Assembly (NCBI GenBank): GCA_964372025.1
Contig: CAYJPF010000001.1
Span: forward strand, 21,696 to 85,695
Length of the DNA: 64,000 nt
Direction of reading: 5' to 3'
From: an uncultured Peptococcaceae bacterium
GTDB lineage: Bacteria > Bacillota > Dehalobacteriia > UBA4068
Shown: positions 1 through 64,000 of the stretch, piece after piece
Position numbering within the stretch: the stretch's first letter is position 1
Layout: each line of letters starts with the position of its first letter
Notes under the pieces: generated by a model
The model's database searches: none
What the model was told of the DNA's origin: nothing
What the model saw: only the letters and a program-made list of their open reading frames with translations
Program-made: the position numbers and the translations under genes

Positions 1-1607
1 TCTATACCATTCCTAAATCCCTGAATAACTTCCCATAAACTTCTATATATGATTGTATAAGTTACAATCCTTGCAGATGCATCTTTCCAACCAGAAATCA
101 TATCCCTAAAGAAACCTTCATTAACAGATCTTGCCGCTAATGATTGTTGTCTAATAAGACTAATCTGATTCTTATATTCTTTTGCAGATGTTGTCATCTT
201 ATTATAAGTTGTAGCATCGGATTTATGCAAGGCTTCCATATTTCTTAATTCTTTGACATATGCATTTGTACTATTATGCAATTGAGCAATAAGAGTTTGT
301 CGTTCTTTTGTATTTCCCCCAAAAGCACTAGCCTTAGCTTCTTCAGCTACAAGCATTTTCTGCAATGACAATGTTTTTTGTTGCAAAACATTATACTGTC
401 TCAAGGCATCAGCTTTAACTTTATCATTCTGATTACTTTGCTTTGTATTAGCATCATAAGTAATTTCAGCTTCCATTGCTTTGCCTTGATCTATTGTGTT
501 TGTAAAATCTGTGGCAGAAGCGTCCATTTCTTTATTTAGTTTTTCCCTAGATTGTGTGGCTTGATCAATTTCTCTTTTGAGTTGTTCCATATTTTTAATG
601 GACTCTTGGTCATTTTTACCACTAATTTCTATAGTATTTAATTTTTTCTTAGAATCTACAATTTGTCTGGTTAAAGATAAGTATTCTTTAGATTGTGCAT
701 TAGCCTGATTTAAAGATGCTTGTTCTTGATATAATGTCTTTTGGTTATCAGTTTTTGCCATTATATCTTCAGATTTTCGAATTGTTTCAAAAAATCCATA
801 TTGAGATTGAGACAGCTTGCTTTCTAATTTATCTTTTTCTAAAGTAGTAGATGCTATAGTAGATCTCAATCTTTCCATTTCTTGAATTTCAGATTGAGTT
901 CCTGATCCTAAAATTTCTATTTTGTTTAGTTTATTTGTCGCTTGAGCTATTTGATTTACTTTTTTCAAATAGTCATCAGCATCTTTTTTTGCTTGAGAAA
1001 ATTGTTGTGACTCTTTCTTTTCTTGGTATCCAGATGTCGCAACTAAGGCTTTTGATTCTATATTAGAAGCCTCTTGATAAGTTTTAGAAAAATCATATGA
1101 TGATTTTTTCATTTGGGTATCTAACTCTGTCTTAGCTTTTTTTGCAGAATCTATGCTTCTTTCCAACCGCTCAATTTCTGCAATTTCAGATTGAGTGCCA
1201 CTTCCCAATATTGTCAATTTATTAGCACGATTTGTCTCTTGAACTATTCTTCTTGTCAATTTTAAAAATTCATTTGCTTGTTTTGTAGCATTTGCAATAT
1301 TGCTTGTATCGACAATTTTAGCTCCTGTTAAATTCCCTTTGCCATCGTATTTCAAGGCTAATTTCATCTTTTGCAATTCTCCAGTCGCAGACTGAACTTG
1401 CATTTCAAAAGATTTCACATGCCCTTTAGCCTTATCAAACTGAGTATTAACAACATTCATCTGCTTTAAAGCTTGCTCTACATCGATATCTAAATCTACA
1501 CTCTTTAAATGATCATTGACCATCTTATTTATTTTCTCTACAACTTGCCTAGTCTGAGCATCATCAGTTTTTAATCTCAGTAGTGCTTCTAAGCCAGTTT
1601 GTGCCAT
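1..1607 (-). CDS. phage tail tape-measure protein (N-terminal part; CDS runs past the window start)
   Basis: Manual translation from ATG at 1607-1605 (RBS GGAGGGA upstream) stays open to position 1. The product is coiled-coil rich, repeats ILGSGTQSEI-x-E-x-ERL three times and ends with a GWKDASARI..Y motif typical of tape-measure proteins. Confidence 0.6.
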   Translation of the reverse strand, partial: MAQTGLEALLRLKTDDAQTRQVVEKINKMVNDHLKSVDLDIDVEQALKQMNVVNTQFDKAKGHVKSFEMQVQSATGELQKMKLALKYDGKGNLTGAKIVDTSNIANATKQANEFLKLTRRIVQETNRANKLTILGSGTQSEIAEIERLERSIDSAKKAKTELDTQMKKSSYDFSKTYQEASNIESKALVATSGYQEKKESQQFSQAKKDADDYLKKVNQIAQATNKLNKIEILGSGTQSEIQEMERLRSTIASTTLEKDKLESKLSQSQYGFFETIRKSEDIMAKTDNQKTLYQEQASLNQANAQSKEYLSLTRQIVDSKKKLNTIEISGKNDQESIKNMEQLKREIDQATQSREKLNKEMDASATDFTNTIDQGKAMEAEITYDANTKQSNQNDKVKADALRQYNVLQQKTLSLQKMLVAEEAKASAFGGNTKERQTLIAQLHNSTNAYVKELRNMEALHKSDATTYNKMTTSAKEYKNQISLIRQQSLAARSVNEGFFRDMISGWKDASARIVTYTIIYRSLWEVIQGFRNGI

Positions 1608-1637
1608 ATAATCTCCCTCCTTCCTCTAAGTGTTCAA

Positions 1638-2186
1638 TTATATTTTATTCATTTTTTTAAATTTATCCCACTCGTAATGTATAACAGAATCTATATATCT
1701 TTGAGTTTCTTCAACAAAATTTATTCCTTGATATGCAAATAAAGGACTGTTCTGCCCATAATTCACACTAGCTGCAATTTCAGATGCAAAAGGAACTCCA
1801 TCAAAGCCTGCGTGTTGACCCCACTGGTTTGGTTCTGTAGCATAGCTCACTGGTAATTTTCTACCATCTATACCTACACGCCATTCTCCATTAGAATATC
1901 TTCTAACAATTACAGCTCTTGACAATGCTCCACTTCTATGATATTTTTCATATCCTTCTGAACCATCTGATTGCGTTTCATTCAAATTATGTTGCAAAAC
2001 ATCTCTGTTATAAACCATTTCATTGATATATTTTTGCATATACCAGCCAGCCAATTCTCCTAAATATTGTCCAAATTTATCTTGAATTTCAGCTTCTATT
2101 TTTGATAAATCGGCTATGTTTGAAAAAGTTTTGCTCACTCTTATTTTTGGAACAGTAGGAGCTTTTCCAATATCATTTGTATTCAT
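1638..2186 (-). CDS. hypothetical protein (tail module)
   Basis: 182-aa ORF packed against neighbouring genes directly upstream of the tape-measure gene. Confidence 0.45.
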   Translation of the reverse strand: MNTNDIGKAPTVPKIRVSKTFSNIADLSKIEAEIQDKFGQYLGELAGWYMQKYINEMVYNRDVLQHNLNETQSDGSEGYEKYHRSGALSRAVIVRRYSNGEWRVGIDGRKLPVSYATEPNQWGQHAGFDGVPFASEIAASVNYGQNSPLFAYQGINFVEETQRYIDSVIHYEWDKFKKMNKI

Positions 2187-2198
2187 AAAATCGCCTCA

Positions 2199-2810
2199 CT
2201 ATTTTATTATTCTTGGTATTTTGCTTGAATATATTTCATCTCTTAATTTCACCATACTAGGATCGTTCATTTCTAATATATTTGTTATATTTGACAATTT
2301 ATCTGTCTCTATATTTTTAAACATATTTCCTGACGATTCTACAATTTCTTTCAAATTGTCAACATCATATCCATCATTAAATACTTCTGCGATAGATGCA
2401 CATTTAAATTTTAAGGCGTTATCTATCAAATTGCAAGCTAGAATAAAGTCATTATTGCATCTAGCTCTGATATAATCATAAAGACCAGAGTGCAATACTA
2501 CATCATAATTTTCTGCTAATATTTCGCTTGGCTTAATTTGAATATTTGTATAAGAAAATAATATTCCAAACACTTTATGTACTTCTAACATCAATGCCAT
2601 TTCTACAAAATCTTTGTCATCTGAATTTACTATAAAAAATAAATCAGATAAACTTTTTTTAATTGAAACTGAAATATACTTTTCAACTTCAATTTCATTG
2701 TCTAAAAATTCAACAAATTCTTCATGTGAAATCTTTTTATTGATCTTATCCATACATTTAGGATATATATCTAAAAAAGATACTCTTTCAAATTCTACTT
2801 GATTACTCAT
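2199..2810 (-). CDS. hypothetical protein
   Basis: 203-aa ORF in an operon with adjacent genes. Confidence 0.45.
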   Translation of the reverse strand: MSNQVEFERVSFLDIYPKCMDKINKKISHEEFVEFLDNEIEVEKYISVSIKKSLSDLFFIVNSDDKDFVEMALMLEVHKVFGILFSYTNIQIKPSEILAENYDVVLHSGLYDYIRARCNNDFILACNLIDNALKFKCASIAEVFNDGYDVDNLKEIVESSGNMFKNIETDKLSNITNILEMNDPSMVKLRDEIYSSKIPRIIK

Positions 2811-2826
2811 AATTACTCCTTTACTC

Positions 2827-3894
2827 TTAAGAATTACTTAAATAATTTTCTAATTTATCTAAATCTTTCCATTCACGCTCATCATCTCTTAAATCATTGT
2901 AAACTTTATACATCTCAGAACTCTTCCATCCCATGATTGCAATAATCAAATCACTAGACAACCCTAGCCTAGTCAAATGTGTCACAATATAATGTCTGAA
3001 TGCATGAGGGTATAGGTGCACAATTTCTTTATTTTTATTAGTTGGTTCTTCTTCTGACAAATACTTTTGCCAATTCTCAATCCATCTTCGTGAAGTTATA
3101 GTAGATGCTGGTTCTCCATCTTTGGTTATAAATATAAAACCGTGGTCATCCATTCCTTTCTCAATTAAAATTTGCTCACGAATTTCCAACCATTGTTTAT
3201 ATATGGGCATAAATATATCTTTTATAATATACTTATGAGTCTTTTCTCCTTCACGACCTCTACCTTTGGTTTTAATAGGTTTTTTTGTTTTTAAAAATAT
3301 GCCATTAAACCCAACAGAGTCTTCATCAATAATATCAGTAGTAAATCTAAATAACTCACTTATTCTTGCTCCTGATCCAATCATCAACGCTAAAAAGCAA
3401 GCCCACTGAATATTTTTCTTTTCATTAAGTAAATAATCCATAAGATTGTCTACTTGTTCTTCTGACAAGATAGTTTTTTCTCTTGTTGCAACATGGGGAA
3501 TTTTATCTATCTTAGTTATTATATTTTTAAAATCCTTATATTCATCTTCATCATCTAATATATTTACAATGTAGTTACTTAAACTACTTAAAGCACTATG
3601 CATCCTTCTGTATCTCGAACTTCCCCATTGTAATTCGACAACAGCATAGTTGAAAAATTCTGATAATTCTGATTTTTTTATATCTGCAAAAGCTTTGTTT
3701 TCATTGTGCAATACATTCCAACAAAAGAATATATTATAGTCTGATTTATAGTTTTTAACTGAAACACTTGAACTTTTAGTATCAAAAGTTTTCAAGAATT
3801 TATTAATCAATTTTTTATTTGTTGGATTAATTAATTCTATTGTTTCATCACTTGTTATTTTTTTTCTAAATGTTTCTCTTGGCAAATAATTCAC
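2827..3894 (-). CDS. tyrosine site-specific recombinase (phage integrase / XerCD-like)
   Basis: The C-terminal catalytic region has box I arginine (GARISELFRF), HAFRHYIVTHL (HxxR) and the catalytic Tyr in EMYKVY. Confidence 0.7.
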   Translation of the reverse strand: MNYLPRETFRKKITSDETIELINPTNKKLINKFLKTFDTKSSSVSVKNYKSDYNIFFCWNVLHNENKAFADIKKSELSEFFNYAVVELQWGSSRYRRMHSALSSLSNYIVNILDDEDEYKDFKNIITKIDKIPHVATREKTILSEEQVDNLMDYLLNEKKNIQWACFLALMIGSGARISELFRFTTDIIDEDSVGFNGIFLKTKKPIKTKGRGREGEKTHKYIIKDIFMPIYKQWLEIREQILIEKGMDDHGFIFITKDGEPASTITSRRWIENWQKYLSEEEPTNKNKEIVHLYPHAFRHYIVTHLTRLGLSSDLIIAIMGWKSSEMYKVYNDLRDDEREWKDLDKLENYLSNS

Positions 3895-4224
3895 CTACTT
3901 TATATTTATAATTTTAAAATCTTTTTTCCCTATTTTGCCTTCATATTCAACCTCAACATCTTTTGATGTATAAGTTCCTTTAATTTTGATATTTGTTCCA
4001 TCAAAATCAATTATAGTGTTAGATTTTAACTTTGAAACAACTTTGCATCTTTTTTTACTTGTGTCATTTTTTTTCTTTTCTGTTTTCACTGTCTCTTCTG
4101 ATATCTCTGTCTTTTCTATTTTAACATCTTCCGTCTTTTCAACATCAAGATTTATTCTTCTTTCTTTAAAATTATCCATTATTATATTCCTCACTTTCGT
4201 GTTCGATTTGAATTCTACATCCAT
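3895..4224 (-). CDS. hypothetical Lys/Glu-rich protein
   Basis: 109-aa ORF abutting the recombinase start. Confidence 0.35.
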   Translation of the reverse strand: MDVEFKSNTKVRNIIMDNFKERRINLDVEKTEDVKIEKTEISEETVKTEKKKNDTSKKRCKVVSKLKSNTIIDFDGTNIKIKGTYTSKDVEVEYEGKIGKKDFKIINIK

Positions 4225-4396
4225 TTATTTTATATAAAGGAGAACTTACAATCTTGTTTTTATCCCTACAAAATCTTATATATCCACATATGTCATTGGT
4301 TATAATGCATTTTCCTCTCTTTACTGTAGATGTAGAATTGTCTACTAAATACTTGCAGTCTCCATTCATCTCAAATATCACTCCATTTTTTTGCAA
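4172..4396 (-). CDS. hypothetical Cys-rich small protein
   Basis: 74-aa ORF with 6 Cys. It overlaps the downstream ORF by 53 nt, so one of the two may be spurious. Confidence 0.25.
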   Translation of the reverse strand: MQKNGVIFEMNGDCKYLVDNSTSTVKRGKCIITNDICGYIRFCRDKNKIVSSPLYKINGCRIQIEHESEEYNNG

Positions 4397-4460
4397 AAAA
4401 ATAGGAAAACAAAAATGTTTTCCTATTTTAAGCTTATTTTTTATTTATTTTTACTACAAA

Positions 4461-5540
4461 TTATACAACTGTCACTTGGCAAGTTGCAACCAATGCTTCC
4501 ATTGGAGCAGTTCTAGCAAGTGTAGCTGTGATAGTCGCAGTTCCAGCTCCTACAGCAGTTATAACTCCAGTCGCTGACACAGTTGCTACAGCAGCGTCAT
4601 CTGTAACATAAGTTACATCTGCTACATCAGGTCTAAATGGTGTTCCCATTGTTGGTATTACAAGAAGATCAACATTTTCAGTTTTAGCATCTGCAAGCGT
4701 CATTTCGATATCTGAATTTACACATACTAATGCTTTTGCATTACTATATTTTTCAGAACCATAAATTCTTTCTTTTATAGATGCGTATACTGCTGAAGTT
4801 GTACATCCGCCACTTGTTTGGAATGCTAATGCTCTACCAGCAAGTTCAGATTGAGATATTCCAGAACTTGACATTTGCATACCAATTCCGCTTGGGTTTA
4901 ATTGCAGAGATGGAATTTCAATTTCAACTTCACCTATTACAGAAGAAGATTCATCAGCAACTCCAGATTCAGAAGAACCTAATTGTGCTTTCAATACTAA
5001 TCTTCCTACTGATGGAATCATGTTTGCATTTACTTCAATAGTGATAGCAGTTGGGTCAAGAATATTATATGTTACACATACAATTTGATTTTCAACGCCT
5101 GAAGCATAAGTGAAGTCACTTCCTGTGAATTCAATAGATTCTCTTTCAGTGTCTACTCCAACAGTTTCCAATGTTCCTGTAACAACGCTGTTAGTTACAT
5201 ATTTTGAATTTATTGGAAGACCTTGAGTTACAGTTCCAGATCCCCCTACTCCAAGAGTAACTTCTTCTGTTACTTGGAATATATCTCCTACCATTAAGTT
5301 TGCACCAATAGATGGAGCTAACATTTCCATATTGAACTGTTGCTCAGTAAGGTTTACATTTAATTCAGCACTGTGATAGTAAATAAATTGTAGTGAATTA
5401 CCTTTTCCAGCCCTTGCATCTTCATTTTGTATTGTTGCTTCGATACTTGAGTCTACTAAAGTAGTAGATTTAAATATTAAATCTTGGCTATTGCTTTTGT
5501 AAAAATAAGCATCTGCAACAGAAAATAAAAATTTCTTCAT
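4461..5540 (-). CDS. structural protein with C-terminal bacterial Ig-like (Big_2) domain; major tail protein candidate
   Basis: The C-terminus (DVTYVTDDAAVATVSATGVITAVGAGTATITATL) is a Big_2-type Ig fold, common on major tail and capsid-decoration proteins. Strong RBS. Confidence 0.45.
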   Translation of the reverse strand: MKKFLFSVADAYFYKSNSQDLIFKSTTLVDSSIEATIQNEDARAGKGNSLQFIYYHSAELNVNLTEQQFNMEMLAPSIGANLMVGDIFQVTEEVTLGVGGSGTVTQGLPINSKYVTNSVVTGTLETVGVDTERESIEFTGSDFTYASGVENQIVCVTYNILDPTAITIEVNANMIPSVGRLVLKAQLGSSESGVADESSSVIGEVEIEIPSLQLNPSGIGMQMSSSGISQSELAGRALAFQTSGGCTTSAVYASIKERIYGSEKYSNAKALVCVNSDIEMTLADAKTENVDLLVIPTMGTPFRPDVADVTYVTDDAAVATVSATGVITAVGAGTATITATLARTAPMEALVATCQVTVV

Positions 5541-5579
5541 TATTTTTCCTCCTATTTTATTTTAATTTAAGTCTTGGTA

Positions 5580-6377
5580 TCAAATACCTAAATCACTATT
5601 TGACATATTTATTTTTTTCTTAACCTCATCATATGACGTGATGTTTTTACTTACATCTTTATCTATTTTATTCAACCAATGAGGGTATTCGCTTTTCATC
5701 GTTACAAATCCACTTTTGCTTGCGAGTGTATATATCTCATAATGCATTTTGTGGTCTACACGATCCAGTATTTTTCTAAATTTTCTTATTGTCAAATTAT
5801 TAATTGTCTCTTGATTTAAACTTGTCGTTATCATAATTGCAACTATTTGGTCTTCTAATGAACACATATTGTTTTTCCTGCTTGCATTTTGAAGCTGTAT
5901 AGTTTTTTGCAAATTTTTTCTAACAAGAGGATCTAAATCAAAGATACTAATGTCAATATTGTTTTGTTGACACACTATATGTCTTATGTTGTCAAAATCT
6001 TTATGATCGATATCTACATCATTTATTCTTAAAAAATGACGTTTCTTTTCCCCATCATAAAACAATTTTATCTCATTTACTCCATCATTAAAATCAATTC
6101 TCATACATACAGATAATAGTCTAATCAACAAGCTATCCATATATGAGTCTTGGTGTCTATCGTTATAATTAAAAATATAATCCAAGTAAGACATTGTATA
6201 TATTTCATAATTATCTATAGCATCTTCATCATTATATTGATCTAAGGTTAGGCACGCAATAGATATATAAAAATCAAAATAATCTTTTACAGTGACAGGG
6301 TACAATGTGATATCCTTGTATTTTACTGGATTATCAAACGTCAAATCTATCTCTGTTACAAAATTATTTTGAGCCAT
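5580..6377 (-). CDS. hypothetical structural-module protein
   Basis: 265-aa ORF in the structural operon. Confidence 0.4.
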   Translation of the reverse strand: MAQNNFVTEIDLTFDNPVKYKDITLYPVTVKDYFDFYISIACLTLDQYNDEDAIDNYEIYTMSYLDYIFNYNDRHQDSYMDSLLIRLLSVCMRIDFNDGVNEIKLFYDGEKKRHFLRINDVDIDHKDFDNIRHIVCQQNNIDISIFDLDPLVRKNLQKTIQLQNASRKNNMCSLEDQIVAIMITTSLNQETINNLTIRKFRKILDRVDHKMHYEIYTLASKSGFVTMKSEYPHWLNKIDKDVSKNITSYDEVKKKINMSNSDLGI

Positions 6378-6984
6378 TGATTTTACACCCCATAGTCAAT
6401 AAAAATCCTGAATAATTTCGGTTATTATAAACTCCAATACTACCTTTTGTTAAATAATTTCCATTATTATCAAAAAATATTCTCCCAATCGAGCCAACTT
6501 CAGCTCCATTCAGAGTCTCTAAGATTTGTTGAGTTATTGTTTCCACACGATTTTCTGAATTTACATCGGTTTCATTATCTTCATCTCCTAAGTCACTTAC
6601 AATTGGAATACTTTTATTATGAGCAACAATTTCAATTGTATATAATGCTGTTGTAATATCTTTACTTTCAGGTATTAAATTGGACAAAAAGATTCTGATC
6701 ATTGTCGCTTGTTCGGTATTTGCATCATCAATCCATCGCTGTCTAAATACAGCTTTATTTGTCACATCTTCTAAAATCCACTCATTCCCATTGTAGACCC
6801 AACCATTATATATCAATGCTCTTTTTTCATCTATTGTTAAATTTGACTTAGATAAAGCGTCAGGAGTTTGGTATTTTAATAATTTCCAAATTATTTCATT
6901 ATTATACATTAGGTACTCAATGATATTGTTGGAGATATATCTTAAAGGCTTGTGATTATTGTATTGCCCAATATTCTGCTTCAT
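6364..6984 (-). CDS. hypothetical structural-module protein
   Basis: 206-aa ORF whose ends overlap the flanking ORFs, suggesting translational coupling. Confidence 0.4.
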   Translation of the reverse strand: MKQNIGQYNNHKPLRYISNNIIEYLMYNNEIIWKLLKYQTPDALSKSNLTIDEKRALIYNGWVYNGNEWILEDVTNKAVFRQRWIDDANTEQATMIRIFLSNLIPESKDITTALYTIEIVAHNKSIPIVSDLGDEDNETDVNSENRVETITQQILETLNGAEVGSIGRIFFDNNGNYLTKGSIGVYNNRNYSGFLLTMGCKINGSK

Positions 6985-7997
6985 ATAACGCCTCCTAATG
7001 TAAAATTAAAAACACTAACTTCGCTATTAGCTGTGTTGGTGCATTGTATTTGTATATTCTCTTTTGTATATTTTCTATAATTCAAAATTGAAAATTGATT
7101 CTCATTTATAATATTAAAACTATATCTATCTTCTGGGATAGAATTAGGTAGCATCATAAATTCAAATTTATCATCAATTACTATCTCATCTTTATATGCA
7201 TTACAACTATAAATTAAATTCTCTCCCTGTGGAATAATATATTGATTAGGCTTGATTAATGTAACAGTCTTGTTTTCACCAATTGGAACAATTGGAGAAC
7301 TTCCTGTTGTATTATTTTTAAAATCATCCCCAACTTGGATTGTATCTAACTGCATATCTAATTCAATCAGAGGAGAGCCCTCTTCATCAAATGTGTGATC
7401 GCTCAGATAGTTAAGTACAGTTTTAACTCTGTATACCTCACTGTATCCAAGTATGAATCTATTATTGATCTTTATGTCTTTTGTATATTCATTTAATTGT
7501 AGCCAAATCTTAACAGATCCTTGAGGAATATCAACTGAATTATTGTAATATATGTTTCCATATTTCAAACTAGAATCAATAACACAAGGTTCTTTATGTA
7601 GCCCACCACTCTCATCTTGAAAAGTCAAATAATTGTTACAACGTCTTATTATACAATTGTTTGTTGGATGACCATACTCTTCAGTATTTACAGTTAGCCA
7701 AATGTTGTCAAAATATTTATATCTTCGACCCATTTGTGCGTCATACCCAACATTAAAAATTAGACTTTTCCAATCATCAGACAACTTCAACCCTGTAGCT
7801 GGGTTTAGTACATAAGTAACTCTTACTTTCATAGGAGTATATTTTTGTATACCTAATCCTATTTCCTCTTCGATATCAAACCAGTTATATGCATTTTCAT
7901 ATTGTCTATCCACAAATGCTTCCCAATTGCTTTTGTATTTTTCATTAGGAGCTTTTCTGATATTTAAACTTGCTTCAAAGAATTTCAATGAAATCAC
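6981..7997 (-). CDS. hypothetical structural-module protein
   Basis: 338-aa ORF overlapping its neighbours by 4 nt. Confidence 0.4.
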   Translation of the reverse strand: MISLKFFEASLNIRKAPNEKYKSNWEAFVDRQYENAYNWFDIEEEIGLGIQKYTPMKVRVTYVLNPATGLKLSDDWKSLIFNVGYDAQMGRRYKYFDNIWLTVNTEEYGHPTNNCIIRRCNNYLTFQDESGGLHKEPCVIDSSLKYGNIYYNNSVDIPQGSVKIWLQLNEYTKDIKINNRFILGYSEVYRVKTVLNYLSDHTFDEEGSPLIELDMQLDTIQVGDDFKNNTTGSSPIVPIGENKTVTLIKPNQYIIPQGENLIYSCNAYKDEIVIDDKFEFMMLPNSIPEDRYSFNIINENQFSILNYRKYTKENIQIQCTNTANSEVSVFNFTLGGVI

Positions 7998-8335
7998 CTT
8001 CCTTTGAAGTCTTCAGATTTATTTTCGATTAATTTCTCACATATATCAATCAGATGAAACACGTATTGCTTCAATAGATCGTGTTCACTAATTTTAATTT
8101 CAGACAGTCCTTCGACTATATTATAAATTTCAATAAACTCTACAATGTGATCAAAATTACTGGCACAGCCACGAATTTCAACTTTCAATTTATTTAAATT
8201 TTTTAAATAATTATCATAAGCTTCATTTTGCGAGTAAATCACTACCTTATTTATATGATCTCTTCCTTCAAAAGTTGGCAATAAAATGTATATTTTATTA
8301 ATCAATTTCCTACAATATTTTTCTAATACATCCAT
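7994..8335 (-). CDS. hypothetical protein
   Basis: 113-aa ORF in the operon. Confidence 0.4.
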   Translation of the reverse strand: MDVLEKYCRKLINKIYILLPTFEGRDHINKVVIYSQNEAYDNYLKNLNKLKVEIRGCASNFDHIVEFIEIYNIVEGLSEIKISEHDLLKQYVFHLIDICEKLIENKSEDFKGR

Positions 8336-8336
8336 T

Positions 8337-8777
8337 TTATCCCTCCCATTCAGTTAGCCAAGTTGAATTATCATATAAATATTTATTTATATCCAAATCA
8401 GCTTCTTCATTTATCATATTGTAATAATTCATTTTTGCTGTGAGATTTTGAGCTTCTGAATGAGTCTTAAAATCTTTATCATTAAGTTTACCTTGAAATT
8501 GAGTAACATCTTGTATTTTTTTCTTAAACCAATATTTAGCCATAAGTTTAGCCAAGATGGTTTTTTCTAAATCACTCAAATCAAATTCAAACATTTGAGT
8601 TGTATTGTCTCTTTTGCTCAAATCTTTTTTGCAACGACTAAAATCACTAATCGCAAATACAAGAAAGCCCTGAAGATAACTTAAAAATGCATTTTCTGAT
8701 TTTCCATATAATTCATTCAATTCATAATCATCTGAAATCATAGTGAATAAATCGTATATTTCACTATAAGATGTCAT
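8337..8777 (-). CDS. hypothetical protein
   Basis: 146-aa ORF in the operon. Confidence 0.4.
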   Translation of the reverse strand: MTSYSEIYDLFTMISDDYELNELYGKSENAFLSYLQGFLVFAISDFSRCKKDLSKRDNTTQMFEFDLSDLEKTILAKLMAKYWFKKKIQDVTQFQGKLNDKDFKTHSEAQNLTAKMNYYNMINEEADLDINKYLYDNSTWLTEWEG

Positions 8778-8791
8778 TGTCGTCTCCTATC

Positions 8792-9703
8792 TTATGCTTT
8801 TAATAATTCATCAACAGTAGCATCAAAGTTTTGCATCTCATCAACCATTTCCATAACCTTCACACTGCATATTTCATCAACAGTATTTATAACCATACTA
8901 CTGACATTCTTTTCATCTAAGATATCTTTTAATACAATATTTACAATCGCTTTTTGTTGATTTTCAGACAGTTCAAGCATAACTTTTTTAATAGTTGCTA
9001 TATCTTTAGTTAATAAATCTTCAAGTCCTTTTTTGTCAAGAATTTTATTGTAATGATCTGATAATCCCATAACTTTGATAACATCTTTATCGAAAATATA
9101 AAATGCACCATCTTCAGCCAATCTCTGATGATTCACTACAATATTTGATAAATCTGAATATACTATATTGCGAACTTCTCCATAGCCTTGAAATCTAATG
9201 ATTTTGGTACTACCAGAATTTGCTCCTGCATTTAAATTTAATAACTCAGGAGTTAAAGACATTACTCTTATATATTTATCAGGTCTGATATCAATATATT
9301 CATCATGAGTCTCTTCAGAAGTTTTAACATCGACCCCATCTGGTTCGAACTTTGGTGTTTCATCATTTTTTACAGTCATATTAGCCATCATTGCTTTAAA
9401 TTCTTCCATTTGTTTTTCAAAAATTAAGGCTTGACTAGCAAGTTGTTCTTTAAGCAATTCATTTTCTTTGATCATAGAATCGAGAACATCATCTTTTTGA
9501 TTTGAATCTGCTTCAAAATCTGAAAGTTCCTCATTATCTATTTCCTCATTATCTATTTCCTCATTATCTATTTCCTCATTATCTATTTCTTCATTATCTA
9601 TTTCTTGAGCTTCATTTTCAATTGCCGATTGAGGCATTGCAATTTCTGTTGTTTCTTTTGTTTCTTGAACTTTATTTGATTTATTATTTGTCATTTTTCT
9701 CAT
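8792..9703 (-). CDS. hypothetical head-module protein with EEIDN x5 tandem repeat
   Basis: 303-aa ORF. A 15-bp unit is repeated five times at 9526-9600, encoding (EEIDN)5, followed by a coiled-coil region. Confidence 0.4.
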   Translation of the reverse strand: MRKMTNNKSNKVQETKETTEIAMPQSAIENEAQEIDNEEIDNEEIDNEEIDNEEIDNEELSDFEADSNQKDDVLDSMIKENELLKEQLASQALIFEKQMEEFKAMMANMTVKNDETPKFEPDGVDVKTSEETHDEYIDIRPDKYIRVMSLTPELLNLNAGANSGSTKIIRFQGYGEVRNIVYSDLSNIVVNHQRLAEDGAFYIFDKDVIKVMGLSDHYNKILDKKGLEDLLTKDIATIKKVMLELSENQQKAIVNIVLKDILDEKNVSSMVINTVDEICSVKVMEMVDEMQNFDATVDELLKA

Positions 9704-9767
9704 TTCTCATTTCTCCTTAAAAATATAAAAAAAGGTGACTTATAAGAACAAGTCACCTTTGAATAAT

Positions 9768-10865
9768 TTACGCCAATGTAATTTGAGCAGCAATAGCATT
9801 AGTTGCTATTCCAGTTCCCCAAGATTTCATCATTGTAGTTGTTTGTAATAGGTTAGCCATATCAAATTGACCAGTTGTATTTGTCATTGTAGATCCTTCA
9901 ATAACTGCTTTAACAAGTTTTTGAGAACTTGGAGATACAATGTAAATTTTCTTGTCATTTAACGCCATTTTGTATGGAGTTCTAACATCTGGAACTTGTG
10001 GAAGAACCATAGTGTCATATCCCCCAATAGTTTTAAGATAACCAACTTTTACATAATCACTATCAACGAAGTATCTATAGTTAGCATCGTTTGGTATAAT
10101 TTTAGATAGAGCTAATTGAGTACCTACGATAACTGGCTTAGCTCCACCATTCCATGCTCCAACTTTTTGAGCAAAAGATATCATAGTTTCATAGTCATAT
10201 CCTGTAGCTTTTAATTGCTCATTTACTGGTGTAGCTGGAAGTGCTTCCATAGCTGTGTCGAAAGTTGTATAAATATCTCTTGCCATCGCAGTTTCAATTG
10301 AACGAACTGCTTTCATAGCAAATTCAGCAAGACTTTCGTGTCCAGATAATATTCTATATAAAGAAGCTTGAACAGAAATTTCTCTTAATTCTGGGTTGAT
10401 TGTAACTTGACCCACGAATTGTTTCTTTAATTCTGTCATTCTTCTTGCTCTTCCATGTTTGGATACAACAAATAGATCTCTAGGTTTTACATCGAAACTA
10501 GCATTGTCTCCAAAGCCTATATTTCTTACTTCTGTATAAAGACCTGTAGATTCTATTATAGAATCTGGAAGTATCATATCTATCATAGCCCCAACAACTG
10601 CGAAAGTTGCCCATACAGTTTGAGGGTTCATTGCGAACACTTCAGGAGCTAGATTTGTATCATTTTTAATTCCTGAAACTCTTTCAATTTCTTTTAAAAG
10701 ACCAGCATTTAGTCTTTTTTCTTTTTCATCAAGACTTACAGTGTTATCAAAACTAACTTTTGCATCATGAAAAGTAGCTTTATATTGATTAAAATAATCT
10801 TTAAATTGCTCGTAAATGTTAACATTTTCACCAGCAAATAGTTTTATTTGATTTGAGATTGCCAT
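9768..10865 (-). CDS. major capsid protein candidate
   Basis: 365 aa with a strong RBS. Its size and its position after the scaffold-like gene and before the head-tail genes fit a capsid protein. No motif-level proof. Confidence 0.4.
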   Translation of the reverse strand: MAISNQIKLFAGENVNIYEQFKDYFNQYKATFHDAKVSFDNTVSLDEKEKRLNAGLLKEIERVSGIKNDTNLAPEVFAMNPQTVWATFAVVGAMIDMILPDSIIESTGLYTEVRNIGFGDNASFDVKPRDLFVVSKHGRARRMTELKKQFVGQVTINPELREISVQASLYRILSGHESLAEFAMKAVRSIETAMARDIYTTFDTAMEALPATPVNEQLKATGYDYETMISFAQKVGAWNGGAKPVIVGTQLALSKIIPNDANYRYFVDSDYVKVGYLKTIGGYDTMVLPQVPDVRTPYKMALNDKKIYIVSPSSQKLVKAVIEGSTMTNTTGQFDMANLLQTTTMMKSWGTGIATNAIAAQITLA

Positions 10866-10896
10866 TTTATTTCCTCCTTATAATTATTCGTATTAA

Positions 10897-11454
10897 TTAG
10901 TTAGCTACTACTTCAAAAGTGAAAGCAGGAACTCTTTGGTTTGCACCTATTTGAGAGCCATCAGTAATAGAAATGTAAGTTTCTCTTACTAGCTTCATTG
11001 AGAATGCATCAGCAGTTTGAACATCAGCCCAAGTTAATCCCATACTTCCATCTGTAGCATTTACATATGCACTTACTCCAGCAGTATAAGTTCCTAAAAG
11101 AACTGCTCCACCAGTAAGAGTGATTAAATCTCCAACCACTGGTTTAAAACCACTGAATACTTGATTAGCATCTATTGCAAAATCACGAACATCAGGATTT
11201 AGTCCTTTATAATACTTTTTATCTCCAGCTTTAGTCATAACTACTTCTGGTTCAGCAGACATCCATACGCCTAAAAGTCCACCAGTTGCTGGAGCTTCAA
11301 TTGTAAATACTTCTTCTTCATCAGCAGTTGTGCTTATAGCACCTGGTTTAAAGATCATTCCATTTTCTACTTCAGCAGTATGAACAAAACTTCTGTTTAG
11401 TGCATCTATATTCATAGCACTAACTAGTGTTTGAATTAAAACATTTTTTGCCAT
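10897..11454 (-). CDS. hypothetical head-module protein
   Basis: 185-aa Gly/Ala/Thr-rich ORF lying between the scaffold-like and capsid genes. Confidence 0.35.
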   Translation of the reverse strand: MAKNVLIQTLVSAMNIDALNRSFVHTAEVENGMIFKPGAISTTADEEEVFTIEAPATGGLLGVWMSAEPEVVMTKAGDKKYYKGLNPDVRDFAIDANQVFSGFKPVVGDLITLTGGAVLLGTYTAGVSAYVNATDGSMGLTWADVQTADAFSMKLVRETYISITDGSQIGANQRVPAFTFEVVAN

Positions 11455-11475
11455 TTTTTATTTCCTCCTTAAAAT

Positions 11476-13284
11476 TTAGTCCCAAAGACCTTTTGGTTTG
11501 TTTACATCGTTATTTTCTTTTTCAAATGGTAGTGCGATCGCTTTGACATCTGCATTAGTCTCAATCCCTGTTGAGAATACAAATGCTTTTGCATATATTG
11601 CATTCTTCCAATTGTCAATATCATTTAAGCTGAAAGTTTCAGCATCAGCTTTCCAAGAATCTAATTCTTCTTGTGGTACAACAGAACATTTTAATTGAAC
11701 ATCTGCTAATGTTGATAGTACAATTGCATCTTTCTTTTCTTTTTCAACGTTGGCTTTAAATTCAAGTAATGACTCTATGTTTGTTTTTAACTCTTCATTT
11801 TCTTTTTTGAATACAGCATATTCGGCTTTCATTTCATCTAATGACATCATAGCATCTTCTTTGTCATCATCATCATCTTTGCCTTCATCATCATCTTTGC
11901 CTTCATCATCATCTTCCATTTTTTCTACTGGCTTTTCATCTTTTTTTTCATCTTCGAAAGCTTCTCCATCTTTCTTTTCTGCGTCTTTTCCGTCTTCAGT
12001 AGAAAATTCTGTCGCTGGAACTTCAGCCTCTATGACTTTTGTTTCTTTTTCTAGCATTTTCAATAATCCTCCTATATCAGCATATTCATTAAGAGAAAAA
12101 TCTTCAGTCCATGTAAGTCTAACTTCAACCTTGCTATTCATATCAATAGAAATCTCTTTGTTATTCACAGTATAGTTTATTTTAAAGTGATCACATCCAT
12201 TCCAATTATAAATAATTACATATTCATCAGAATAATCATTTATATAAAAATCTTCAAAATATTCAGACAACGCTTCATACATCAATTCTCTTTTTTCACT
12301 ATCTAGCAAAGTGTCAAACTCTTTCACATCCATATCCATCTCTCCTTCCTGTAATTTTGTTTCAGTATTTTCTTTATTTTCAAATTCAGTAGACATACTA
12401 ATATTGGGAGTTTGAATTTCTTCATATAAACTATAAAGCCATTCTTTTCCTTCTAGTCCCCCAGATAGCATATAATTGATATACTCTTTGGTAGGTGGTT
12501 CAGTAAATTCTAACTCTGATATTTTCTTTGGAAAATACTTATGGTAATGTTTTACCTTGGTTTCACTTATTGTCTCATTATTTAATATATAATTAGCAAA
12601 TGATAATAGAATAGAGTTCGCTCCTAATTCATATTCTTTTTTCAATTCGAGAGCATACTCTACTGTATTTTTGACATCACTTGGGATATCCCATTTTTTT
12701 TCTTTAGCATAATGATATTGTTCATATGCTTTTGTTCCTACCTTTACCATTTTATCAGTAGAGAACTTAGTTATTTTAATATTGGCTCCTGGACACGCAG
12801 CAGTTCTACTTAGTCCTAAAACAGTGACTCCCATAAAACAAAAAGAACTTATCCATTCTTGCTCTTCAATAATTTCTGTTTCAAGTATCAATATTTCCAT
12901 TGATACTTCCCTATAATTATCTTGAACGAAAACATCATAAGCCCATTCAGCGTATACTTTAGAAACAATAGCATTGGCAACTAAATAGTTTTTACCATTT
13001 TCTTCCTCAAGTCTAACATCATTGTCTTTTGGGAAAAATCCAAGTATTAATTGGTCTTTCCCTTCGTGACCCATAAAGTCATTATCTTCAAACCCTGCGA
13101 CTAGAAATTTGTTATAAAGGGTAATGATTGATTCTTCTACTGCTTCTGTCTTTATTGGAAAGTTGTGTAGATTTTGACCATCGCAGCAGACCCAAATTTC
13201 TGCAATTGCCAATTGTTCATCAGAAACTTCTTCTAATAATTTAATTCTATCAATTGACAATTTTAATTTTGTTTCACTCATCAC
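11476..13284 (-). CDS. head morphogenesis / scaffold-like protein (possible protease-scaffold fusion)
   Basis: 602 aa. The C-terminal third carries an acidic low-complexity stretch (KDDDEGKDDDEGKDDDDDKED, from an 18-bp repeat) plus coiled coil. The N-terminal domain has His (MGHEG) and Ser (REVSMEI) residues reminiscent of HK97-type prohead proteases. Confidence 0.3.
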   Translation of the reverse strand: MMSETKLKLSIDRIKLLEEVSDEQLAIAEIWVCCDGQNLHNFPIKTEAVEESIITLYNKFLVAGFEDNDFMGHEGKDQLILGFFPKDNDVRLEEENGKNYLVANAIVSKVYAEWAYDVFVQDNYREVSMEILILETEIIEEQEWISSFCFMGVTVLGLSRTAACPGANIKITKFSTDKMVKVGTKAYEQYHYAKEKKWDIPSDVKNTVEYALELKKEYELGANSILLSFANYILNNETISETKVKHYHKYFPKKISELEFTEPPTKEYINYMLSGGLEGKEWLYSLYEEIQTPNISMSTEFENKENTETKLQEGEMDMDVKEFDTLLDSEKRELMYEALSEYFEDFYINDYSDEYVIIYNWNGCDHFKINYTVNNKEISIDMNSKVEVRLTWTEDFSLNEYADIGGLLKMLEKETKVIEAEVPATEFSTEDGKDAEKKDGEAFEDEKKDEKPVEKMEDDDEGKDDDEGKDDDDDKEDAMMSLDEMKAEYAVFKKENEELKTNIESLLEFKANVEKEKKDAIVLSTLADVQLKCSVVPQEELDSWKADAETFSLNDIDNWKNAIYAKAFVFSTGIETNADVKAIALPFEKENNDVNKPKGLWD

Positions 13285-13466
13285 TCATCTCCTTTCTTGT
13301 AAATTTCAATTAATTTTATAGTTTTATCAGATTGTGCATATATATAATTGCCATGTTTGTCTTTTGATAAAATGGGAATACCTTTCCCTATTAAATATTC
13401 TCCAATATCTTTATCTACAACAATTATATTATCTTTATTTAATTTATTATAATTACATACAAACAC
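13281..13466 (-). CDS. hypothetical small protein
   Basis: 61-aa ORF whose end overlaps the next gene start. Confidence 0.3.
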   Translation of the reverse strand: MFVCNYNKLNKDNIIVVDKDIGEYLIGKGIPILSKDKHGNYIYAQSDKTIKLIEIYKKGDE

Positions 13467-13468
13467 AA

Positions 13469-14002
13469 TTAGTATTCTCGCTTAATTAGTTTTGTAAATT
13501 TAGGGAAATCTTTGTCAAAATTTTGCACACCTGAGTGAACACTGTATTGAAGTGCCTTTTCTTTCCATATTATGGCTTGTTTAATATATAATGTAAGATC
13601 AGTATATACTTCTTCTAAAGATATTTTGATTCTTATATCTCTATTTTCTTCTGCAATCTCAATTGCCTCTACAATTAATCCATCTAAATCTTTGCTTAAG
13701 AATTCTAAAATATCATCAAAACAATCAATGAAATTCGTATAAGATTGTTCAAATCCATCCACAGGCAAACGCACAGGTCTAGCGTTATTGTATTTTTGTA
13801 AATCATTAAATTTATCTGCATATAGTGGCAACCAATGAGCATATGAGTGATGCACAATATCACTTGTAATTACCATATTAAAATTAACATCTAAATTATA
13901 TACAATATTATCTGCCATTGCATTTCCATTAAAGCAAGCTTGAACTATTTTGTCAATTGCACTTTTTGTTTCATCTGAAATCAAAGCCTTTATTTCTGCC
14001 AT
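13469..14002 (-). CDS. hypothetical protein
   Basis: 177-aa ORF between the portal and scaffold-like genes. Confidence 0.4.
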   Translation of the reverse strand: MAEIKALISDETKSAIDKIVQACFNGNAMADNIVYNLDVNFNMVITSDIVHHSYAHWLPLYADKFNDLQKYNNARPVRLPVDGFEQSYTNFIDCFDDILEFLSKDLDGLIVEAIEIAEENRDIRIKISLEEVYTDLTLYIKQAIIWKEKALQYSVHSGVQNFDKDFPKFTKLIKREY

Positions 14003-14013
14003 TTAGTCACCTC

Positions 14014-15591
14014 CTACTCTTGTATATTATTGCTTCTTTCTGAAGCTCCACTATCTGTTAACTGAGATGTATCTGATTTTGGTCTACCACCCTCGTTTCC
14101 TGTTGCACTATCAGTATATATATTCAACATAGGCATCAAATTATCTGCAAATTTAGAAGCCTTTGCTTTTTCCATTTGTTTTTCTAAATGATGAGGATAC
14201 ATATCTAATGAAAATGCCAATCTATCAGGAAGGACAACTCCTATAGCTGATAATTCAACGAATTCTTTTCTTCTGTCTTTGATATCTTCTGTAGTATTTA
14301 TTCCACCCAACTTGATTTTAAATTTAAAATCTTTGGTCAAACTATTTATTTGATAGTTTAAGAAATCTTCAAAATATGCATACATATAAGATAATGTCAT
14401 AACATCTACATCTAAAGATAATTGAGTCTCCATTATATTTGGCTTGTCTGATGTAAATATCAATCTCGAATTTACGCCCGATAATGACGTTGTTGTTCTA
14501 GCATAGTCCTCCAGCATATTTCTAGTACTGCCCTCAAAGTCCAATGTTTTTATATCTTCAAAAGGAGCTGCTCCTGTCTTAATAACATCTCCAATTCCTT
14601 TCTTTATCAGATTTAAGAACTTTCCAGCAGTAACATCAGAAATACCAATCATATCTTTCATATGACCGCCTTTGGCATCTTTAATCATTGGTATTAAACC
14701 AACCATAACTTTGGTTGCCTCAATCATATATTTGTTAGTTTGCAAATTTCTAATCAATGGTTGTAACACCACATCTTGAAATAATGGTGCTAAAAAAGGT
14801 ATGTTTGTCACTAATTCAGGTGTTAACTTCCAAGCCCAAAATCCATCCAATGGCGAAGTTTGAGTCCACAATGTCCAATTTCCATTTCTATTTTGAGCAG
14901 ACGATGCAGGTTTATAATTTCCTTCATTGTCATACATTACCCTATTGTACATTTCTTTAAATACATCAGGATACATATTTATATCTACTCCAGAATTTAA
15001 AAACCAATACATATTAAAATCAAACAACAGTCCATAAGACCATCTTCCTGTAATTTTGCAATACTTACTAGGCAATTCTTGGAGTGTGTATTTATCTCCT
15101 TCATTCCTTATAACCCAAAATGAAGAATCTTTACGCAATAATTCCCTCATTACTTTTGAGAATTCTTGTTTTATATCAAATTTATCTAAAAAATCACATA
15201 GGATAGCATAATCTTTTTTATATTTACTACTATTATAATCTTTAGCTTGAGCATTTTTGCATATTATATCTTTTACAGAGAAAGATAATAAATGTGCTAG
15301 GTAATAAAGCATTCTTTTATATATCATTGAAGTTAATTCAAAGAATTCTGAATACCCGATTAATTTTTCTTCATTGTTTTTCGGATCAGCCAAAGCTCTT
15401 TCAATTTCTTCTTTTGTTCCTTTTAAGGGATTGAGGTTGACATCTTGCATTTTTGCATTTATCAAATCTGGTGTAAATACATTTGGGTATCCACCATTAT
15501 ATGCTTGACGTGCAAATTCTAAGACATCAAATAGTTGTTCTTCTGTGATATTATCAGCATTTTGTTTATTTTTTTTGTTATATCCAGCCAT
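14014..15591 (-). CDS. portal protein candidate
   Basis: 525-aa ORF immediately downstream of the terminase large subunit, the usual portal position and size. Confidence 0.45.
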   Translation of the reverse strand: MAGYNKKNKQNADNITEEQLFDVLEFARQAYNGGYPNVFTPDLINAKMQDVNLNPLKGTKEEIERALADPKNNEEKLIGYSEFFELTSMIYKRMLYYLAHLLSFSVKDIICKNAQAKDYNSSKYKKDYAILCDFLDKFDIKQEFSKVMRELLRKDSSFWVIRNEGDKYTLQELPSKYCKITGRWSYGLLFDFNMYWFLNSGVDINMYPDVFKEMYNRVMYDNEGNYKPASSAQNRNGNWTLWTQTSPLDGFWAWKLTPELVTNIPFLAPLFQDVVLQPLIRNLQTNKYMIEATKVMVGLIPMIKDAKGGHMKDMIGISDVTAGKFLNLIKKGIGDVIKTGAAPFEDIKTLDFEGSTRNMLEDYARTTTSLSGVNSRLIFTSDKPNIMETQLSLDVDVMTLSYMYAYFEDFLNYQINSLTKDFKFKIKLGGINTTEDIKDRRKEFVELSAIGVVLPDRLAFSLDMYPHHLEKQMEKAKASKFADNLMPMLNIYTDSATGNEGGRPKSDTSQLTDSGASERSNNIQE

Positions 15592-15611
15592 CTATACTCC
15601 TTTCTATAAAA

Positions 15612-18557
15612 TTAAAATAACATTGCATATCCTTCAAGTAATTTAAAATCATCTTCTAATGTTCTCTTAGGATTTATAACGTTATCTCTTCTTATTGTAT
15701 GTAATGCATATCCTAACATTGCCATGCAATAGGCACGGTCATCATGCATCTTATTTTCTTTATCAGGGGACAAATCGTATCTGTATCCACCATTTGTTCC
15801 ATCAAATCTATATATATTTACTAATTCTTCTTTTAAAAAATCTATTTGTACAAAAGCATCTTTTTCATCTTGTGAAAGCATATGAATCTCTTCTTTATCA
15901 TTATCTGTTATAAAAAATTCTTTGCCATCATACTCTAATGGGAAAGATATCAAATCTAAACTAAGCATTTCAATCAACGCATCGTACATTACTGTTTTAT
16001 ATTTTTTTGGAGACAGCAATTTTAATTTATCAATTGCGTCTGGGAAATTATATAATTCTTCCTTGCTTTCCTCAGAATCTATAAGTCCTCTATGAAAATT
16101 ACCTGATGCATCATACCAATCTTCCATAAGATAATCAGCAATTGTAACTCCGCCTCCTCCTGAACCAGAATCTATAGATAAAGAATGTATATTTTCATAA
16201 TCGGCTGACATTTTGCCATTATAATCCAACATCATTTTCTTTATATAGTCAATTTGTTCTGGAGTTCTAATTGGAGTTCTTTTCTTCTTCATAATATCTG
16301 AGAAAGAAACGCAATTAATAATATCCATTTTATATCCAACATTTTCATCTAAATATATTTTTCCGACAAGCACTATGGAGTTATCATAGCTACGAGCTGG
16401 GTCGAAAGCCAATACAAATAAGCTTCTATCATCATTGTAAAATATTGGCAAGTACTTGTGCGAATTTCTCACGATCATTGCCCTTTTAATAGGCTGTGAA
16501 TCTCCTCCATCTTTAGTAAATATATTTTTGTACTCCCTCATAGCTTTTTCGGGATTTTGTCTCATTGCTAAATCAATTGTCTCTTGATCTATAAGAGGCG
16601 TTACGGGCTTTCCTTTCATTGTAGGGGCAAGTACCATATCGCAATTTATATCTGCAACAAAATAATTCGGATTCCCCATAAACATTTGCATTGAATATTC
16701 TTTATACATTGCGAAAAAATGTGTATCAACAGAAGATGCTGATGATGCAAGTATTCTTTGATTTGGTAAACTTTTAGGAGCTAATAAATTTGCAACTTGA
16801 TCTTCTTCAGATCCATATTTTGCTGAAGCATTTTGTGTTAAGAATGGCTCAGTTGCAATAAACAATTCATTTGGAGTAAATCCAGATTCATCGTAAAAAT
16901 TTAAATTAGAACGTATTCCTCTCAATCTATCATAAGCTCCCGATAAAGAGGTGATTTCTGATCCATTAAATAATTCGCAAGAATATCTTCCGTCTTTATG
17001 TGTAAACCCATCACTCTGAGAATTGCTACGCACTAATTCCATCGCAAATATATCTGTGCCACCAGTTATACTAGTGATCTCTTTTTTTGCAGTTTTTTCT
17101 ATCTTTTTAAATGTCTCCTGAGATTGACTTGCAGTCGATGCTAACAAATATGTTTTGTGACTTGGAAACAACATTGATTTAGCCATTATAAATGGAGCTG
17201 ACAGGAACGAATTATGTGTAACGGTGTGTTTTCCGCCACATATAAATAGTCCAGTGTTGTTGCCAACTGTGATGCATCTCATAGGTTTCTTAATTTTTGT
17301 TTTCCTTACGTCTACGATTGCTTTTGTCTGAGATATATCTGAAGATTTGTCTAATAACCTATCATATTTTCTTTTAAGTTTAAAAACTGCCATTTCTTTA
17401 CTTGCTGAAAAGTGAATTATATAAGTAAAAGCTTTTGTGCCATCTTTTTTTACATAGTTTATATTTTCTTTTTTTGTTATATTATTTTTTATTCCTAACG
17501 AAGATAATAATTGAGAAACTTGACTTATCAAATTATAATTAGTTTGGGAAAAACTACATCTTCCACTTTTATCAACATACCCATCACTATCCATAAGCCC
17601 TTGCAATAACTCTAGTCTTTGCTCTACAGAAGCATATAGATATTCATTTGGAATATGTTTGTTTTTGTATAAGTTCATTTCTCTGATTTTATTTAAAAAT
17701 GATCTTTTTTTCGAGCTCATTTTCGAACATCCATTTTCTTTAAAATCTTTTTCAAGGTCAAAAATAAATAAAAAACAATTATTTCTACTTTTATCTTTTT
17801 TTGTCTTAAAATAAGAAATTTTATTCTTAGTATTTTCAATCAAATCAGAAATATCGCTTTCAGCACATGTGATGTGAGAAGCACTACTAGTCCCATCTCC
17901 TAACCAATATCCTAGTATATATGGATCGATCTGCAAATTGTGTGATTTAGCATATTGAAGAGGTTTGCACAAAGGAATATGGAATCTATATTCTTTATTT
18001 CCATCTGTTCTTTCTATTAAAAATTTGCTATATAAAAAATCTGTATTTCTCAAACATGTCTGTCTTTCTCTTCTTTGCATAAATGACTTATCATAAACAG
18101 ACCATAAATGACTAGAATTTGCCTCAATTACTTCTCCATCTTCAAATTCAACTTCATAAACTTCTTCAAAGATAATAGGATTCAAATGTATGACTTCTGT
18201 TAATTTTCCATCATCGCCAAATATCTTATCTCCTATTTTTAATTCTCCAATTGTTTTTGTTACATTGTATCTATTTTCTTTTTCTCCTCTGTCTTTTGTC
18301 GAGACGTATACTTTGGTATCAAGAGTGACCGCTTTACCAGCCGATCTGTTCATTGCCCATAGACAAAAGGGAGTTCCCCAACTATTCATGAATACATATT
18401 TTTGAAAATCCATCAGATATATTCCAAAAAAATGTTCTACAAAACTAATTGGATTCTTTCTGCCCCATTGTATAATTTCACACCATTTTAAATATGCCTC
18501 ATATTTTCTTGTTGACATCTCGGTAGGAGTTTGTTTTATTATAATATTAGAATTCAT
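15612..18557 (-). CDS. terminase large subunit containing a LAGLIDADG intein in the Walker A motif
   Basis: The N-extein ends ..AMNRSAGK and the C-extein begins SFLSAPF.. Splicing restores the P-loop GKS. The intein has block A (AVTLDTKV), block B (EANSSHLW), two LAGLIDADG motifs (ILGYWLGDGT, LLQGLMDSDGYV) and a terminal HN followed by Ser+1. Confidence 0.7.
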   Translation of the reverse strand: MNSNIIIKQTPTEMSTRKYEAYLKWCEIIQWGRKNPISFVEHFFGIYLMDFQKYVFMNSWGTPFCLWAMNRSAGKAVTLDTKVYVSTKDRGEKENRYNVTKTIGELKIGDKIFGDDGKLTEVIHLNPIIFEEVYEVEFEDGEVIEANSSHLWSVYDKSFMQRRERQTCLRNTDFLYSKFLIERTDGNKEYRFHIPLCKPLQYAKSHNLQIDPYILGYWLGDGTSSASHITCAESDISDLIENTKNKISYFKTKKDKSRNNCFLFIFDLEKDFKENGCSKMSSKKRSFLNKIREMNLYKNKHIPNEYLYASVEQRLELLQGLMDSDGYVDKSGRCSFSQTNYNLISQVSQLLSSLGIKNNITKKENINYVKKDGTKAFTYIIHFSASKEMAVFKLKRKYDRLLDKSSDISQTKAIVDVRKTKIKKPMRCITVGNNTGLFICGGKHTVTHNSFLSAPFIMAKSMLFPSHKTYLLASTASQSQETFKKIEKTAKKEITSITGGTDIFAMELVRSNSQSDGFTHKDGRYSCELFNGSEITSLSGAYDRLRGIRSNLNFYDESGFTPNELFIATEPFLTQNASAKYGSEEDQVANLLAPKSLPNQRILASSASSVDTHFFAMYKEYSMQMFMGNPNYFVADINCDMVLAPTMKGKPVTPLIDQETIDLAMRQNPEKAMREYKNIFTKDGGDSQPIKRAMIVRNSHKYLPIFYNDDRSLFVLAFDPARSYDNSIVLVGKIYLDENVGYKMDIINCVSFSDIMKKKRTPIRTPEQIDYIKKMMLDYNGKMSADYENIHSLSIDSGSGGGGVTIADYLMEDWYDASGNFHRGLIDSEESKEELYNFPDAIDKLKLLSPKKYKTVMYDALIEMLSLDLISFPLEYDGKEFFITDNDKEEIHMLSQDEKDAFVQIDFLKEELVNIYRFDGTNGGYRYDLSPDKENKMHDDRAYCMAMLGYALHTIRRDNVINPKRTLEDDFKLLEGYAMLF
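17211..18332 (-). mobile_element. intein (about 374 aa) with LAGLIDADG homing-endonuclease domain, inside the terminase large subunit
   Basis: Boundaries were mapped at codon level: Ala1 at 18332-18330 directly after GK, and the HN terminus at 17216-17211 followed by Ser. The Ala1 start resembles KlbA-type inteins. Confidence 0.6.
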
Positions 18558-19669
18558 CAGCCAGTATTCCCACCTAACTTAACAATTTCTTGTTTTAAAT
18601 ATTCATTTTCTTCTTTTGATAGCCTTAAATTTTCTTCTAATGATTTGTTGCTTTTATCTAAAGACATCATTTTTTCTCTTTGTTCTTTCAGCATTGTTGC
18701 ATAGTCATTCTCATCAAACATAAGTTGAGATGCTATACTTTTATTGCTTATTTCGGCTATTTTTATGAAAGCTTCTGATGTTTTTATATCAAAAAAGTTT
18801 TCATCAACTGGCTTTATTTTCTTTTCTCTGAGCTCTTTTAATTTTCCAGATAAAGTATCTGATCCTTTTGTACTTCCATCTTGTTTACTTGAAGTAAGAC
18901 GATTTTCCTTTGCAAATGACATTATTTGCATAGTAAGCATTTTTTTTATTTCCATCAATTGTTTTAGCTTCCCACTTTGAGACTCTAAATTTACTGTATC
19001 TTTAGTCAAATTACTTATAACATTATTCATAATGTCTAATTGGGAAAACATCTTTGTAACCTCAATTACAGCAGATAATTTAAAACTGTCTCCTACTGTA
19101 CTCTCATCTAAATAATTCAATATAGTATTATATAAAAATGGTCTTTCGTCTGCATTAGAATCGGCAAAAGGGTCGTACTTAATCAATTCAATTACTTCAT
19201 TCATATTTTCTAAATCTTTAGCGTCGAGGACTTTGAATTCCTCTTGTGTTAAAGAATTCTTAACTTTCATCGTCTGTACTGCCGAATTAGAGAAATCCTT
19301 ATTAGAATATTGTGGCAATGAATTTATTTTTTGTATATATAATTTAATTACACTTGTATTCAAAGTGTCTTTTTGTTCTACTAGAGATTTTGCTAGAACT
19401 TCATCGTAATACATATCTAACATCTGACATATTTTAAATACAGAAAATTTTTCATCATCGTATTTCAATACAAGGCTATCATATAAATCAACAATGCATT
19501 TTTTACATATCCATAATTTATTATCATTACCTTTGGTTAGCATACTATAACTATTGTAAAAAGATAATATAACATAGCTTTTCCCACAATATGTGCAATA
19601 ATAATCTTTACTTCTCTTTTCTCTTGTTTTTTCTTCAATTGTTTCACTCATTTGTCTCGTCACTCCCAT
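18557..19669 (-). CDS. hypothetical protein with CxxC zinc-finger-like motifs and a coiled coil (terminase small subunit candidate)
   Basis: 370-aa ORF whose stop overlaps the terminase start. It carries CTYCG...CKKC and a C-terminal coiled coil. Confidence 0.25.
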   Translation of the reverse strand: MGVTRQMSETIEEKTREKRSKDYYCTYCGKSYVILSFYNSYSMLTKGNDNKLWICKKCIVDLYDSLVLKYDDEKFSVFKICQMLDMYYDEVLAKSLVEQKDTLNTSVIKLYIQKINSLPQYSNKDFSNSAVQTMKVKNSLTQEEFKVLDAKDLENMNEVIELIKYDPFADSNADERPFLYNTILNYLDESTVGDSFKLSAVIEVTKMFSQLDIMNNVISNLTKDTVNLESQSGKLKQLMEIKKMLTMQIMSFAKENRLTSSKQDGSTKGSDTLSGKLKELREKKIKPVDENFFDIKTSEAFIKIAEISNKSIASQLMFDENDYATMLKEQREKMMSLDKSNKSLEENLRLSKEENEYLKQEIVKLGGNTG

Positions 19670-19746
19670 CTATCTCAATTTTCATTTATAATTCTTAAAA
19701 AAGAGTACACTTTTTATAAATGTACTCTTTTTGAAAAATTATATTA

Positions 19747-20967
19747 TTAATTTAAAATTATATTCTTTGTTCCAATATGACCATGAATATCATTAAATTC
19801 ATATAGTCTTACAGAAGCTTTCGATCCAACTCTCAAAGAATCTGCATATGGACAACTCCCTATAAAAGATGGAGACATTAATAATGTCACATCATTGCTA
19901 ACTCCTTCGCTTACAGATAGTGTTTTTGCAGTATGTTTGTGTCCCATAAAACAAATATCATAAAATATACGGTGTTGCACAGACAAGTCTTTTAAAATTG
20001 TTTCTGTGTTTTTGACTTGGTGTCCGTGTATAGCGATACATTTTGTATTAAAAATATCAAATGCTAAAAAATCTGTTTCATAATCTTTATGTATTTTAAC
20101 TCTAGGATTATTTACTAGAAGATCATATACATAATTTATAATTATAAGCTCCATATCTTCAGTTGCTATTTCGCTTGCCTTTGTACTCAATGGTCTTATC
20201 TGCGTATGATTTGACATAGGCACATGATAATATTCTACATCGCAATTTATTGAAAGTTCATTTAAGAAATTAGCTAGAATTCTTGATATCTCCACAACAC
20301 TCATTACCACAGATGTCTCATTTAAAGTCAAATCACTAATTCTTAACATTCCTTGAATAGTGTCCCCAAGGTTTAAAACTTTGATTTTATTAATCTTATT
20401 TTTGATTATTTCCTTATTTACTTCGCAAAGCATTTTCTCAAATCTTTGAATACATATTTCTCTTGAATATTTATTGTTCATTCCAACAAAATGAGAGTTA
20501 TAGTGTATGTCTGAAATAGCCAAAACATATTCCTTATTTTCATCTAAATAGAGATTATTGCTATATACAAAATCTGGAACGTCTAATGTCTCAATAGCAT
20601 TTCTTACGTTTTCATAAAACAATTCGAATCTACTGTGAATTCTCAATGTTTTAAGCTGTTCATTTTTTGTCGCTTGAAGTTTATATCTTTCTCTAATATA
20701 TTCTTCTTTTGCTTCTTCAATTTTTGATATTGCATCTGATTGTCCATTATCTGATATTTCACTTAATGCATCTTGATAACCATCATTAAATCCCTCAGAA
20801 TAAGGTCTAAACCATTTCCTATAAGCGTCAGAACTCTTATTTTCTCCACTCTCGCTATTTAGCAAATCTGCAATTTCTTCATTGGTTAAATTATATAGTT
20901 TTCTATTCCTGAAAAGTCTGATCTTGTATTCTTTTAAAGTCTCATCTTCTCTTTTTTGAAGCTCCAA
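19747..20967 (-). CDS. calcineurin-like metallophosphoesterase
   Basis: Motifs LAISDIHYN (DxH), NLGDTIQG (GDxx), SNHT (GNH[DE]-like), IHGHQ and GHKHT (GHxH). Confidence 0.55.
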   Translation of the reverse strand: MELQKREDETLKEYKIRLFRNRKLYNLTNEEIADLLNSESGENKSSDAYRKWFRPYSEGFNDGYQDALSEISDNGQSDAISKIEEAKEEYIRERYKLQATKNEQLKTLRIHSRFELFYENVRNAIETLDVPDFVYSNNLYLDENKEYVLAISDIHYNSHFVGMNNKYSREICIQRFEKMLCEVNKEIIKNKINKIKVLNLGDTIQGMLRISDLTLNETSVVMSVVEISRILANFLNELSINCDVEYYHVPMSNHTQIRPLSTKASEIATEDMELIIINYVYDLLVNNPRVKIHKDYETDFLAFDIFNTKCIAIHGHQVKNTETILKDLSVQHRIFYDICFMGHKHTAKTLSVSEGVSNDVTLLMSPSFIGSCPYADSLRVGSKASVRLYEFNDIHGHIGTKNIILN

Positions 20968-21032
20968 TAAATCAACTCCTTTAACACAGTGGGATACTAA
21001 CCGTTAGTACCCCACACTTCAATTTTTCCAAT

Positions 21033-21317
21033 CTATTTTACAGGAATTTCAGAGGCAATTCTCTTTAATTCACTTGTATTATCTATTGTTATTTTATTCT
21101 TAGGTGCGATATCAATCACTTCTTGTGTTTTAGGATTGATGCCCTTTCTAGCTTTACTAGTTTTAATTTTTGCAGTAAACATACCATCCTTAACAACTCC
21201 ATCAGTTGCAAGTCCCTTTGCTCTTGCTTCATTAATTGCATCAAGGCAAGTTCCAACATCTTTTTGTGTAAATCCAGTTGCATCTGCTACTGCTTTAATT
21301 AATTCTACTTTAGTCAT
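21033..21317 (-). CDS. HU/IHF-family DNA-binding protein
   Basis: 94 aa. MTKVELIKAVA..GFTQKDV and the GINPKTQEVIDI arm are typical of HU. Confidence 0.7.
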   Translation of the reverse strand: MTKVELIKAVADATGFTQKDVGTCLDAINEARAKGLATDGVVKDGMFTAKIKTSKARKGINPKTQEVIDIAPKNKITIDNTSELKRIASEIPVK

Positions 21318-21360
21318 TTTATCTTATTCTCCTTTTCGCTTTTCGCTTTTCGCTTTTCTC

Positions 21361-22005
21361 TTAAATAATTATATCTATATCAAAAACAATCTCATCTGCC
21401 ACACCATAGTCTATCGCTTCTTTAGCTGTCAAGAACCATTCTTTTTTAGAATATTTCCCATATATCTGTGTAGTGATTTTTGAATGTTCTAAAATATACT
21501 GTTTTACTTCTTTTTCTGTTTTTTTAATATCTTCAACTGTTTCAATAACTTGATTAGTTGTCCCTGAAACTCCATTTACATTGCCTTGATGTATAAGTAT
21601 TTTACTCTTAGGCATCACATACCTTTTGTCTCCAGCAAGGAATATCAGAGCTCCTGCTGACATACATATTCCCATATTGATAGTGTATATTGGAGTCTTG
21701 CTCATCTTGATAATATCAATTAGAGCATTTGCAAAATCCAATCCTCCCCCATATGTATAAATATATATATTGATAGGTTGTCTTGATTCTACAGGAATAT
21801 TTATATCTTCTAAGTTCCATTTCATTATATATCTAATGAAGTCCATATAATATTCACTAACTGTGTCATCTAACCATATCTTTCTATCTTTGAGATTTTC
21901 ATAGTAAACCATTGTAGCTGGATTTGGTAATTGCATATTATATAGTTCTTCTCCACCTACTATCCCAAAATCTCCTAATGATATCGATATTTCTTCTTTT
22001 CTCAT
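21361..22005 (-). CDS. ClpP-family serine protease
   Basis: GICMSAGALIFLAGDKRYVMPKSKILIHQ parallels the E. coli ClpP segment [28 protein letters not shown] that holds the catalytic Ser and His. Confidence 0.65.
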   Translation of the reverse strand: MRKEEISISLGDFGIVGGEELYNMQLPNPATMVYYENLKDRKIWLDDTVSEYYMDFIRYIMKWNLEDINIPVESRQPINIYIYTYGGGLDFANALIDIIKMSKTPIYTINMGICMSAGALIFLAGDKRYVMPKSKILIHQGNVNGVSGTTNQVIETVEDIKKTEKEVKQYILEHSKITTQIYGKYSKKEWFLTAKEAIDYGVADEIVFDIDIII

Positions 22006-22037
22006 TCAATTCTCCTTTACTCTAACACTCTAGTTTT

Positions 22038-22447
22038 TTACATCTCATCTGCTAGTCTTGAAATAGGATTTCTATAATCTGATTTAAGTTTAATACATCC
22101 AAATTGTTTATTTCCCCTAAATATCTCTATCATTCTTTCCATTCCAGCATCTTCTTCGTTTAGAACATCTTTTTGCTCTAAGATATCTCCTTCAATTAAC
22201 AATTTGCATCCAAATTTGCATCGTTGTATAATTGTTTTCATTTGATATATATTTATATTTTGGGCTTCTGTTACAATAACAACATCTCTCTCTCCAAATT
22301 CAACTCCTCTAATTTTACTTAAAGGAATGACTTCTAATTTTTCTTCATAAAGAAGAGTTGTTACTAAATCTGATCCACCTAATTTTGTTTTTAAAATCAT
22401 ACCTATATTATCATCCAAAAGTTTGTCTGTAAGACTACCTGGCAAAA
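22038..22447 (-). CDS. PIN-PhoH (YlaK-like) ATPase, exon 2
   Basis: PhoH C-terminal half: LPGSL..., IRGVEF, VVIVTEAQN (Walker B/DEAQ), GDILEQKD. It joins exon 1 in frame (T + TT gives Phe). Confidence 0.55.
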
Positions 22448-23741
22448 CGGTTTTCACTATAACTTTCATTATAGTCCAGACTATATCTTAATCTTAATTA
22501 ATTTTTATTTTTTAGATTTAAATATTTATCCCTTTTACGTTCTAAATATCTTTCGCAATTCTCATAATACAATTTGTCCATTATCTTTAAAACTTGTTGT
22601 TTTCCTCTCCATGCACAATGCCATGCATTTGTTTTAAATATCTTGTTGGATTTATTCTTTTTAATCATTTTGTCAATAATTTGTTGTATTTGCATTGTTA
22701 TGTTTTTAGAATAACTTGTAAAATGCAATGTTACATCTTTACCTTCTTCATCATAAGTAATGCATCCATCTCCATCAAACAATCCTCTTACAAAATCAAC
22801 TCTATATTTGTCAGGGATAAATTCTAATTTAAGAGAATCAATTTCGTATGTTTTATTTGGAACAATATTGTATTGCTTTAAGTCATCAAACATTTTTTTA
22901 CTTACAAATCCAATAGAACAATAGCCATTTCCTCTATTGTCATATTCAATTTTTGCATCCAAATTCAAATCATTTTTAAACTTTATAATTGTTTCAACGT
23001 CATCTTTCTTTAATCCAAACCTTATTTGATAAGTAGTATTTTGTATATTTCTAACATTGCCGTCAGCAAACAAAAATCCTATCCAATATGCTTTGAGTGG
23101 ACTATCTATTACTTCAAAATAGTCTTCATTAATAAATTTGTTTACAAAATTATTGTTTGGTTTACTTATTTCATTTTTCCTTATTATAAAACTTAAAGTA
23201 TTTGTATCTACATTATATTCTTTTGAAAGTTGGGATATCGTATATTTGTTACTCTCATATTTGTTTCTTATATCAGCTATCTCATCTTCTGTAAATTTTT
23301 TGCGTTTTCTTCCGCCTTTTATATAAACATTATTATTTCTCAGTATTCTATTTATCTGAGAGTATGACAAATCAAACACTTTTGTCATTTTCAATATAGA
23401 TACATTATTATTTGTATAATATTCTATCACTTTATTTTTTAGATTTAAATCCATTTTGTTTCCTTTAATTAATTAAGATTTGTTGTACTTCGAGATTTTA
23501 CTCCCTACTCCCTCACGGGATAGTCGTTGAACGTTCTCCTATTCGGAGCTTCGCTGCTGATTGCCCATTGTACTAGTACTTAGGATTTAACCATATACCA
23601 TCCAATTAATTTTTTCTGCTTTCGCAACTATTCCATTTAAGCATATTTCATCTTTCTGTTTTAGTTTAATTGGCTTTAGGGTATTCCAGCAATTCACAAC
23701 ATTTTCAATGCATATCACTATACAAGGGGGCTATGCCACTA
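22448..23741 (-). mobile_element. group I intron with a LAGLIDADG homing endonuclease ORF in P8
   Basis: Conserved P (AAUUGCUGGAAUA), Q (AAUCAGCAGC), R (GUUCAACGACUA, 23516-23532) and S (AAGAUAUAGUC, 22479-22489) elements are present. The exon 1 terminal U and an omega-G at 22448 define the splice sites. The spliced junction reads EPIG-F-LPGSLTDK, matching the PhoH consensus GFLPG. Confidence 0.6.
22498..23454 (-). CDS. LAGLIDADG homing endonuclease (intron-encoded) with N-terminal HTH repeats
   Basis: Two LAGLIDADG motifs (AYWIGFLFADGN and FVRGLFDGDGC). RBS AAAGGAAAC. Confidence 0.7.
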   Translation of the reverse strand: MDLNLKNKVIEYYTNNNVSILKMTKVFDLSYSQINRILRNNNVYIKGGRKRKKFTEDEIADIRNKYESNKYTISQLSKEYNVDTNTLSFIIRKNEISKPNNNFVNKFINEDYFEVIDSPLKAYWIGFLFADGNVRNIQNTTYQIRFGLKKDDVETIIKFKNDLNLDAKIEYDNRGNGYCSIGFVSKKMFDDLKQYNIVPNKTYEIDSLKLEFIPDKYRVDFVRGLFDGDGCITYDEEGKDVTLHFTSYSKNITMQIQQIIDKMIKKNKSNKIFKTNAWHCAWRGKQQVLKIMDKLYYENCERYLERKRDKYLNLKNKN

Positions 23742-24549
23742 ACCCTATTGGTTCACTTCCTTTTAACTCTTTGCAAGTTGATAACATATATATTTTGTTT
23801 ATATTTCCATTTTCCAATGCAGACAATGCATATCCTAATGAAAGAATTGTTTTTCCACTGCCACTTCGTCCAAACAAACAAGTGATGTTATTTGTTGAAA
23901 TACTGTCAAACGCACATCTTTGAACCACATCAAATGGCTTAACTTCTCCAATATATTTATTTGTAAATTTTTTATGAGAAAGTTCAATGTGTTCTTCTCC
24001 ATTCCATTTTAGAATACTCACAACATCATCTGTCTTGTCTTTCACAAGGATATATTCGTTAATTGACAAATCATAAATGTTTTTATCAAGATTTTCATAA
24101 AAATATGCTAATTCATCGTCGGTGTTTATTTTAACAAATTTATATCCTTTGAAGATTTCTTTAGCTTTATAGTCATTAAAATCTCTAACTCTAATACCTA
24201 ATGCCCTACATTTTTCAATCATATTTAAATCTTGAGTAAGCATTATCGCATCTCTATCTAAAGTTTCTTGAACGTGTAATGCACTTAATACAATTCTATT
24301 ATCGGGTCTTGTTATATCTAAATCTAATATATTTACCCTTGTTGCATTTGGCATTATATATATAAATTTATCTTTCAGCTCATTGATTTTTCTCATTGCT
24401 TGACGTGCTTTAAAAGATCTTGATGGATTTTCACTTGTTTTTAATTTATCTATTTCTTCTAAAACTACAATCGAACAATAAATTTTTTCATATTCTTCTA
24501 ATTCAACATCATTTAAAAGAATATTAGTATCTACAATGCAAGATTTCAA
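23742..24549 (-). CDS. PIN-PhoH (YlaK-like) ATPase, exon 1
   Basis: TTG start at 24549 with RBS AAAGGGTGA. An N-terminal PIN domain is followed by the PhoH Walker A (GRSGSGKT). The exon ends ..EPIG with a terminal U at 23742. The ORF-track tail LVA* is intron read-through. Confidence 0.55.
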
Positions 24550-24567
24550 ACCTTATCACCCTTTCTG

Positions 24568-24732
24568 TTAAAATGACTCAATCGTATGTTTGCTCATAAC
24601 TTCACAATATTTGTAAAAGTCTCTGTCGCTTAACCAATAATGACGTTTTTTAACAGATTTCGATACTCCATCTCTTGGAATAAAACCGAATTTTTTTGCT
24701 TGTTTATACTCGGCTTTTCTAATGCTACGCAT
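24568..24732 (-). CDS. hypothetical small basic protein (not in the ORF track)
   Basis: 54-aa ORF (MRSIRKAEYKQAKKFGF...) with RBS GGAGGA 6 nt upstream, lying between two genes. Confidence 0.3.
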   Translation of the reverse strand: MRSIRKAEYKQAKKFGFIPRDGVSKSVKKRHYWLSDRDFYKYCEVMSKHTIESF

Positions 24733-24837
24733 TCACAATCCTCCAATTATTTTTACTACGAAAACTACAACTTATGAAAATTCCTTGTATTTAGGCGTTT
24801 TTTTAACACCTTAAATATATTATTACATAATATAGTT

Positions 24838-25464
24838 TTACTTCCAAATTTTGTCATAAAGCCCAACTATATTATTATCAGATAAGTTAAAATCTCCTTT
24901 ATTGCTGTAATCTACTAGTATTTTAAATCTCATCTGTTTGTAATTTTTTTGCATATCCTTGTCGTCATCCCACCCCCATTTAGACACTGTAGGATTTATT
25001 TTTTCAACATAGTCGAACAGTACAATCTCAGGAACGTGTTTCTTTTTTATCATTTCGTAAGACAATCCTGTAAATTGAGCTAAAGACGGATAAGATATTG
25101 CTATCTCATCACTATTAGTGTGTTTTGCCACACATAATAAAGCCAAAGCTGTTTTTCTACAATTTGCATTGTCAAATCTTTTATTAATAATATCAATGTC
25201 TTGCTGACTAATATTTATGTCAACCTTATCGCAGAATACAAAATCATCATTTTTTACCACTAGCATTATTGCTTTATTAAGGTCAAAGTAATGCTTATGT
25301 CCATATTTATTTTCCCATTCCTCTAATGCTTCTTTTATCTGCAATGCACTAAATCCTTTATTGTGATAATATTTTATAAGATTTAAATACGCTGAAAAGA
25401 AATATTCTTTTTTAAATGGAGTACCATTCAGTAACTCCTCACTTCGCTGTAACTCGTTAAGCAT
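24838..25464 (-). CDS. hypothetical protein
   Basis: 208-aa ORF in the replication/nucleotide module. Confidence 0.4.
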   Translation of the reverse strand: MLNELQRSEELLNGTPFKKEYFFSAYLNLIKYYHNKGFSALQIKEALEEWENKYGHKHYFDLNKAIMLVVKNDDFVFCDKVDINISQQDIDIINKRFDNANCRKTALALLCVAKHTNSDEIAISYPSLAQFTGLSYEMIKKKHVPEIVLFDYVEKINPTVSKWGWDDDKDMQKNYKQMRFKILVDYSNKGDFNLSDNNIVGLYDKIWK

Positions 25465-25482
25465 TGAATTCTCACTTTCTTT

Positions 25483-28005
25483 TTATATTTTTTCCATATC
25501 ATAAAACCTACCTAGATATTCATATTTTCCATTTTCACTCAATGATGGAAGATAAATTTCTGATTTATTTTTACTTAGATTTTCCAATACTCCTAATGGA
25601 GCAACTTTCCAAATAAAAGATTTATCTTTGTTAGAATATTTTTCATAACATAATTGTACGACAATATTTGCTAATTCTTTTTCGTTGGGGCATATCTCTT
25701 GGCATCTATCTTTATATAAATCATAATAGTGTTGCCAATCGAATTTAAATCCTATAATTTCATCTTGTGTCATATCTGGATAATACAAAGATATCCAATT
25801 TTTATACTTGCTATGATTATTAAATTTATATTGATGTTGAGCTAATTCAGCCATTTCTTTTGTGTACTCTTGAAATACTCTTTCAATTTTTTCAACTGTT
25901 TTTTTATTTAGAGGGATATTCTCATCTGTCATAATCTTATAATTAAAGTCTTTTATTTTTTGTTTATGTTTCACAGTATTTTTTTCCCATTTTTCAATTT
26001 CCCAGCATAGTCTATTCATATTGGTTTGAGTATTTGCAAATTCTGATAACCCTGCATAATAACTACTAGCGTACTTCATAAAATATGGCAGTGGTTTTGC
26101 GTATTTTGCTATATGTCTTGGTATGTTAAATATTACTCCAGTTTTAGCAAAATCGATTGCCTTTCCGTTTATAATACTTAAAATATCAACATATTTCAAG
26201 TATTTTTGTTTTGTTTCTTCTGACTTTGGATTTTTATTGATATAGCAAGTCGCAGTGTTTGATATTTCTCCTATCAAAGAATTTACTGTTCTTAATACCA
26301 ATGCAAGTAGGTTTTCTTTATTATATTCTTCATCAAGAGCTGTAATTTTATCTTCTGTATCGATTACGATTGGGATATTCCTAGGTGCTCCCTCCTTCAT
26401 AATCTCATTGTCGATAACTAAAACTAAGTCTCCATCTACGTCCGAACCATTTAGTTGTTGCAATACCAAGCTTTGCCCATTTATCATACATATATTTGAT
26501 AGGTGAGAGCACCATCTTGATATATCTGAATTTTCTACAGCATTAAGTAATACGTGTTCAGATCTTGTTATATGAGGATTTCTTTCTATAAGATATTCTC
26601 CTTTATAAGAGCCATTTAGATTATTTGTATAAAATTCATCATTATTCAAACATCCTTTAGGCTCTAATCCTCCAATATATTCCATAAACATTATTAAATC
26701 AACGCAAGATATTTTAAAAGTAGATTTAATCCACAGTTTGCCACTCTTCATTTCATTAATGTATTTTTTAAATAATGAAATTAAATATTTGCGAATACTC
26801 TCTTCTTTAAACATCTCTTCGTTCATCAACAGTGCTTTCATATAATTATTTAAAGGTTCGTGCTTTTCTTTTGTAAGCCCTAAGAAAGCATAAGAGTATA
26901 GTTTATCTCCACCTAATATTTTCTCAATCCAAGATATACTATATTTTGCCAACTTAATAAATTTATTAAATGGAAGTTCTAAATCTTGCAATATTTGATA
27001 ATTTGCACGAGTGTAAACAGGTTCTTCTTTTAAAGAAAAATTCCATTTGGCTATTCCAATGCAATGATTATATTCGTCAAATTTATTCCAATAATTCGTC
27101 CAATCTTCAAAAGTATTTTTATCTTTAAAATATTTAAAACCTTTGTACATACTCTCGGTCATAATTATCATCACGCTGTCTATCGAATGTTTCTCTCCCC
27201 AGATATCAACTATAAACTCAACGTTTCTTTCTCTTAGAAATGTCGTATAATCCATCTCGTGAGTAACCCCTTTGATAAATGGTGCACGCCACATAATACT
27301 TGTTGGCTTAGTCTTGCTTTTTAGATGTTCTTCGACTTGATATGTTATATAAGGATGGTGGATTCCCATTCCGTCAAAAACATTAATTTCATAATCGACG
27401 ACACTTTCTGAAATTCCCTTTTGCACCCATTGTTTTTCTTCTTCAGTTTCTTTATCTATATAGGTTGAATGTTCATCTATAAGATGTTTTATCTTTTGAT
27501 TTTTAATCACTTTCATATAATCTGATACAACTATAATTTTAGGCTTCCAATTTTCTATACAGTGACAAGATGATAACATCAATCCTCTATATGCAACATA
27601 CTTAGACAAAACAGTTCTATTGATTTTTAAGCCCATTGTAACACGTTCAACTAGTTGTTTTTCTATATCTTCTCTAACAAAACTTAATGTTGCTTGACGT
27701 GTCATACTAGCACTTCTCTCGGACATTATATATTTTTTATTATCAATATAAAATCCTTCTTTTATGAGCTTTGATAAATTTTCTAAATCACTTTTTCCAC
27801 TCTTAATATCTACAAAAACAATATATTTATTGTATCTGCAACTATCTTCAGTAATTAATCTGATTTGTCTAAATAGCAAATTGTCTTGTTGATTTATAGC
27901 ATATCTATTCCTATCTTTTGTTCTTTCAAAATCAAATCTAAAATCATTATCTATAATTTGTCTATAAGTAAATTTCAAAACTTGATATAATTTAGGTGCA
28001 AACAA
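25483..28005 (-). CDS. candidate single-subunit non-canonical RNA polymerase (YonO-like, beta-prime-type double-psi beta-barrel)
   Basis: 840 aa. ERNPHITRSEH is followed 38 aa later by NGSDVDGDLVLV, reproducing the spacing of beta-prime NRAPTLHRL....NADFDGDQMAVHV (catalytic Asp triad). Its size is close to YonO (about 830 aa). Confidence 0.45.
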   Translation of the reverse strand: MFAPKLYQVLKFTYRQIIDNDFRFDFERTKDRNRYAINQQDNLLFRQIRLITEDSCRYNKYIVFVDIKSGKSDLENLSKLIKEGFYIDNKKYIMSERSASMTRQATLSFVREDIEKQLVERVTMGLKINRTVLSKYVAYRGLMLSSCHCIENWKPKIIVVSDYMKVIKNQKIKHLIDEHSTYIDKETEEEKQWVQKGISESVVDYEINVFDGMGIHHPYITYQVEEHLKSKTKPTSIMWRAPFIKGVTHEMDYTTFLRERNVEFIVDIWGEKHSIDSVMIIMTESMYKGFKYFKDKNTFEDWTNYWNKFDEYNHCIGIAKWNFSLKEEPVYTRANYQILQDLELPFNKFIKLAKYSISWIEKILGGDKLYSYAFLGLTKEKHEPLNNYMKALLMNEEMFKEESIRKYLISLFKKYINEMKSGKLWIKSTFKISCVDLIMFMEYIGGLEPKGCLNNDEFYTNNLNGSYKGEYLIERNPHITRSEHVLLNAVENSDISRWCSHLSNICMINGQSLVLQQLNGSDVDGDLVLVIDNEIMKEGAPRNIPIVIDTEDKITALDEEYNKENLLALVLRTVNSLIGEISNTATCYINKNPKSEETKQKYLKYVDILSIINGKAIDFAKTGVIFNIPRHIAKYAKPLPYFMKYASSYYAGLSEFANTQTNMNRLCWEIEKWEKNTVKHKQKIKDFNYKIMTDENIPLNKKTVEKIERVFQEYTKEMAELAQHQYKFNNHSKYKNWISLYYPDMTQDEIIGFKFDWQHYYDLYKDRCQEICPNEKELANIVVQLCYEKYSNKDKSFIWKVAPLGVLENLSKNKSEIYLPSLSENGKYEYLGRFYDMEKI

Positions 28006-28007
28006 AT

Positions 28008-28556
28008 TTACATCACCCCTAGCATTTTACAAATTTTCCTCGTATTATCCACCACATCTCTCAAATTGGTTGATTTGGAAATATAATCCCATTCGTCATA
28101 ATTATCTAATAGTGTTTCACTCTTGTGCTTCTGAGCTTCTTCAGATAATTCACTCTTATAATTAAGCCTTTCTACTCTTATAGTCATAACTTTATCAGTA
28201 CCAAACTTCTCTTTGACATATTCAATTTCGTTTGGAAACCTAGTGTCTGGAATCAGGATATAATCAAAATCATCTTGAACAATTTCGATATCTTCGCAAG
28301 TTCTGCTGACGTGGAAATCTGGCTTATTTAACTTCTCTCGAATAATCTCTGTCCCTAGTAATTGCAATTTATTTCGAGCCCAATCCGTCTTGATTCCATT
28401 CCAATTATAAAAATCAGACAATATTCTTTTAATATGTGTTGCATACCTTGTAGTTGCAACTTTTTTTCCATTTAATATCATCTGAGATGTTATAGCTTCA
28501 GCCAACGTATCCTTTCCGTGACCTGCCTTTCCTGAAATTAAAATTATTTTTTCCAA
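28008..28556 (-). CDS. deoxynucleoside monophosphate kinase (T4 gp1 family)
   Basis: P-loop ISGKAGHGKDT (T4 gp1 SGVKRSGKDT) and YILIPDTRFPNE (T4 YYIVPDTRQDHE). Confidence 0.7.
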   Translation of the reverse strand: MEKIILISGKAGHGKDTLAEAITSQMILNGKKVATTRYATHIKRILSDFYNWNGIKTDWARNKLQLLGTEIIREKLNKPDFHVSRTCEDIEIVQDDFDYILIPDTRFPNEIEYVKEKFGTDKVMTIRVERLNYKSELSEEAQKHKSETLLDNYDEWDYISKSTNLRDVVDNTRKICKMLGVM

Positions 28557-29149
28557 TCAACCACTTCCTTTGCATCAATTCTCATTGAATCTAAATACCT
28601 ATATATTTCTTTCCAATTACTAGCACTAATCATCATTGTCTTTGATTTCCGAATATCAGTGGTATCTCTTTCAATCTGATCGAATAATATCTTTAAAGTT
28701 GCATTTGTTGAATCTAACACATTCACATTGTCATCAATAAATATTCCATATGACATATCTATTGTTGATTTTTTCTTTTCAAAATCAGTTACTCCAATAA
28801 ATTTAAATTCAAAAGGCAAATTTTCATTACACCAAATTTCTTTCAATCTTAAATTCTCTTCGTCTCCAAGTGTTGCAATATGATAGTTGTAGTATTTATT
28901 TATTTTCTTCAGCACTTTAATCATTCCTCTTTGTTTTTTTAATTTATGAAAGAAATTTTCCTTATTCATAAAATCAAGAATGTCGTCGTGTGTTAGGTTT
29001 GGGAATATATCTGTCAAACTATATTTTCTAGTGTCTCTTACTTTGAATTTTGTTCCAAATTCTTTGTTCATCAGTTTCAATAATTGTATAGTAGAACATA
29101 CTAAAACATCATCAAAGTCTATAAATAAATCTATTTTTCTAATTTCCAA
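28544..29149 (-). CDS. HAD-family 5'(3')-deoxyribonucleotidase
   Basis: Motif I LFIDFDDVLV (DxDx[VT]) and motif IV GIFIDDN, as in NT5C-type nucleotidases. Confidence 0.55.
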   Translation of the reverse strand: MEIRKIDLFIDFDDVLVCSTIQLLKLMNKEFGTKFKVRDTRKYSLTDIFPNLTHDDILDFMNKENFFHKLKKQRGMIKVLKKINKYYNYHIATLGDEENLRLKEIWCNENLPFEFKFIGVTDFEKKKSTIDMSYGIFIDDNVNVLDSTNATLKILFDQIERDTTDIRKSKTMMISASNWKEIYRYLDSMRIDAKEVVDWKK

Positions 29150-29694
29150 ACATCCCCTTTTTCATAATTCTCCTCGCATACTTTCATAATATATTCAATA
29201 TCAAAATTGAATTTTACTTTCTTTTTTTCTTGAGGGATGACAATTCCTCCATATTGTTTTACGTCTTCCTCATTGATACTCTTTTTCAAAGTGTCTTTCA
29301 CAAACTTTAGAAAATCAAGTATATGCAAAAAATATGTTGTCTCTTTATTTCTAAAATTAAGAAAAAACCCTGATATTGCTCCAAATTTAAATGACTCCAT
29401 CAAGCCATCTATTTGATGAGCCTTTATATCTACATTCTTATTTTTCTTATCCAGAGAAAATGATAGTCTTCCATCATTTTTACTTTTGCATTCAATTGTG
29501 TATAGATATGGAAGTCTATACATCCAAAAATCATATGGATTTTTATTTGAAAACCTAATAACAGAATTTTCTTGAGGATTGAATGACTGAGGAGGGTCTT
29601 CGATCCTCAAATAATAAATCCCTTGACATTTTTTGACGCTGTCTCTTATTTGATTCTCAAAATCTTTGCCACTATTTACACTAATAAATATCAC
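29131..29694 (-). CDS. RecU-like Holliday junction resolvase (PD-(D/E)xK)
   Basis: PYLYTIECKSKNDGRLSFSL and HQIDGL align with B. subtilis RecU GRYIDFEAKETKNKTSFPL and HQIEHM. Confidence 0.6.
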   Translation of the reverse strand: MIFISVNSGKDFENQIRDSVKKCQGIYYLRIEDPPQSFNPQENSVIRFSNKNPYDFWMYRLPYLYTIECKSKNDGRLSFSLDKKNKNVDIKAHQIDGLMESFKFGAISGFFLNFRNKETTYFLHILDFLKFVKDTLKKSINEEDVKQYGGIVIPQEKKKVKFNFDIEYIMKVCEENYEKGDVWKLEK

Positions 29695-29861
29695 CTATCT
29701 TTCTTAAAAACTTAGAAATAACTTATAGCTTATGTTAATTATAACACACCTATTGTTTCGCATCAAGTATTTTTCATATTTTTCTTAATTTTTTTAATAT
29801 TTATAATTTTTTGACTATTCTACTTGTAGCTATTATTATAATATATATAATTGTTAAGTAT

Positions 29862-30146
29862 ATATATATACCACCCGTCCCCACCCCCACCCTCATATTA
29901 TATTCTATACATATATAATAATCCATTACAATTATATTACAAATATATTAATATTATATTATATGTATTTACTAATAATATAATACATAGTATTATATTA
30001 TTTATATATTAATATTACATAGTAATATTAATATAGTATTTATATGTAATATAATTGTAATATTATATTAATATATATGTAATTGATTATTATTAATAAA
30101 TATAATATAATATGAGGGTGGGGGTGGGGACGGGTGGTATATATAT
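29862..30146. repeat. 285-bp imperfect palindrome with perfect 44-bp GC-rich terminal arms, in the divergent intergenic region
   Basis: Left arm 29862-29905 (TATATATATACCACCCGTCCCCACCCCCACCCTCATATTATATT) is the exact reverse complement of right arm 30103-30146. The 197-bp AT-only spacer is itself imperfectly palindromic. The arms carry four G-runs (GGGTGGGGGTGGGGACGGG). Confidence 0.8.
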
Positions 30147-30211
30147 GCTATTAAAAAACGATTGTCAATACAAAAATGAAAAATAAATAAAAAATATTTT
30201 TAAAAAAGTAT

Positions 30212-30240
30212 TGACACGAAATACAAAATGTGTTATATTT
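30212..30240 (+). promoter_or_regulatory. sigma70-type promoter of the plus-strand early operon
   Basis: TTGACA, 17 bp, then TGtTATATT (extended -10), about 40 bp upstream of the 30282 start. Confidence 0.5.
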
Positions 30241-30281
30241 AATACATAGTTTAAAAACAAAGGATTGAAAGGAGAAATAAG

Positions 30282-30971
30282 ATGAATAAGAAAAAATTAA
30301 AATGTGATTTTCACACACATCCATTATCGCATAGATACTATCCTATGGAATGCATATATAGTGCCAAAAAAAATGAAAATGGTATGGTTATACTATCTGA
30401 TGAAGATAAGAAAAGAATAGAGGAATTTGTTCACTATTGCATAGATGAAAGAGAATTAGATGTGGTTGCAATAACTGATCACGATTTGGCAGAGAGTTCT
30501 ATATACGCAAGAGAATATGTGAAAGAGAACAATCTCCCAATTAAAATCATAATTGGAGCTGAATGCGAAATAATATTACTAGATTCATTTGCAGATGGAT
30601 ATGTTCATTTGCTTGTGCTTGGGCTAGAAGATATACCAGAACATCCTAGATATATGACAATAGAAGAAATGCAAAAGTTTGTAGACGATATTCAAAGAAA
30701 AAATGGATATGTAATTATGGCTCATCCAAAATATTCTGAATTTATATTTTATAATTTATGCGAATATTTAGATGGATATGAAGAGTTAAACAGAGATACT
30801 ATTTCATTTGAAATAGATAAAAATAAAGCAAGAGACAGAAAAAATTTGGAGCATCTAAGAGCATTTAAAAATTCTGATATTCATTTTTTTGGAGAAGGGC
30901 ATACTCCTCTTCCAACATATTATAATGAATTAGACGAAGATGATGAGATGCTAAGAAATTTATTGTATTAA
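30282..30971 (+). CDS. PHP-domain metal-dependent phosphoesterase
   Basis: CDFHTHP (HxH), ITDHD, IIGAE and MAHP motifs of the PHP fold. Confidence 0.55.
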   Translation: MNKKKLKCDFHTHPLSHRYYPMECIYSAKKNENGMVILSDEDKKRIEEFVHYCIDERELDVVAITDHDLAESSIYAREYVKENNLPIKIIIGAECEIILLDSFADGYVHLLVLGLEDIPEHPRYMTIEEMQKFVDDIQRKNGYVIMAHPKYSEFIFYNLCEYLDGYEELNRDTISFEIDKNKARDRKNLEHLRAFKNSDIHFFGEGHTPLPTYYNELDEDDEMLRNLLY

Positions 30972-30984
30972 AGGAGAATTAAAA

Positions 30985-31218
30985 ATGTTATTTTATTCAA
31001 TATCAAAGCACGCAAAATTTAGGGGAATTGAAGATGAAGATTCAATTATAGCAATAAGCTGTGTTATAAAGCAAGATGAAAAAGATTTGACTGACAAAGA
31101 ATTATCTGAAAAGCATAGGGCTTGGGTTAGCAATCAATTATCAGTGCCTTTAATATACATAGTTTCATTAAGTGAAGAAGAATATCTTAAAAAATCGGAG
31201 GAAGAAGATGGAAAATAA
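30985..31218 (+). CDS. hypothetical protein
   Basis: 77-aa ORF with RBS AAGGAGAA. Confidence 0.4.
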   Translation: MLFYSISKHAKFRGIEDEDSIIAISCVIKQDEKDLTDKELSEKHRAWVSNQLSVPLIYIVSLSEEEYLKKSEEEDGK

Positions 31219-31537
31219 TTTTAAATCAGAGCATATTTGCAGAAATAAAAATACAAACAAAGGAAATAGTGTTTGCTTAAGAGTATCATCAAATAGCACA
31301 TATGTAAATACCTGTTTGCTAGATGAAATTAACTATTTATATAATGAGCATAACATTGTGATTCTTGAACATTATTGTGGATATGGTTCAGGAAAAGGAT
31401 CTATAAGTGTAGGCATATTAGAAGCTGAAACTATGGAAAGCTTAGGATATGAGAGAGTGATTGATGTTGTTGATACAGATGAATTTAAAACTGTAATTGC
31501 ATTTGTATCTAAATCTCCATTGCCACATAAGGTATAG
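31208..31537 (+). CDS. hypothetical protein
   Basis: Start reassigned to the MENNF ATG, which has RBS GAGGAAGAAG. The ORF-track start at 31172 lacks an RBS. Confidence 0.35.
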   Translation: MENNFKSEHICRNKNTNKGNSVCLRVSSNSTYVNTCLLDEINYLYNEHNIVILEHYCGYGSGKGSISVGILEAETMESLGYERVIDVVDTDEFKTVIAFVSKSPLPHKV

Positions 31538-31549
31538 AAAGGAGTTTTT

Positions 31550-31840
31550 ATGTTAACGACGTTGATATTTTTTAGTATCTTATTTGGGAGTTCATTACTT
31601 ATTAGATTTATTGGAAAAAGAATAAGTTTTCATCAACAATACCATTACGAGAGAGTATATAATGGCTTTTTAGAGAATTATGAACTATATACAACTCAAG
31701 AACTTTATGATTGGAAATATCTCCTAGAAGATGATATTGCTTTTAGAGATAAAAATCCTTATAATAGAAAAATGTTAAATTTAATAGACGATCAAATAAT
31801 TAAAATGGATTTAAAGGCAGGGGATGTTTATGAAGCTTAA
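31550..31840 (+). CDS. hypothetical membrane protein
   Basis: N-terminal TM helix LIFFSILFGSSLLI. RBS AAAGGAG. Confidence 0.4.
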   Translation: MLTTLIFFSILFGSSLLIRFIGKRISFHQQYHYERVYNGFLENYELYTTQELYDWKYLLEDDIAFRDKNPYNRKMLNLIDDQIIKMDLKAGDVYEA

Positions 31841-32084
31841 AGATGCGATGCATAAAGTTGCAGAAGAATATTATGCTGAAGATATCTATTTTGTTGTCAT
31901 CTATGATGTATATAAAAATCAAGTTTTATTTGACGACAGCGTAGATAAAATTGACAAAAATTTCATTTTTTTGGAAAATGCAAATGTTATATCATATAGC
32001 TATTTATACGAAACTATCTATTTCATTACCAATACAGATATTGAATTGGAAGTATTTGAAGAATACTATGATGATCACAACTAG
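31824..32084 (+). CDS. hypothetical protein
   Basis: 86-aa ORF overlapping the previous stop. Confidence 0.35.
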   Translation: MFMKLKDAMHKVAEEYYAEDIYFVVIYDVYKNQVLFDDSVDKIDKNFIFLENANVISYSYLYETIYFITNTDIELEVFEEYYDDHN

Positions 32085-32193
32085 AAAGTGAGGGCTTTAG
32101 TGAATTACAAATCAAATATAATAGACATAACATTGTTAATTTCAGCAATTGTGTTATTAATAGTCGTTGTTTCAAAAATTTTATAGAAAGGAA

Positions 32194-32751
32194 ATGCAAG
32201 ATATGGAAACCAAAAAAATATATAAGCATCGTACATTTGATGATATAATTATTCCTGTCTATGAGACATCTACGCATATAGCATATTTAGGAAATTATGA
32301 GACAGAAACTATAGTCGTAATTGAAAAACGTAAGTGTATACCTATATCATATGAAGACTGCATAAAAGAGCTAAGTGAAAAAATGGGAAATTATGAAAAT
32401 AAAATACAGGAAATTAATTTGCAAATTAAAAATATAGATGTTTCAGAATGTCTAAAGATGGATATTTATAATACGCTAAAAAATATTTATAATCAAGCAA
32501 CATCTGTTTCAAATCTTATCCATCAATCAGATGACCCGTTCGAAGATAGTAATATAGCTGAAATATTGAAAGAAATTGATAAGATTTACAGATTTAAAAA
32601 AACATACAAAGATTTATGTAGAAAAAATCAGTCTTACAGCCAATTTACCAAAATATATAATTTAGAAAAGACAAAGAATACATACGAACGACATAAAGAA
32701 AACATTGCGAGTATTGCAAACAGAGTAAATAAATATGTTATAAAGGAGTAA
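32194..32751 (+). CDS. hypothetical protein
   Basis: Start reassigned to MQDMET, which has RBS GAAAGGA. Confidence 0.4.
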   Translation: MQDMETKKIYKHRTFDDIIIPVYETSTHIAYLGNYETETIVVIEKRKCIPISYEDCIKELSEKMGNYENKIQEINLQIKNIDVSECLKMDIYNTLKNIYNQATSVSNLIHQSDDPFEDSNIAEILKEIDKIYRFKKTYKDLCRKNQSYSQFTKIYNLEKTKNTYERHKENIASIANRVNKYVIKE

Positions 32752-33104
32752 TGAATATGAAACAAAATAAAAAAACAAAAGAATTGATCACTTTAATATC
32801 TGAAAATACCGACCTCCCAATTAAATTTATGGTAAATTCAGATATTATAACTGAAGAAGGGTACTCATATTACCTCGCAGACTTAGAATCATTTAACATA
32901 GAAGAATATACCGAATACGAAGAAACAATCCATTTTAGATCGGATATTGGAGATTTGATTGATGCTTACTATAACCAAAATGCAGATGAGATACATAGTA
33001 AACTTGGTGTTAATGATGTCAATGATAGTAAAATTGATGAATTTATAATATCTCAATTTGAAGATAAATGGACAAAAGCTATTTTAATTTGGGTAGGATT
33101 ATAG
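32751..33104 (+). CDS. hypothetical acidic protein
   Basis: 117-aa ORF with an ATGA start/stop overlap and RBS AAGGAG. Confidence 0.4.
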   Translation: MNMKQNKKTKELITLISENTDLPIKFMVNSDIITEEGYSYYLADLESFNIEEYTEYEETIHFRSDIGDLIDAYYNQNADEIHSKLGVNDVNDSKIDEFIISQFEDKWTKAILIWVGL

Positions 33105-33116
33105 GAGGAAAAATTT

Positions 33117-33422
33117 ATGGCATATTTAGACACACCTCAAACAAGGTATTTGATTTCAGATGATAATAAACCTTGCATACAATGTGGACTTAAAACTCCT
33201 TTAATTGAAATCTACAGTGAAGCTCGGTTTTGTGGAGATAGATGTACAAGTGAATTTTGGACTGAGGCTAATAAAAAAATTAAGGAATCCGACAAAGAAG
33301 ATGAAGAAGATGAAGAAGATGAAGAAGAATTTCTTGAGAAATTAGAATCTTCGGAAGTAAATGAAAAATTAGACAAAATAATTGAAGGACTTGAAAATCT
33401 GATTGAAAATATAAAAGACTAG
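33117..33422 (+). CDS. hypothetical zinc-ribbon protein with poly-acidic tract
   Basis: CIQCG...CGDRC motifs and (EDE)n from a GAAGAT hexamer repeat. Confidence 0.4.
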   Translation: MAYLDTPQTRYLISDDNKPCIQCGLKTPLIEIYSEARFCGDRCTSEFWTEANKKIKESDKEDEEDEEDEEEFLEKLESSEVNEKLDKIIEGLENLIENIKD

Positions 33423-33442
33423 GAATTTCCTAGTCTTTTTAA
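33419..33442 (+). terminator. rho-independent terminator
   Basis: Hairpin CTAGGAATTTCCTAG followed by TCTTTTT. Confidence 0.5.
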
Positions 33443-33883
33443 ATAGCAATATTATTTTCCTTGTCTAATTTGAGACAATGCATCTCCATAGCATCCATTT
33501 ATCATTTCGATAGTTTCAATTATGTTTCTCATTTTCTTTTTCCTTTCTATTAAAATATTTTGATTGATTATTTATCTTTCTATATATAGTATACAACATT
33601 GATTGCTTTAAAATATCGTTCATTGTATATGAATATTGATATCTTCGTATGTGTATTTTATCTAAGGAGTTCAAGAAAAGATACTTGTGTGTACATATAC
33701 CCCTGCCATACAGTATTGCAAATATGTAAACATAGGGGGTATATGTAGTTTAAATAAATCGAATTTAAAATAAATATTGTTTTTAATAGGCAAGGCTGTG
33801 TGCATATAAAATAATCGCTTAGAGGTACGATTATTGTGATTTAAATTCTTTTATAAATTTTTGAATTATTTTTAAAAAAAGGT

Positions 33884-33918
33884 TGACAAGAAAGATTTGT
33901 TGTGCTATACTTAATATA
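33884..33918 (+). promoter_or_regulatory. sigma70-type promoter
   Basis: TTGACA, 17 bp, then TATACT. Confidence 0.5.
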
Positions 33919-33973
33919 AATAAGAAATCAATAGGAAATAACGAACAATTTTAAGAATAGAAAGGAAATAAAA

Positions 33974-34408
33974 ATGTTTAAAAGAAAATTAGAATTTTAT
34001 TCAGTTGGAGAAAAATTACCAGAAGAAGAAGGGGATGTTCTTACAATAACAGATAATGATAACTATGCAATGCTTAATTATTCACTAAAACATAAAGCAT
34101 TTAACGCATATAGCTACAGTGATGATTGTAAACATAAAATAGATGTAAAATATTGGGCATACATTCCTCACCCATTTGTTTTAACCAAAGGAATGTGTGG
34201 AGATAATAAAAGGGGAATATATGAGCATATTAGAAAAAAAGAAGTGGAAGATGGGCATCAAATGAGAAAGTTGTGGAAAATGATAGAAGATGAGTGCTAT
34301 AAAGAAGACATATCATCGCTTTTAAATCGTTATGATTTAACTTTTGATGAATGGCATGATTTAAAAAACGTATTTGAGACACTAATGATTGGAGATTGGA
34401 GAGATTAA
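33974..34408 (+). CDS. hypothetical protein
   Basis: 144 aa. Its C-terminal 45 aa are paralogous to the next small ORF. Confidence 0.4.
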   Translation: MFKRKLEFYSVGEKLPEEEGDVLTITDNDNYAMLNYSLKHKAFNAYSYSDDCKHKIDVKYWAYIPHPFVLTKGMCGDNKRGIYEHIRKKEVEDGHQMRKLWKMIEDECYKEDISSLLNRYDLTFDEWHDLKNVFETLMIGDWRD

Positions 34409-34409
34409 A

Positions 34410-34568
34410 TTATGGATGTTGAAAAATTAAATAGATTCTGGATGATGATAGAGAATGAATTAGGCGGACGCAATCTTAGATCACTTTTGCAATACTATGG
34501 TTTGACTAAAAAAGATTGGTTTGAAATGGAAGAAATATTTGATAAGCTAATAATTAAAGATTGGAGAA
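34410..34568 (+). CDS. hypothetical small protein (paralog of the C-terminus of the preceding gene; not in the ORF track)
   Basis: 52-aa ORF MDVEKLNRFWMMIENEL..DWRKIDD. It resembles KLWKMIEDEC...IGDWRD of the upstream gene. Confidence 0.35.
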
Positions 34569-34574
34569 AAATAG

Positions 34575-34775
34575 ATGACTAATTACGAATTTTTGCAAAA
34601 CAACAAGATTTACTTAGCTAAATTACTAGTAGACACATCATTTTACAGACAACACTCTGGAGATAGTGGAACTTATTATTTTGATGAAAGGACTTTTTAC
34701 GAAAGGTCTGATTGCATCAAATATGTTGTAAATTGGCTAGACAATGAAAGAAGTGAAGAGCAATGGAAAATATAA
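34575..34775 (+). CDS. hypothetical protein
   Basis: 66-aa ORF. Confidence 0.35.
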   Translation: MTNYEFLQNNKIYLAKLLVDTSFYRQHSGDSGTYYFDERTFYERSDCIKYVVNWLDNERSEEQWKI

Positions 34776-34919
34776 TACAAAAAATATGCAGACTAATAAC
34801 AAAACATAAATTTAGAAAGCAGATAGCATATTCTGTAGGAATCGAACCTACCGAATATTATCACGAATGCAAAATATGCAAATATAATTTTTGGAATTAT
34901 ATAGGAAAGGAAGTGTAAA

Positions 34920-35159
34920 ATGAAAAGATATGATTTATATGTGAAAGCGAAATGTTTAAAAACTGGAAAATATGTGGTTGGCTTCTACGAAGAGAGATTT
35001 GAAAGCAATCAATTTGGGTTATCTCAAACAAATTCATATATCAGACAACCCAGCATATTTTTAAATGGAAAGTCAAAAGTATTTTTGGTTGATCCTAGAA
35101 CAATATTGAAATACACAGGAGAGAAAGATAAAGAAGGATTTTTGATTTTTGAATCATAG
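34920..35159 (+). CDS. hypothetical protein
   Basis: 79-aa ORF with RBS GGAAAGGAAG. Confidence 0.4.
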   Translation: MKRYDLYVKAKCLKTGKYVVGFYEERFESNQFGLSQTNSYIRQPSIFLNGKSKVFLVDPRTILKYTGEKDKEGFLIFES

Positions 35160-35176
35160 ATAGTATGGAGGGATAA

Positions 35177-35470
35177 ATGCTATATCGAGGAAAGCCCAAA
35201 TATAGAAATTCAGATTATTGGGTGTATGGAGAATATAAAGAATATGGTGATGAAGGCGTAATATTCTACAGTTATAAATTAGATTCGTCGAAGATCACTG
35301 TAGAAATTATTATTGACAAAAACACTTTAGAAGTTTATGATGAATGCAGTACACTTATAAATACAAGCCAATTTAGAGGAGGGCATTCTAAAATTCCAAA
35401 ATTAATTTTTAACAACATTTGGGACTCAGGAAAGAAAAAAATTGCAAGAGATTTAGGAGATATAAAATGA
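35177..35470 (+). CDS. hypothetical protein
   Basis: 97-aa ORF with RBS GGAGGGA. Confidence 0.4.
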   Translation: MLYRGKPKYRNSDYWVYGEYKEYGDEGVIFYSYKLDSSKITVEIIIDKNTLEVYDECSTLINTSQFRGGHSKIPKLIFNNIWDSGKKKIARDLGDIK

Positions 35471-35895
35471 ATTTAAAAAAATTACTTAGAAAAATACCAG
35501 ACACTCAATTAATATATGTAAAACAAAATGCAAGAATATTACACAAAGGAAGAGCACATGAGACACCACAGGAATTATTTAAAAAAGAAGTGAAGATAAT
35601 ATTTCTCACTGAGGGACAATGCTTTGTGACACATGGAGTTTCCGTTCCATATATAGAAATCATTGTAGGAGATTCTGAGAAAGTTAAACCCCCTAAAGAT
35701 AAACCCCTGACCATTGAAGAATTGAAGAAAATGGAAGGAAAATCTGTTTGGATAGTTTGGGTTGGAGGAGCATCGTGGCACGTAATCAAGAAAGTTGATG
35801 ATGAAAATTATACTGTGTGGCTTAATGACAATCATTGTGTAAGTGTAGACTTAATTAAAACTGAGAAAGTTCGATGTTATACAAAAGAAATATAA
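35467..35895 (+). CDS. hypothetical protein
   Basis: Start reassigned to MNLKKLLRK (ATGA overlap with the upstream stop; RBS GGAGAT). Confidence 0.4.
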   Translation: MNLKKLLRKIPDTQLIYVKQNARILHKGRAHETPQELFKKEVKIIFLTEGQCFVTHGVSVPYIEIIVGDSEKVKPPKDKPLTIEELKKMEGKSVWIVWVGGASWHVIKKVDDENYTVWLNDNHCVSVDLIKTEKVRCYTKEI

Positions 35896-35911
35896 AAGAA
35901 GGTGAAATAAA

Positions 35912-36073
35912 ATGGAAATAAGTACAATCGAAAAAAGAACAGTTGGAGATTTGGGAAGAATTGTTATTCCTAAACAAATTAGAAAAGATTTAAATATAAA
36001 TGAAGGCGATTTGATGAAAATCACTGTAGATGGGAATAAAGTGATTTTTGAAAAGTGCGATGATGAGGAATAA
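35912..36073 (+). CDS. AbrB/MazE/SpoVT-family swapped-hairpin DNA-binding protein (not in the ORF track)
   Basis: 53 aa, MEISTIEKRTVGDLGRIVIPKQIRKDLNINEGD..., the signature of AbrB-type domains. RBS AAGGTGA. Confidence 0.5.
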   Translation: MEISTIEKRTVGDLGRIVIPKQIRKDLNINEGDLMKITVDGNKVIFEKCDDEE

Positions 36074-36474
36074 TGAGTATGGAAAATTCTTATGATTGCA
36101 TATATGCATATCCTGATTTAGATTGTGTTGGATGTTCTCATCCAGATAAGACGACAACAAGTATATGTGAGTGTAATCCAAATTGCAATTTGGGACGCAT
36201 TCCTAGATTTAAAACATTTTATTTATTTGAAGATAAAGATGAGCCACAAAAGTGGATTGATAGAGTGATAGATATAATTAAAGAAACATCTATTGATTTA
36301 AAAACTACATATACATATATAAACCCATATCAAGTTAAAACACCTTATTTTAAGGTAGTAATAAATGGAACACAAAGAGCAATGAGCTTGGGAACTATTA
36401 TGTACGATGGAGAAAAGCTACTTAATGAAATTAGAAAGATATGCAAAGAGCTAGGAATAATGAAGGAGGAATAA
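36073..36474 (+). CDS. hypothetical protein with Cys-rich N-terminus
   Basis: 133-aa ORF with a TAATG overlap. Confidence 0.4.
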   Translation: MSMENSYDCIYAYPDLDCVGCSHPDKTTTSICECNPNCNLGRIPRFKTFYLFEDKDEPQKWIDRVIDIIKETSIDLKTTYTYINPYQVKTPYFKVVINGTQRAMSLGTIMYDGEKLLNEIRKICKELGIMKEE

Positions 36475-36630
36475 TATGAATACTAAGATAATAAATTGTG
36501 TTGCAAACTGTTTGCGTTGTAAAAACAATACATCTGAAACTTATAATGATATAAAATGCAAACACATTGTTTTCTTTGATCATATTAGATTCAAATGTTA
36601 TAATTATATACGTGAGGATAGAAAGGGGAA

Positions 36631-37092
36631 ATGAGAATGGAAGATTATGTAATGAGAATGAGAATTACAATTTTTGATGAAGACCGAATTTTAAAAAACA
36701 AAGATGGTACGATAAAAGAAATTACCACTGATTATATTATAGATAAAGATATAGACAATTTGATAAGTAGATTTATAGATTATATTAATATTTGGGAAGA
36801 CAAACACTGGAAAGAATTTCCTACTTCAATCAGAATCTATAAAATAATGGAAGAACTAAAGAGGATTGATGAAAATTATTATAATACTATAATATCCATT
36901 GCAATTGATGGAGTGGAATATCACTATAATGCAAAGTATGATAAAGAAGAAGTGAAAACAGAGGGCTGTGTTTACTGCACAGGAGTTGTCTTAAACATAT
37001 ATGAAAGCGATGAAATATGCTTGACGGTGTTCGATATTGGAACAAATGGAGCAAATTTTTGTCCTAAATGTGGAAGGAAATTAAATGATTAA
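36631..37092 (+). CDS. hypothetical protein with C-terminal zinc ribbon
   Basis: CVYCTG...CPKCGRKL. Confidence 0.4.
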   Translation: MRMEDYVMRMRITIFDEDRILKNKDGTIKEITTDYIIDKDIDNLISRFIDYINIWEDKHWKEFPTSIRIYKIMEELKRIDENYYNTIISIAIDGVEYHYNAKYDKEEVKTEGCVYCTGVVLNIYESDEICLTVFDIGTNGANFCPKCGRKLND

Positions 37093-37321
37093 AGATATAT
37101 TAAGAATTATTGAATTACAAGTTAAATTAACAATGCATAAAATATTTTATAAGACTTTTTTAGTATCTTATGCTTTTCAAACAGAAGTAGGACTAGGTAT
37201 GGGTAGTTCAGCTATCTCTGCTAAAAATAAAAAAGATGCTATTTTCATAGCATTAGAAATAAATGATTTGCCTGACTTTAAGGATACAGAGAAAATTATT
37301 TTAAATGTAGAAAGGTTGTAA
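37085..37321 (+). CDS. hypothetical protein
   Basis: 78-aa ORF. Confidence 0.35.
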   Translation: MIKDILRIIELQVKLTMHKIFYKTFLVSYAFQTEVGLGMGSSAISAKNKKDAIFIALEINDLPDFKDTEKIILNVERL

Positions 37322-37327
37322 AACGTT

Positions 37328-37576
37328 ATGAATAAAATAGATGAGATTATAAAAAGGGTTCAATATGATATAGACTATGGCATAGAAGATGATGGTCAGT
37401 TTGATAGTGATATAAGAAAAATGATAAAGGTATTTAATCATATCAATACATTTGTCACGAGACATGGCACTATAACTTTGGAATGTGGGTCTGAATGGTT
37501 ATATCAGAGTGGTACTGGGCAAGAAGATGCGTTAGAACTAATAGGAAGAATACTAGATGAATTTGGCGATATGTGA
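37328..37576 (+). CDS. hypothetical protein
   Basis: 82-aa ORF. Confidence 0.35.
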   Translation: MNKIDEIIKRVQYDIDYGIEDDGQFDSDIRKMIKVFNHINTFVTRHGTITLECGSEWLYQSGTGQEDALELIGRILDEFGDM

Positions 37577-37608
37577 TAACAATGATATATATAAAGGAGG
37601 TATAAGAT

Positions 37609-37860
37609 ATGACAAAAGAAGAGATAGATAGTGCGTTTAAAAGAATTAGTCATCTTATAGATGCAAAAGATAATTGTGAAATGTACTTCAGTAAAAGTAT
37701 TAAAACAAATTCGAGATTTAATGAATACACAGAAAAATTTGAAGACGAATATGATATTAAAATTCAAATGAGACAACAACTAATAGATGATTTAAATATT
37801 GCTATTAGGTGTATGAAAGATCAAGCGAGGGAAAGATATGACAAAAGAACACTTATTTAA
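37609..37860 (+). CDS. hypothetical protein
   Basis: 83-aa ORF with RBS AAGGAGG. Confidence 0.4.
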   Translation: MTKEEIDSAFKRISHLIDAKDNCEMYFSKSIKTNSRFNEYTEKFEDEYDIKIQMRQQLIDDLNIAIRCMKDQARERYDKRTLI

Positions 37861-38215
37861 AATGTATGACAAATTGTGTGATGAATATGATGAATTGTGT
37901 AGAAAGATAAAAGAATTGCAAATAAAATTAGAAAGTAGCATAGAAATTCCTTGTGAAATTGGAGATAATTTATATTTTCTAATGACAGATGGAAGTATCT
38001 CAAAAGGAAAAGTCGTTGATTATACACATTTTATTTCTTGTGGGTTTTGCGTCGTAGTGGTCAGTGAAGACGGCATGTTTAACAAAATGAACATTCCTTT
38101 TGATGATTTAGATATAAACTCCCACAGACAAAATGGAAGAGCCAGTATATTTTTTAGCATGGAAGATGCTGAAGCTAAATTAAGAGAAATTAAGGAGAAG
38201 AGGAATACAATATGA
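37838..38215 (+). CDS. hypothetical protein
   Basis: 125-aa ORF. Confidence 0.35.
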   Translation: MTKEHLFKMYDKLCDEYDELCRKIKELQIKLESSIEIPCEIGDNLYFLMTDGSISKGKVVDYTHFISCGFCVVVVSEDGMFNKMNIPFDDLDINSHRQNGRASIFFSMEDAEAKLREIKEKRNTI

Positions 38216-38631
38216 AAGATTATACAATTAGTGAAATGATAGAAATATCAAATAAATATCTCGACAAACTAGGAGTGAAAGATGGTTCTTGTGCACAAAT
38301 TGATTGTACAGAGTGTGTATTTTTTTATGAAGATTACTCAGGGCATTTTTTAAAATGTGCTATAGAGAAGAGAGGATTTCCTGATATAGTAACGCTAAAT
38401 GAAATGCTATCTAAAGCAGAAGAATACATTGGCAAAATAGATTGGACTAAAGTAGAAGTTGATACTAAGATTTTGGTTAGAAGTAGTGTTGGTGGAAAAT
38501 GGTATAAAAAACATTTTGCTAAATATAAAGATGAAAAAGTATATGCCTTTTCAAATGGAGGAACATCTTTCTCATCAAAAGACCATCTAAGTGTTTGGGA
38601 AGAAGCCAAGCTGTATATGGAGGACGAATAA
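38212..38631 (+). CDS. hypothetical protein
   Basis: 139-aa ORF. Confidence 0.4.
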   Translation: MKDYTISEMIEISNKYLDKLGVKDGSCAQIDCTECVFFYEDYSGHFLKCAIEKRGFPDIVTLNEMLSKAEEYIGKIDWTKVEVDTKILVRSSVGGKWYKKHFAKYKDEKVYAFSNGGTSFSSKDHLSVWEEAKLYMEDE

Positions 38632-39296
38632 TGATAATACATAAGGATATATTTAATTTTTATATTTTAAAACAATTAGACTTTTATATGAAAGGTCATA
38701 AAGGATTTATAGCTGGTGGGTGTTTCAAAAATATATTTAATGGTGAGAAAATCAAAGATATAGATATATTTTTCCAAAATGAAAAGGATTGGTTTGATGC
38801 AATTTGTTATTATGACTCTATGACAAAAGGATATAACAGAGATGACAAGAGAGATGAAATATATCGTTTTTACTATGAAAATGAAAGAGTAAAGGCATAT
38901 AAAAACTTGCAAAATGGAATCGTTGTTGAATTATGTAATTCAGTTTATGGAAAGCCAGCAGATGTCATTTCTAACTTTGATTTCACTATATGTAAATTTG
39001 CATATTATAAAAATATTGAAATAGTAGAAGATGAATTTGAAGAAGGAGAATTTAGAGAAAGCATAGTTTATAAAGTATGTATGAACAATAATTTCTTTGA
39101 ACATCTTCATTTAAAAAGGTTGGTTGTGGACGATCAATTATTGTTTCCTGATTCAACTTTTGAAAGAATGATAAGATACATAGGATATGGATTTAAGCCT
39201 TGTAGGGAAACTAAAATGAAAATGATGTTGGGAATAAATAATATGAATGAGGAAGATATTAGGGTTGGCAAAGGACTTTATGTTGGATTAGATTAA
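38631..39296 (+). CDS. nucleotidyltransferase-fold protein (minimal pol-beta-like NTase)
   Basis: IAGGCFKNIFNGEKIKDIDIFF fits the hG[GS]x9-13Dh[DE]h NTase signature. Start set at the TAATG overlap with the upstream gene. Confidence 0.4.
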   Translation: MIIHKDIFNFYILKQLDFYMKGHKGFIAGGCFKNIFNGEKIKDIDIFFQNEKDWFDAICYYDSMTKGYNRDDKRDEIYRFYYENERVKAYKNLQNGIVVELCNSVYGKPADVISNFDFTICKFAYYKNIEIVEDEFEEGEFRESIVYKVCMNNNFFEHLHLKRLVVDDQLLFPDSTFERMIRYIGYGFKPCRETKMKMMLGINNMNEEDIRVGKGLYVGLD

Positions 39297-39314
39297 GAGA
39301 TTTGGAGGAATAGA

Positions 39315-40040
39315 ATGAGAGAGATATTATTTAAAGGAAAGACAATTGATGATAAAAAATGGGTTTATGGCGTTTATTACCATCAAACAGAATTCTATAA
39401 TGATCCTTCAGACGTGCATTGTATCATATATAAAGGGACTCTCGAATATTTAGAATGTGGATATGAAAGAGTAATACCTGAGACAGTAGGGCAATATACG
39501 GGATTTGATGATATAAATGGAGTTAAAATTTTTGAAGGAGATATTATCAAATATACAAAAGATTATTATCCTTGCTATTGTGGAAAGGCGAAACCTCAAG
39601 TAGTAGTTGCTCCTATAGTTTATGAGCATAGTACCTTTTATACAGGATGGTTTGAAGTGAAAAGCGGTCATCGAAAAGGAAAGAAGCAACGTATGTTATT
39701 GTGTCATTCTTATGAAAACTTTGAAGTTATAGGAAATGTGTGGGACAATCCAGAGCTATTAGAAGAGGGGAATATAAGTGAATTTACAAATACATCAAAG
39801 ATACCCTTTGAGAAATTTCATAAAGAATTAGTCTCATATTTTAAAAGTATAAATGGAGATCCTGATCCCAAAGGTGTTTGTTGGTGTGCGTATTGTGAAT
39901 ACTGTTTGTTTAATAAATATTGTTATAGTGGAGAAGATGCAGTATGGCTTCAAGGCAAGAGCAGTGAGGAGTTTTATAAGAACGAGGAAGTATATAGATT
40001 ATTTAAAAGGCATTTAGAACAGGAAGGCAGGGACGGATGA
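39315..40040 (+). CDS. YopX-family protein
   Basis: N-terminal MREILFKGKTIDDKKWVYG and C-terminal GNVWDNPELLE are characteristic of YopX (PF09643). Confidence 0.55.
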   Translation: MREILFKGKTIDDKKWVYGVYYHQTEFYNDPSDVHCIIYKGTLEYLECGYERVIPETVGQYTGFDDINGVKIFEGDIIKYTKDYYPCYCGKAKPQVVVAPIVYEHSTFYTGWFEVKSGHRKGKKQRMLLCHSYENFEVIGNVWDNPELLEEGNISEFTNTSKIPFEKFHKELVSYFKSINGDPDPKGVCWCAYCEYCLFNKYCYSGEDAVWLQGKSSEEFYKNEEVYRLFKRHLEQEGRDG

Positions 40041-40447
40041 AAGATGAAATTTTAAAAGCAATTGAAATATGCGACAGTATGATTGCTTTTGTCAATATGG
40101 CAGATGAGACTGATGATAGTGTTATAATGTCTAAATCAGATAGAATAAGATTTTTTGCATTATCAAAAGGTGCTCTTTATGAGAAGCTGGAGAGAATTGA
40201 GAATAAGCCTTTGACAATTGATGAATTAAGAGAAATGATTGAAATGCCAGTATATATAAAATTTTTTAATAGCATGTATAAAGAGAGTTTTTGCACCATA
40301 ATCAAAAGAATAAGTGAGAAATTTATTTACTTTGACGATGGAGGCAAATGCGAGCTTTGTGATATCTATACAGAAGCACAAGAAAATCAAGGCGACGTTA
40401 TTTTTTACAAATATAAGCCAATAGAGGAGATAGATTATGATAACTAG
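40037..40447 (+). CDS. hypothetical protein
   Basis: 136-aa ORF. Confidence 0.4.
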   Translation: MKDEILKAIEICDSMIAFVNMADETDDSVIMSKSDRIRFFALSKGALYEKLERIENKPLTIDELREMIEMPVYIKFFNSMYKESFCTIIKRISEKFIYFDDGGKCELCDIYTEAQENQGDVIFYKYKPIEEIDYDN

Positions 40448-40724
40448 AGAAGAAGTAAATAATATTTATAAAGACAATAGAAAGATAAAGAAGATTGAAG
40501 AAAAATTAGAAAAATGGATTGTCAAAGCATCAACAGAGGGCTATGATGGATGTGTATTGAAATTTCAATCAAAAGATGAGTGTTATCAATACGAAAGAAT
40601 TGCTAAACTTCACGATTTTGAAACTTCAGTAAAGAGAATTGATAAAGCTTCTGAACAGTTAGATATACTTAAAGTTAGGGACGATGAATTTTATGCAGTA
40701 TATGAATTGAAAATTGGGTGGTGA
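40437..40724 (+). CDS. hypothetical protein
   Basis: 95-aa ORF. Confidence 0.35.
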   Translation: MITREEVNNIYKDNRKIKKIEEKLEKWIVKASTEGYDGCVLKFQSKDECYQYERIAKLHDFETSVKRIDKASEQLDILKVRDDEFYAVYELKIGW

Positions 40725-41305
40725 TAGATAAATGAATGAAATGATATATAAATCAAGTTCAATGAAAGAGATATTTTCATATGAAAATAGTCCAATAATT
40801 AAAAGTATGCAATTTTTAATTATTGAAAAATGTCTTACTCAATGTTTAACTAAAGGAGTGGAAAGTGATGATAAGTAGAAGCGAAAAAGGAAATTTAAGA
40901 ATTAGTAAATTAGAAATGATGGGGGTTTTTGAAGAATTATTTGAAGCTTGCAATAGCGAAGAAGAAACAGAGTTTCTTAGAAATGAATTAATTGGTTACA
41001 TCGAATTAGCAGAAGAAGAACGAAATGAAGAATTGTTTTAATTATTGAGGGGTAGGGCAGATGAGGGGGCAGGGATTTGTAAAGGTGGGGGTGGTTCTGA
41101 GCTTGGTAGTCTGTGGGATTACCCACTAACCCCTCCCAGAAAAACCAAAAATTACCATAAATGGAAACTACCCCCTATCTTTACAAAATTATACATACCA
41201 TCCATTTTCTCCCATTACTACCATTTATTTTTCCAATAACCACCGCCTATATTGTATACTTTATACAATAGCCTTTAAAAGGCTCTAAAACCCATTTTAA
41301 GCGAT

Positions 41306-41339
41306 TAAAATAAAAAATGGTACTCAACTATTATTAAGT
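41306..41339. terminator. stem-loop between convergent transcription units (candidate bidirectional terminator)
   Basis: AAAATGGTAC - 14 nt - GTACCATTTT, a perfect 10-bp inverted repeat. A second perfect 22-bp palindrome ATTATGCCTTATAAGGCATAAT lies at 41366-41387. Confidence 0.4.
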
Positions 41340-41371
41340 ACCATTTTATCCTTATATCCTCAAATTATGCC

Positions 41372-41980
41372 TTATAAGGCATAATCTAAGATATATATAT
41401 TGTTGTTCCATACTCCGACGTTACTCGAATTGTCGAGGACGTCACGTATTCTATATTTAAGTATTAACTTTTCAATACTCGAGTAATTATATTGTTGTCC
41501 TATATAATTAAGGCAGTCGCTTAAGTTACCGACATATTCGCAATATGGCTCTAAGCTTGCTACTAGCCTATCCCAACTTTTTAAAGTTGGTAATAAATAT
41601 TGCCCGATATCAGAGTCTTTTAAGCTCTCATATCTCTTAACTTGACTCATAAGTTGCGGTAGCTCTGTATCATATTCTACCTTTAGGCAGTATTTAAAGC
41701 CATTCAAATTGAATATGATAGCTATTTTACTATAGCCACAACTTATTTTCTCAATAAGCCCATATTGAGTTTTCATATCTGAAAACTCACTTTGATTATA
41801 TCTGATAATAGTAACTGCTTTTTTAACGCTCTCACGAGTGTTAAAACGGTCGTTTTTATCAAAATCTTTTATATAATCGGTTTTACTGATTATTTCCTTT
41901 AGTATATTTGATATACTAAAATTACTGTTTACGGGACTCCCTTTAGTCCCTATTATTGTAGTCGACTTATGTAGTTTCAT
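41372..41980 (-). CDS. hypothetical protein (CpG-rich moron; weak kinase-like C-terminal motif)
   Basis: 202-aa ORF with RBS AGGAGGT. Its CpG content is unusually high for this genome. The C-terminal RDVLDNSSNVGVWNNNIYILDYA loosely recalls a kinase catalytic loop plus DFG. Confidence 0.4.
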   Translation of the reverse strand: MKLHKSTTIIGTKGSPVNSNFSISNILKEIISKTDYIKDFDKNDRFNTRESVKKAVTIIRYNQSEFSDMKTQYGLIEKISCGYSKIAIIFNLNGFKYCLKVEYDTELPQLMSQVKRYESLKDSDIGQYLLPTLKSWDRLVASLEPYCEYVGNLSDCLNYIGQQYNYSSIEKLILKYRIRDVLDNSSNVGVWNNNIYILDYAL

Positions 41981-42615
41981 TTTGTTTACCTCCTAAACGT
42001 TCAAATTTGAACGTTTTTATTCTTTTAACTCCTTAAAACGTTGCAATTTCAACGTTTCTAACTTATATTTAATATTATAATTGAAATAAATATAAATTGC
42101 AATACCTTTTTAAATTTTTTTTAGTAAAATTTACTTTTTTTTTATAGCTCTAAAAACACTACTAGAAAACACTACTAGAAAACACATTTTAAAACACTCT
42201 AAAAACATACTCTCATACTAGCATTAAATACATTAAATTCAATGCTTAGAGCTTAAAGCAGAGAGTTTTAAAATGTGATTAAAATTATCTCTGTATTGTA
42301 AGTGTAACAATAGTTTTTACTAGTAATAAAAACACTGTATGCATATATACAGATATACAGAGAAAAATCCAGCAAAGTTGTATACACTATTCTAAATATT
42401 CTGACAATTCAAAATATTCTGAAAATTTCGAAAAATCAGACATCTCAATTTGGTAAAATTTACCAATTCTACCAATATTTCCCATATATAACATAATATC
42501 CCTATATTCCCAATATTTTCCATGCACCACATATTCTACCATATATTCCATATATTGCCAATTGACCAGATCTGGTAAAATTTACCAATTCTCAATAATA
42601 AAAAAAATAAGATTT

Positions 42616-42897
42616 TTACACCTTATTTTTACTAATTACTAAATTATAGTAACTATCTTCAGCAGGAATCCATAATTCCTTGCTATCATTTATGAAGGCT
42701 CTAACGTCCTTCTCTTTTATACTATAGCAACTCATATCGCTATAACTAGCATCATCAGATACTATATTTACAAGCTCTAAAGCCTTTTCAAGTTCTTTAA
42801 AGCCTACTTGATAGCTGTCATCTTCAGCTATCATATTTAGTTTTACATTAAATATATTATCTAATATATTTAATTGTAATTGTAATTTTAAATCCAT
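42616..42897 (-). CDS. hypothetical protein
   Basis: 93-aa ORF whose start overlaps the upstream stop. Confidence 0.35.
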   Translation of the reverse strand: MDLKLQLQLNILDNIFNVKLNMIAEDDSYQVGFKELEKALELVNIVSDDASYSDMSCYSIKEKDVRAFINDSKELWIPAEDSYYNLVISKNKV

Positions 42898-43337
42898 TAT
42901 AACACCTCTTGAGGGTAGTACCCTCCATTATCCCTATTAAAATGATATAGCGTTATTGTTATACCATTTTTTCTAGTAGCATTTAATACTGCTACTAATG
43001 CCACAGTTAACCCTGTGACATACAGGTTTATATGGGCATTCCCATATTTCGACAAGCTTTCTTCAGCTTGCTCTTGCAAACCCTTTGTATCCAAAGGATT
43101 TACATTTTGAGGGAATAAATATTCGCTTATTCCCTCTATTTCATGTCGACTCTCACATAAGCCGACATTTACTTCCTCTACTACTGGAGGAACTGGAGAC
43201 ATATCTCCAATTTCCAACCAATAGTTACAATAATCAGCTAGATGGCAATTCCAACAATTGCCATTTGCAGAAGTCTGTTGACCTCTACAGAAATTATTGT
43301 TATTGTTATTGTTATTGTTATTGTTATTGTTTCTCAT
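42897..43337 (-). CDS. hypothetical protein with N-terminal poly-Asn tract
   Basis: RBS ACGGAGG. (ATTGTT)x7 at 43293-43334 encodes N13. A 5'UTR hairpin abuts the SD. Confidence 0.45.
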   Translation of the reverse strand: MRNNNNNNNNNNNNNFCRGQQTSANGNCWNCHLADYCNYWLEIGDMSPVPPVVEEVNVGLCESRHEIEGISEYLFPQNVNPLDTKGLQEQAEESLSKYGNAHINLYVTGLTVALVAVLNATRKNGITITLYHFNRDNGGYYPQEVL

Positions 43338-43676
43338 TTTTCTACCTCCGTATGTTGGAACATTGCAATTCCAACGTTTTTAATTTTAACTTGTATATAG
43401 AATATCACGATTAAAAACATAAGTCAATAGCTTTTTTAAAATTTTTTAATTTATTTTAAAAATATCTTTTATATCCTCCGCATCCTCCGCATTTTATGTA
43501 AAATTTACTAAAATTTTACATAAAATAAAAACATATCCTTATGGTAAAATTTACCATATCACACCATCCTCCGCATCAAAGATAGCTTTGGTAAATTTTA
43601 CCATAAGGAGTAAAATTTACCAATTAAATAATTTTTGGTAAAATTTACCAATTCTACCAAAAATAAATTTTCTGAA

Positions 43677-43829
43677 AATTCAGAATTGTCAGAATATTTG
43701 AAAAATTCAGAATATTTCAATATTTCAGAATCGTTGCAATATTCAGAATATTCAGAATACACAAAGTTTACAGAAAATTCAGAATTGTCTGATAATTCAC
43801 AATATTCACAATATTCACAATATTCAGTT
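43677..43829. repeat. tandem array of 17 x 9-bp repeats (consensus NATTCAGAA)
   Basis: Perfect 9-bp register across 153 bp, immediately followed by two copies of the palindrome TGTTTCACGTGAAACA (43834, 43871). Confidence 0.8.
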
Positions 43830-43981
43830 ATAATGTTTCACGTGAAACACTCCTATAATATTTTAAAAAATGTTTCACGTGAAACACTGTGTAATGGTAA
43901 AATTTACCATTATAATCCTATATGTCAACATCTACCATATTTACTAAATTTTACCATATTTAACATAAAAAAGAAAAAGAG

Positions 43982-44176
43982 CTATATAGCTCTTAATCTT
44001 TTCATAATAGGTTTATGATAATTTGATTTATACCATAATCCCATTCTTAGAGCCTCTGCAAGCTCTGCATTGCCATAACAATGCCACTCTGTTAAGGCTT
44101 GACTAGCACTTGCTAGCCATAAGAGCTTTTTATTGAAGCTCTTTTTATTTAATTTTATTGTATTTTTTCTTCTCAT
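43982..44176 (-). CDS. hypothetical protein
   Basis: 64-aa ORF with RBS AGGAGGATG, third gene of a small operon. Terminator hairpin AGAGCTATATAGCTCT follows. Confidence 0.4.
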   Translation of the reverse strand: MRRKNTIKLNKKSFNKKLLWLASASQALTEWHCYGNAELAEALRMGLWYKSNYHKPIMKRLRAI

Positions 44177-44188
44177 TTTTTCATCCTC

Positions 44189-44422
44189 CTATTGTACTCT
44201 TATTATCTCATTTAAATTTATTTTTCTACCATGTGATATAAAGTATATATCACCATTGCTTTTATATCTGAGCTCAGCTCTTGCTTTCCTTGATACTGTA
44301 TCTCCTGAAACATATTGATATGTAATATAATTATCATCTATATCAATAACTCCAAGCCCTCCAGTATTGCTTAAATGCATCGTCCCTATATAATTATATT
44401 TTTTATACTTTATTGTTTTCAT
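44189..44422 (-). CDS. hypothetical protein
   Basis: 77-aa ORF with RBS TAGGAGGTA. Confidence 0.45.
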   Translation of the reverse strand: MKTIKYKKYNYIGTMHLSNTGGLGVIDIDDNYITYQYVSGDTVSRKARAELRYKSNGDIYFISHGRKINLNEIIRVQ

Positions 44423-44433
44423 CTTTATACCTC

Positions 44434-44562
44434 CTAATATATAGTAAACATTTTACACGTTTTACTATTCTCATAAAGCTTTATACATAAAGCTTCACAT
44501 ATGAAATTACCTTCTCTTGTCTCTGTGCAATAAGCACAGTCTAAACAACCTATACTATACAT
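44434..44562 (-). CDS. Cys-rich 42-aa peptide (not in the ORF track)
   Basis: MYSIGCLDCAYCTETREGNFICEALCIKLYENSKTCKMFTIY with RBS GGAGAGGT. It is preceded by a TTGCAA-17-TATAAT promoter and a TTGCGAGGGTCGCAA hairpin/operator in the leader. Confidence 0.35.
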   Translation of the reverse strand: MYSIGCLDCAYCTETREGNFICEALCIKLYENSKTCKMFTIY

Positions 44563-44900
44563 TCTTACCTCTCCTATCTGTTGCGACCCTCGCAACCCTT
44601 GAAATACTAACGTTTTATTTAACGTCTTGACTTATTATAGCATATCTAAAATAGCATTGCAAGCTTTTTTTAAAAAATTTTTAAACTTTTTTAAATTTAT
44701 TTTTTATACCACGATTTATATTATATATCAGAATTTTCTGAAAATTCAAAACATTTGCACAACTTCCAATCCATACACTTGGTAAAATTTACCAATCCTC
44801 CGCATCCTCCGCCATAAATGCTTTATGGTAAAATTTACTATTTAAACCATATATTTTAAAATAAATAAATATGGTAAATTTTACCATAAAGCATTTTTTG

Positions 44901-44999
44901 TTTTCAGAAATTTCAGAATTGTCAGAAAATTCAGAATTTACAAAAATTTCAGAATTGTTAGAATTGTCAGAATATTTAAAAAATTCAGAATATTCTTAC
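44901..44999. repeat. tandem array of 11 x 9-bp repeats (NTTTCAGAA family)
   Basis: Same repeat family and register as the 43.7-kb array. It ends in TGTTTCACGTGAAACA at 45004. Confidence 0.75.
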
Positions 45000-45117
45000 T
45001 ATATGTTTCACGTGAAACACCCTTATATTCTCACACTCTCGCATTGCCTACCTATGGTAAAATTTACCATAAAAATTTCATAAAAAAGAGATGGCAATTT
45101 TTACCATCTCTTATATT

Positions 45118-45251
45118 TCTTATATCATTGATTCACATATGCTTCCAATAATTGGTATTCCAAATAATACCATAAATGTTAGAAATGTCGCCATCCCTCC
45201 GTCCATTTCAGATTTCTTATTACTTCTTTTATATCTTATTGGTTTGCTCAT
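45118..45251 (-). CDS. hypothetical small membrane protein (not in the ORF track)
   Basis: About 43-aa ORF with strong RBS AAGGAGGTGG and a TAATG coupling to the upstream gene. One TM helix (FLTFMVLFGIPIIG). Confidence 0.35.
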
Positions 45252-45421
45252 TATTTCCACCTCCTTAAAGCTTCTTCTCTATCTAATTCGCTCATGATGA
45301 GTTCCTCTTCAGTTATCATCATGTTTTTTAAAACTTGTTTTCTCTCTCTGTCTAGCTCTCTGAACCTCTTTTTTAAATCGCTCTCACTCCATTTTTTAGT
45401 TTTTTTAATTTCTTTACTCAT
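45251..45421 (-). CDS. hypothetical small basic coiled-coil protein
   Basis: Start reassigned to MSKEIKKTKK (RBS AGAGAGGTAAA). The 5'UTR carries the hairpin GTTGAGATATTCGAATCTCAAC. Confidence 0.4.
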   Translation of the reverse strand: MSKEIKKTKKWSESDLKKRFRELDRERKQVLKNMMITEEELIMSELDREEALRRWK

Positions 45422-45718
45422 TTTTTTACCTCTCTTTTTTCTGTTGAGATATTCGAATCTCAACGTTTCTTTGTTTTAACCTACCTATATATTATCACAC
45501 CTTTATATATATGTCAACACTTTTTTTAAATTTATTTTTTATTTTTTTAATGTTGTAAAATTCTAAATTTTCTGAAAATTTAGAAAATTCGATCAACTCC
45601 AATCGCTCTACTTGGTAAAATTTACCATAACTTGCATCTCTGATATTTAGGTAAAATTTACCAATACCATTCCAATAAAAAATGGGAATATTTTACAATT
45701 CCCATTTTATACCATATT

Positions 45719-46288
45719 TTACAGATTTACATAATCATATATATTTTTTATTAAATCACTTCCAAATATTCCCATACATTTTTCATGTGTTTTTTTCATA
45801 TCTTGGTAAGCTCCTATTCCTCTCTTATATTGCTTTACATTTTCAGTATATCCAAATTCCTCAATAAACATATCTTCGTTATTATATTCTATAATGTTTG
45901 AGTCTGTCAATATGCACCATATGCAATCAAATAATAGTTTAATTCTATCAAATTTAAGGTCTCTTTTATTGTCTCTTACGTTTATTCCACTACCTGTATT
46001 ATATTTAAATTCATGTCCATTTATAATAAATAAATGTCTATTATGTCCCCATTTTTCGCCATTCTCATCATTATCAAAGTAGCCTATATTAATATATTTA
46101 ATTGTATCTAACTTAGAAAATATCTCATAAAATTTCTTTTCACTATCTATATAATCTTTATAATATTCGTATAAATTTACTATACATTCTCTAGCTTCAT
46201 CTTGAAGCTCTTCGCACCAGTTAGCAAAATCACTTTTTCTGTTCCATTCCCAATTTTTCATAGTGTTCTCATAAGTTTCAATTCTCAT
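45719..46288 (-). CDS. hypothetical protein
   Basis: 189-aa ORF with the cassette promoter TTGACA-17-TATTCT, leader AAGTTAAAGTTAA, a 5'UTR hairpin and RBS AGAGAGGT. Confidence 0.45.
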   Translation of the reverse strand: MRIETYENTMKNWEWNRKSDFANWCEELQDEARECIVNLYEYYKDYIDSEKKFYEIFSKLDTIKYINIGYFDNDENGEKWGHNRHLFIINGHEFKYNTGSGINVRDNKRDLKFDRIKLLFDCIWCILTDSNIIEYNNEDMFIEEFGYTENVKQYKRGIGAYQDMKKTHEKCMGIFGSDLIKNIYDYVNL

Positions 46289-46551
46289 TTTTTACCTCTC
46301 TTCTGTGCAAACTCTGTGTTTGCAACGTTTTAACTTTAACTTGTATATAGAATATCATATCTTGACCCATATGTCAATACTTTTTTTAATGTTGTAAAAT
46401 TCTAAATTTTCTGAAAATTCAGAAAATTCGATCAATTAAAAAATATAAATATGGTAAAATTTACCAATCCTCCGCACCCTCCGCCATATGGTAAAATTTA
46501 CTAAAAAAGGAAATATATATAATTGGTAAATTTTACCATATGGCGGAGGAA

Positions 46552-46803
46552 ATTGTCTGAATTGTCAAACAATTCAGAACTGTCGAAATTTTCAGAATCT
46601 TTTGAATTGTCAGACAATTCAAAATTGTCAGAATATTTCCAATATTCTCAATTATTATAATTGACTGAATTTTCAGACAATTCAGAATATTCCCAATATT
46701 CTTAATTGCCCATATACACCAAATATTCTGAATATTCTTAATTGACCGACTTTTCTGAATTGTCAGAATATTTGCAATATTTTTAATTATTATAATATTC
46801 TTA
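46552..46803. repeat. tandem array of 28 x 9-bp repeats (consensus ATTNTCAGA)
   Basis: 252 bp in perfect 9-bp register, ending in TGTTTCACGTGAAACA at 46809. Confidence 0.8.
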
Positions 46804-46838
46804 CTATATGTTTCACGTGAAACAAAATATTGCAAGTG

Positions 46839-47291
46839 TTATTTAACACTTACAATATTTTCCATTTTTACTGTTATTACACTTAATTCACTGCTATTAG
46901 AAAATTCACTTTTTAAGCACAATATTTCAGCTTCAGCCTTTGTAATCTCAACACCATCTTTATAATATGTTGTCGTCGCTTTACTTTTAGGGCTTGTTGT
47001 CACTCTTAAATATAAGTTTTCTTTATGTTCTATTATATATGGAAAGTGCTTCCACTGTCCCCACGGTAGAGCTTGAACTATTGCTTTTCCATCTGCTCCT
47101 ACTCCGTTTCTTTCTTTAGTGTCTTTCATATTAGCATAATCTACACCAAATCTACAAGATGTCATAATTGTTATTTTCTCAACCTTATTGTCTATTCCTT
47201 TTCTTGTCTTAAGTTGCTTATTCCATTTTACTGTTGTAAAAGCTCCTTTTTTTAAACTCTCTACTTGTTTTTTAACTTCTCCATAAATCAT
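46839..47291 (-). CDS. hypothetical protein
   Basis: Start reassigned to MIYGEVKK (RBS GAGAGGTAACA). The ORF-track N-terminal extension ..NYKLKLRI.. is a translation of the conserved leader. Confidence 0.45.
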   Translation of the reverse strand: MIYGEVKKQVESLKKGAFTTVKWNKQLKTRKGIDNKVEKITIMTSCRFGVDYANMKDTKERNGVGADGKAIVQALPWGQWKHFPYIIEHKENLYLRVTTSPKSKATTTYYKDGVEITKAEAEILCLKSEFSNSSELSVITVKMENIVSVK

Positions 47292-47522
47292 ATTGTTACC
47301 TCTCTTTTTAATTCTTAACTTTAACTTATAATTCATTATAGCACATATAAAAGCATCTGTCAATACTTTTTTTAAAAAATTTTTAAATTTATTTAAAAAA
47401 TATATTATGTAAAATTTACCAAATTTTTACAGTAAAATAAATATGGTAAAATTTACCTTATGTGCATCATTCTTCTCTATGGTAAAATTTACCACAACAA
47501 AAAAAAAAAAAAAAAGAAGAGC

Positions 47523-47747
47523 TTAAAGCTCTTCTAAATCATCAAATCCATTCCATACGTCCTCAAGCACTATTTCATTATATTCATTTATTATGATGTG
47601 TGGTGCTTCATCTCCATAATATTCATGTTCTAATAAAAATACTTTGCCATATTCTTTATAATCCATCTCGTCTACCACATACCACGTCCCCTTGTGTCCC
47701 TCTACTCTGATATTGTCACTCTTTGCAGTAATTTTCATATTGCTCAT
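47523..47747 (-). CDS. hypothetical small acidic protein
   Basis: 74-aa ORF with cassette promoter and leader. A strong terminator (hairpin plus T17) follows. Confidence 0.45.
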   Translation of the reverse strand: MSNMKITAKSDNIRVEGHKGTWYVVDEMDYKEYGKVFLLEHEYYGDEAPHIIINEYNEIVLEDVWNGFDDLEEL

Positions 47748-47791
47748 TTTGTTACCTCTCTTATTTATTATTTAACTTTAACTTATAATTT

Positions 47792-47820
47792 ATTATACCA
47801 TATGTATTTTAATCTGTCAA
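47792..47820 (-). promoter_or_regulatory. representative cassette promoter (TTGACA-17-TATAAT)
   Basis: -35 at 47820-47815 and -10 at 47797-47792 on the minus strand, followed by leader AAGTTAAAGTTAA (47784-47772) and an RBS. The same layout recurs at least 15 times between 43.4 and 59.4 kb. Confidence 0.55.
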
Positions 47821-47974
47821 TAGTTTTTTCAAAATAATTTCAGAAAAATTTCAGAAATAATAATGGTAAAATTTACCTGATGAAAATTTCAGAAGTGCGA
47901 ACAAGCTAGGTAAAATTTACCATAAAAAATTCAGAATAAAAAATGGGAATATTTTACAATTCCCATTTTTTATA

Positions 47975-48241
47975 TTATCTTATTTTTCTATCTAGCACTA
48001 GCACACAATTTTTCTTAAGCTCTGGTGCATACTGACTTTGAGATATATATAATATTGTATTAGGATATTCCAATATTATATTTTTGTCCTCATCTGTCAA
48101 TGGTCTACTTATTTCAAACATTGTTCCATATATTTTCTTTCCATCTCTTTTTATATGTGTTCTGTAAAAATTATTATATGCATTGTTATTGCAGTCTCTT
48201 AATAATTTATAAACTCCATAATCATCTAATTTCTTTCTCAT
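47975..48241 (-). CDS. hypothetical protein
   Basis: Start reassigned to MRKKLDD (RBS GAGAGGTAAA). Confidence 0.4.
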   Translation of the reverse strand: MRKKLDDYGVYKLLRDCNNNAYNNFYRTHIKRDGKKIYGTMFEISRPLTDEDKNIILEYPNTILYISQSQYAPELKKNCVLVLDRKIR

Positions 48242-48314
48242 TTTATTTACCTCTCTTTTATTTAACTTTAACTTATATATAGAGTATATCACATACATTT
48301 TATATTGTCAAGCA

Positions 48315-48914
48315 TTATTTTAATTTAAATTTATTTAATTTGTCTTTAGCTATTTTAAATTCATTCTCTTTTATTTTGACCTCTTCAATTGCAGATACTA
48401 ATTCTTCAACATATTTATCAATACTAGATATGTATTCATAATCTTTATAATTGGCATTTACAAACTTTTTATTTTCAAAGTCGATAAACACATTATCTTC
48501 AATAAAAGCATCTCCATTTTCAAGTTCAATACTTCCCATATATAAACTCCCATAATAAATTGAAAATCCATCATCAGACAAGTTTATTTTAAAGTAATGT
48601 AAGAAAAATTCTATTTCACTTTTCAACATATGTAAATTATATTCGTTAGCACGTTTGCAATAATATTTCTCTATTACCTTTATAATATCATTATTGCAAT
48701 ATTTTAAAATAAAATATACTATATTATTTTTAATAACTAAATTCTTCTTTTTTTGAGATAGAGGCATAGTAGAGTCACATCCTCCATACTCCATATATGT
48801 ATCTTCCAAATATACTAAATTGCTTCTTAAAGTCTCCAAATCTTTTATTTCTTGTCGAGTTCTATCCATAAAATCGTTTATGCTTCTTTCTAAAATGTTA
48901 AATTCACTATTCAT
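48315..48914 (-). CDS. hypothetical protein
   Basis: 199-aa ORF with RBS GAGAGGTAAGA and cassette promoter. Confidence 0.45.
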   Translation of the reverse strand: MNSEFNILERSINDFMDRTRQEIKDLETLRSNLVYLEDTYMEYGGCDSTMPLSQKKKNLVIKNNIVYFILKYCNNDIIKVIEKYYCKRANEYNLHMLKSEIEFFLHYFKINLSDDGFSIYYGSLYMGSIELENGDAFIEDNVFIDFENKKFVNANYKDYEYISSIDKYVEELVSAIEEVKIKENEFKIAKDKLNKFKLK

Positions 48915-49098
48915 ATTCTTACCTCTCTTTTTATTTAGTAATAACTTTTATCTTACTTATATATTACCACACATATATAATAAAGTCAAGCATTATTTTT
49001 AAAATTAAAATGTTTAAATATTCAGACAATTCAAAATATTCAAACAGATCATACACTAGGTAAAATTTACCATATATACATAAAAAGAGAAAAAGAGC

Positions 49099-49347
49099 CT
49101 ATAGCTCTTCTTCGTCCTCTTCTTCGTCCTCACACTTATTATATAATTCCATAATATCAGCTAGTTCAAACCACACAAAGTCGTTTATCTCTGTTTCTGT
49201 GCATGCCTCTTTGCACATATATTCCTCTATTATTTCTTGAGCCTCTTGTTCTCTGTCTTGAAATCTTATTTCTTCGGCTACATCTTGCCCACCACTCCAA
49301 AATTCAAAACTATCAAATTTAAATTCATATTCTTCTCTTACTATCAT
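49099..49347 (-). CDS. hypothetical highly acidic protein (DNA-mimic-like composition)
   Basis: 82 aa ending EDEEEDEEEL, with cassette promoter. Confidence 0.4.
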   Translation of the reverse strand: MIVREEYEFKFDSFEFWSGGQDVAEEIRFQDREQEAQEIIEEYMCKEACTETEINDFVWFELADIMELYNKCEDEEEDEEEL

Positions 49348-49437
49348 TTTATACCTCTCCTTTGGTTATCTAACTTTAACTTATAATTCATTATAACATA
49401 TACATATTACTTTGTCAATAGTTATTTTAAAAATATT

Positions 49438-49650
49438 TTAATAAATTGAAACCCCTTCATAATAATATAATAGTTTATTATTTATACTGAAATTATCATT
49501 TGATTCTTTACTATGCACATATACACTGCCACACATATCAAACCTCTTAACTTTATATCCTAGCATTTTCAATATTGCCATTCCCATTTCTTCAGGTGAA
49601 TATCCACAATTTTTTGCTAATCTCTCTAAATTTTTTGTTGTTATATTCAT
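49438..49650 (-). CDS. hypothetical protein
   Basis: 70-aa ORF with cassette promoter. Confidence 0.4.
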   Translation of the reverse strand: MNITTKNLERLAKNCGYSPEEMGMAILKMLGYKVKRFDMCGSVYVHSKESNDNFSINNKLLYYYEGVSIY

Positions 49651-49874
49651 CTCATACCTCTCTTTTCATTATTTAACTTTAACTTATATATATAATACCA
49701 TACATTTATATATTTGTCAATAGTTATTTTAAAATAAATCAAAGATATTCTCCTTCCACATACTAGGTAAAATTTACCATATCCCATAATAAAAAAAAGA
49801 ACACACATTCGTGTGTCCTATATTTTACTAGAGACAATGAGAGAGGTAATCGCATTGCTCTAGCCTATTTAGCA

Positions 49875-50144
49875 TTATTTTACAAAATTTTTATATACTC
49901 TTGCAAACTCATTAGCTGATAATCTAGCTTCTTTTCTGCCACCATCAATCCAGTTTAAATGTTTGCCTGTAGTAACTCCCCATATATTTTGATGTACATA
50001 TAATTGCCCACCAACTTTAAATGCTACCAATGTTTTGTATGAGAAATAAAATTCTCTTCCTTTTGCATCTGTGAAAACCAATGTGTGGCTTCCATAATTA
50101 TCACTTGAGTAATTTCCATAGTTTCTATAATTTACATTCATCAT
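49875..50144 (-). CDS. hypothetical protein
   Basis: 89-aa ORF with cassette promoter. Confidence 0.4.
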   Translation of the reverse strand: MMNVNYRNYGNYSSDNYGSHTLVFTDAKGREFYFSYKTLVAFKVGGQLYVHQNIWGVTTGKHLNWIDGGRKEARLSANEFARVYKNFVK

Positions 50145-50247
50145 ATCTTTTTCTCCTTTATTTGTTAACCTCTCAACAACTTATAATTCATTATACCACA
50201 TATATTTTACTTTGTCAATAGTTTTTTTAAAATATTTTTAATTTATT

Positions 50248-50562
50248 TTACCATCCTATATATATTTTAGGATATACAATAATTTCCATGTTCTCATCAA
50301 ATTCAGCTCTTTTAATCATCATAACTTCAAATCCTTCATCTGTCAATACATCTATAATTGAATAGTGGCAAGTATCACTGTCTTTTATATGCGAGAATTC
50401 ATATTCTATATATCCTATATTCTCACCATGTATGTTTGCAGTTATTTTATTTATGATATCGCTTATAGTCATATCAATTATAGTCTTACGTTTCATCATA
50501 GAGGGTGAATTAGCCTCTATATCTTTTATTAGGTTATATATATCTCCTTTTGCTTTTGCCAT
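50248..50562 (-). CDS. hypothetical protein
   Basis: 104-aa ORF with cassette promoter. Confidence 0.4.
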   Translation of the reverse strand: MAKAKGDIYNLIKDIEANSPSMMKRKTIIDMTISDIINKITANIHGENIGYIEYEFSHIKDSDTCHYSIIDVLTDEGFEVMMIKRAEFDENMEIIVYPKIYIGW

Positions 50563-50729
50563 CGTTATTACCTCTCTTTCTTAACTTTAACTTACATATA
50601 TAATATCATACATTTATATATTTGTCAATAGTTATTTTAAAATAAATTAAAAATATTTTTCCTCTATCTACTAGGTAAAATTTACCATATATAATATAAA
50701 AAGAGAGAGCATATTGCTCTCCCATATTT

Positions 50730-51293
50730 TTACATATTTCTTTCATTCTCAATGATAGCATCCATTGCTTCTCTATATCCTTTTGACCAATCTTCTGTGT
50801 CAAGTATATCCAGAGAATCTCCATATTTTTTAGTATATAATTTCCTTTGCAACATATAATCCACATATGAATAATGAGCTTCTTGAGTAACCGATTCGAC
50901 GTGTCTCATTATATTTGTTTCTAGTGCATTCAATACTGCAAAAGCTTTTTCTTTATCAATTGTCAAAAATATACTATCTTCTGCCATATATTCGCAATTT
51001 TCTACAATAACATCAAAATAAGATATATCATTTTCGTCTTTTAAATCATACTCTTCCATTGCTTTTTCCTGTATTTCGTGTTTAGTAATAAACATTGTTC
51101 TCATTACTACATCATACAATATTTCAGTCTCAAGTGTTTCTATATTTTCAGAATTACATAATGGGCAAAATTCTTTTTTGCTATTCCTACTTACAAATAC
51201 ATCTTTTAAATATCTCCCACAATCTCTGCATCTTATTACTTCTTTGTCCTCATCATAGAACTCATGTTTTATTAAATCAATATTATTTGTCAT
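50730..51293 (-). CDS. hypothetical zinc-ribbon protein
   Basis: CRDCGRYL...CPLC motifs, with cassette promoter. Confidence 0.45.
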   Translation of the reverse strand: MTNNIDLIKHEFYDEDKEVIRCRDCGRYLKDVFVSRNSKKEFCPLCNSENIETLETEILYDVVMRTMFITKHEIQEKAMEEYDLKDENDISYFDVIVENCEYMAEDSIFLTIDKEKAFAVLNALETNIMRHVESVTQEAHYSYVDYMLQRKLYTKKYGDSLDILDTEDWSKGYREAMDAIIENERNM

Positions 51294-51374
51294 TTTACCT
51301 CTCCTTATTTTAATTGCTTAACTTTAACTTATAATTCATTATAGCATATATATTTTACTTTGTCAATAGATATT

Positions 51375-51974
51375 TTAAAATAATTTGCCATCTTCATAAA
51401 ATTCATATTCGCTACAGTCACACATATCTTGCATTTCTTCTTCATCAATATTATGTAGAAAGTCATATCCATCTTTCTCATATTTTTTCTCTAAATCTTC
51501 CATATAGTCCATTGCACTGTTAAAGAATTTTACCAATACATCTTCATTGATATTTTTTATATCATTATATTCTAATTCATATATCACATTTTTTACCCAT
51601 TCATCACTTTTTTTATGTATAAATTTTACACTATAAGCATAACGAGTGTTGGCAGATAACATAATTGCATCATTATCATCATATTTAGCATAGAATTTAA
51701 TCGCTCTTTTCTCTTTATCTGTCATATCTAATTTATCAACAATATCACATACATCTAATGTGCCATAAATATTAAGTCCATCGCCTTGACAATATCCTAG
51801 CGAATATTGAGTATGCAATTCAGAGTTAGGAAAATCTTCTTTTAAATCACACTTTATATTATCACTAAATATGTCATTTCTTATTTCGCAATCTAAAAAA
51901 TCTCGTTTCACTCTCTCCTTTGCTTCTTCAGATAATTCTTCATACTTGTAAATTTTTATCTCTTCAATTCTCAT
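51375..51974 (-). CDS. hypothetical protein
   Basis: Start reassigned to MRIEEIKIY (RBS GAGAGAGGTATAAA). Confidence 0.45.
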   Translation of the reverse strand: MRIEEIKIYKYEELSEEAKERVKRDFLDCEIRNDIFSDNIKCDLKEDFPNSELHTQYSLGYCQGDGLNIYGTLDVCDIVDKLDMTDKEKRAIKFYAKYDDNDAIMLSANTRYAYSVKFIHKKSDEWVKNVIYELEYNDIKNINEDVLVKFFNSAMDYMEDLEKKYEKDGYDFLHNIDEEEMQDMCDCSEYEFYEDGKLF

Positions 51975-52076
51975 TTTATACCTCTCTCTTTCAACTCTTA
52001 ACTTTAACTTATAATTCATTATAGCATATATTTTTTACTTTGTCAATAGTTATTTTAAAATAAATTAAAAATATTT

Positions 52077-52352
52077 TTAGTGATATGTATATTGCAATTC
52101 ATAATCATTTAATATTTCACTTATTTCTTTATCAGTGAATTCTCTATCAGAGTTTTCTAGTAGTGACCTTGCACAGTCCTCACAGAATTTTCCACTCATA
52201 TCTAAATATTCACAGTCATCTCCATCATAATATATAGAATCTTCAAATAATACACTATCGCATCTATCACACACCTCTATACAATATGGGTCTTTACTTC
52301 CACAGTTTCTGCATGTCTCACAGTCTAAGCAGTCATTTCTTTGCACTAACAT
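52077..52352 (-). CDS. hypothetical Cys-rich protein
   Basis: 91 aa with 10 Cys (CLDCETCRNCG...). Confidence 0.4.
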   Translation of the reverse strand: MLVQRNDCLDCETCRNCGSKDPYCIEVCDRCDSVLFEDSIYYDGDDCEYLDMSGKFCEDCARSLLENSDREFTDKEISEILNDYELQYTYH

Positions 52353-52624
52353 ATTTTTTCTCCTTCCTTATATTCCTTAAGATATTTGATACTCATTCTC
52401 AAGTGATATATTCTATTATCATGTTCTTCTTCAGCAGATAATTCATCTATCCAAGATTGCAGAGCATCTATAGTTTCTTCTATTCCTTCTACATCCATCA
52501 AATATCCACTCATATCACAGTATGGACAGTGATTTTCTCCTATCTCATCATCTCTTCCATCATATTTAACGAGTATTTCACCCTCATCCATTGTGTTTTC
52601 ACACCAGTTACATTTAATTCTCAT
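52346..52624 (-). CDS. hypothetical zinc-ribbon protein
   Basis: CNWCEN...CPYCD, with cassette promoter. Confidence 0.4.
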   Translation of the reverse strand: MRIKCNWCENTMDEGEILVKYDGRDDEIGENHCPYCDMSGYLMDVEGIEETIDALQSWIDELSAEEEHDNRIYHLRMSIKYLKEYKEGEKIC

Positions 52625-53347
52625 ATTATTTATTCCTCTCTTTCAATATAAATAACTTTAACTTACATATATAATATCATAGTTAAAGCTATTTGTCAAT
52701 AGGTATTTTAAAATATTTATTATTGGAAAAATTTGGTAGGATCGGTCATATTGGTAAAATTTACCTTTATAATACAATAGAGTGCAAAAGGTTGCAAAAT
52801 CGCTTTAGCGGTTTTAGCAAACCTAGGAATTGACGTACAAAATGAGTAGAAAATATTTATATTTTCTACATTTTGTAGTCAAGGAGTGGAGCTCAAGAGC
52901 CTTATGGAATATGAATATTTCATAAGGTATAAGGCTTAACAGCCCTATTCTGCCAAATAGAGAAAGTGTAAACACTTTCTTGCTATTTGGTGCGAATATT
53001 CCCCCCTTTGCCAAAACTGCTGAAGCAGTTTCGTCAACCATATTCAACTGGTTTCAATATTTCTACTTAATTTGTATTGAAAATTAGAATTTTATAAATG
53101 CATAAAATTTAAAAACATATGATTATGACAAAGAAATATTTTGATTTAGAAAATTGTTATTGTTGAGAATTCCAAAATACAAAATTCGAAAAATCAAAAA
53201 TAAATGTTGAAATTTCAACGCTTAAACCCCCTCGCTCTAAATATAATGTACTAAAAAATTAGAATTTTTAGCGTAAGCAAAACACGAGGGAGAAGCGTGA
53301 GCAAAAAACGGACAGCGACTGCTCTTGATTGTTGTTTAAATTTGTAT

Positions 53348-54709
53348 TTATTCTTCAATATTTTCATCTAAATCCTCATACATATTTTCATATGATTGAG
53401 ATTCAAGTATAACTTCTTCATTTAACCAACTATGTAGCAAATTCCTCATTCTCTTAGATGGAATATATACATTTATATTATTGTATTCTCTAATAGCACT
53501 TCTAAATATAAATTGCAACATTTCAGATAGAGCGAATAAATCATAATTGATTTTTACTTTATGAAATAAAAAAAATTGTTTTACATAAGGATTAGGAAAT
53601 CTGTTAGCGAAATAAACCACACAAGTCCTATCCTTATACATATTAGTTCCTCTTGTATTTAGAGCGACAAATCCTTTTGTATATCCTTTCCCACTATATA
53701 ACTTTTTATATTCCTTATATACAGTCCATATTACTTTATTAGAATGAGATTTAGAAATTTTTTGAACATAATTCTCTATATTATTTTTAATTAACTTAGT
53801 CACCTTATCATTCTTAGACCAAGTATCAAACCATGTTTTTGAGAGAGCTGTCTCAAATTCTCCTATATCATTCAATTTGCTATTTTCATGAATTGAAATA
53901 AGTGGCTTATATCTTTTTATATCATATTTTTGAGGAACATCTGTTAGGCAATATCTCCCACCTTCTTTTTTTACATACAGATAATTATATTCTACATTAT
54001 GAAAATCAAAATAATATTTCTGAATTTGGGCATCAAACATATATGTCAATATATATACACGTCTAAAGGCTTTAAATATTGAAACTGGAAAATTCCATGC
54101 GATTGTAGAATTATTATTTCCATAAGCATACAGTGATTCTATTTCACACATTTTTTTGTATTTATTATATTCTCCACTATATGATTTATCTGTCCACACT
54201 ATCAATCCATCTTTTTCTATTTTTGCGTGTTTAGAAAATATATTTTGTCTGTCTGATTTACTTATAGCTGTTGTTCCCACTACATCTGCAACTTCATCCA
54301 TAACCAATATATATCGATTTAAAAATGCAAGCTGTACCATTTCTGCATCGAAATATTGGAATAAAGCATGTGTAGTTACAATATTCTTGCCTTGATTTAT
54401 TAGTTCTTTTATATTCTCTGTCTTAGTAGATACTGCATCTGATGGTTCAATAAAATGTTTGTCTTTGCAACTCTCTTTGATTCTTTTGACCTCATCAAGA
54501 TATGGGGTAACATACATATACCTATATACATCATCTGACATTTTGTCCTCATTTATAAAGTTTATCAAAGAACTTGTTTTCCCTTCCCCCATAGGAGCAT
54601 CAACTACATTAACTTTATAATGTTTGTAATTATCACTTTCAACAAACATATCTACTAATTCATCAAATTCTTCATTGGTTATTATTTTACTCATTATAAT
54701 GTCTCCCAT
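53348..54709 (-). CDS. superfamily-2 helicase-like P-loop ATPase
   Basis: Walker A DAPMGEGKTS, Walker B LVMDEVAD (DExx) and a motif VI-like QFIFRSAIRE. Confidence 0.4.
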   Translation of the reverse strand: MGDIIMSKIITNEEFDELVDMFVESDNYKHYKVNVVDAPMGEGKTSSLINFINEDKMSDDVYRYMYVTPYLDEVKRIKESCKDKHFIEPSDAVSTKTENIKELINQGKNIVTTHALFQYFDAEMVQLAFLNRYILVMDEVADVVGTTAISKSDRQNIFSKHAKIEKDGLIVWTDKSYSGEYNKYKKMCEIESLYAYGNNNSTIAWNFPVSIFKAFRRVYILTYMFDAQIQKYYFDFHNVEYNYLYVKKEGGRYCLTDVPQKYDIKRYKPLISIHENSKLNDIGEFETALSKTWFDTWSKNDKVTKLIKNNIENYVQKISKSHSNKVIWTVYKEYKKLYSGKGYTKGFVALNTRGTNMYKDRTCVVYFANRFPNPYVKQFFLFHKVKINYDLFALSEMLQFIFRSAIREYNNINVYIPSKRMRNLLHSWLNEEVILESQSYENMYEDLDENIEE

Positions 54710-55350
54710 ACTTTACATTCTTTGTTAATTTTCTCATAACATTCTTTCCCATATCCTCTTCTAATACTCTCACTATCTGTTAATCTCCTACCACAGTTTC
54801 CACATTTAGCAACATATGTCATTGTGATATTTCTACTTAGCACATTTCTTGATAATTGCGTAAGAGCTGATAATAGTAATCCTATTTCATAATCACTCTT
54901 TTCATAATTTCCTGATTTTCCTTTAGAAAATCCAAAAGAAGAATTGTCATTTACAAATAAACAACCTCCGTATAAAGGGTCGTCAAAAGGCTCTTTTTCA
55001 TCTAACAATGTAACAAAATACATATTCCTAGTTGGCTCAGGTTTGGTTAGGAAATATCTTATTTCTCTTGTCTGTTCCTTATCTTGCTGTATTATAAATT
55101 CAGATTTTGTTGAAAGTATAAACTCTAGCATATCTGCATATGTATCAACATTTACGTTTGGATATGTAGGTTCATCATTCAAAGGTGGGTGCATATCATA
55201 TCTTGGTTTACTTTCAGATAAATTTAAAACTTCATATTGTGGTGAAAGTAAATTTAAATTATGTAGCTCTCCTATATTAGTATCTGCTAGGTCTGAAATC
55301 TCAGCATTTGATTGAGATACCACATCTATTATTTCAATTGTTGTATTCAT
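54694..55350 (-). CDS. hypothetical protein with C-terminal zinc ribbon (partner of the helicase-like gene)
   Basis: 218 aa overlapping the helicase-like gene start by 16 nt. CGNCGRRL...C motifs. Confidence 0.4.
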   Translation of the reverse strand: MNTTIEIIDVVSQSNAEISDLADTNIGELHNLNLLSPQYEVLNLSESKPRYDMHPPLNDEPTYPNVNVDTYADMLEFILSTKSEFIIQQDKEQTREIRYFLTKPEPTRNMYFVTLLDEKEPFDDPLYGGCLFVNDNSSFGFSKGKSGNYEKSDYEIGLLLSALTQLSRNVLSRNITMTYVAKCGNCGRRLTDSESIRRGYGKECYEKINKECKVWETL

Positions 55351-55476
55351 ATTGTTCTCCTTTGTTTTAATTTATTATTTATGTATTCATTATATCATAT
55401 TTTATTGGTGGTGTCAAGCATTTTATTTAGCTTGATCTTGGTAAAATTTACCATATGAATATAAAAAAGAGAGGCA

Positions 55477-55977
55477 TTAAAATGCCTCTTTAATCGCCTC
55501 TATAAGTGGCTCTAAACCTGTGGAATATCTCCATATTCCTGAATTGTCTGAATATTCTGCATTTCCATTATATTCACATTCTTCTATAAAGAACTCTGTG
55601 ATTACATAATGCTTATGATATGGGCAGTACCAATATGTTGACCTTAATTGTGCTACCACCTCTACTGCTAAACTATATGTGGTATATGACCCCATTATTT
55701 CCCCACCATCTGTTTCAGTAGTTATCCCTGTTTTGATAGAGTGTCTCTCCTTGAATGGAATTTCTACAGTAGACTTCTTTATTTCATATGTTTTGCATTT
55801 GAATATATAATTGTCCTCTGCAACTTCTGCTCCATAGCATTCATCTATGTAAGTCTTTAAAAGCTCCATAGCTTGCTCTATATCTTCTGCTTCTACTATT
55901 TGAGAATCCCATTGAGACTCCAATCCATTATTTAATTTAAATTGAATTCTAAATGCGTTTACTTGTTTATGTTTCAT
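55477..55977 (-). CDS. hypothetical protein
   Basis: 166-aa ORF with cassette promoter. A terminator hairpin AGAGGCATTTTAATGCCTCT plus a T-run follows. Confidence 0.45.
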   Translation of the reverse strand: MKHKQVNAFRIQFKLNNGLESQWDSQIVEAEDIEQAMELLKTYIDECYGAEVAEDNYIFKCKTYEIKKSTVEIPFKERHSIKTGITTETDGGEIMGSYTTYSLAVEVVAQLRSTYWYCPYHKHYVITEFFIEECEYNGNAEYSDNSGIWRYSTGLEPLIEAIKEAF

Positions 55978-56073
55978 ATTACACCTCTCTCTTTCACTTA
56001 TTTAACTTTAACTTATAATTTATTATAGCACAGGTTGAATAGATTGTCAATAGTTTTTTAGAAATTTTTTATT

Positions 56074-56475
56074 TTAATTCAAATATTCATTCAACATATT
56101 CAATATTTCTGTCTCATATTGCATAGTTGGAATTACAATCTCTTCCATTGTTACAGTTAGTAAACTCCCATATTCAGCTCCAACCAGTGCTTGTTCATAT
56201 GGTGTAGAGATAGGCATTGATGCTATTTCATATATTTTGTTTTCACCATAGTCCATATAGTCAAGAGTTGAAGTAAGATTGTTGTTCACTTCATCACGTA
56301 TAGTGTTCAATAGTTCATCAGCCTCAATTCTTAGGTCTTTCTGCACTTGGACTTCTCTCTGTAGATTTCCTATGGTGATATCTTTCCCCATAGGGTTTGT
56401 AATAGCGATTGTTATTATTGCTGATACCATTACTGATACTAATATAATTGCGATTGTTTTAATTTGTTTTTTCAT
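56074..56475 (-). CDS. hypothetical membrane-anchored protein
   Basis: N-terminal TM helix IAIILVSVMVSAIITIAIT. Confidence 0.4.
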   Translation of the reverse strand: MKKQIKTIAIILVSVMVSAIITIAITNPMGKDITIGNLQREVQVQKDLRIEADELLNTIRDEVNNNLTSTLDYMDYGENKIYEIASMPISTPYEQALVGAEYGSLLTVTMEEIVIPTMQYETEILNMLNEYLN

Positions 56476-56521
56476 GTTTATTCCTCCTTATTTGTTGTTT
56501 AGTTTTAACTTATAATTTAAT

Positions 56522-56749
56522 TTAAAATAAAGGTTCATCAGGGAACATATATGTTCCATTGCTTTTAAATGATTGATTATGGAAATCTATTCTTTTTGCC
56601 ATTTCTTTAATTGTTTTAACTGGCTCAATAGTGATAGGATTTTTCATTTGTTTTATTTTAGATAATAAATTATCATTATCACTACATCTCAATCCATTTG
56701 CAAAATATGTTCCATTATCCTCATGTACTACCACATAGTTAAATTTCAT
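56522..56749 (-). CDS. hypothetical protein
   Basis: Start reassigned to MKFNYVVVHED (RBS AGGAGGAATAAAT). Confidence 0.4.
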   Translation of the reverse strand: MKFNYVVVHEDNGTYFANGLRCSDNDNLLSKIKQMKNPITIEPVKTIKEMAKRIDFHNQSFKSNGTYMFPDEPLF

Positions 56750-56953
56750 ATTTATTCCTCCTTGTTTGCTGTTTAACTTTAACTTATAATTTATTATAGC
56801 ACAGGTCAGAATATATGTCAAGCATTTATTTTATAAATTTATAATTTATTTTTCAAATATCTATATGGTAAAATTTACTAAGATCTGTAATGAAAAAGAC
56901 ACCCATTACAGGTGTCTCTCTCGAAAGGAATAATAACAACTTATGTAAACAGA

Positions 56954-57877
56954 TTAGCTTGCTAATCTGAAATACTCTTGAGCTTTGCCAACCCACTCAT
57001 TACCTTTAACAAGATTAAAGAAACGATTCTCACTGGCTGTAGATGTTTGTCTTAATGGCTCACTATGACTAGCAAGGTCAGTTACTGCCATATATGCTCC
57101 ATATTGTGTTCCTTTGAATGGTTGAATATCTACTTTATTATTGTATACAGATATTATCTCATTCCTAAGTTTAGCTACATTCTCTTCTTTGCGAGAGCTT
57201 GCATCTGTTGGAGTAGGGAATAAGAATTCAGAGAAATTGACTATATTGTCTAATTTAGTATCTGCTAATTTCTCCATCTCATTCTCAAACTTACTGATGT
57301 ATTTGTTAGCTTTAAGAATGCTATCGTGAGCTAGTTGCAGTCTGTTCATAACTTGAGCAGTATGTTTAATTGACCATGAGAAGTTGTCGTGCTTCATCAT
57401 ATATGTCATTCCATTGGCACACCATTGACGCAACATAACTACATTTAGTTTGATACTGCCTGAACCATCAAATGAATTCTCAAAGTATATATATGGGGTG
57501 ATATCATCACCTAGAATATTGATGTCTTCTAGCTCTCCCAGTATCCATACTTTCTTAGAATCTGCTGATGCGTTAGCCATATGAAACTTCATACCCTCTT
57601 CAACCATACCATCTATAAATGAGAATGCTTCTTGGTTGTTGATTATATGGTATCTGCTACCAACTATACCCAACACTTGTTCTGTATCAGAACGCATATT
57701 TGCGATGTAGTTAGGAACTTTATTCCCATTTACTATAACATCCTTTTGCTCTACTGTGAAGTTTAGGTTTGAGATATCTAATACCTCTTGTAAAGATTTT
57801 GCTTCTTTACAGTCAACTCCTAGTCCTCTCCACGGTGTGTTAACATTTACGTTTTTAAATTTAGTTACATTATTCAT
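56954..57877 (-). CDS. DUF932-family (phage/plasmid-like) protein
   Basis: ENSFDGSGSIKLNVVMLRQWCANG matches the DUF932 signature as recalled (NS.DGS.S ... R..C.NG). 307 aa is typical for the family. Confidence 0.45.
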   Translation of the reverse strand: MNNVTKFKNVNVNTPWRGLGVDCKEAKSLQEVLDISNLNFTVEQKDVIVNGNKVPNYIANMRSDTEQVLGIVGSRYHIINNQEAFSFIDGMVEEGMKFHMANASADSKKVWILGELEDINILGDDITPYIYFENSFDGSGSIKLNVVMLRQWCANGMTYMMKHDNFSWSIKHTAQVMNRLQLAHDSILKANKYISKFENEMEKLADTKLDNIVNFSEFLFPTPTDASSRKEENVAKLRNEIISVYNNKVDIQPFKGTQYGAYMAVTDLASHSEPLRQTSTASENRFFNLVKGNEWVGKAQEYFRLAS

Positions 57878-57965
57878 ATTTCTACCTCTCCCTTTCAGTT
57901 ACTTTACTTTAACTTATAATTTATTATAGCATAGATTTTCATGATTGTCAAGCATTTATTTTATT

Positions 57966-58358
57966 TTAATTTAAAATATTTTTACCTTCAATAGATAAGA
58001 GTCTGTCAAACTCTTTGACACAGTGAGTTAGCACTTCATCAAATAATGTATAGAAATATGTAAATGCATTAGCAAGCTCCATATTGCCATCTTCTACCAT
58101 TGTATTATATGTTTGCTCTGCATCTGACAACAGGTCTTCTATATCGTTTGCATTTATTTCACCATATCCATTTGATTGAGTATGCTCTTTGAATATACTG
58201 TATAGATTACGTTGATATTCATTTATAACATGTAATGAATGAACTAGCTCTATATTATCTTCTCTTGTATTTACGATGTCTCCTACATTTGGAATTGTAG
58301 GCTCTTTGCTTTCTGATATTATCTCTTCCCACGATTTTATTATTCTATTTGTTTGCAT
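57966..58358 (-). CDS. hypothetical protein
   Basis: 130-aa ORF with cassette promoter. Confidence 0.4.
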   Translation of the reverse strand: MQTNRIIKSWEEIISESKEPTIPNVGDIVNTREDNIELVHSLHVINEYQRNLYSIFKEHTQSNGYGEINANDIEDLLSDAEQTYNTMVEDGNMELANAFTYFYTLFDEVLTHCVKEFDRLLSIEGKNILN

Positions 58359-58690
58359 ATTTGTTCCTCCTTATTTGTTGTTAACTTTAACTTGTGATAT
58401 AAGTATAGCACAGGTTTAATAATATGTCAATACTTTTTTTATTTTAATTTAAAATATTTTTCATTTAGAAAAATGGATCATATTGGGTAAATTTTACCAA
58501 TAGGGTATAAAGACAAAACCACCAGTAATAATACTGATGGCTTTATCTTAAGCTTAATCTTCATAATGGTTTGGAGTGGACACTAATCACTCCTTCATGC
58601 AAGATACGGAGGTGTAAGGAGAAAGGTGTATGAAAACCTTTGTAAGTTAAAGTGTGCCTTGCATGAAGCAATGACTAGCATTGCAATGGG

Positions 58691-59329
58691 TTATTTTTTC
58701 TTATTCACTTCTTTTATAGTTAAGTTATTGTCTTTGCATCTAGCACAATTATATAGCATATTAAATCCATTTAATAAGTTTCTCACTGTTTCACTACGTT
58801 TGTAGTAATATGTATTTATGCCACAAGATGGACAAGATACGATATATTTTGGATTTGTTGATTTAGAGCTATTATATTTTCTAAATAATATAGACATTGC
58901 TCTACCCATCAGTCTTTCTATTTTGTAATTTGTTTGAGATGTTACTTGTTTTGCATAGGCAGTCCACACTTCACCATGATGTTCTTTGGATTTATCTTTC
59001 TCATAAGTTATATTGTGGAGCATCTCATGTATGATAGTATTTGTAAGGTCATCTAGGTTGTGAGTATCTATACAACAGTTTAAATAATTGATACCTATTA
59101 CTATTTCACGAGTTTCTGTAGTACAATGTGCTACAGATTTTTTCATCCTATGGCTTATTTTTATAGAGTAATATTTGCTTGGGTTCATTAGTATGTTGCA
59201 TTTAATTAGTGTAAGAAATGCCTCTGTGTATGCATTGATTATTATTTGCTTTTGTTTTTTAGTTAGTTTTGGGTCTGATTGTATTTGTTGTGTCAGACGT
59301 TCTACATTTGTTGTTTGTGTTTGTGTCAT
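58691..59329 (-). CDS. SprT-like zinc metallopeptidase
   Basis: IIHEMLHN (HExxH) followed by HHGEVW (SprT HGxxW) and a C-terminal zinc ribbon (CPSCG...CARC). Confidence 0.6.
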   Translation of the reverse strand: MTQTQTTNVERLTQQIQSDPKLTKKQKQIIINAYTEAFLTLIKCNILMNPSKYYSIKISHRMKKSVAHCTTETREIVIGINYLNCCIDTHNLDDLTNTIIHEMLHNITYEKDKSKEHHGEVWTAYAKQVTSQTNYKIERLMGRAMSILFRKYNSSKSTNPKYIVSCPSCGINTYYYKRSETVRNLLNGFNMLYNCARCKDNNLTIKEVNKKK

Positions 59330-59681
59330 ATTGTTCTCCTCTCTCTACGTTGTTTTAACTTGTTGTTTTAACTTATGATATAAGTATAGCATAGGAGGAG
59401 GTGTTTGTCAAGGGGTTTTTAAAATTTTTTTATTTTTATTTTTGAGTGGGTTTGTCAAGTAAGGGAGCTTGATGTATTTGAGGGGAAAGGGGGAGTGGGA
59501 AAGATTGACATCGTTGGTAAATTTTGGGAGTTAAGAGATTAAGCGATACAAAGTATACATCTAACCTTTAGTATCCAAAAGATACCATTCCCAAATACCA
59601 ACATTTACATTCCATTTAACCCCATTCTAACCCCTACTCACCCTCAAACCATCAATCCCCATCCCAAATCCCAACTCACCA

Positions 59682-59873
59682 TCACCTATCCATCATCACT
59701 ATCAACACCACTATCCCCACAAGCACAATTACCGATATCCACAATGGTGATAACACCCAAATCCAAGACCAACTTATTACATCAGTCAACTTCAACACTA
59801 TAAACGCAATAGTCAACAATCCTACAAATCCTATTCCATTATAAGTACTTCCATTGCTATTACTATATCTCAT
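59682..59873 (-). CDS. hypothetical small membrane protein (two TM segments; holin-like topology)
   Basis: 63 aa with two hydrophobic segments. Confidence 0.35.
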   Translation of the reverse strand: MRYSNSNGSTYNGIGFVGLLTIAFIVLKLTDVISWSWIWVLSPLWISVIVLVGIVVLIVMMDR

Positions 59874-59896
59874 ATTGTAATCCTCCTCTTAAAATC

Positions 59897-60274
59897 TTAA
59901 TCCATCTTTTCTATCAAATCCCTCATATTGGCAATCTTTAACGCATATTTCTTAGCTGATTCATAATCATTGTAACGTAACGACTTTGCTAATAAATAAT
60001 AATCACTGCCGATACTATAGCATTTATTGCCAAAAACCTCTTCATAGATACAATTTTTGCAATCTACAATTAGCTCTCCACATTCCCCACATTTTCCCCA
60101 ACATCTAGGATATGCCTTTCCATCTATTTCTTCTCTAATCAATGAATAACTTCCTAATAATCCATTCAATGTTTGATAATAACCATAGTCTATATTCCCT
60201 ATATTTTCAGCAATCCACGTATACTGTAATTTAATCTCATCTAATATCTTTTCTTTATCTAAGGTCATATCCAC
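59897..60274 (-). CDS. hypothetical Cys-rich protein (paralog A)
   Basis: Shares QYTWIA.NI, YPRCWG.CG, C..CIY, YYLL and YALKIANM with the ORF at 61467-61853. Confidence 0.45.
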   Translation of the reverse strand: MDMTLDKEKILDEIKLQYTWIAENIGNIDYGYYQTLNGLLGSYSLIREEIDGKAYPRCWGKCGECGELIVDCKNCIYEEVFGNKCYSIGSDYYLLAKSLRYNDYESAKKYALKIANMRDLIEKMD

Positions 60275-60792
60275 TTTAATTTCTCCTTAATCTTCTATTC
60301 CAAACACTCCTTCTACCATATCCCACACTAATAATGCGAATTCCACGATAAAAGAAATCATACGCATCACTCCTCGCTCTATATCTACGTTTTTTCCTCA
60401 TAATCAATATTTTCCTTTGTAAATTCCTCCCATAATCCTTTGTACCACCTATGCTTCACTTTCTTAAATCCATATCCTGTACTAAGAGTGTAAATTCCAC
60501 GATAATAAAATCTATATGTATCACTCCTTGCTCTACGTCTTGAACTCCATCTTATAATTCCACTCCTCCTATATATTCACCAATCCAACAACACTCAATC
60601 CTTGTAAAATACAAAGAAACATAAATGGAATTAAAAACATCTTAGCTACAAAAGGTTTACTTATTTCATCTGTGAAAATAACATTTATTACAGATAGCCA
60701 CATTAAAAATGTCAAATATATAAGCCATAAATATAACATTACTTAACCTCCAAATCTCTTATTTCTCTGCATAATTACCTCCCTATTTTCCT

Positions 60793-61260
60793 CTATATTT
60801 CAAGTTTTATAGCATTTGTAACATCTATGCTTTTATACTCTCCATTACAGTAAATTATTTGAAAATACTTTGTGTTTTTCTTACTAATATGTTCTTTCTT
60901 GATAAACTCTCTCTTGCCATCTATAAAATCATAGTCCCATTCATCATTTTTATTATAATCCACACTATCTAATTTAACTTCATGAATTTCTCCATTTTCA
61001 AGAAATTCAACGTATTTCACTATACTATATGGATTTTCTTGACTCTTCGCATAAAAATTATATTTCTTTGGATTGTCTGCTAAAAATTTTAATATTTTAA
61101 CTGTATTTTCAAGTTGACTCATCCTACTGTTTGCATCTTTATTTTCGTTATTTTCCAACATTTCCGCTCTCTTTTTAATATCCTCATTGCTCTTAAAGAG
61201 AATTACTTCTCCAATCAACAATAATGCCAAACATACAGATTGCCCTATTGCTTCTATCAT
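60793..61260 (-). CDS. hypothetical protein with N-terminal TM helix
   Basis: 155-aa ORF. Confidence 0.4.
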   Translation of the reverse strand: MIEAIGQSVCLALLLIGEVILFKSNEDIKKRAEMLENNENKDANSRMSQLENTVKILKFLADNPKKYNFYAKSQENPYSIVKYVEFLENGEIHEVKLDSVDYNKNDEWDYDFIDGKREFIKKEHISKKNTKYFQIIYCNGEYKSIDVTNAIKLEI

Positions 61261-61263
61261 TTC

Positions 61264-61470
61264 TCAATCCTCCACTTTAATAATTACTTTAATATCATAA
61301 TGTATGCCTTCAATAGCATTGATTTTTACTACTTCTTTTTCCCACAACTTCTCAACTTCTTCGTCATCCCATATTCTAATTAAATGACCCTCACCTACAG
61401 TTTTCTCATTGTGTACTATACAAACACCTTGACCCCCATTCATTACATTCATCAAGTCTATAAGTTTCAT
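61264..61470 (-). CDS. hypothetical protein
   Basis: 68-aa ORF. Confidence 0.35.
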   Translation of the reverse strand: MKLIDLMNVMNGGQGVCIVHNEKTVGEGHLIRIWDDEEVEKLWEKEVVKINAIEGIHYDIKVIIKVED

Positions 61471-61853
61471 TTTTGTTCTCCTATTATATCCCCCATATTT
61501 GCTATTTTCAATGCATAAATTCTAGCTAAATCATAGTCTTTACAACTTAGACATTGTCTTAATAAATAATAAGAACTATGGGGATAATGACAACTATGAC
61601 CAAATGCTTTTTTATAAATACATATATCACAATTTCTTTTTAATTTCCCACATTCACCCCAACATCTAGGATACATAGGATATTTTCCATTCATTCTCTC
61701 TTTAATCTTGGCATAAAAATGCACCAAATTGGTCAAAGGATTGTAAGTATTATCGCCTAAATATATTTCATTATCTATATTTTTAGCTATCCATGTATAT
61801 TGATATTTAATTTCTTGTAACACTTGTTCTTCAGTATAATCCCTATAGTTCAT
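61467..61853 (-). CDS. hypothetical Cys-rich protein (paralog B)
   Basis: Paralog of 59897-60274. Confidence 0.45.
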   Translation of the reverse strand: MNYRDYTEEQVLQEIKYQYTWIAKNIDNEIYLGDNTYNPLTNLVHFYAKIKERMNGKYPMYPRCWGECGKLKRNCDICIYKKAFGHSCHYPHSSYYLLRQCLSCKDYDLARIYALKIANMGDIIGEQK

Positions 61854-61863
61854 AATTTCCTCC

Positions 61864-62103
61864 TTATAATTTTGAATATTTGCTTTTTACAGTGTTTAAT
61901 TCTTCTCTAATTCCAACATATTCAATGCTACTGACAAATTCGCTATTTATCAATACTACACTTCCATCTTCGCATTTCCAATCACTTAATGCTCTTACAA
62001 CATATGTTCCAAATACATTCTTTATCATTTCTTCTGTTGTTTTAGCATCACTAATTACTCTGTAGAAATCCTTATTGTTCATTCTGATATTCCATATACG
62101 CAT
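61864..62103 (-). CDS. hypothetical protein
   Basis: 79-aa ORF. Confidence 0.35.
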   Translation of the reverse strand: MRIWNIRMNNKDFYRVISDAKTTEEMIKNVFGTYVVRALSDWKCEDGSVVLINSEFVSSIEYVGIREELNTVKSKYSKL

Positions 62104-62112
62104 ATTGCTCTC

Positions 62113-62919
62113 CTAATCCTCAAATCTGCTGATATCAAAAGGTTTTTTATCTGTTGATTTTATCATTTTGAAATAATCACTATCTATTACAATAGGAGTT
62201 TTGCTATTTCTCTCAGTCTCCCAAATGTTGCCATTAATCATCGAAACAGTTAGAAAAGGAGCATTATGGAATCCTCGAAGAACATTTGCTCCAAGTGGCT
62301 CTTCTCTAGCAATGTATTTGCACCCATTCATCTTTAAGAATTTAAGGACAATTTTCTCTTTATCAGTTAATTTATATTTTTTAACATACTCTTCATCAAG
62401 CCATTCCGCCAAATCTTCACAATCATCAAGTTTCCCTAATGCACAATTTTCATGTCCATCAATTTCACTGCAATCTACTACAGCATCTGTTTCAATATCT
62501 ATTCCAAAATTCTTAATCCCTTTATTGATAATAGCATCTGTTATTGCATCTTGATATTTATCTCTATTTGTCATATTTTTTACTAATTCCCATTCAGCCA
62601 TACTGTGTTGAACCCATTCTTCAAAAGTCTTGGTTATACTTCTTGATTTATAATCATCATCTATTAGCATTCCATTTTCAACTTCATAGATTTTGCCTGT
62701 TGTATAGAAAGAAAATCCACAACTATCTACACATCTCATTGCCCAACTACCTTTTACAATTTCCCACTTTGATGCTCTACCTCTAATAAAATCTTTAAAA
62801 TCAATGAAAATAACAGATTCTCCTTCATCGTCAATAATACAGCCATTCTCAACACTATATATTTTACCTTCAGTCCATTTATTTGGAACATATCCTCTAT
62901 CTAAACATCTAATTTTCAT
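62113..62919 (-). CDS. hypothetical protein with internal tandem domain duplication
   Basis: GKIYSVENGCIIDDEGES...WEIVKG is repeated as GKIYEVENGMLIDDDYKS...WELVKN. Confidence 0.4.
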   Translation of the reverse strand: MKIRCLDRGYVPNKWTEGKIYSVENGCIIDDEGESVIFIDFKDFIRGRASKWEIVKGSWAMRCVDSCGFSFYTTGKIYEVENGMLIDDDYKSRSITKTFEEWVQHSMAEWELVKNMTNRDKYQDAITDAIINKGIKNFGIDIETDAVVDCSEIDGHENCALGKLDDCEDLAEWLDEEYVKKYKLTDKEKIVLKFLKMNGCKYIAREEPLGANVLRGFHNAPFLTVSMINGNIWETERNSKTPIVIDSDYFKMIKSTDKKPFDISRFED

Positions 62920-63199
62920 TTTTATTCTCCTTATCTACTAATTTAACTCCTGTAATTCTCAATCCTATCTCCATATGACAACGCTTTCCAAAGTTCCCAT
63001 TTTCATACATTTTAGTCCTCTTAAAACTAGTTTCATCATATATTCCAGCACAATTCACTAGTCCATTTTTTTTAGGGAATTTGCAACAAAATACTTTTAT
63101 AGCTTGAGATTCACTATCAGCTACAACCTCTACCCATCCATCTTGAAATGGCATATCTTTATTATTCCCAAATGTAAAATAATATCTTGTATTAAACAT
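62909..63199 (-). CDS. hypothetical protein
   Basis: 96-aa ORF. Confidence 0.35.
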   Translation of the reverse strand: MFNTRYYFTFGNNKDMPFQDGWVEVVADSESQAIKVFCCKFPKKNGLVNCAGIYDETSFKRTKMYENGNFGKRCHMEIGLRITGVKLVDKENKNEN

Positions 63200-63200
63200 T

Positions 63201-63515
63201 TTAATCCCTCTCTTTCTTCATCCATTTATCTACGCATATAACATCAAATTTACATATATCTCCAAAGCTATTTCCTGTGATATATACCTCATCCCACACA
63301 TCACTTTTTACAAATCTATCATATATCTCTCTAGCAACAATTTCTTCCTGTATTATATTCTTATTATCATCAACGTCTTTAACCAATACACTAGAGTATT
63401 TATTTATATAGTCTCTCCTAATGCAGACTACTTCATAGTAGTCTATCTTTTTTTCTGCATTTTTATCTGTATTTAACATACCTTTTATCTTATTTATTAT
63501 ATTCATAATTACCAT
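63201..63515 (-). CDS. hypothetical protein
   Basis: 104-aa ORF. Confidence 0.35.
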   Translation of the reverse strand: MVIMNIINKIKGMLNTDKNAEKKIDYYEVVCIRRDYINKYSSVLVKDVDDNKNIIQEEIVAREIYDRFVKSDVWDEVYITGNSFGDICKFDVICVDKWMKKERD

Positions 63516-63528
63516 CTCCTCTCTTATT

Positions 63529-63663
63529 CTCTAAAACATACTTTGTTCAAGTCTGATTTCTTTAAGTTTTTCCTCTTTTTCTTTCTTCTCTACAGTGTGC
63601 AATCCATTTATGCACCCTCCAAAGAATGATACAACCAATGTTATTAGTATAACTTCATATGTC
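63529..63663 (-). CDS. hypothetical small membrane protein (not in the ORF track)
   Basis: 44-aa ORF MTYEVILITLVVSFFGGCI... with RBS GGAGGTAAATT. Confidence 0.3.
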
Positions 63664-64000
63664 ATTAATTTACCTCCCTGTTCGAAAATGCGATATATGC
63701 CTTATTGCATATTTCTTAATCTCCCTTGCGTTTGATTATATCTTATATTAACATACAATATCCCTATTGTCAATACTTATTTCACATATATATTTTTTAG
63801 CCATATTTTTCCATAGGTCGATGTTTTCTTAATAATAAAATATCTCCCTCTAAGGGGAGTTTTTCATAGTATTTTATTCATATATTAAAAGGTATTAAAA
63901 TGAAAGCTATTTTGTATATACAAGTGTCTAAAATCTCTTTAAAAATATGCACTCGTACTTATATATTGTTTTATCTATTTTTTCTTTTATTTACTATTGT

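Follow-up and report, generated by a model that had tools for sequence, protein, structure and literature searches.

Paralogous promoter-leader modules repeated along a predicted early region of a novel Bacillota phage

The window analysed here, a stretch of 64,000 nucleotides from an uncultured Peptococcaceae bacterium, is part of a novel Bacillota phage with a genome of roughly 140 kb, and the phage markers observed in it include terminase, portal, a YonO homologue, and YonV-like and YopX proteins. The YonO homologue matches the Pfam RdRP family (4.6e-21), with identities of 27% to SPbeta yonO and 41% to the polymerase of Thomasclavelia phage TR-TP2. On the minus strand, from 43335 to 59436, lies an array of 21 co-oriented promoter-leader modules and about 30 small genes, each module serving one or two small genes, mostly of unknown function, as listed in Table 1. 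The genes, for which the initial annotation had suggested possible host-takeover or anti-defence functions, are nearly all ORFans, and family hints were obtained only for SprT-like, DUF932, DUF6011 and LPD18 proteins. SPbeta late genes are transcribed by YonO (PMC5467207), and since the window phage encodes a YonO-type RNA polymerase, the array would represent an early region transcribed by the host polymerase. A T4-type myovirus was rejected as the genome carrying the array, the affinities of the portal, terminase, YonO, YonV and YopX being with SPbeta-like, Thomasclavelia and Enterocloster phages. Integron-like cassettes (promoterless, with attC and an integrase) were likewise rejected, as the array cassettes have their own promoters; a Pfam scan of 50 window proteins, a subset of the window ORFs, gave no integrase and no HTH or recombinase-like match.

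The promoters of the array, located between 43.3 and 59.4 kb, are of the strong sigma-A type, with an A/T-rich UP region, TTGACA, a 17-nt spacer and TGn-TATAAT, and ten of them are perfect 12/12 matches with TG. Upstream of nearly every minus-strand gene the initial annotation had described a near-consensus promoter followed by a conserved start segment and an RBS, and this unit was recovered in the 21 modules, but about a third of the roughly 30 genes lack a promoter of their own, and about six promoters (55417, 50218, 48989, 45517, 44662 and 59411) lack the full leader motif. The motif, AACTTTAACTT on the plus strand and AAGTTAAAGTT on the minus strand, has 13 exact copies from 46332 to 58393; at one mismatch or fewer 17 matches were found against 5.2 expected, a number reached in none of 100 shuffles, and of 20 canonical promoters that were scored, 11 have the full 13-mer AAGTTAAAGTTAA. 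All 14 positions previously listed for it were matched within 11 nt or less, that at 57905 with one mismatch. The leaders are short (31–40 nt), A-rich and unstructured, with an MFE of about zero in 17 of 21, and end in a GAGAGG-type RBS followed by ATG. The NYKLKL extension noted earlier at the N-terminus of some ORFs proved to be an artefact, as had been suggested, with the TTG of the -35 hexamer read as the ORF start at 47363 and 56821.

Table 1. Modules, repeated elements and terminators of the array (positions in the window).
Feature	Position	Strand	Description
P59411	59327..59436	-	-35 59411-59406, -10 59388-59383; leader variant AAGTTAAAACAAC in tandem duplicate; SprT-like 212-aa gene
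P58430	58356..58455	-	exact 13-mer 58381-58393; 130-aa ORFan
P57951	57875..57976	-	leader AAGTTAAAGTAAA; DUF932 307-aa gene
P56821	56747..56846	-	exact 13-mer; bicistron 75-aa + 133-aa
P56050	55975..56075	-	exact 13-mer; 166-aa ORFan
P55417	55348..55442	-	perfect promoter without leader motif; conserved operon DUF6011 218-aa + YonV-like 448-aa
P52699	52622..52724	-	AAGTTAAAGTTAT; 92-aa + 91-aa pair
P52046	51972..52071	-	exact 13-mer; 199-aa gene
P51366	51291..51391	-	exact 13-mer; 187-aa gene
P50628	50560..50653	-	exact 13-mer; 104-aa gene
P50218	50142..50243	-	perfect promoter, degenerate leader AAGTTGTTGAGAG; 89-aa gene
P49720	49648..49745	-	exact 13-mer; 70-aa gene
P49418	49345..49443	-	AAGTTAAAGTTAG; 82-aa gene
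P48989	48912..49014	-	TTGACT; leader AAGATAAAAGTTA; 199-aa gene
P48311	48239..48336	-	exact 13-mer; 88-aa gene
P47820	47745..47845	-	exact 13-mer; LPD18 74-aa gene
P47363	47289..47388	-	exact 13-mer; 150-aa gene, among the few common to L016, L067 and other loci
P46377	46286..46402	-	exact 13-mer, then leader hairpin (dG -7.6); 189-aa gene
P45517	45419..45542	-	leader AGGTTAAAACAAA + hairpin (dG -10.2); 56-aa + 43-aa pair
P44662	44560..44687	-	TTGCAA -35; hairpin leader (dG -14.5); 42-, 77- and 64-aa genes
P43427	43335..43452	-	leader AAGTTAAAATTAA + hairpin (dG -10.8); 146-aa + 93-aa pair
Palindrome	42123..58498	.	TATGGTAAATTTTACCATA (core GGTAAATTTTACC); ~32 copies, 19 bp
Non-coding unit U1	43340..43990	-	in order: GTTTCACGTGAAAC x2, 18-unit CodY-box-like array (9-bp period), palindromes, GCGGAGGAT doublet, promoter with hairpin leader
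Non-coding unit U2	44565..45125	-	U1 paralogue; exact CodY box 44732-44746
Non-coding unit U3	46290..46845	-	paralogue of U1 and U2; exact CodY box 46405-46419
Terminator-like hairpin + T-run	58519..58553	-	after SprT-like gene
Intrinsic terminator	56892..56922	-	after DUF932
Intrinsic terminator	55470..55489	-	
Intrinsic terminator	50703..50723	-	
Intrinsic terminator	49798..49819	-	
Intrinsic terminator	49089..49113	-	
Intrinsic terminator	47936..47973	-	bidirectional hairpin
Intrinsic terminator	47515..47535	-	
Intrinsic terminator	45086..45112	-	
Intrinsic terminator	43977..43994	-	

Each cassette had been proposed to carry its own terminator, and a hairpin followed by a T-run is present at 11 of the 20 junctions between units, but at seven others the stop codon is only 3–30 nt away from the following -35, which leaves no room for a terminator, and the remaining two are ambiguous; the four terminators originally given as examples were all located, the limits of the one after DUF932 being approximate. 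The intergenic modules additionally contain 19-bp palindromes and CodY-box arrays, neither of which appeared in the initial annotation. The palindromes are intergenic and lie upstream of the promoters, often in runs at 36–37 or 44–47 bp spacing, and the proximal copy typically starts 57–58 bp upstream of the -35. Three composite non-coding units of roughly 500 bp each are packed with CodY-box-like arrays at a 9-bp phase. The consensus of the CodY operators of Bacillota, AATTTTCWGAAAATT, in which overlapping sites are shifted by 9 bp (PMC10415144), has four exact 15-nt copies in these three units and, over the window, 22 matches at two mismatches or fewer against 3.3 expected, 20 of them in 42.4–49.0 kb; the sites form chains of two to four at 9-bp steps (6-nt overlap), including five 9+9 triples as compared with none in 50 shuffles. 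The 9-bp-shifted overlap agrees with that of the known operators, exact 15-mers being joined here by degenerate chains, whereas arrays of 10–18 units are far longer than the two to three overlapping sites reported (PMC10415144). On the motif and the 9-bp shift, the phage arrays may be regarded as CodY-box-like candidate operators.

The 13-mer is built as a 6-bp direct repeat, tandem AAGTTA-AAGTTA, and each copy lies 6–8 nt downstream of a minus-strand TTGACA-17-TGnTAnnnT promoter and always follows a pyrimidine (T or C); its first position is therefore the predicted +1. The per-position consensus match is 0.88 for both the motif and the -10, as compared with 0.58 for the spacer, 0.65 for the UP region and 0.57 for positions +14 to +25, which argues for a constraint on the motif itself and not mere recent duplication. 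The motif is not needed for promoter activity, because it is missing from the six array promoters named above and from three strong promoters outside the array (30211+, 33883+ and 63773-). Most likely the 13-mer would serve as the constant 5' terminus of early transcripts, kept for a start at A, for escape of the polymerase from an over-strong promoter and for an open leader in ribosome loading. The very strong early promoters of coliphage T5 reportedly share conserved initial transcribed regions that affect late initiation steps, as described by the Bujard laboratory in the 1980s; a common sequence downstream of +1 would be found in both systems, which differ in host and sequence, the element of the array being an exact 13-mer of tandem hexamers. 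It is improbable that the 13-mer is instead a DNA operator, with a phage or host protein bound to the tandem hexamers at +1 to +13 silencing the whole early array, and shut-off at takeover by the phage polymerase or in lysogeny, in the manner of the SPBRE bound by the SPbeta master repressor MrpR, is similarly unlikely. The confinement of the motif to promoters, at the classic roadblock position, its conservation equal to that of the -10 and its absence from strong promoters outside the array would all suit an operator, and its genome-specific 3' half would be in keeping with a binding protein that is likewise specific to the genome and co-evolved with it. In SPbeta-type phages a repeated element serves about 10 early promoter regions (PMC10516654). 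The two systems are alike in that a phage encoding YonO carries many copies of a short conserved element in its early promoter regions, but the sequences differ, and about 32 palindromes and 13–15 leader motifs are present here against about 10 copies of SPBRE. Moreover, a 6-bp direct repeat lacks the dyad symmetry usual for repressor operators; neither a DNA-binding domain among the scanned window proteins nor an MrpR-like protein in the window was found, and as candidate operators the many true palindromes close by are preferable. A repressor operator at +1 would nevertheless be indistinguishable in sequence, which counts against the explanation preferred here. We also have little confidence in an action of the 13-mer in RNA, as a 5' tag common to early mRNAs and recognised by a factor of phage or host origin, and it seems improbable that a nuclease, stabiliser or translation factor degrades, protects or translates the class together. 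T4 RegB and RegA act on early messages as a class, and the variable distance from the -10 together with the fixed pyrimidine/A context would give identical 5' ends to leaders that are uniform in length and unstructured; however, no candidate factor was identified, no Rfam match was obtained, and some cassettes of the same array are without the motif.

No conserved syntenic block was observed when relatives were compared. All relatives found are distant (32–66% protein identity). The metagenomic relatives L016, L065, L066 and L067 retain the modules, but only one to three of their genes also occur in the window, and the gene order differs; no close relative (>66% protein identity) was found in the collections searched, so that recent indels cannot be placed within the window. 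L016 contains 21 modules under the strict TGn pattern and 23 under a looser one, and only two of its proteins are in common with the window, where they lie 12 kb apart and not adjacent as in L016. The gene order DUF932-SprT-150aa of L067 is replaced in the window by SprT-X-DUF932, with the 150-aa gene much further on. Between L065 and L066, the neighbours of DUF932 differ, L066 has one extra palindrome-promoter-gene cassette, and a 132-bp module is 81% identical and is followed by non-homologous genes, the homology ending at the coding sequences, although this sole clean breakpoint is between two short metagenomic contigs. The module repeat units of 80–136 bp, which extend from the ATG as far as the UP region and proximal palindrome, are 77–89% identical, and the nearest neighbour of a module belongs to the same genome in 19 of 20 cases for the window and 17 of 21 for L016. 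The GAGAGG RBS is present in 17/21 window modules and 0/21 L016 modules, the GTGAGG type in 18/21 L016 modules and none of the window, and the leader AAGTTAAAGTTA in 13/21 and 1/21, respectively; this genome-specific dialect of leader and RBS points to concerted evolution. A possible, though doubtful, reading is that the modules are conserved only as an optimised promoter and RBS with no special part in shuffling, and it is likewise doubtful that the differences in gene content are due to long divergence, to turnover of ORFans and to illegitimate recombination of the ordinary kind. Unrelated Bacillota phages also have TGn-TATAAT-AAxTTAT-AAG-like designs, as does L087, in which long operons are driven by a few such promoters, and the distance of every relative found fits this reading as well; it is opposed by the homogenisation, per genome, of functionally neutral choices such as RBS flavour and the leader 3' half, and by the L065/L066 homology, which covers the module and breaks off where unrelated coding sequences begin. 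Strong purifying selection on promoters and fast ORFan turnover could give much of the pattern, and this weighs against a part of the modules in shuffling.

The explanation we favour, with a probability of about 60%, is that the early-region array consists of paralogous promoter-leader modules that provide strong early expression and also serve as homology joints for cassette shuffling. The host polymerase would transcribe the array early, and the phage's YonO-type RNA polymerase would serve later genes. Each module, in the order UP element, consensus -35, 17-nt spacer, extended TGn -10, pyrimidine/A start site, first 13 transcribed bases AAGUUAAAGUUAA, unstructured A-rich leader, GAGAGG-type Shine-Dalgarno and ATG, would drive one or two small accessory genes very strongly, immediately and independently; roughly half of the units would be insulated by intrinsic terminators and the others would read through to the next unit. 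The modules are proposed to be homology joints because long, similar direct repeats flank every cassette; recombination and gene conversion between them would homogenise the modules within one genome, and through the same exchange cassettes may enter, leave, replace one another or change order, in line with the proposal made for the promoter-early stem-loop (PeSL) elements of T4. The SPO1 host-takeover module (Stewart et al. 1998; PMC6873191) resembles the array as a Gram-positive phage cluster of approximately 25 small early genes in short operons, with strong sigma-A promoters and strong RBS. Modules of the SPO1 type lie in the terminal redundancy and their products shut off host functions; the genome ends of the phage studied here fall outside the window. 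The array is denser, with 21 promoters serving about 30 genes, and its promoters are paralogous; no sequence homology between the two was detected.

The analogy with T4-like phages drawn in the initial annotation is partly supported. PeSLs act as regulatory cassettes in T4-type phages (Arbiol et al. 2010, PMC2839356; Comeau et al. 2014, PMC4122927), and their layout of stem-loop terminator, A/T-rich region, near-consensus sigma-70-type early promoter, SD and ATG (PMC4122927) recurs in the array, with the terminator at part of the junctions. The repetition of cassettes between small ORFans in a hyperplastic region is common to both systems, and in both the relatives would differ by cassette gain, loss or replacement beside the elements. 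However, the array belongs to an SPbeta-related Bacillota phage with a YonO polymerase and not to a T4-like myovirus, a terminator is found in only about half of its modules, and the conserved 13-nt transcribed leader, the genome-specific RBS and the 19-bp non-terminator palindromes are additional to the PeSL design. The array would represent a new variant of the PeSL type in a Gram-positive phage lineage.

One promoter-leader unit was found to recur on the minus strand of the early region. Extraction at each copy of the motif gave a single layout, in which an A/T-rich upstream block (TTTTAAAATAAcTA) lies 5' of the -35 hexamer TTGACA, a 17-nt spacer with a terminal TGn leads to a -10 of TATAAT or a one-off variant, and after 6-8 nt the motif AAGTTAAAGTTAA is followed by an A-rich stretch, by AGAGAGGT and, 5-9 nt further on, by the ATG. 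The repeated modules described in the initial annotation were thus confirmed, with every motif position listed there matched within 11 nt, and its dismissal of the "NYKLKL" ORF extensions as artefacts was borne out, the TTG of the -35 hexamer having been taken as a start codon at 47363 and 56821. The plus-strand word AACTTTAACTT (AAGTTAAAGTT on the minus strand) occurs in 13 exact copies from 46332 to 58393, and with at most one mismatch 17 matches were counted against 5.2 expected, a number reached in none of 100 shuffles. A consensus scan of the minus strand of the array region returned ten perfect 12/12 promoters with TG, and 21 strong minus-strand promoters extend from 43427 to 59411, including 44662 with its TTGCAA; the exact 13-mer was observed at eleven of the 20 canonical promoters scored (44662 left out), AAGTTAAAGTTA at thirteen promoters and AAGTTAAA at sixteen.

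The distance from the -10 to the motif is 6, 7 or 8 nt and the base before the motif is T or C in every case, which, under the pyrimidine(-1)/purine(+1) rule of transcription initiation, would make the first A of the motif the expected start site. The match to consensus was 0.98 for the -35, 0.88 for the -10 and 0.88 for the motif (+1 to +13), against 0.65 for the UP region, 0.58 for the spacer and 0.57 for +14 to +25, and this region-by-region pattern argues that the motif is under a constraint of its own rather than being a mere passenger of recent duplication. In seventeen cases the leader measures 31-40 nt and has a predicted folding energy of about zero; the other four leaders reach 54-63 nt with an extra hairpin from about +17. 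Strong promoters lacking the motif were observed both outside the array and, in a few cases, within it, which indicates that the motif is dispensable for promoter function.

The preferred reading of the 13-mer is that of a start and leader element, which would fix the transcription start at A, help the polymerase to escape from a very tight promoter and supply an open leader. It may instead be a common 5' tag for an RNA-level factor. Two other candidates were rejected: the T7 'epsilon' translational enhancer (UUAACUUUA) is present on the non-transcribed plus strand only, and an antisense RNA to the leader was ruled out, a complementary copy being absent from the transcribed strand. The 13-mer might also be a +1 operator for coordinated shut-off of the early promoters, analogous to SPBRE, a repeated element of about ten SPbeta early promoter regions that is bound by MrpR (PMC10516654); two points argue mildly against this, namely that the motif is a direct repeat and that much better operator candidates lie close by. 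The late genes of SPbeta are transcribed by YonO (PMC5467207), and by analogy the sigma-A-type array would represent an early region dependent on host polymerase. A promoter for the phage's own YonO-type polymerase was ruled out, the motif being absent from the structural/late region.

The window has a G+C content of 26-34%, and no tRNA genes, Rfam matches or PDB sequence matches were detected in it, the 840-aa polymerase included. By tblastn this polymerase shares 27% identity with SPbeta yonO and 41% with its counterpart in Thomasclavelia phage TR-TP2. The portal shares about 35% identity with Enterocloster phage portals, and proteins with YonV_C and YopX domains are links to SPbeta-like phages. 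With 1929 matches at E<=1e-30, the YonV-like gene is widely conserved; its promoter, 55417, is a perfect array promoter without the leader motif. The insert of the large terminase looks like an intein or a homing-endonuclease insertion. The divergent intergenic region at the strand switch holds densely packed A/T-rich repeats of 11 and 22 bp as well as an odd tract rich in C (CCACCCGTCCCCACCCCCACCCTC), and it may be an origin or a regulatory hub. Copies of the region's proteins at 100% identity were found on a single NCBI contig of 140,306 bp; megablast of the region against INPHARED gave no DNA-level match, the distant mode gave trivial matches only, and exact-protein look-ups and close-relative scans in IMG/VR gave no match.

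The 21 promoters serve about 30 genes, mostly in units of one or two, and a G+C-rich hairpin with a T-run was observed at eleven of 20 junctions; at seven others merely 3-30 nt separate the stop codon from the next -35, and two are ambiguous. The four terminators cited in the initial annotation are among the eleven. Its statements that nearly every gene has the promoter module and that each cassette has its own terminator were therefore overstated. An integron-like system was rejected, as the cassettes have their own promoters and no integrase was seen among the 50 window proteins scanned against Pfam. Nearly all array products are ORFans, and the exceptions (SprT-like, DUF932, DUF6011, LPD18 and YonV-like) are compatible with takeover or anti-defence roles.

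A module-pattern scan of metagenomes recovered one true relative, the 14.4-kb contig L016, which carries 21-23 modules of the window's design (depending on the strictness of the promoter pattern) with 77-91% identity to window modules over about 40-110 bp. Two of its approximately 25 proteins have window homologues, a SprT-like protein (32%) and a 150-aa protein (46%), whose genes lie side by side in L016 but are separated by 12 kb in the window. Protein searches found three further contigs, of which L067 shows the gene order DUF932-SprT-150aa with seven modules and 13 copies of the window's 19-bp palindrome, while the DUF932 proteins of L065 and L066 are 66% identical to that of the window. 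The cassettes flanking DUF932 vary among the window and these three contigs; L065 and L066 share a 132-bp promoter module at 81% identity followed by unrelated coding sequences, and L066 has one more palindrome-promoter-118-aa cassette than L065. Rather than a conserved syntenic block, the four relatives thus display the cassette-level variation that had been predicted, although all are distant and a single clean breakpoint (L065 against L066) was seen.

The strict module pattern gave nothing beyond single chance matches in IMG/VR and GTDB genomes. A looser pattern, TATAATRARKTATAAGTTAAA, gave 35 IMG/VR loci, none related by protein, which were dismissed as relatives and show just that promoters of similar design are frequent among Bacillota phages, within a selection biased by the pattern itself. 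On other Bacillota phage contigs of IMG/VR (L030, L045, L031/L037 and L062), 8-17 consensus promoters with the TGn extension were counted in each 6-14 kb locus, and their leaders are short and A-rich; dense early promoter arrays thus seem common in gut Bacillota phages, in a sample chosen by search pattern. L087 and L088, relatives by the YonV-like gene, were rejected as carriers of per-gene modules, having few promoters and long operons, and TR-TP2, the closest isolate by polymerase, has no promoter array in its first 50 kb. TR-TP2 and L087 share the promoter style of the window in few copies, each heading a long operon, and this distribution points to per-gene promoter amplification as a trait of the window's sublineage.

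The repeated unit of the window (80-136 bp, 77-89% identity) has the ATG at one end and the proximal palindrome at the other, with the UP region between them. When UP and spacer positions only were compared, 19 of the 20 window modules and 17 of the 21 L016 modules had their nearest neighbour in their own genome. The RBS is GAGAGG in 17/21 window modules and 0/21 L016 modules, and of the GTGAGG type in 0 and 18/21, respectively; similarly, the leader AAGTTAAAGTTA was counted in 13/21 and 1/21, and AAGTTAAA[GAT][CT]AA[AG] in 1/21 and 11/21. These choices should be functionally neutral, yet they are genome-specific, and such dialects match what gene conversion or the spread of modules within a genome would produce, the alternative being co-evolution with a genome-specific binding factor.

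The 19-bp palindrome TATGGTAAATTTTACCATA occupies about 32 sites, all within 42.1-58.5 kb (42123-58498) and so confined to the early region, with 61 strand matches against 2.9 expected. The sites lie upstream of promoters, mostly in one orientation and often in phased runs with a spacing of 36-37 or 44-47 bp; the start of the proximal copy is typically 57-58 bp from the -35. L065, L066 and L067 share this palindrome, and L016 has in the same placement, 33-100 bp upstream of promoters, 15 copies of a different exact 18-bp palindrome, TTATTCTTTAAAGAATAA, which suggests that each lineage has its own boundary element. Both palindromes lack T-runs and are probably protein-binding sites. A palindrome-pair scan returned one unrelated jumbo contig (L080, IMG/VR, 239,565 bp), where a non-coding stretch of 430 bp contains eleven CGGTAAAATTTACCG palindromes spaced by about 33 bp. 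The arrangement is iteron- or centromere-like and is a hint that the binding proteins may form a widespread family.

The window has three paralogous non-coding units, each about 500 bp long (67% column identity). Every one of them combines GTTTCACGTGAAAC, a 10-18-unit array of 9-bp period and three palindromes with a GCGGAGGAT doublet and a hairpin-leader promoter. Four copies of GTTTCACGTGAAAC, a perfect palindrome of 14 bp, were counted where 0.1 would be expected, and all of them border the 9-bp arrays on the upstream side. The units of these arrays fit the CodY consensus AATTTTCWGAAAATT. CodY boxes with at most two mismatches number 22 against 3.3 expected, 20 of them within 42.4-49.0 kb, and the sites are chained at exactly 9-bp steps; such boxes were not seen in arrays on the relatives' contigs. 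Three tandem TGTGAATAT units match 8/9 positions of the DnaA-box complement TGTGNATAA, and the composite units could instead be origin-like. CodY operators are built of overlapping sites with a 9-bp shift (PMC10415144), an architecture shared by the putative CodY sites of the window arrays. One possible function of these arrays is nutritional switching of the hairpin-leader promoters next to them; another is that of a decoy titrating the host global regulator CodY after phage DNA replication. That the early region is connected, by way of the CodY arrays and palindromes of its non-coding DNA, both to the physiology of the host and to a phage regulator is, on balance, unlikely. A phage protein may recognise the approximately 32 palindromes as marks of all cassette boundaries; the palindrome-promoter-leader units would then be mobile regulatory cassettes in the true sense, exchanged perhaps by site-directed and not merely homologous recombination.

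Coordinates of the features of the window and of two other contigs
Feature	Position	Strand	Remarks
Minus-strand block	1-29.7 kb	-	Portal; large terminase; exonuclease; 840-aa polymerase
15-bp tandem unit	9527-9604		x5.2, 98% match, within gene
Large terminase, 981 aa	15612-18557	-	LAGLIDADG/Hom_end insert at about residues 300-390
CTTTTCG repeat	21332-21362		x4.4, intergenic
YonO-type single-chain RNA polymerase, 840 aa	25483-28005	-	Pfam RdRP 4.6e-21; PHROG 8308
Strand-switch region	29760-30200		Repeats at 29925-30114
YopX-domain protein	39315-40040	+
YonV_C-domain protein	53348-54694	-
TTATTG repeat	43294-43331		x6.3, 5' end of 146-aa gene
Composite units	43340-43990; 44565-45125; 46290-46845		ORF listed at 46533-46835 probably spurious
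9-bp arrays	43666-43827; 44902-44990; 46605-46801
Exact CodY 15-mers	43666; 44732; 45566; 46405		Four
GTTTCACGTGAAAC	43835; 43872; 45005; 46810		Perfect palindrome
TGTGAATAT units	43800-43830	-
TATGGTAAATTTTACCATA runs	43497-43649; 46453-46537; 47408-47493		Examples
Hairpin-leader promoters	46377; 45517; 44662; 43427	-
Motif-less promoters, outside array	30211; 33883; 63773	+; +; -
Motif-less promoters, within array	55417; 50218	-	Examples
Paralogous genes	59897-60274; 61467-61853	-	49% identity; in 12-gene operon of promoter 63773
TTATTCTTTAAAGAATAA in L016	1062; 1686; 2392	-	Examples
CGGTAAAATTTACCG in L080	2929-3375

The closest described system is that of the promoter-early stem-loop (PeSL) cassettes of T4-type phages (PMC2839356, PMC4122927), with which the window shares the layout, a hyperplastic ORFan region and the kind of cassette differences seen between relatives. 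It is unlike them in phage lineage, by which it is not a member, in incomplete terminator coverage, in the added palindromes and in a conserved transcribed leader with a genome-specific RBS. The PeSL-like gene shuffling proposed initially is partly supported. The nearest Gram-positive analogue in function is the SPO1 host-takeover module (PMC6873191). It is the palindromes and CodY-box arrays, rather than the promoters, that offer the most novel possibility.

To our knowledge, accounts of phage genome plasticity by mobile regulatory cassettes have been confined to T4-type phages, whose hosts are Gram-negative; if the interpretation is true, the model would be extended to a lineage of large gut/Bacillota phages related to SPbeta. 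The 21 graded sigma-A promoters with one defined 5' leader form a natural set, useful for work on promoter escape, start-site choice and early-mRNA fate in Gram-positive hosts, and the cassettes flag about 30 early ORFans as candidate host-takeover or anti-defence genes. The CodY-box arrays, if functional, would be a new phage way to read or disarm a host global regulator.

Follow-up and report, generated by a model that had tools for sequence, protein, structure and literature searches.

Three paralogous intergenic modules in the 64-kb window, the whole stretch of DNA that was analysed, may well be docking platforms for two host chromosomal DNA-binding proteins, ParB and CodY, as judged from the identity of their motifs. 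The locus lies in the early region, transcribed leftward, of an SPbeta-like phage of about 140 kb from a low-GC Firmicute, and its layout suggests a link between the handling of the phage genome and both the segregation machinery and the feeding state of the host. Each module contains a 16-bp palindrome that is letter for letter the consensus chromosomal parS, a predicted ParB/Spo0J site, and a 9-bp array that runs up to it. The arrays are continuous lattices of overlapping predicted CodY operators and appear to be the longest CodY lattices so far seen (Table 1).

The palindrome, TGTTTCACGTGAAACA, fits the chromosomal-type parS pattern TGTTNCACGTGAAACA and is present in exactly four copies. 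With up to two mismatches allowed, 0.04 occurrences would be expected, and none of 100 shuffled sequences reached four. The same sequence is given as chromosomal parS in the literature (PMC7022226, and likewise in other ParB papers), and IMG/VR phage contigs that differ widely in GC content, several of them phi29-like, carry it in multiple copies. All four parS sites lie within 3 kb.

The 9-mer arrays (43677-43829, 44901-44999, and 46552-46803) consist of 17, 11, and 28 units with zero indels, and Tandem Repeats Finder reported a period of 9 together with higher orders of 18, 36, and 54 bp. WWTTCAGAA is the unit consensus of arrays 1 and 2, and array 3 is more degenerate, with the G retained in 13 of its 28 units. 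Units have diverged while the phase stayed intact over 153-252 bp, and particular columns were kept, the best conserved being the T before the C (49/56), the C itself (45/56), and the A after the G (54/56). These near-invariant T and A positions correspond to T15 and T15', which are read directly by CodY and are almost invariant in its operators (PMC10415144). CodY operators typically comprise two 15-mers that overlap by 6 nt and are thus shifted by 9 nt; operators with three overlapping sites also exist, CodY binds cooperatively, and a site with five mismatches remains functional (PMC10415144). The lattices reproduce this arrangement, with 57 positions at exact 9-nt spacing.

Four sites match the 15-nt pseudo-palindromic CodY consensus AATTTTCWGAAAATT at 15 of 15 positions, and 22 do so with at most two mismatches (3.3 expected). 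Across the pooled lattices, 43 of the 57 15-mers have at most five mismatches (background 1.2%) and 21 have at most three (background 0.036%), with almost none at five or fewer in the other eight registers. The in-register mean in lattice 1 is 3.9 mismatches, compared to 8.4-12.7 in the remaining registers, and 14 of its 18 15-mers stay within five. Lattice 2 contains the units TTTTCAGAA and ATTTCAGAA, which equal the unit of the crystallised optimal overlapping CodY site, AATTTTCAGAATTTTCAGAAAATT (unit TTTTCAGAA; PMC10415144). Even in the degenerate lattice 3, 18 of 28 15-mers have at most five and 7 of 28 at most three mismatches (other registers, 0/27). The terminal sites next to parS are weak, with 5-6 mismatches.

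Table 1. Features of the modules and their surroundings (positions in the window).
Feature	Position	Strand	Description
Small CodY-type array	42386..42440	.	5-6 units, inverted orientation, without parS
GGTAAAWTTTACC box span	42452..58498	.	28 copies (0.19 expected)
Module-1 promoter	43399..43427	-	TTGACT-17-TGaTATTCT, read from sequence; drives 43337..42616
Inverted repeat, module 1	43536..43609	.	21-bp arms; z = -8.1
Predicted CodY lattice 1	43666..43833	.	18 in-register 15-mers, 9-bp offset; opens with perfect box 43666-43680
parS copy 1a	43834..43849	.	Exact TGTTTCACGTGAAACA, perfect consensus ParB/Spo0J site
parS copy 1b	43871..43886	.	Exact match; starts 37 bp after 1a
Module-2 promoter	44634..44662	-	TTGCAA-17-TGcTATAAT; drives 44556..43982
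Perfect single CodY box	44732..44746	.	15/15; 70 bp upstream of module-2 -35
ATCCTCCGC tandem pair	44795..44812	+	Further copies 43473-43490 and 46467-46484; exact in modules
Inverted repeat, module 2	44816..44896	.	21-23-bp arms; z = -8.4
Predicted CodY lattice 2	44899..45003	.	11 in-register 15-mers; at most 5 mismatches in 11/11, mean 3.45
parS copy 2	45004..45019	.	Exact match
Perfect CodY box and one weak overlapping site	45566..45589	.	Upstream of short-module promoter
Module-4 promoter	46349..46377	-	TTGACA-17-TGaTATTCT; drives 46288..45719
Perfect CodY box and overlapping 2-mismatch site	46405..46428	.	28 bp upstream of module-4 -35
Long perfect inverted repeat, module 4	46478..46549	.	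24-bp arms, 24-nt spacer, two GGTAAAWTTTACC boxes
Predicted CodY lattice 3	46551..46808	.	28 in-register 15-mers, more degenerate
parS copy 3	46809..46824	.	Exact match

The original prediction of three in-phase, gap-free arrays, each with a perfect 16-bp palindrome at its end, was confirmed, with some corrections of detail. Array 3 is real, but its register had been placed one base off, and array 1 is followed by two palindromes instead of one, although the total of four was correct. A conserved TTCTTACTATATG had been claimed before every palindrome; it precedes only two of the four (45004 and 46809), and the others follow TTATAA and AAAAAA. The open reading frames across the arrays, called spurious in that prediction, lack ribosome-binding sites (genuine neighbouring genes have GGAGGT or AGAGGTAA 7-9 nt 5' of the ATG) and are located on different strands. 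That the arrays are protein-binding and stand beside a centromere-type palindrome is upheld by motif identity, and the "centromere-like" and "protein-titrating decoy" options both remain live. In contrast, the binding protein can no longer be called unknown, because the palindrome matches the parS consensus and the 9-mers are predicted overlapping CodY operators.

Lattice and parS are joined with the same geometry throughout: the lattice ends 1 bp before the palindrome in all three modules (43833|43834, 45003|45004, and 46808|46809), and the junction phase is 6 mod 9 in each, over two different junction sequences. As modules 1, 2, and 4 are paralogous, neither the four perfect CodY boxes nor the common junction should be counted as independent, and a search for a second example of a lattice abutting parS found none. 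The arrays are part of a larger module that is repeated three times and also contains GGTAAAWTTTACC boxes, ATCCTCCGC pairs (11 matches vs. 2.4 expected), the perfect 15-bp palindrome AATTTTCTGAAAATT, a long inverted repeat, and a sigma-A promoter, in an order that recurs across the copies. The inverted repeat of module 4 lies between lattice 3 and the promoter-proximal elements and has a DNA fold of -28.5 kcal/mol (z = -9.0); compared to its counterpart in module 2, the arm extensions differ in sequence while complementarity is retained. The GGTAAAWTTTACC boxes are promoter-associated, with 16 of the 28 located in the modules at 42.4-46.6 kb, and several lie ~45 bp upstream of a -35 element, directly after the preceding terminator. 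The arrays precede the promoters at a distance of 200-450 bp. A short module with a CodY box (45566..45589) contains neither an array nor parS.

The assignment of the phage is based on a YonO-type RNA polymerase, a YonV helicase, YopX, a yonJ exonuclease-like gene, and an SPbeta-like gene order, and identities of just 26-41% make it a distant relative. Among related elements, the Clostridioides record pCD1602_4 bears a plasmid-like name and another contig encodes an actin-like segregation protein. No parS sites, lattices, or boxes were found in MT835481.1, pCD1602_4, the central 50 kb of SPbeta, or TR-TP1, nor in contigs encoding a YonV with 50-56% identity. Pfam scans and tblastn detected no ParB, ParA, CodY, or Rep among 50 scanned ORFs of the window, bearing out the earlier statement that no initiator or ParA is nearby, and the window also contains no MrpR homologue. 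The phage could encode its own ParB or CodY-like protein in the 76 kb outside the window.

If the modules are docking platforms, a ParB/Spo0J dimer would nucleate at the canonical 16-bp parS, and CodY dimers charged with GTP and branched-chain amino acids would polymerise cooperatively along the array, with a dimer every 9 bp and about 50 in each genome, right to the parS edge. In a well-fed cell, the CodY filament would flank parS on the side of the next operon as a barrier, which would limit ParB loading or one-sided sliding and would keep transcription of the upstream early operon from reading through. Once the levels of GTP and branched-chain amino acids drop, the lattice would empty and host ParB would reach parS freely. 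Carriage of the phage genome would be coupled to host nutrition by attachment to the host segregation apparatus, comparable to the spore entrapment of phi29, and expression of the flanking small genes would likewise follow the nutritional state of the host. We infer from the motifs that CodY and ParB bind here and that the lattice gates or blocks ParB; the host is assumed to have both proteins because relatives of the phage show Firmicute affinities. As CodY binds DNA in rich conditions, one can only guess in which direction it would regulate, if at all. Other conceivable roles of the locus are to gate ParB loading by nutrients, to insulate the operons next to it, or to act as a CodY sponge. 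A nutrient-gated phage centromere, in which the CodY filament controls loading or one-sided spreading of host ParB and the phage genome engages the host segregation/SMC machinery only when GTP and branched-chain amino acids fall, is put forward tentatively and is rather improbable; as a broader part of it, large Firmicute phages of several families would commonly use dense clusters of CodY sites, so far undescribed in this role, to read or manipulate host nutrition.

By analogy, the closest precedent is phi29, which has parS sites of the host type in five places and is believed to rely on host Spo0J to become trapped in the spore, and which also carries boxes for Spo0A, a suppressor of its lytic cycle (Meijer, Castilla-Llorente, and Salas; PMC2731898). 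Like phi29-family phages, the phage described here has several host Spo0J/ParB sites together with predicted sites for a host nutritional or developmental regulator, and neither protein appears to be phage-encoded (none was found in the 64-kb window). Unlike phi29, a 19-kb podovirus with a few boxes at promoters, it is a roughly 140-kb SPbeta-like virus with its parS sites clustered in 3 kb and fused in phase to contiguous lattices of 11-28 units, and the predicted second factor is CodY, active in rich conditions, whereas Spo0A is active in starvation. Host-type parS is thus shared with phi29-type spore entrapment, but Spo0A boxes at early promoters are not: TGTCGAA is not enriched (4 in 64 kb vs. 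3.3 expected), and none of the copies lies at a promoter.

The lattices share the consensus, the 6-nt overlap, and the contact bases with chromosomal CodY operators (B. subtilis hutP and ureA; S. aureus and E. faecalis structures), as well as the mixture of strong and weak sites that depends on cooperativity (PMC10415144). However, the known chromosomal operators combine two overlapping sites, or three at the most, in or close to a promoter, while 11, 18, and 28 consecutive positions are found here, on a phage and hundreds of bp away from the promoter. As on chromosomes, where ParB-CTP forms sliding clamps, the 16-bp palindrome would be the loading site for a ParB-family clamp. In chromosomal ParB-CTP and RK2 KorB-KorA systems, the sliding clamp is restrained or captured by proteins bound to the adjacent DNA; unlike there, the window yielded no gene for a cognate ParB or ParA, and a putative metabolic-regulator filament would take the place of the neighbour. 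SPbeta itself has a short repeat, SPBRE, in many early-promoter regions, which is recognised by MrpR (PMC10516654). Its likely analogue is the set of 28 GGTAAAWTTTACC boxes framing the modules and not the arrays or parS, although GGTAAAWTTTACC is absent from SPbeta and MrpR from the window. The suggested analogy to omega of pSM19035, a ribbon-helix-helix (RHH) protein that binds phased short repeats cooperatively as operator and centromere at once, does not hold beyond the phasing: its heptads are 7 bp long with another sequence and no CACGTG palindrome, and the plasmid encodes both omega and the delta ParA. An element-encoded centromere with its own ParA and binding-protein genes was likewise not recovered, as the unit is 9 bp and no ParA, ParB, or RHH matches were obtained.

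If CodY and ParB do bind, the modules would represent a second mechanistic class of pure DNA mimicry after the Spo0A/Spo0J sites of phi29, in which host operator and centromere sequences are copied without a phage gene product. This would be the first such case with CodY, the main nutrient sensor of Firmicutes, and would offer a testable route by which large phages sense the feeding state of the host. The locus would also provide a natural substrate for cooperative CodY filaments, so far known up to three dimers, and perhaps a case in which a ParB clamp is gated by another protein on the DNA.

Several other explanations have to be weighed against docking. The modules might be a sponge, with ~56 CodY and four parS sites per replicating copy titrating host CodY and ParB off the chromosome, derepressing the CodY regulon (amino-acid supply, and sporulation in spore-formers) and disturbing ParB/SMC-dependent chromosome organisation; parS adjacency would then be a coincidence or the mark of a general "decoy island". 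We consider this unlikely, although sites cannot be packed more tightly than one dimer per 9 bp, cooperativity on overlapping sites gives high affinity even for weak sites, the arrays lie beyond ordinary operator range of the promoters, and clusters of CodY boxes are also seen in the early regions of virulent phages, which need neither lysogeny nor partition. A single infecting genome supplies only about 50 sites, and titration explains neither the fixed-phase lattice end at parS in all three modules nor why hypertrophied arrays occur only beside parS, with 1-5 units at other promoters. Quite doubtful, too, is a centromere or operator system of the phage's own, with a ParB-type protein on the palindromes and another phage protein on the 9-mers, both encoded in the remaining 76 kb and serving partition of an extrachromosomal prophage or early-gene shut-off; consensus likeness would then reflect shared ancestry of DNA-binding domains. 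Such a system would be in line with the plasmid-like name and the actin-like segregation gene among SPbeta-like relatives and with the repeated operator of the master repressor MrpR in SPbeta. In addition, GGTAAAWTTTACC, the second palindrome of the modules, is found four times immediately downstream of a parA/parB-like operon in Arsenicibacter, indicating that mobile-element centromere motifs are present in the modules. The window encodes no ParA, ParB, MrpR, or CodY homologue, however, and both motifs fit the host-protein consensus perfectly, not approximately. Furthermore, the CodY-type motif is common to unrelated phage families that infect different genera, which is hard to reconcile with a lineage-specific phage protein and argues for a host factor.

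There is only a slim chance that the modules are replication origins or structure-based cis elements, where repeats, AT-rich tracts, and the inverted repeat assemble an initiator and the CodY and parS likeness is secondary. Repeats and AT-rich tracts are closely packed in the modules, and each large module has a 21-24-bp perfect inverted repeat whose differing arm extensions stay complementary (z = -8 to -9). Still, the structure is present three times within 3.2 kb, GC skew merely tracks the direction of transcription, and the 9-mers are already accounted for by a known consensus. The iteron-type origin of the original prediction fares no better: no Rep family was recognised among the neighbouring ORFs scanned, and DnaA boxes are depleted (2 vs. 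5.7 expected); many of the ORFs are orphans, however, and may include an initiator. Non-functional slippage expansion of a short repeat, or coding of a repetitive peptide, is hardly credible despite the varying unit number (17, 11, and 28) and the stop-free ORFs that traverse the arrays. The units are diverged, have specific conserved columns, and show no indel over 153-252 bp, the ORFs have no ribosome-binding site and differ in strand, a small array copy is inverted, and the freedom from plus-strand stops follows from the composition of the 9-bp unit alone.

CodY-type motifs also form clusters in unrelated phages of other Firmicute genera, in early or terminal-repeat regions, with 20 sites in Bacillus phage P59 (0.12 expected) and 8 in Sextaecvirus F1 (0.42 expected). 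Their presence in both Bacillus Herelleviridae and staphylococcal Sextaecvirus phages, again in early regions, suggests that the phenomenon is widespread and overlooked, and a full-text literature search found no paper that connects CodY sites with either group. The variant AATTGTCAGAATATT, which the phage described here shares with P59 and F1, could indicate a different conserved protein whose site resembles that of CodY. Among the 26 phage records matching array 2, 24 are named as Bacillus, Staphylococcus, or Streptococcus elements, and the 25th, labelled Arcanobacterium, has matches identical to those of three of the Staphylococcus records.

The three 9-bp arrays divide into nine-mers without any insertion or deletion, as the original prediction had described, and period 9 was also reported by Tandem Repeats Finder, with higher orders of 18, 36, and 54 bp. 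For array 3 the predicted number of units was correct, but the register had been set one base out; the units of arrays 1 and 2 are conserved far better than those of this array, and array 2 opens with TTTTCAGAA ATTTCAGAA TTGTCAGAA AATTCAGAA. Open reading frames spanning the arrays had been regarded as spurious, and indeed they lack a ribosome-binding site and lie on different strands, while the genuine neighboring genes carry GGAGGT or AGAGGTAA 7-9 nt ahead of the ATG. A small copy of the array also occurs in inverted orientation. Taken together, these observations show that the arrays function as DNA rather than as coding sequence.

The 15-nt CodY consensus AATTTTCWGAAAATT is matched perfectly in each module by a copy of AATTTTCTGAAAATT. 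With up to two mismatches, the window has 22 matches to this consensus (3.3 expected), all but three of which fall within 42.4-46.8 kb. The optimal CodY site used for crystallization, AATTTTCAGAATTTTCAGAAAATT, consists of two copies of the unit TTTTCAGAA (PMC10415144). We scored every 15-mer by its mismatches to the consensus and compared the lattice register with the other eight registers and the window background. Mean mismatches per array and register were 3.5-4.6 in the 9-nt lattice vs. 7.4-12.7 in the other registers; 43 of the 57 lattice 15-mers had at most five mismatches (window background 1.2%) and 21 had at most three (0.036%). CodY sites with five mismatches are still functional, binding is cooperative via cross-dimer contacts, three overlapping sites are known in ureA, and all CodY proteins reportedly share the same mode of recognition (PMC10415144). 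Among the best-conserved unit columns, the A after G (54/56) and the T before C (49/56) coincide with the T15' and T15 positions, respectively, which are directly contacted and almost invariant in CodY-DNA complexes (PMC10415144); the C itself is conserved in 45/56 units. These similarities indicate that the arrays are probably lattices of CodY operators. ArgR/AhrC ARG boxes, TnrA/GlnR boxes, and LytTR direct repeats, compared by eye as consensus sequences, all fitted the 9-mers more poorly than the 15/15 CodY match and were rejected. In the CodY operators known so far, no more than three sites overlap (PMC10415144), whereas the lattices of this phage comprise 11 to 28 units.

The palindrome TGTTTCACGTGAAACA is present in the four predicted copies, against 0.04 expected even with two mismatches allowed. 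Letter by letter, it is identical to the parS consensus of chromosomes, to which ParB/Spo0J binds (PMC7022226), and it very probably represents this site. The conserved TTCTTACTATATG described ahead of it is found at two of the four copies and is missing from the other two. IMG/VR includes phage contigs, varying widely in G+C content, that have several copies of the same 16-mer; several of these contigs are phi29-like podoviruses, in agreement with the five host parS sites published for the phi29 genome (PMC2731898). Bacillus phage vB_BcoS-136 (161 kb) has four perfect consensus parS within 1 kb of intergenic DNA, and no ParB gene is annotated near this cluster. Furthermore, low-GC metagenome contigs contain 6-10 tandem units of ~260 bp, most with a perfect parS, and a perfect Noc-type site, TATTTCCCGGGAAATA, 11 bp from it. 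One of these contigs (L184) looks chromosomal, as it encodes gyrA, dnaX, recR, holB, pth, and mfd, and its array would then combine parS and Noc sites at a density that is unusually high for a chromosome. In the 64-kb window, no Noc site is present.

Read on the minus (coding) strand, each large module runs from the terminator of the upstream operon through one GGTAAAWTTTACC box, parS (two in module 1), the putative CodY lattice, a perfect inverted repeat on two boxes, and a GCGGAGGAT repeat pair to another GGTAAAWTTTACC box, a perfect CodY box, an A/T-rich tract, and a slightly sub-consensus sigma-A promoter followed by small genes. Module 1 is an exception in that its perfect CodY box is the promoter-side end of the lattice itself. 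As predicted, each array abuts a palindrome: in all three modules the lattice ends one base before parS, with a junction phase of 6 mod 9 and two different junction sequences, although the modules are paralogs and their shared features are thus not independent. Long lattices are found only where parS abuts, and other early promoters have one to five CodY-like units. The arm extensions of the inverted repeats past the box differ among modules and are complementary within each, a pattern suggesting that a hairpin, a cruciform, or a bridged dimer-of-dimers site is under selection. The G+C-rich 9-mer ATCCTCCGC, found as tandem pairs whose position is the same in every large module, matches no binding site known to us. 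Several copies of the GGTAAAWTTTACC palindrome lie ~45 bp upstream of the -35 element of early promoters, right after the preceding terminator. Elsewhere, four copies immediately follow a parA/parB-like operon in Arsenicibacter; a 240-kb phage contig has seven or more. GGTAAAWTTTACC may be a centromere motif of the plasmid type, or it may correspond in this phage to the SPBRE/MrpR operator known from SPbeta.

Coordinates of repeats, modules, and related features in the window and in comparison sequences from outside it (L-numbers)
Feature	Sequence	Coordinates	Details
9-bp arrays 1, 2, and 3	window	43677-43829, 44901-44999, 46552-46803	17, 11, and 28 units
Small array copy	window	42386-42440	inverted orientation
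Palindrome TGTTTCACGTGAAACA	window	43834, 43871, 45004, 46809	
Lattice/palindrome junctions	window	43833/43834, 45003/45004, 46808/46809	
Fourth, short module	window	45464-45715	boxes, CodY box, promoter; no lattice, no parS
Perfect inverted repeats	window	46478-46549, 44816-44896, 43536-43609	21-24-bp arms, 24-39-nt spacer
ATCCTCCGC tandem pairs	window	43473-43490, 44795-44812, 46467-46484	one pair per large module
Further ATCCTCCGC copies	window	43566-43574; 46543-46551	second copy inverted
Box palindrome GGTAAAWTTTACC	window	42452-58498	28 copies vs. 0.19 expected
GGTAAAWTTTACC outside the window	L148; L146; L142	1136-1294; 5733-5938; 3001-3310	
13-bp tandem repeat AAAACACTACTAG and three 38-bp repeats	window	42153-42211 and 42466-42572	13-bp repeat in 4.8 copies
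Extended -10 sigma-A promoters	window	47335-59411	minus strand, ~19
Tandem repeats, complex and A/T-rich	window	29925-30114	periods 11, 18, 22, 32
215-nt stretch	window	23520-23734	81% identical to Staphylococcus phage phiIPLA-RODI 'tail tube' region
CodY-box clusters (P59, other Bastillevirinae, Sextaecvirus)	L166; L122; L121; L165; L167	73-498, 2279-2556; 2866-3172; 3018-3106; 1501-2363; 1529-2320	
vB_BcoS-136 parS	L123	2169, 3003, 3039, 3159	
parS plus Noc-type unit arrays	L184; L180; L168	1027-3256; 10591-11827; 23-1273	

In line with the original prediction, which saw neither an initiator nor ParA nearby, Pfam searches found no homologs of ParA, ParB, CodY, Rep, or MrpR among 50 window ORFs, and tblastn of the window with a ParA/ParB pair and with SPbeta regulators yielded no homolog. 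A phage-encoded binder may be located in the 76 kb outside the window. CodY-type clusters are also present in phages from unrelated families, associated with other genera of Firmicutes. In P59, a Bacillus (Cytobacillus) phage of the Herelleviridae, the terminal repeat has 20 such sites with up to two mismatches within 5 kb (0.12 expected); they form two clusters, placed between terminator and early promoter. Sextaecvirus phages of Mammaliicoccus have an eight-site cluster (0.42 expected) in their divergent early region. The variant AATTGTCAGAATATT is common to the window and the phage CodY-box clusters. Of the 26 phage records matched by array 2, 24 have names that assign them to Bacillus, Staphylococcus, or Streptococcus, and a 25th, labeled Arcanobacterium, has matches identical to those of three Staphylococcus records. 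As the motif is common to phage lineages sharing no regulators, it would most simply be read by a conserved host protein. Other Bastillevirinae also have clusters of CodY-consensus boxes in long non-coding stretches.

When GTP and branched-chain amino acids are abundant, CodY is in its DNA-binding state. In our preferred reading, a cooperative CodY filament would fill the lattice in rich conditions and, at the edge of parS, act as a barrier to ParB loading or leftward sliding, as well as to read-through from the upstream operon. Upon starvation, the filament would dissolve, freeing access for ParB and altering the expression of the flanking small genes. We infer this role of the modules from sequence features, and the fixed junction, together with the restriction of long lattices to parS, argues for a coupling between lattice and parS. 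Segregation of the genome may matter in this SPbeta-like lineage, as its members include a record with a plasmid-like name and a contig that encodes an actin-like segregation protein. The main rival, a sponge titrating CodY (and ParB) as the phage genome replicates, would account for the maximal site density and for the occurrence of such sites in virulent phages, but it leaves the lattice/parS junction unexplained and appears rather improbable to us. The iteron-type or lytic origin originally considered is also unlikely, given the presence of three copies, the lack of a recognized initiator gene, and only 2 DnaA boxes in the window vs. 5.7 expected; in addition, the GC skew tracks the direction of transcription.

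Host parS on a phage genome is already known from phi29, the closest precedent, where the sites are thought to let Spo0J bring the genome into the forespore, and where Spo0A boxes repress lytic development in starving hosts (PMC2731898). In contrast to phi29, CodY would here replace Spo0A as the state-reporting factor, and Spo0A boxes are not enriched in the 64-kb window. Full-text searches combining CodY with phage, prophage, Herelleviridae, or terminal repeat retrieved no description of clustered CodY sites in phage genomes. The locus may thus represent a new variant, with a testable prediction, of the exploitation of host DNA-binding proteins by phages through site mimicry.

No second example of this arrangement emerged from the searches. 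Protein-seeded IMG/VR scans with two neighboring ORFs and DNA comparison with the phage collection gave no close relative, the phage was not found in the plasmid collection, and exact look-ups of three window proteins had no match. Module-specific DNA patterns matched no viral or metagenome contig, and no second lattice-plus-parS junction was present in viral contigs; 25 metagenome matches to this junction were dismissed as chance adjacency or chromosomal parS. Likewise, parS, lattices, and boxes are absent from the distant relatives MT835481.1, Clostridioides pCD1602_4, the central 50 kb of SPbeta, Thomasclavelia TR-TP1, and contigs with YonV at 50-56% identity.

Judging from its gene content, the phage is a distant SPbeta-like virus: RNA polymerase (YonO-type), exonuclease (yonJ-like), portal, and terminase follow the SPbeta order, and YopX and a YonV-type helicase (41% identity to SPbeta YonV) are also encoded. 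Its nearest relatives in the phage collection by single proteins, all of them distant (35-43% identity), are a Thomasclavelia ramosa phage, Enterocloster phages, and human-gut contigs. Membership in the Herelleviridae, considered because of a 215-nt match to a staphylococcal phage, was dropped after comparisons of the portal, RNA polymerase, and helicase; this stretch adjoins an endonuclease-family ORF (22498-23454) and may be left over from a mobile intron or a homing endonuclease. The window has a G+C content of 29%, and Rfam detected no RNA family anywhere in it. Genes are oriented leftward from 64 kb to 41.3 kb and converge there with a cluster oriented rightward (30.3-41.2 kb). In the leftward block, promoters that match TTGACA-17-TGnTATAAT perfectly or nearly so each precede one to three short orphan genes, which end in a terminator; this layout is of the early, host-takeover type. 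Domains recognized among the genes of this block are DUF932, SprT-like, DUF6011, and LPD18, which we take to be typical of early or anti-defense regions.

The terminase large-subunit ORF (15612-18557) is unusually long (981 aa), with an N-terminal part that has additional matches to DnaC-like helicase-loader and primase families. Complex A/T-rich tandem repeats lie in the intergenic region from which the YonO-type RNA polymerase cluster and the rightward cluster diverge. The 13-bp and 38-bp repeats are located upstream of the gene at 41372-41980, and part of the 38-bp unit recurs within array 3 (46687-46716). Finally, the ORF at 42897-43337 starts with a run of 13 asparagines.
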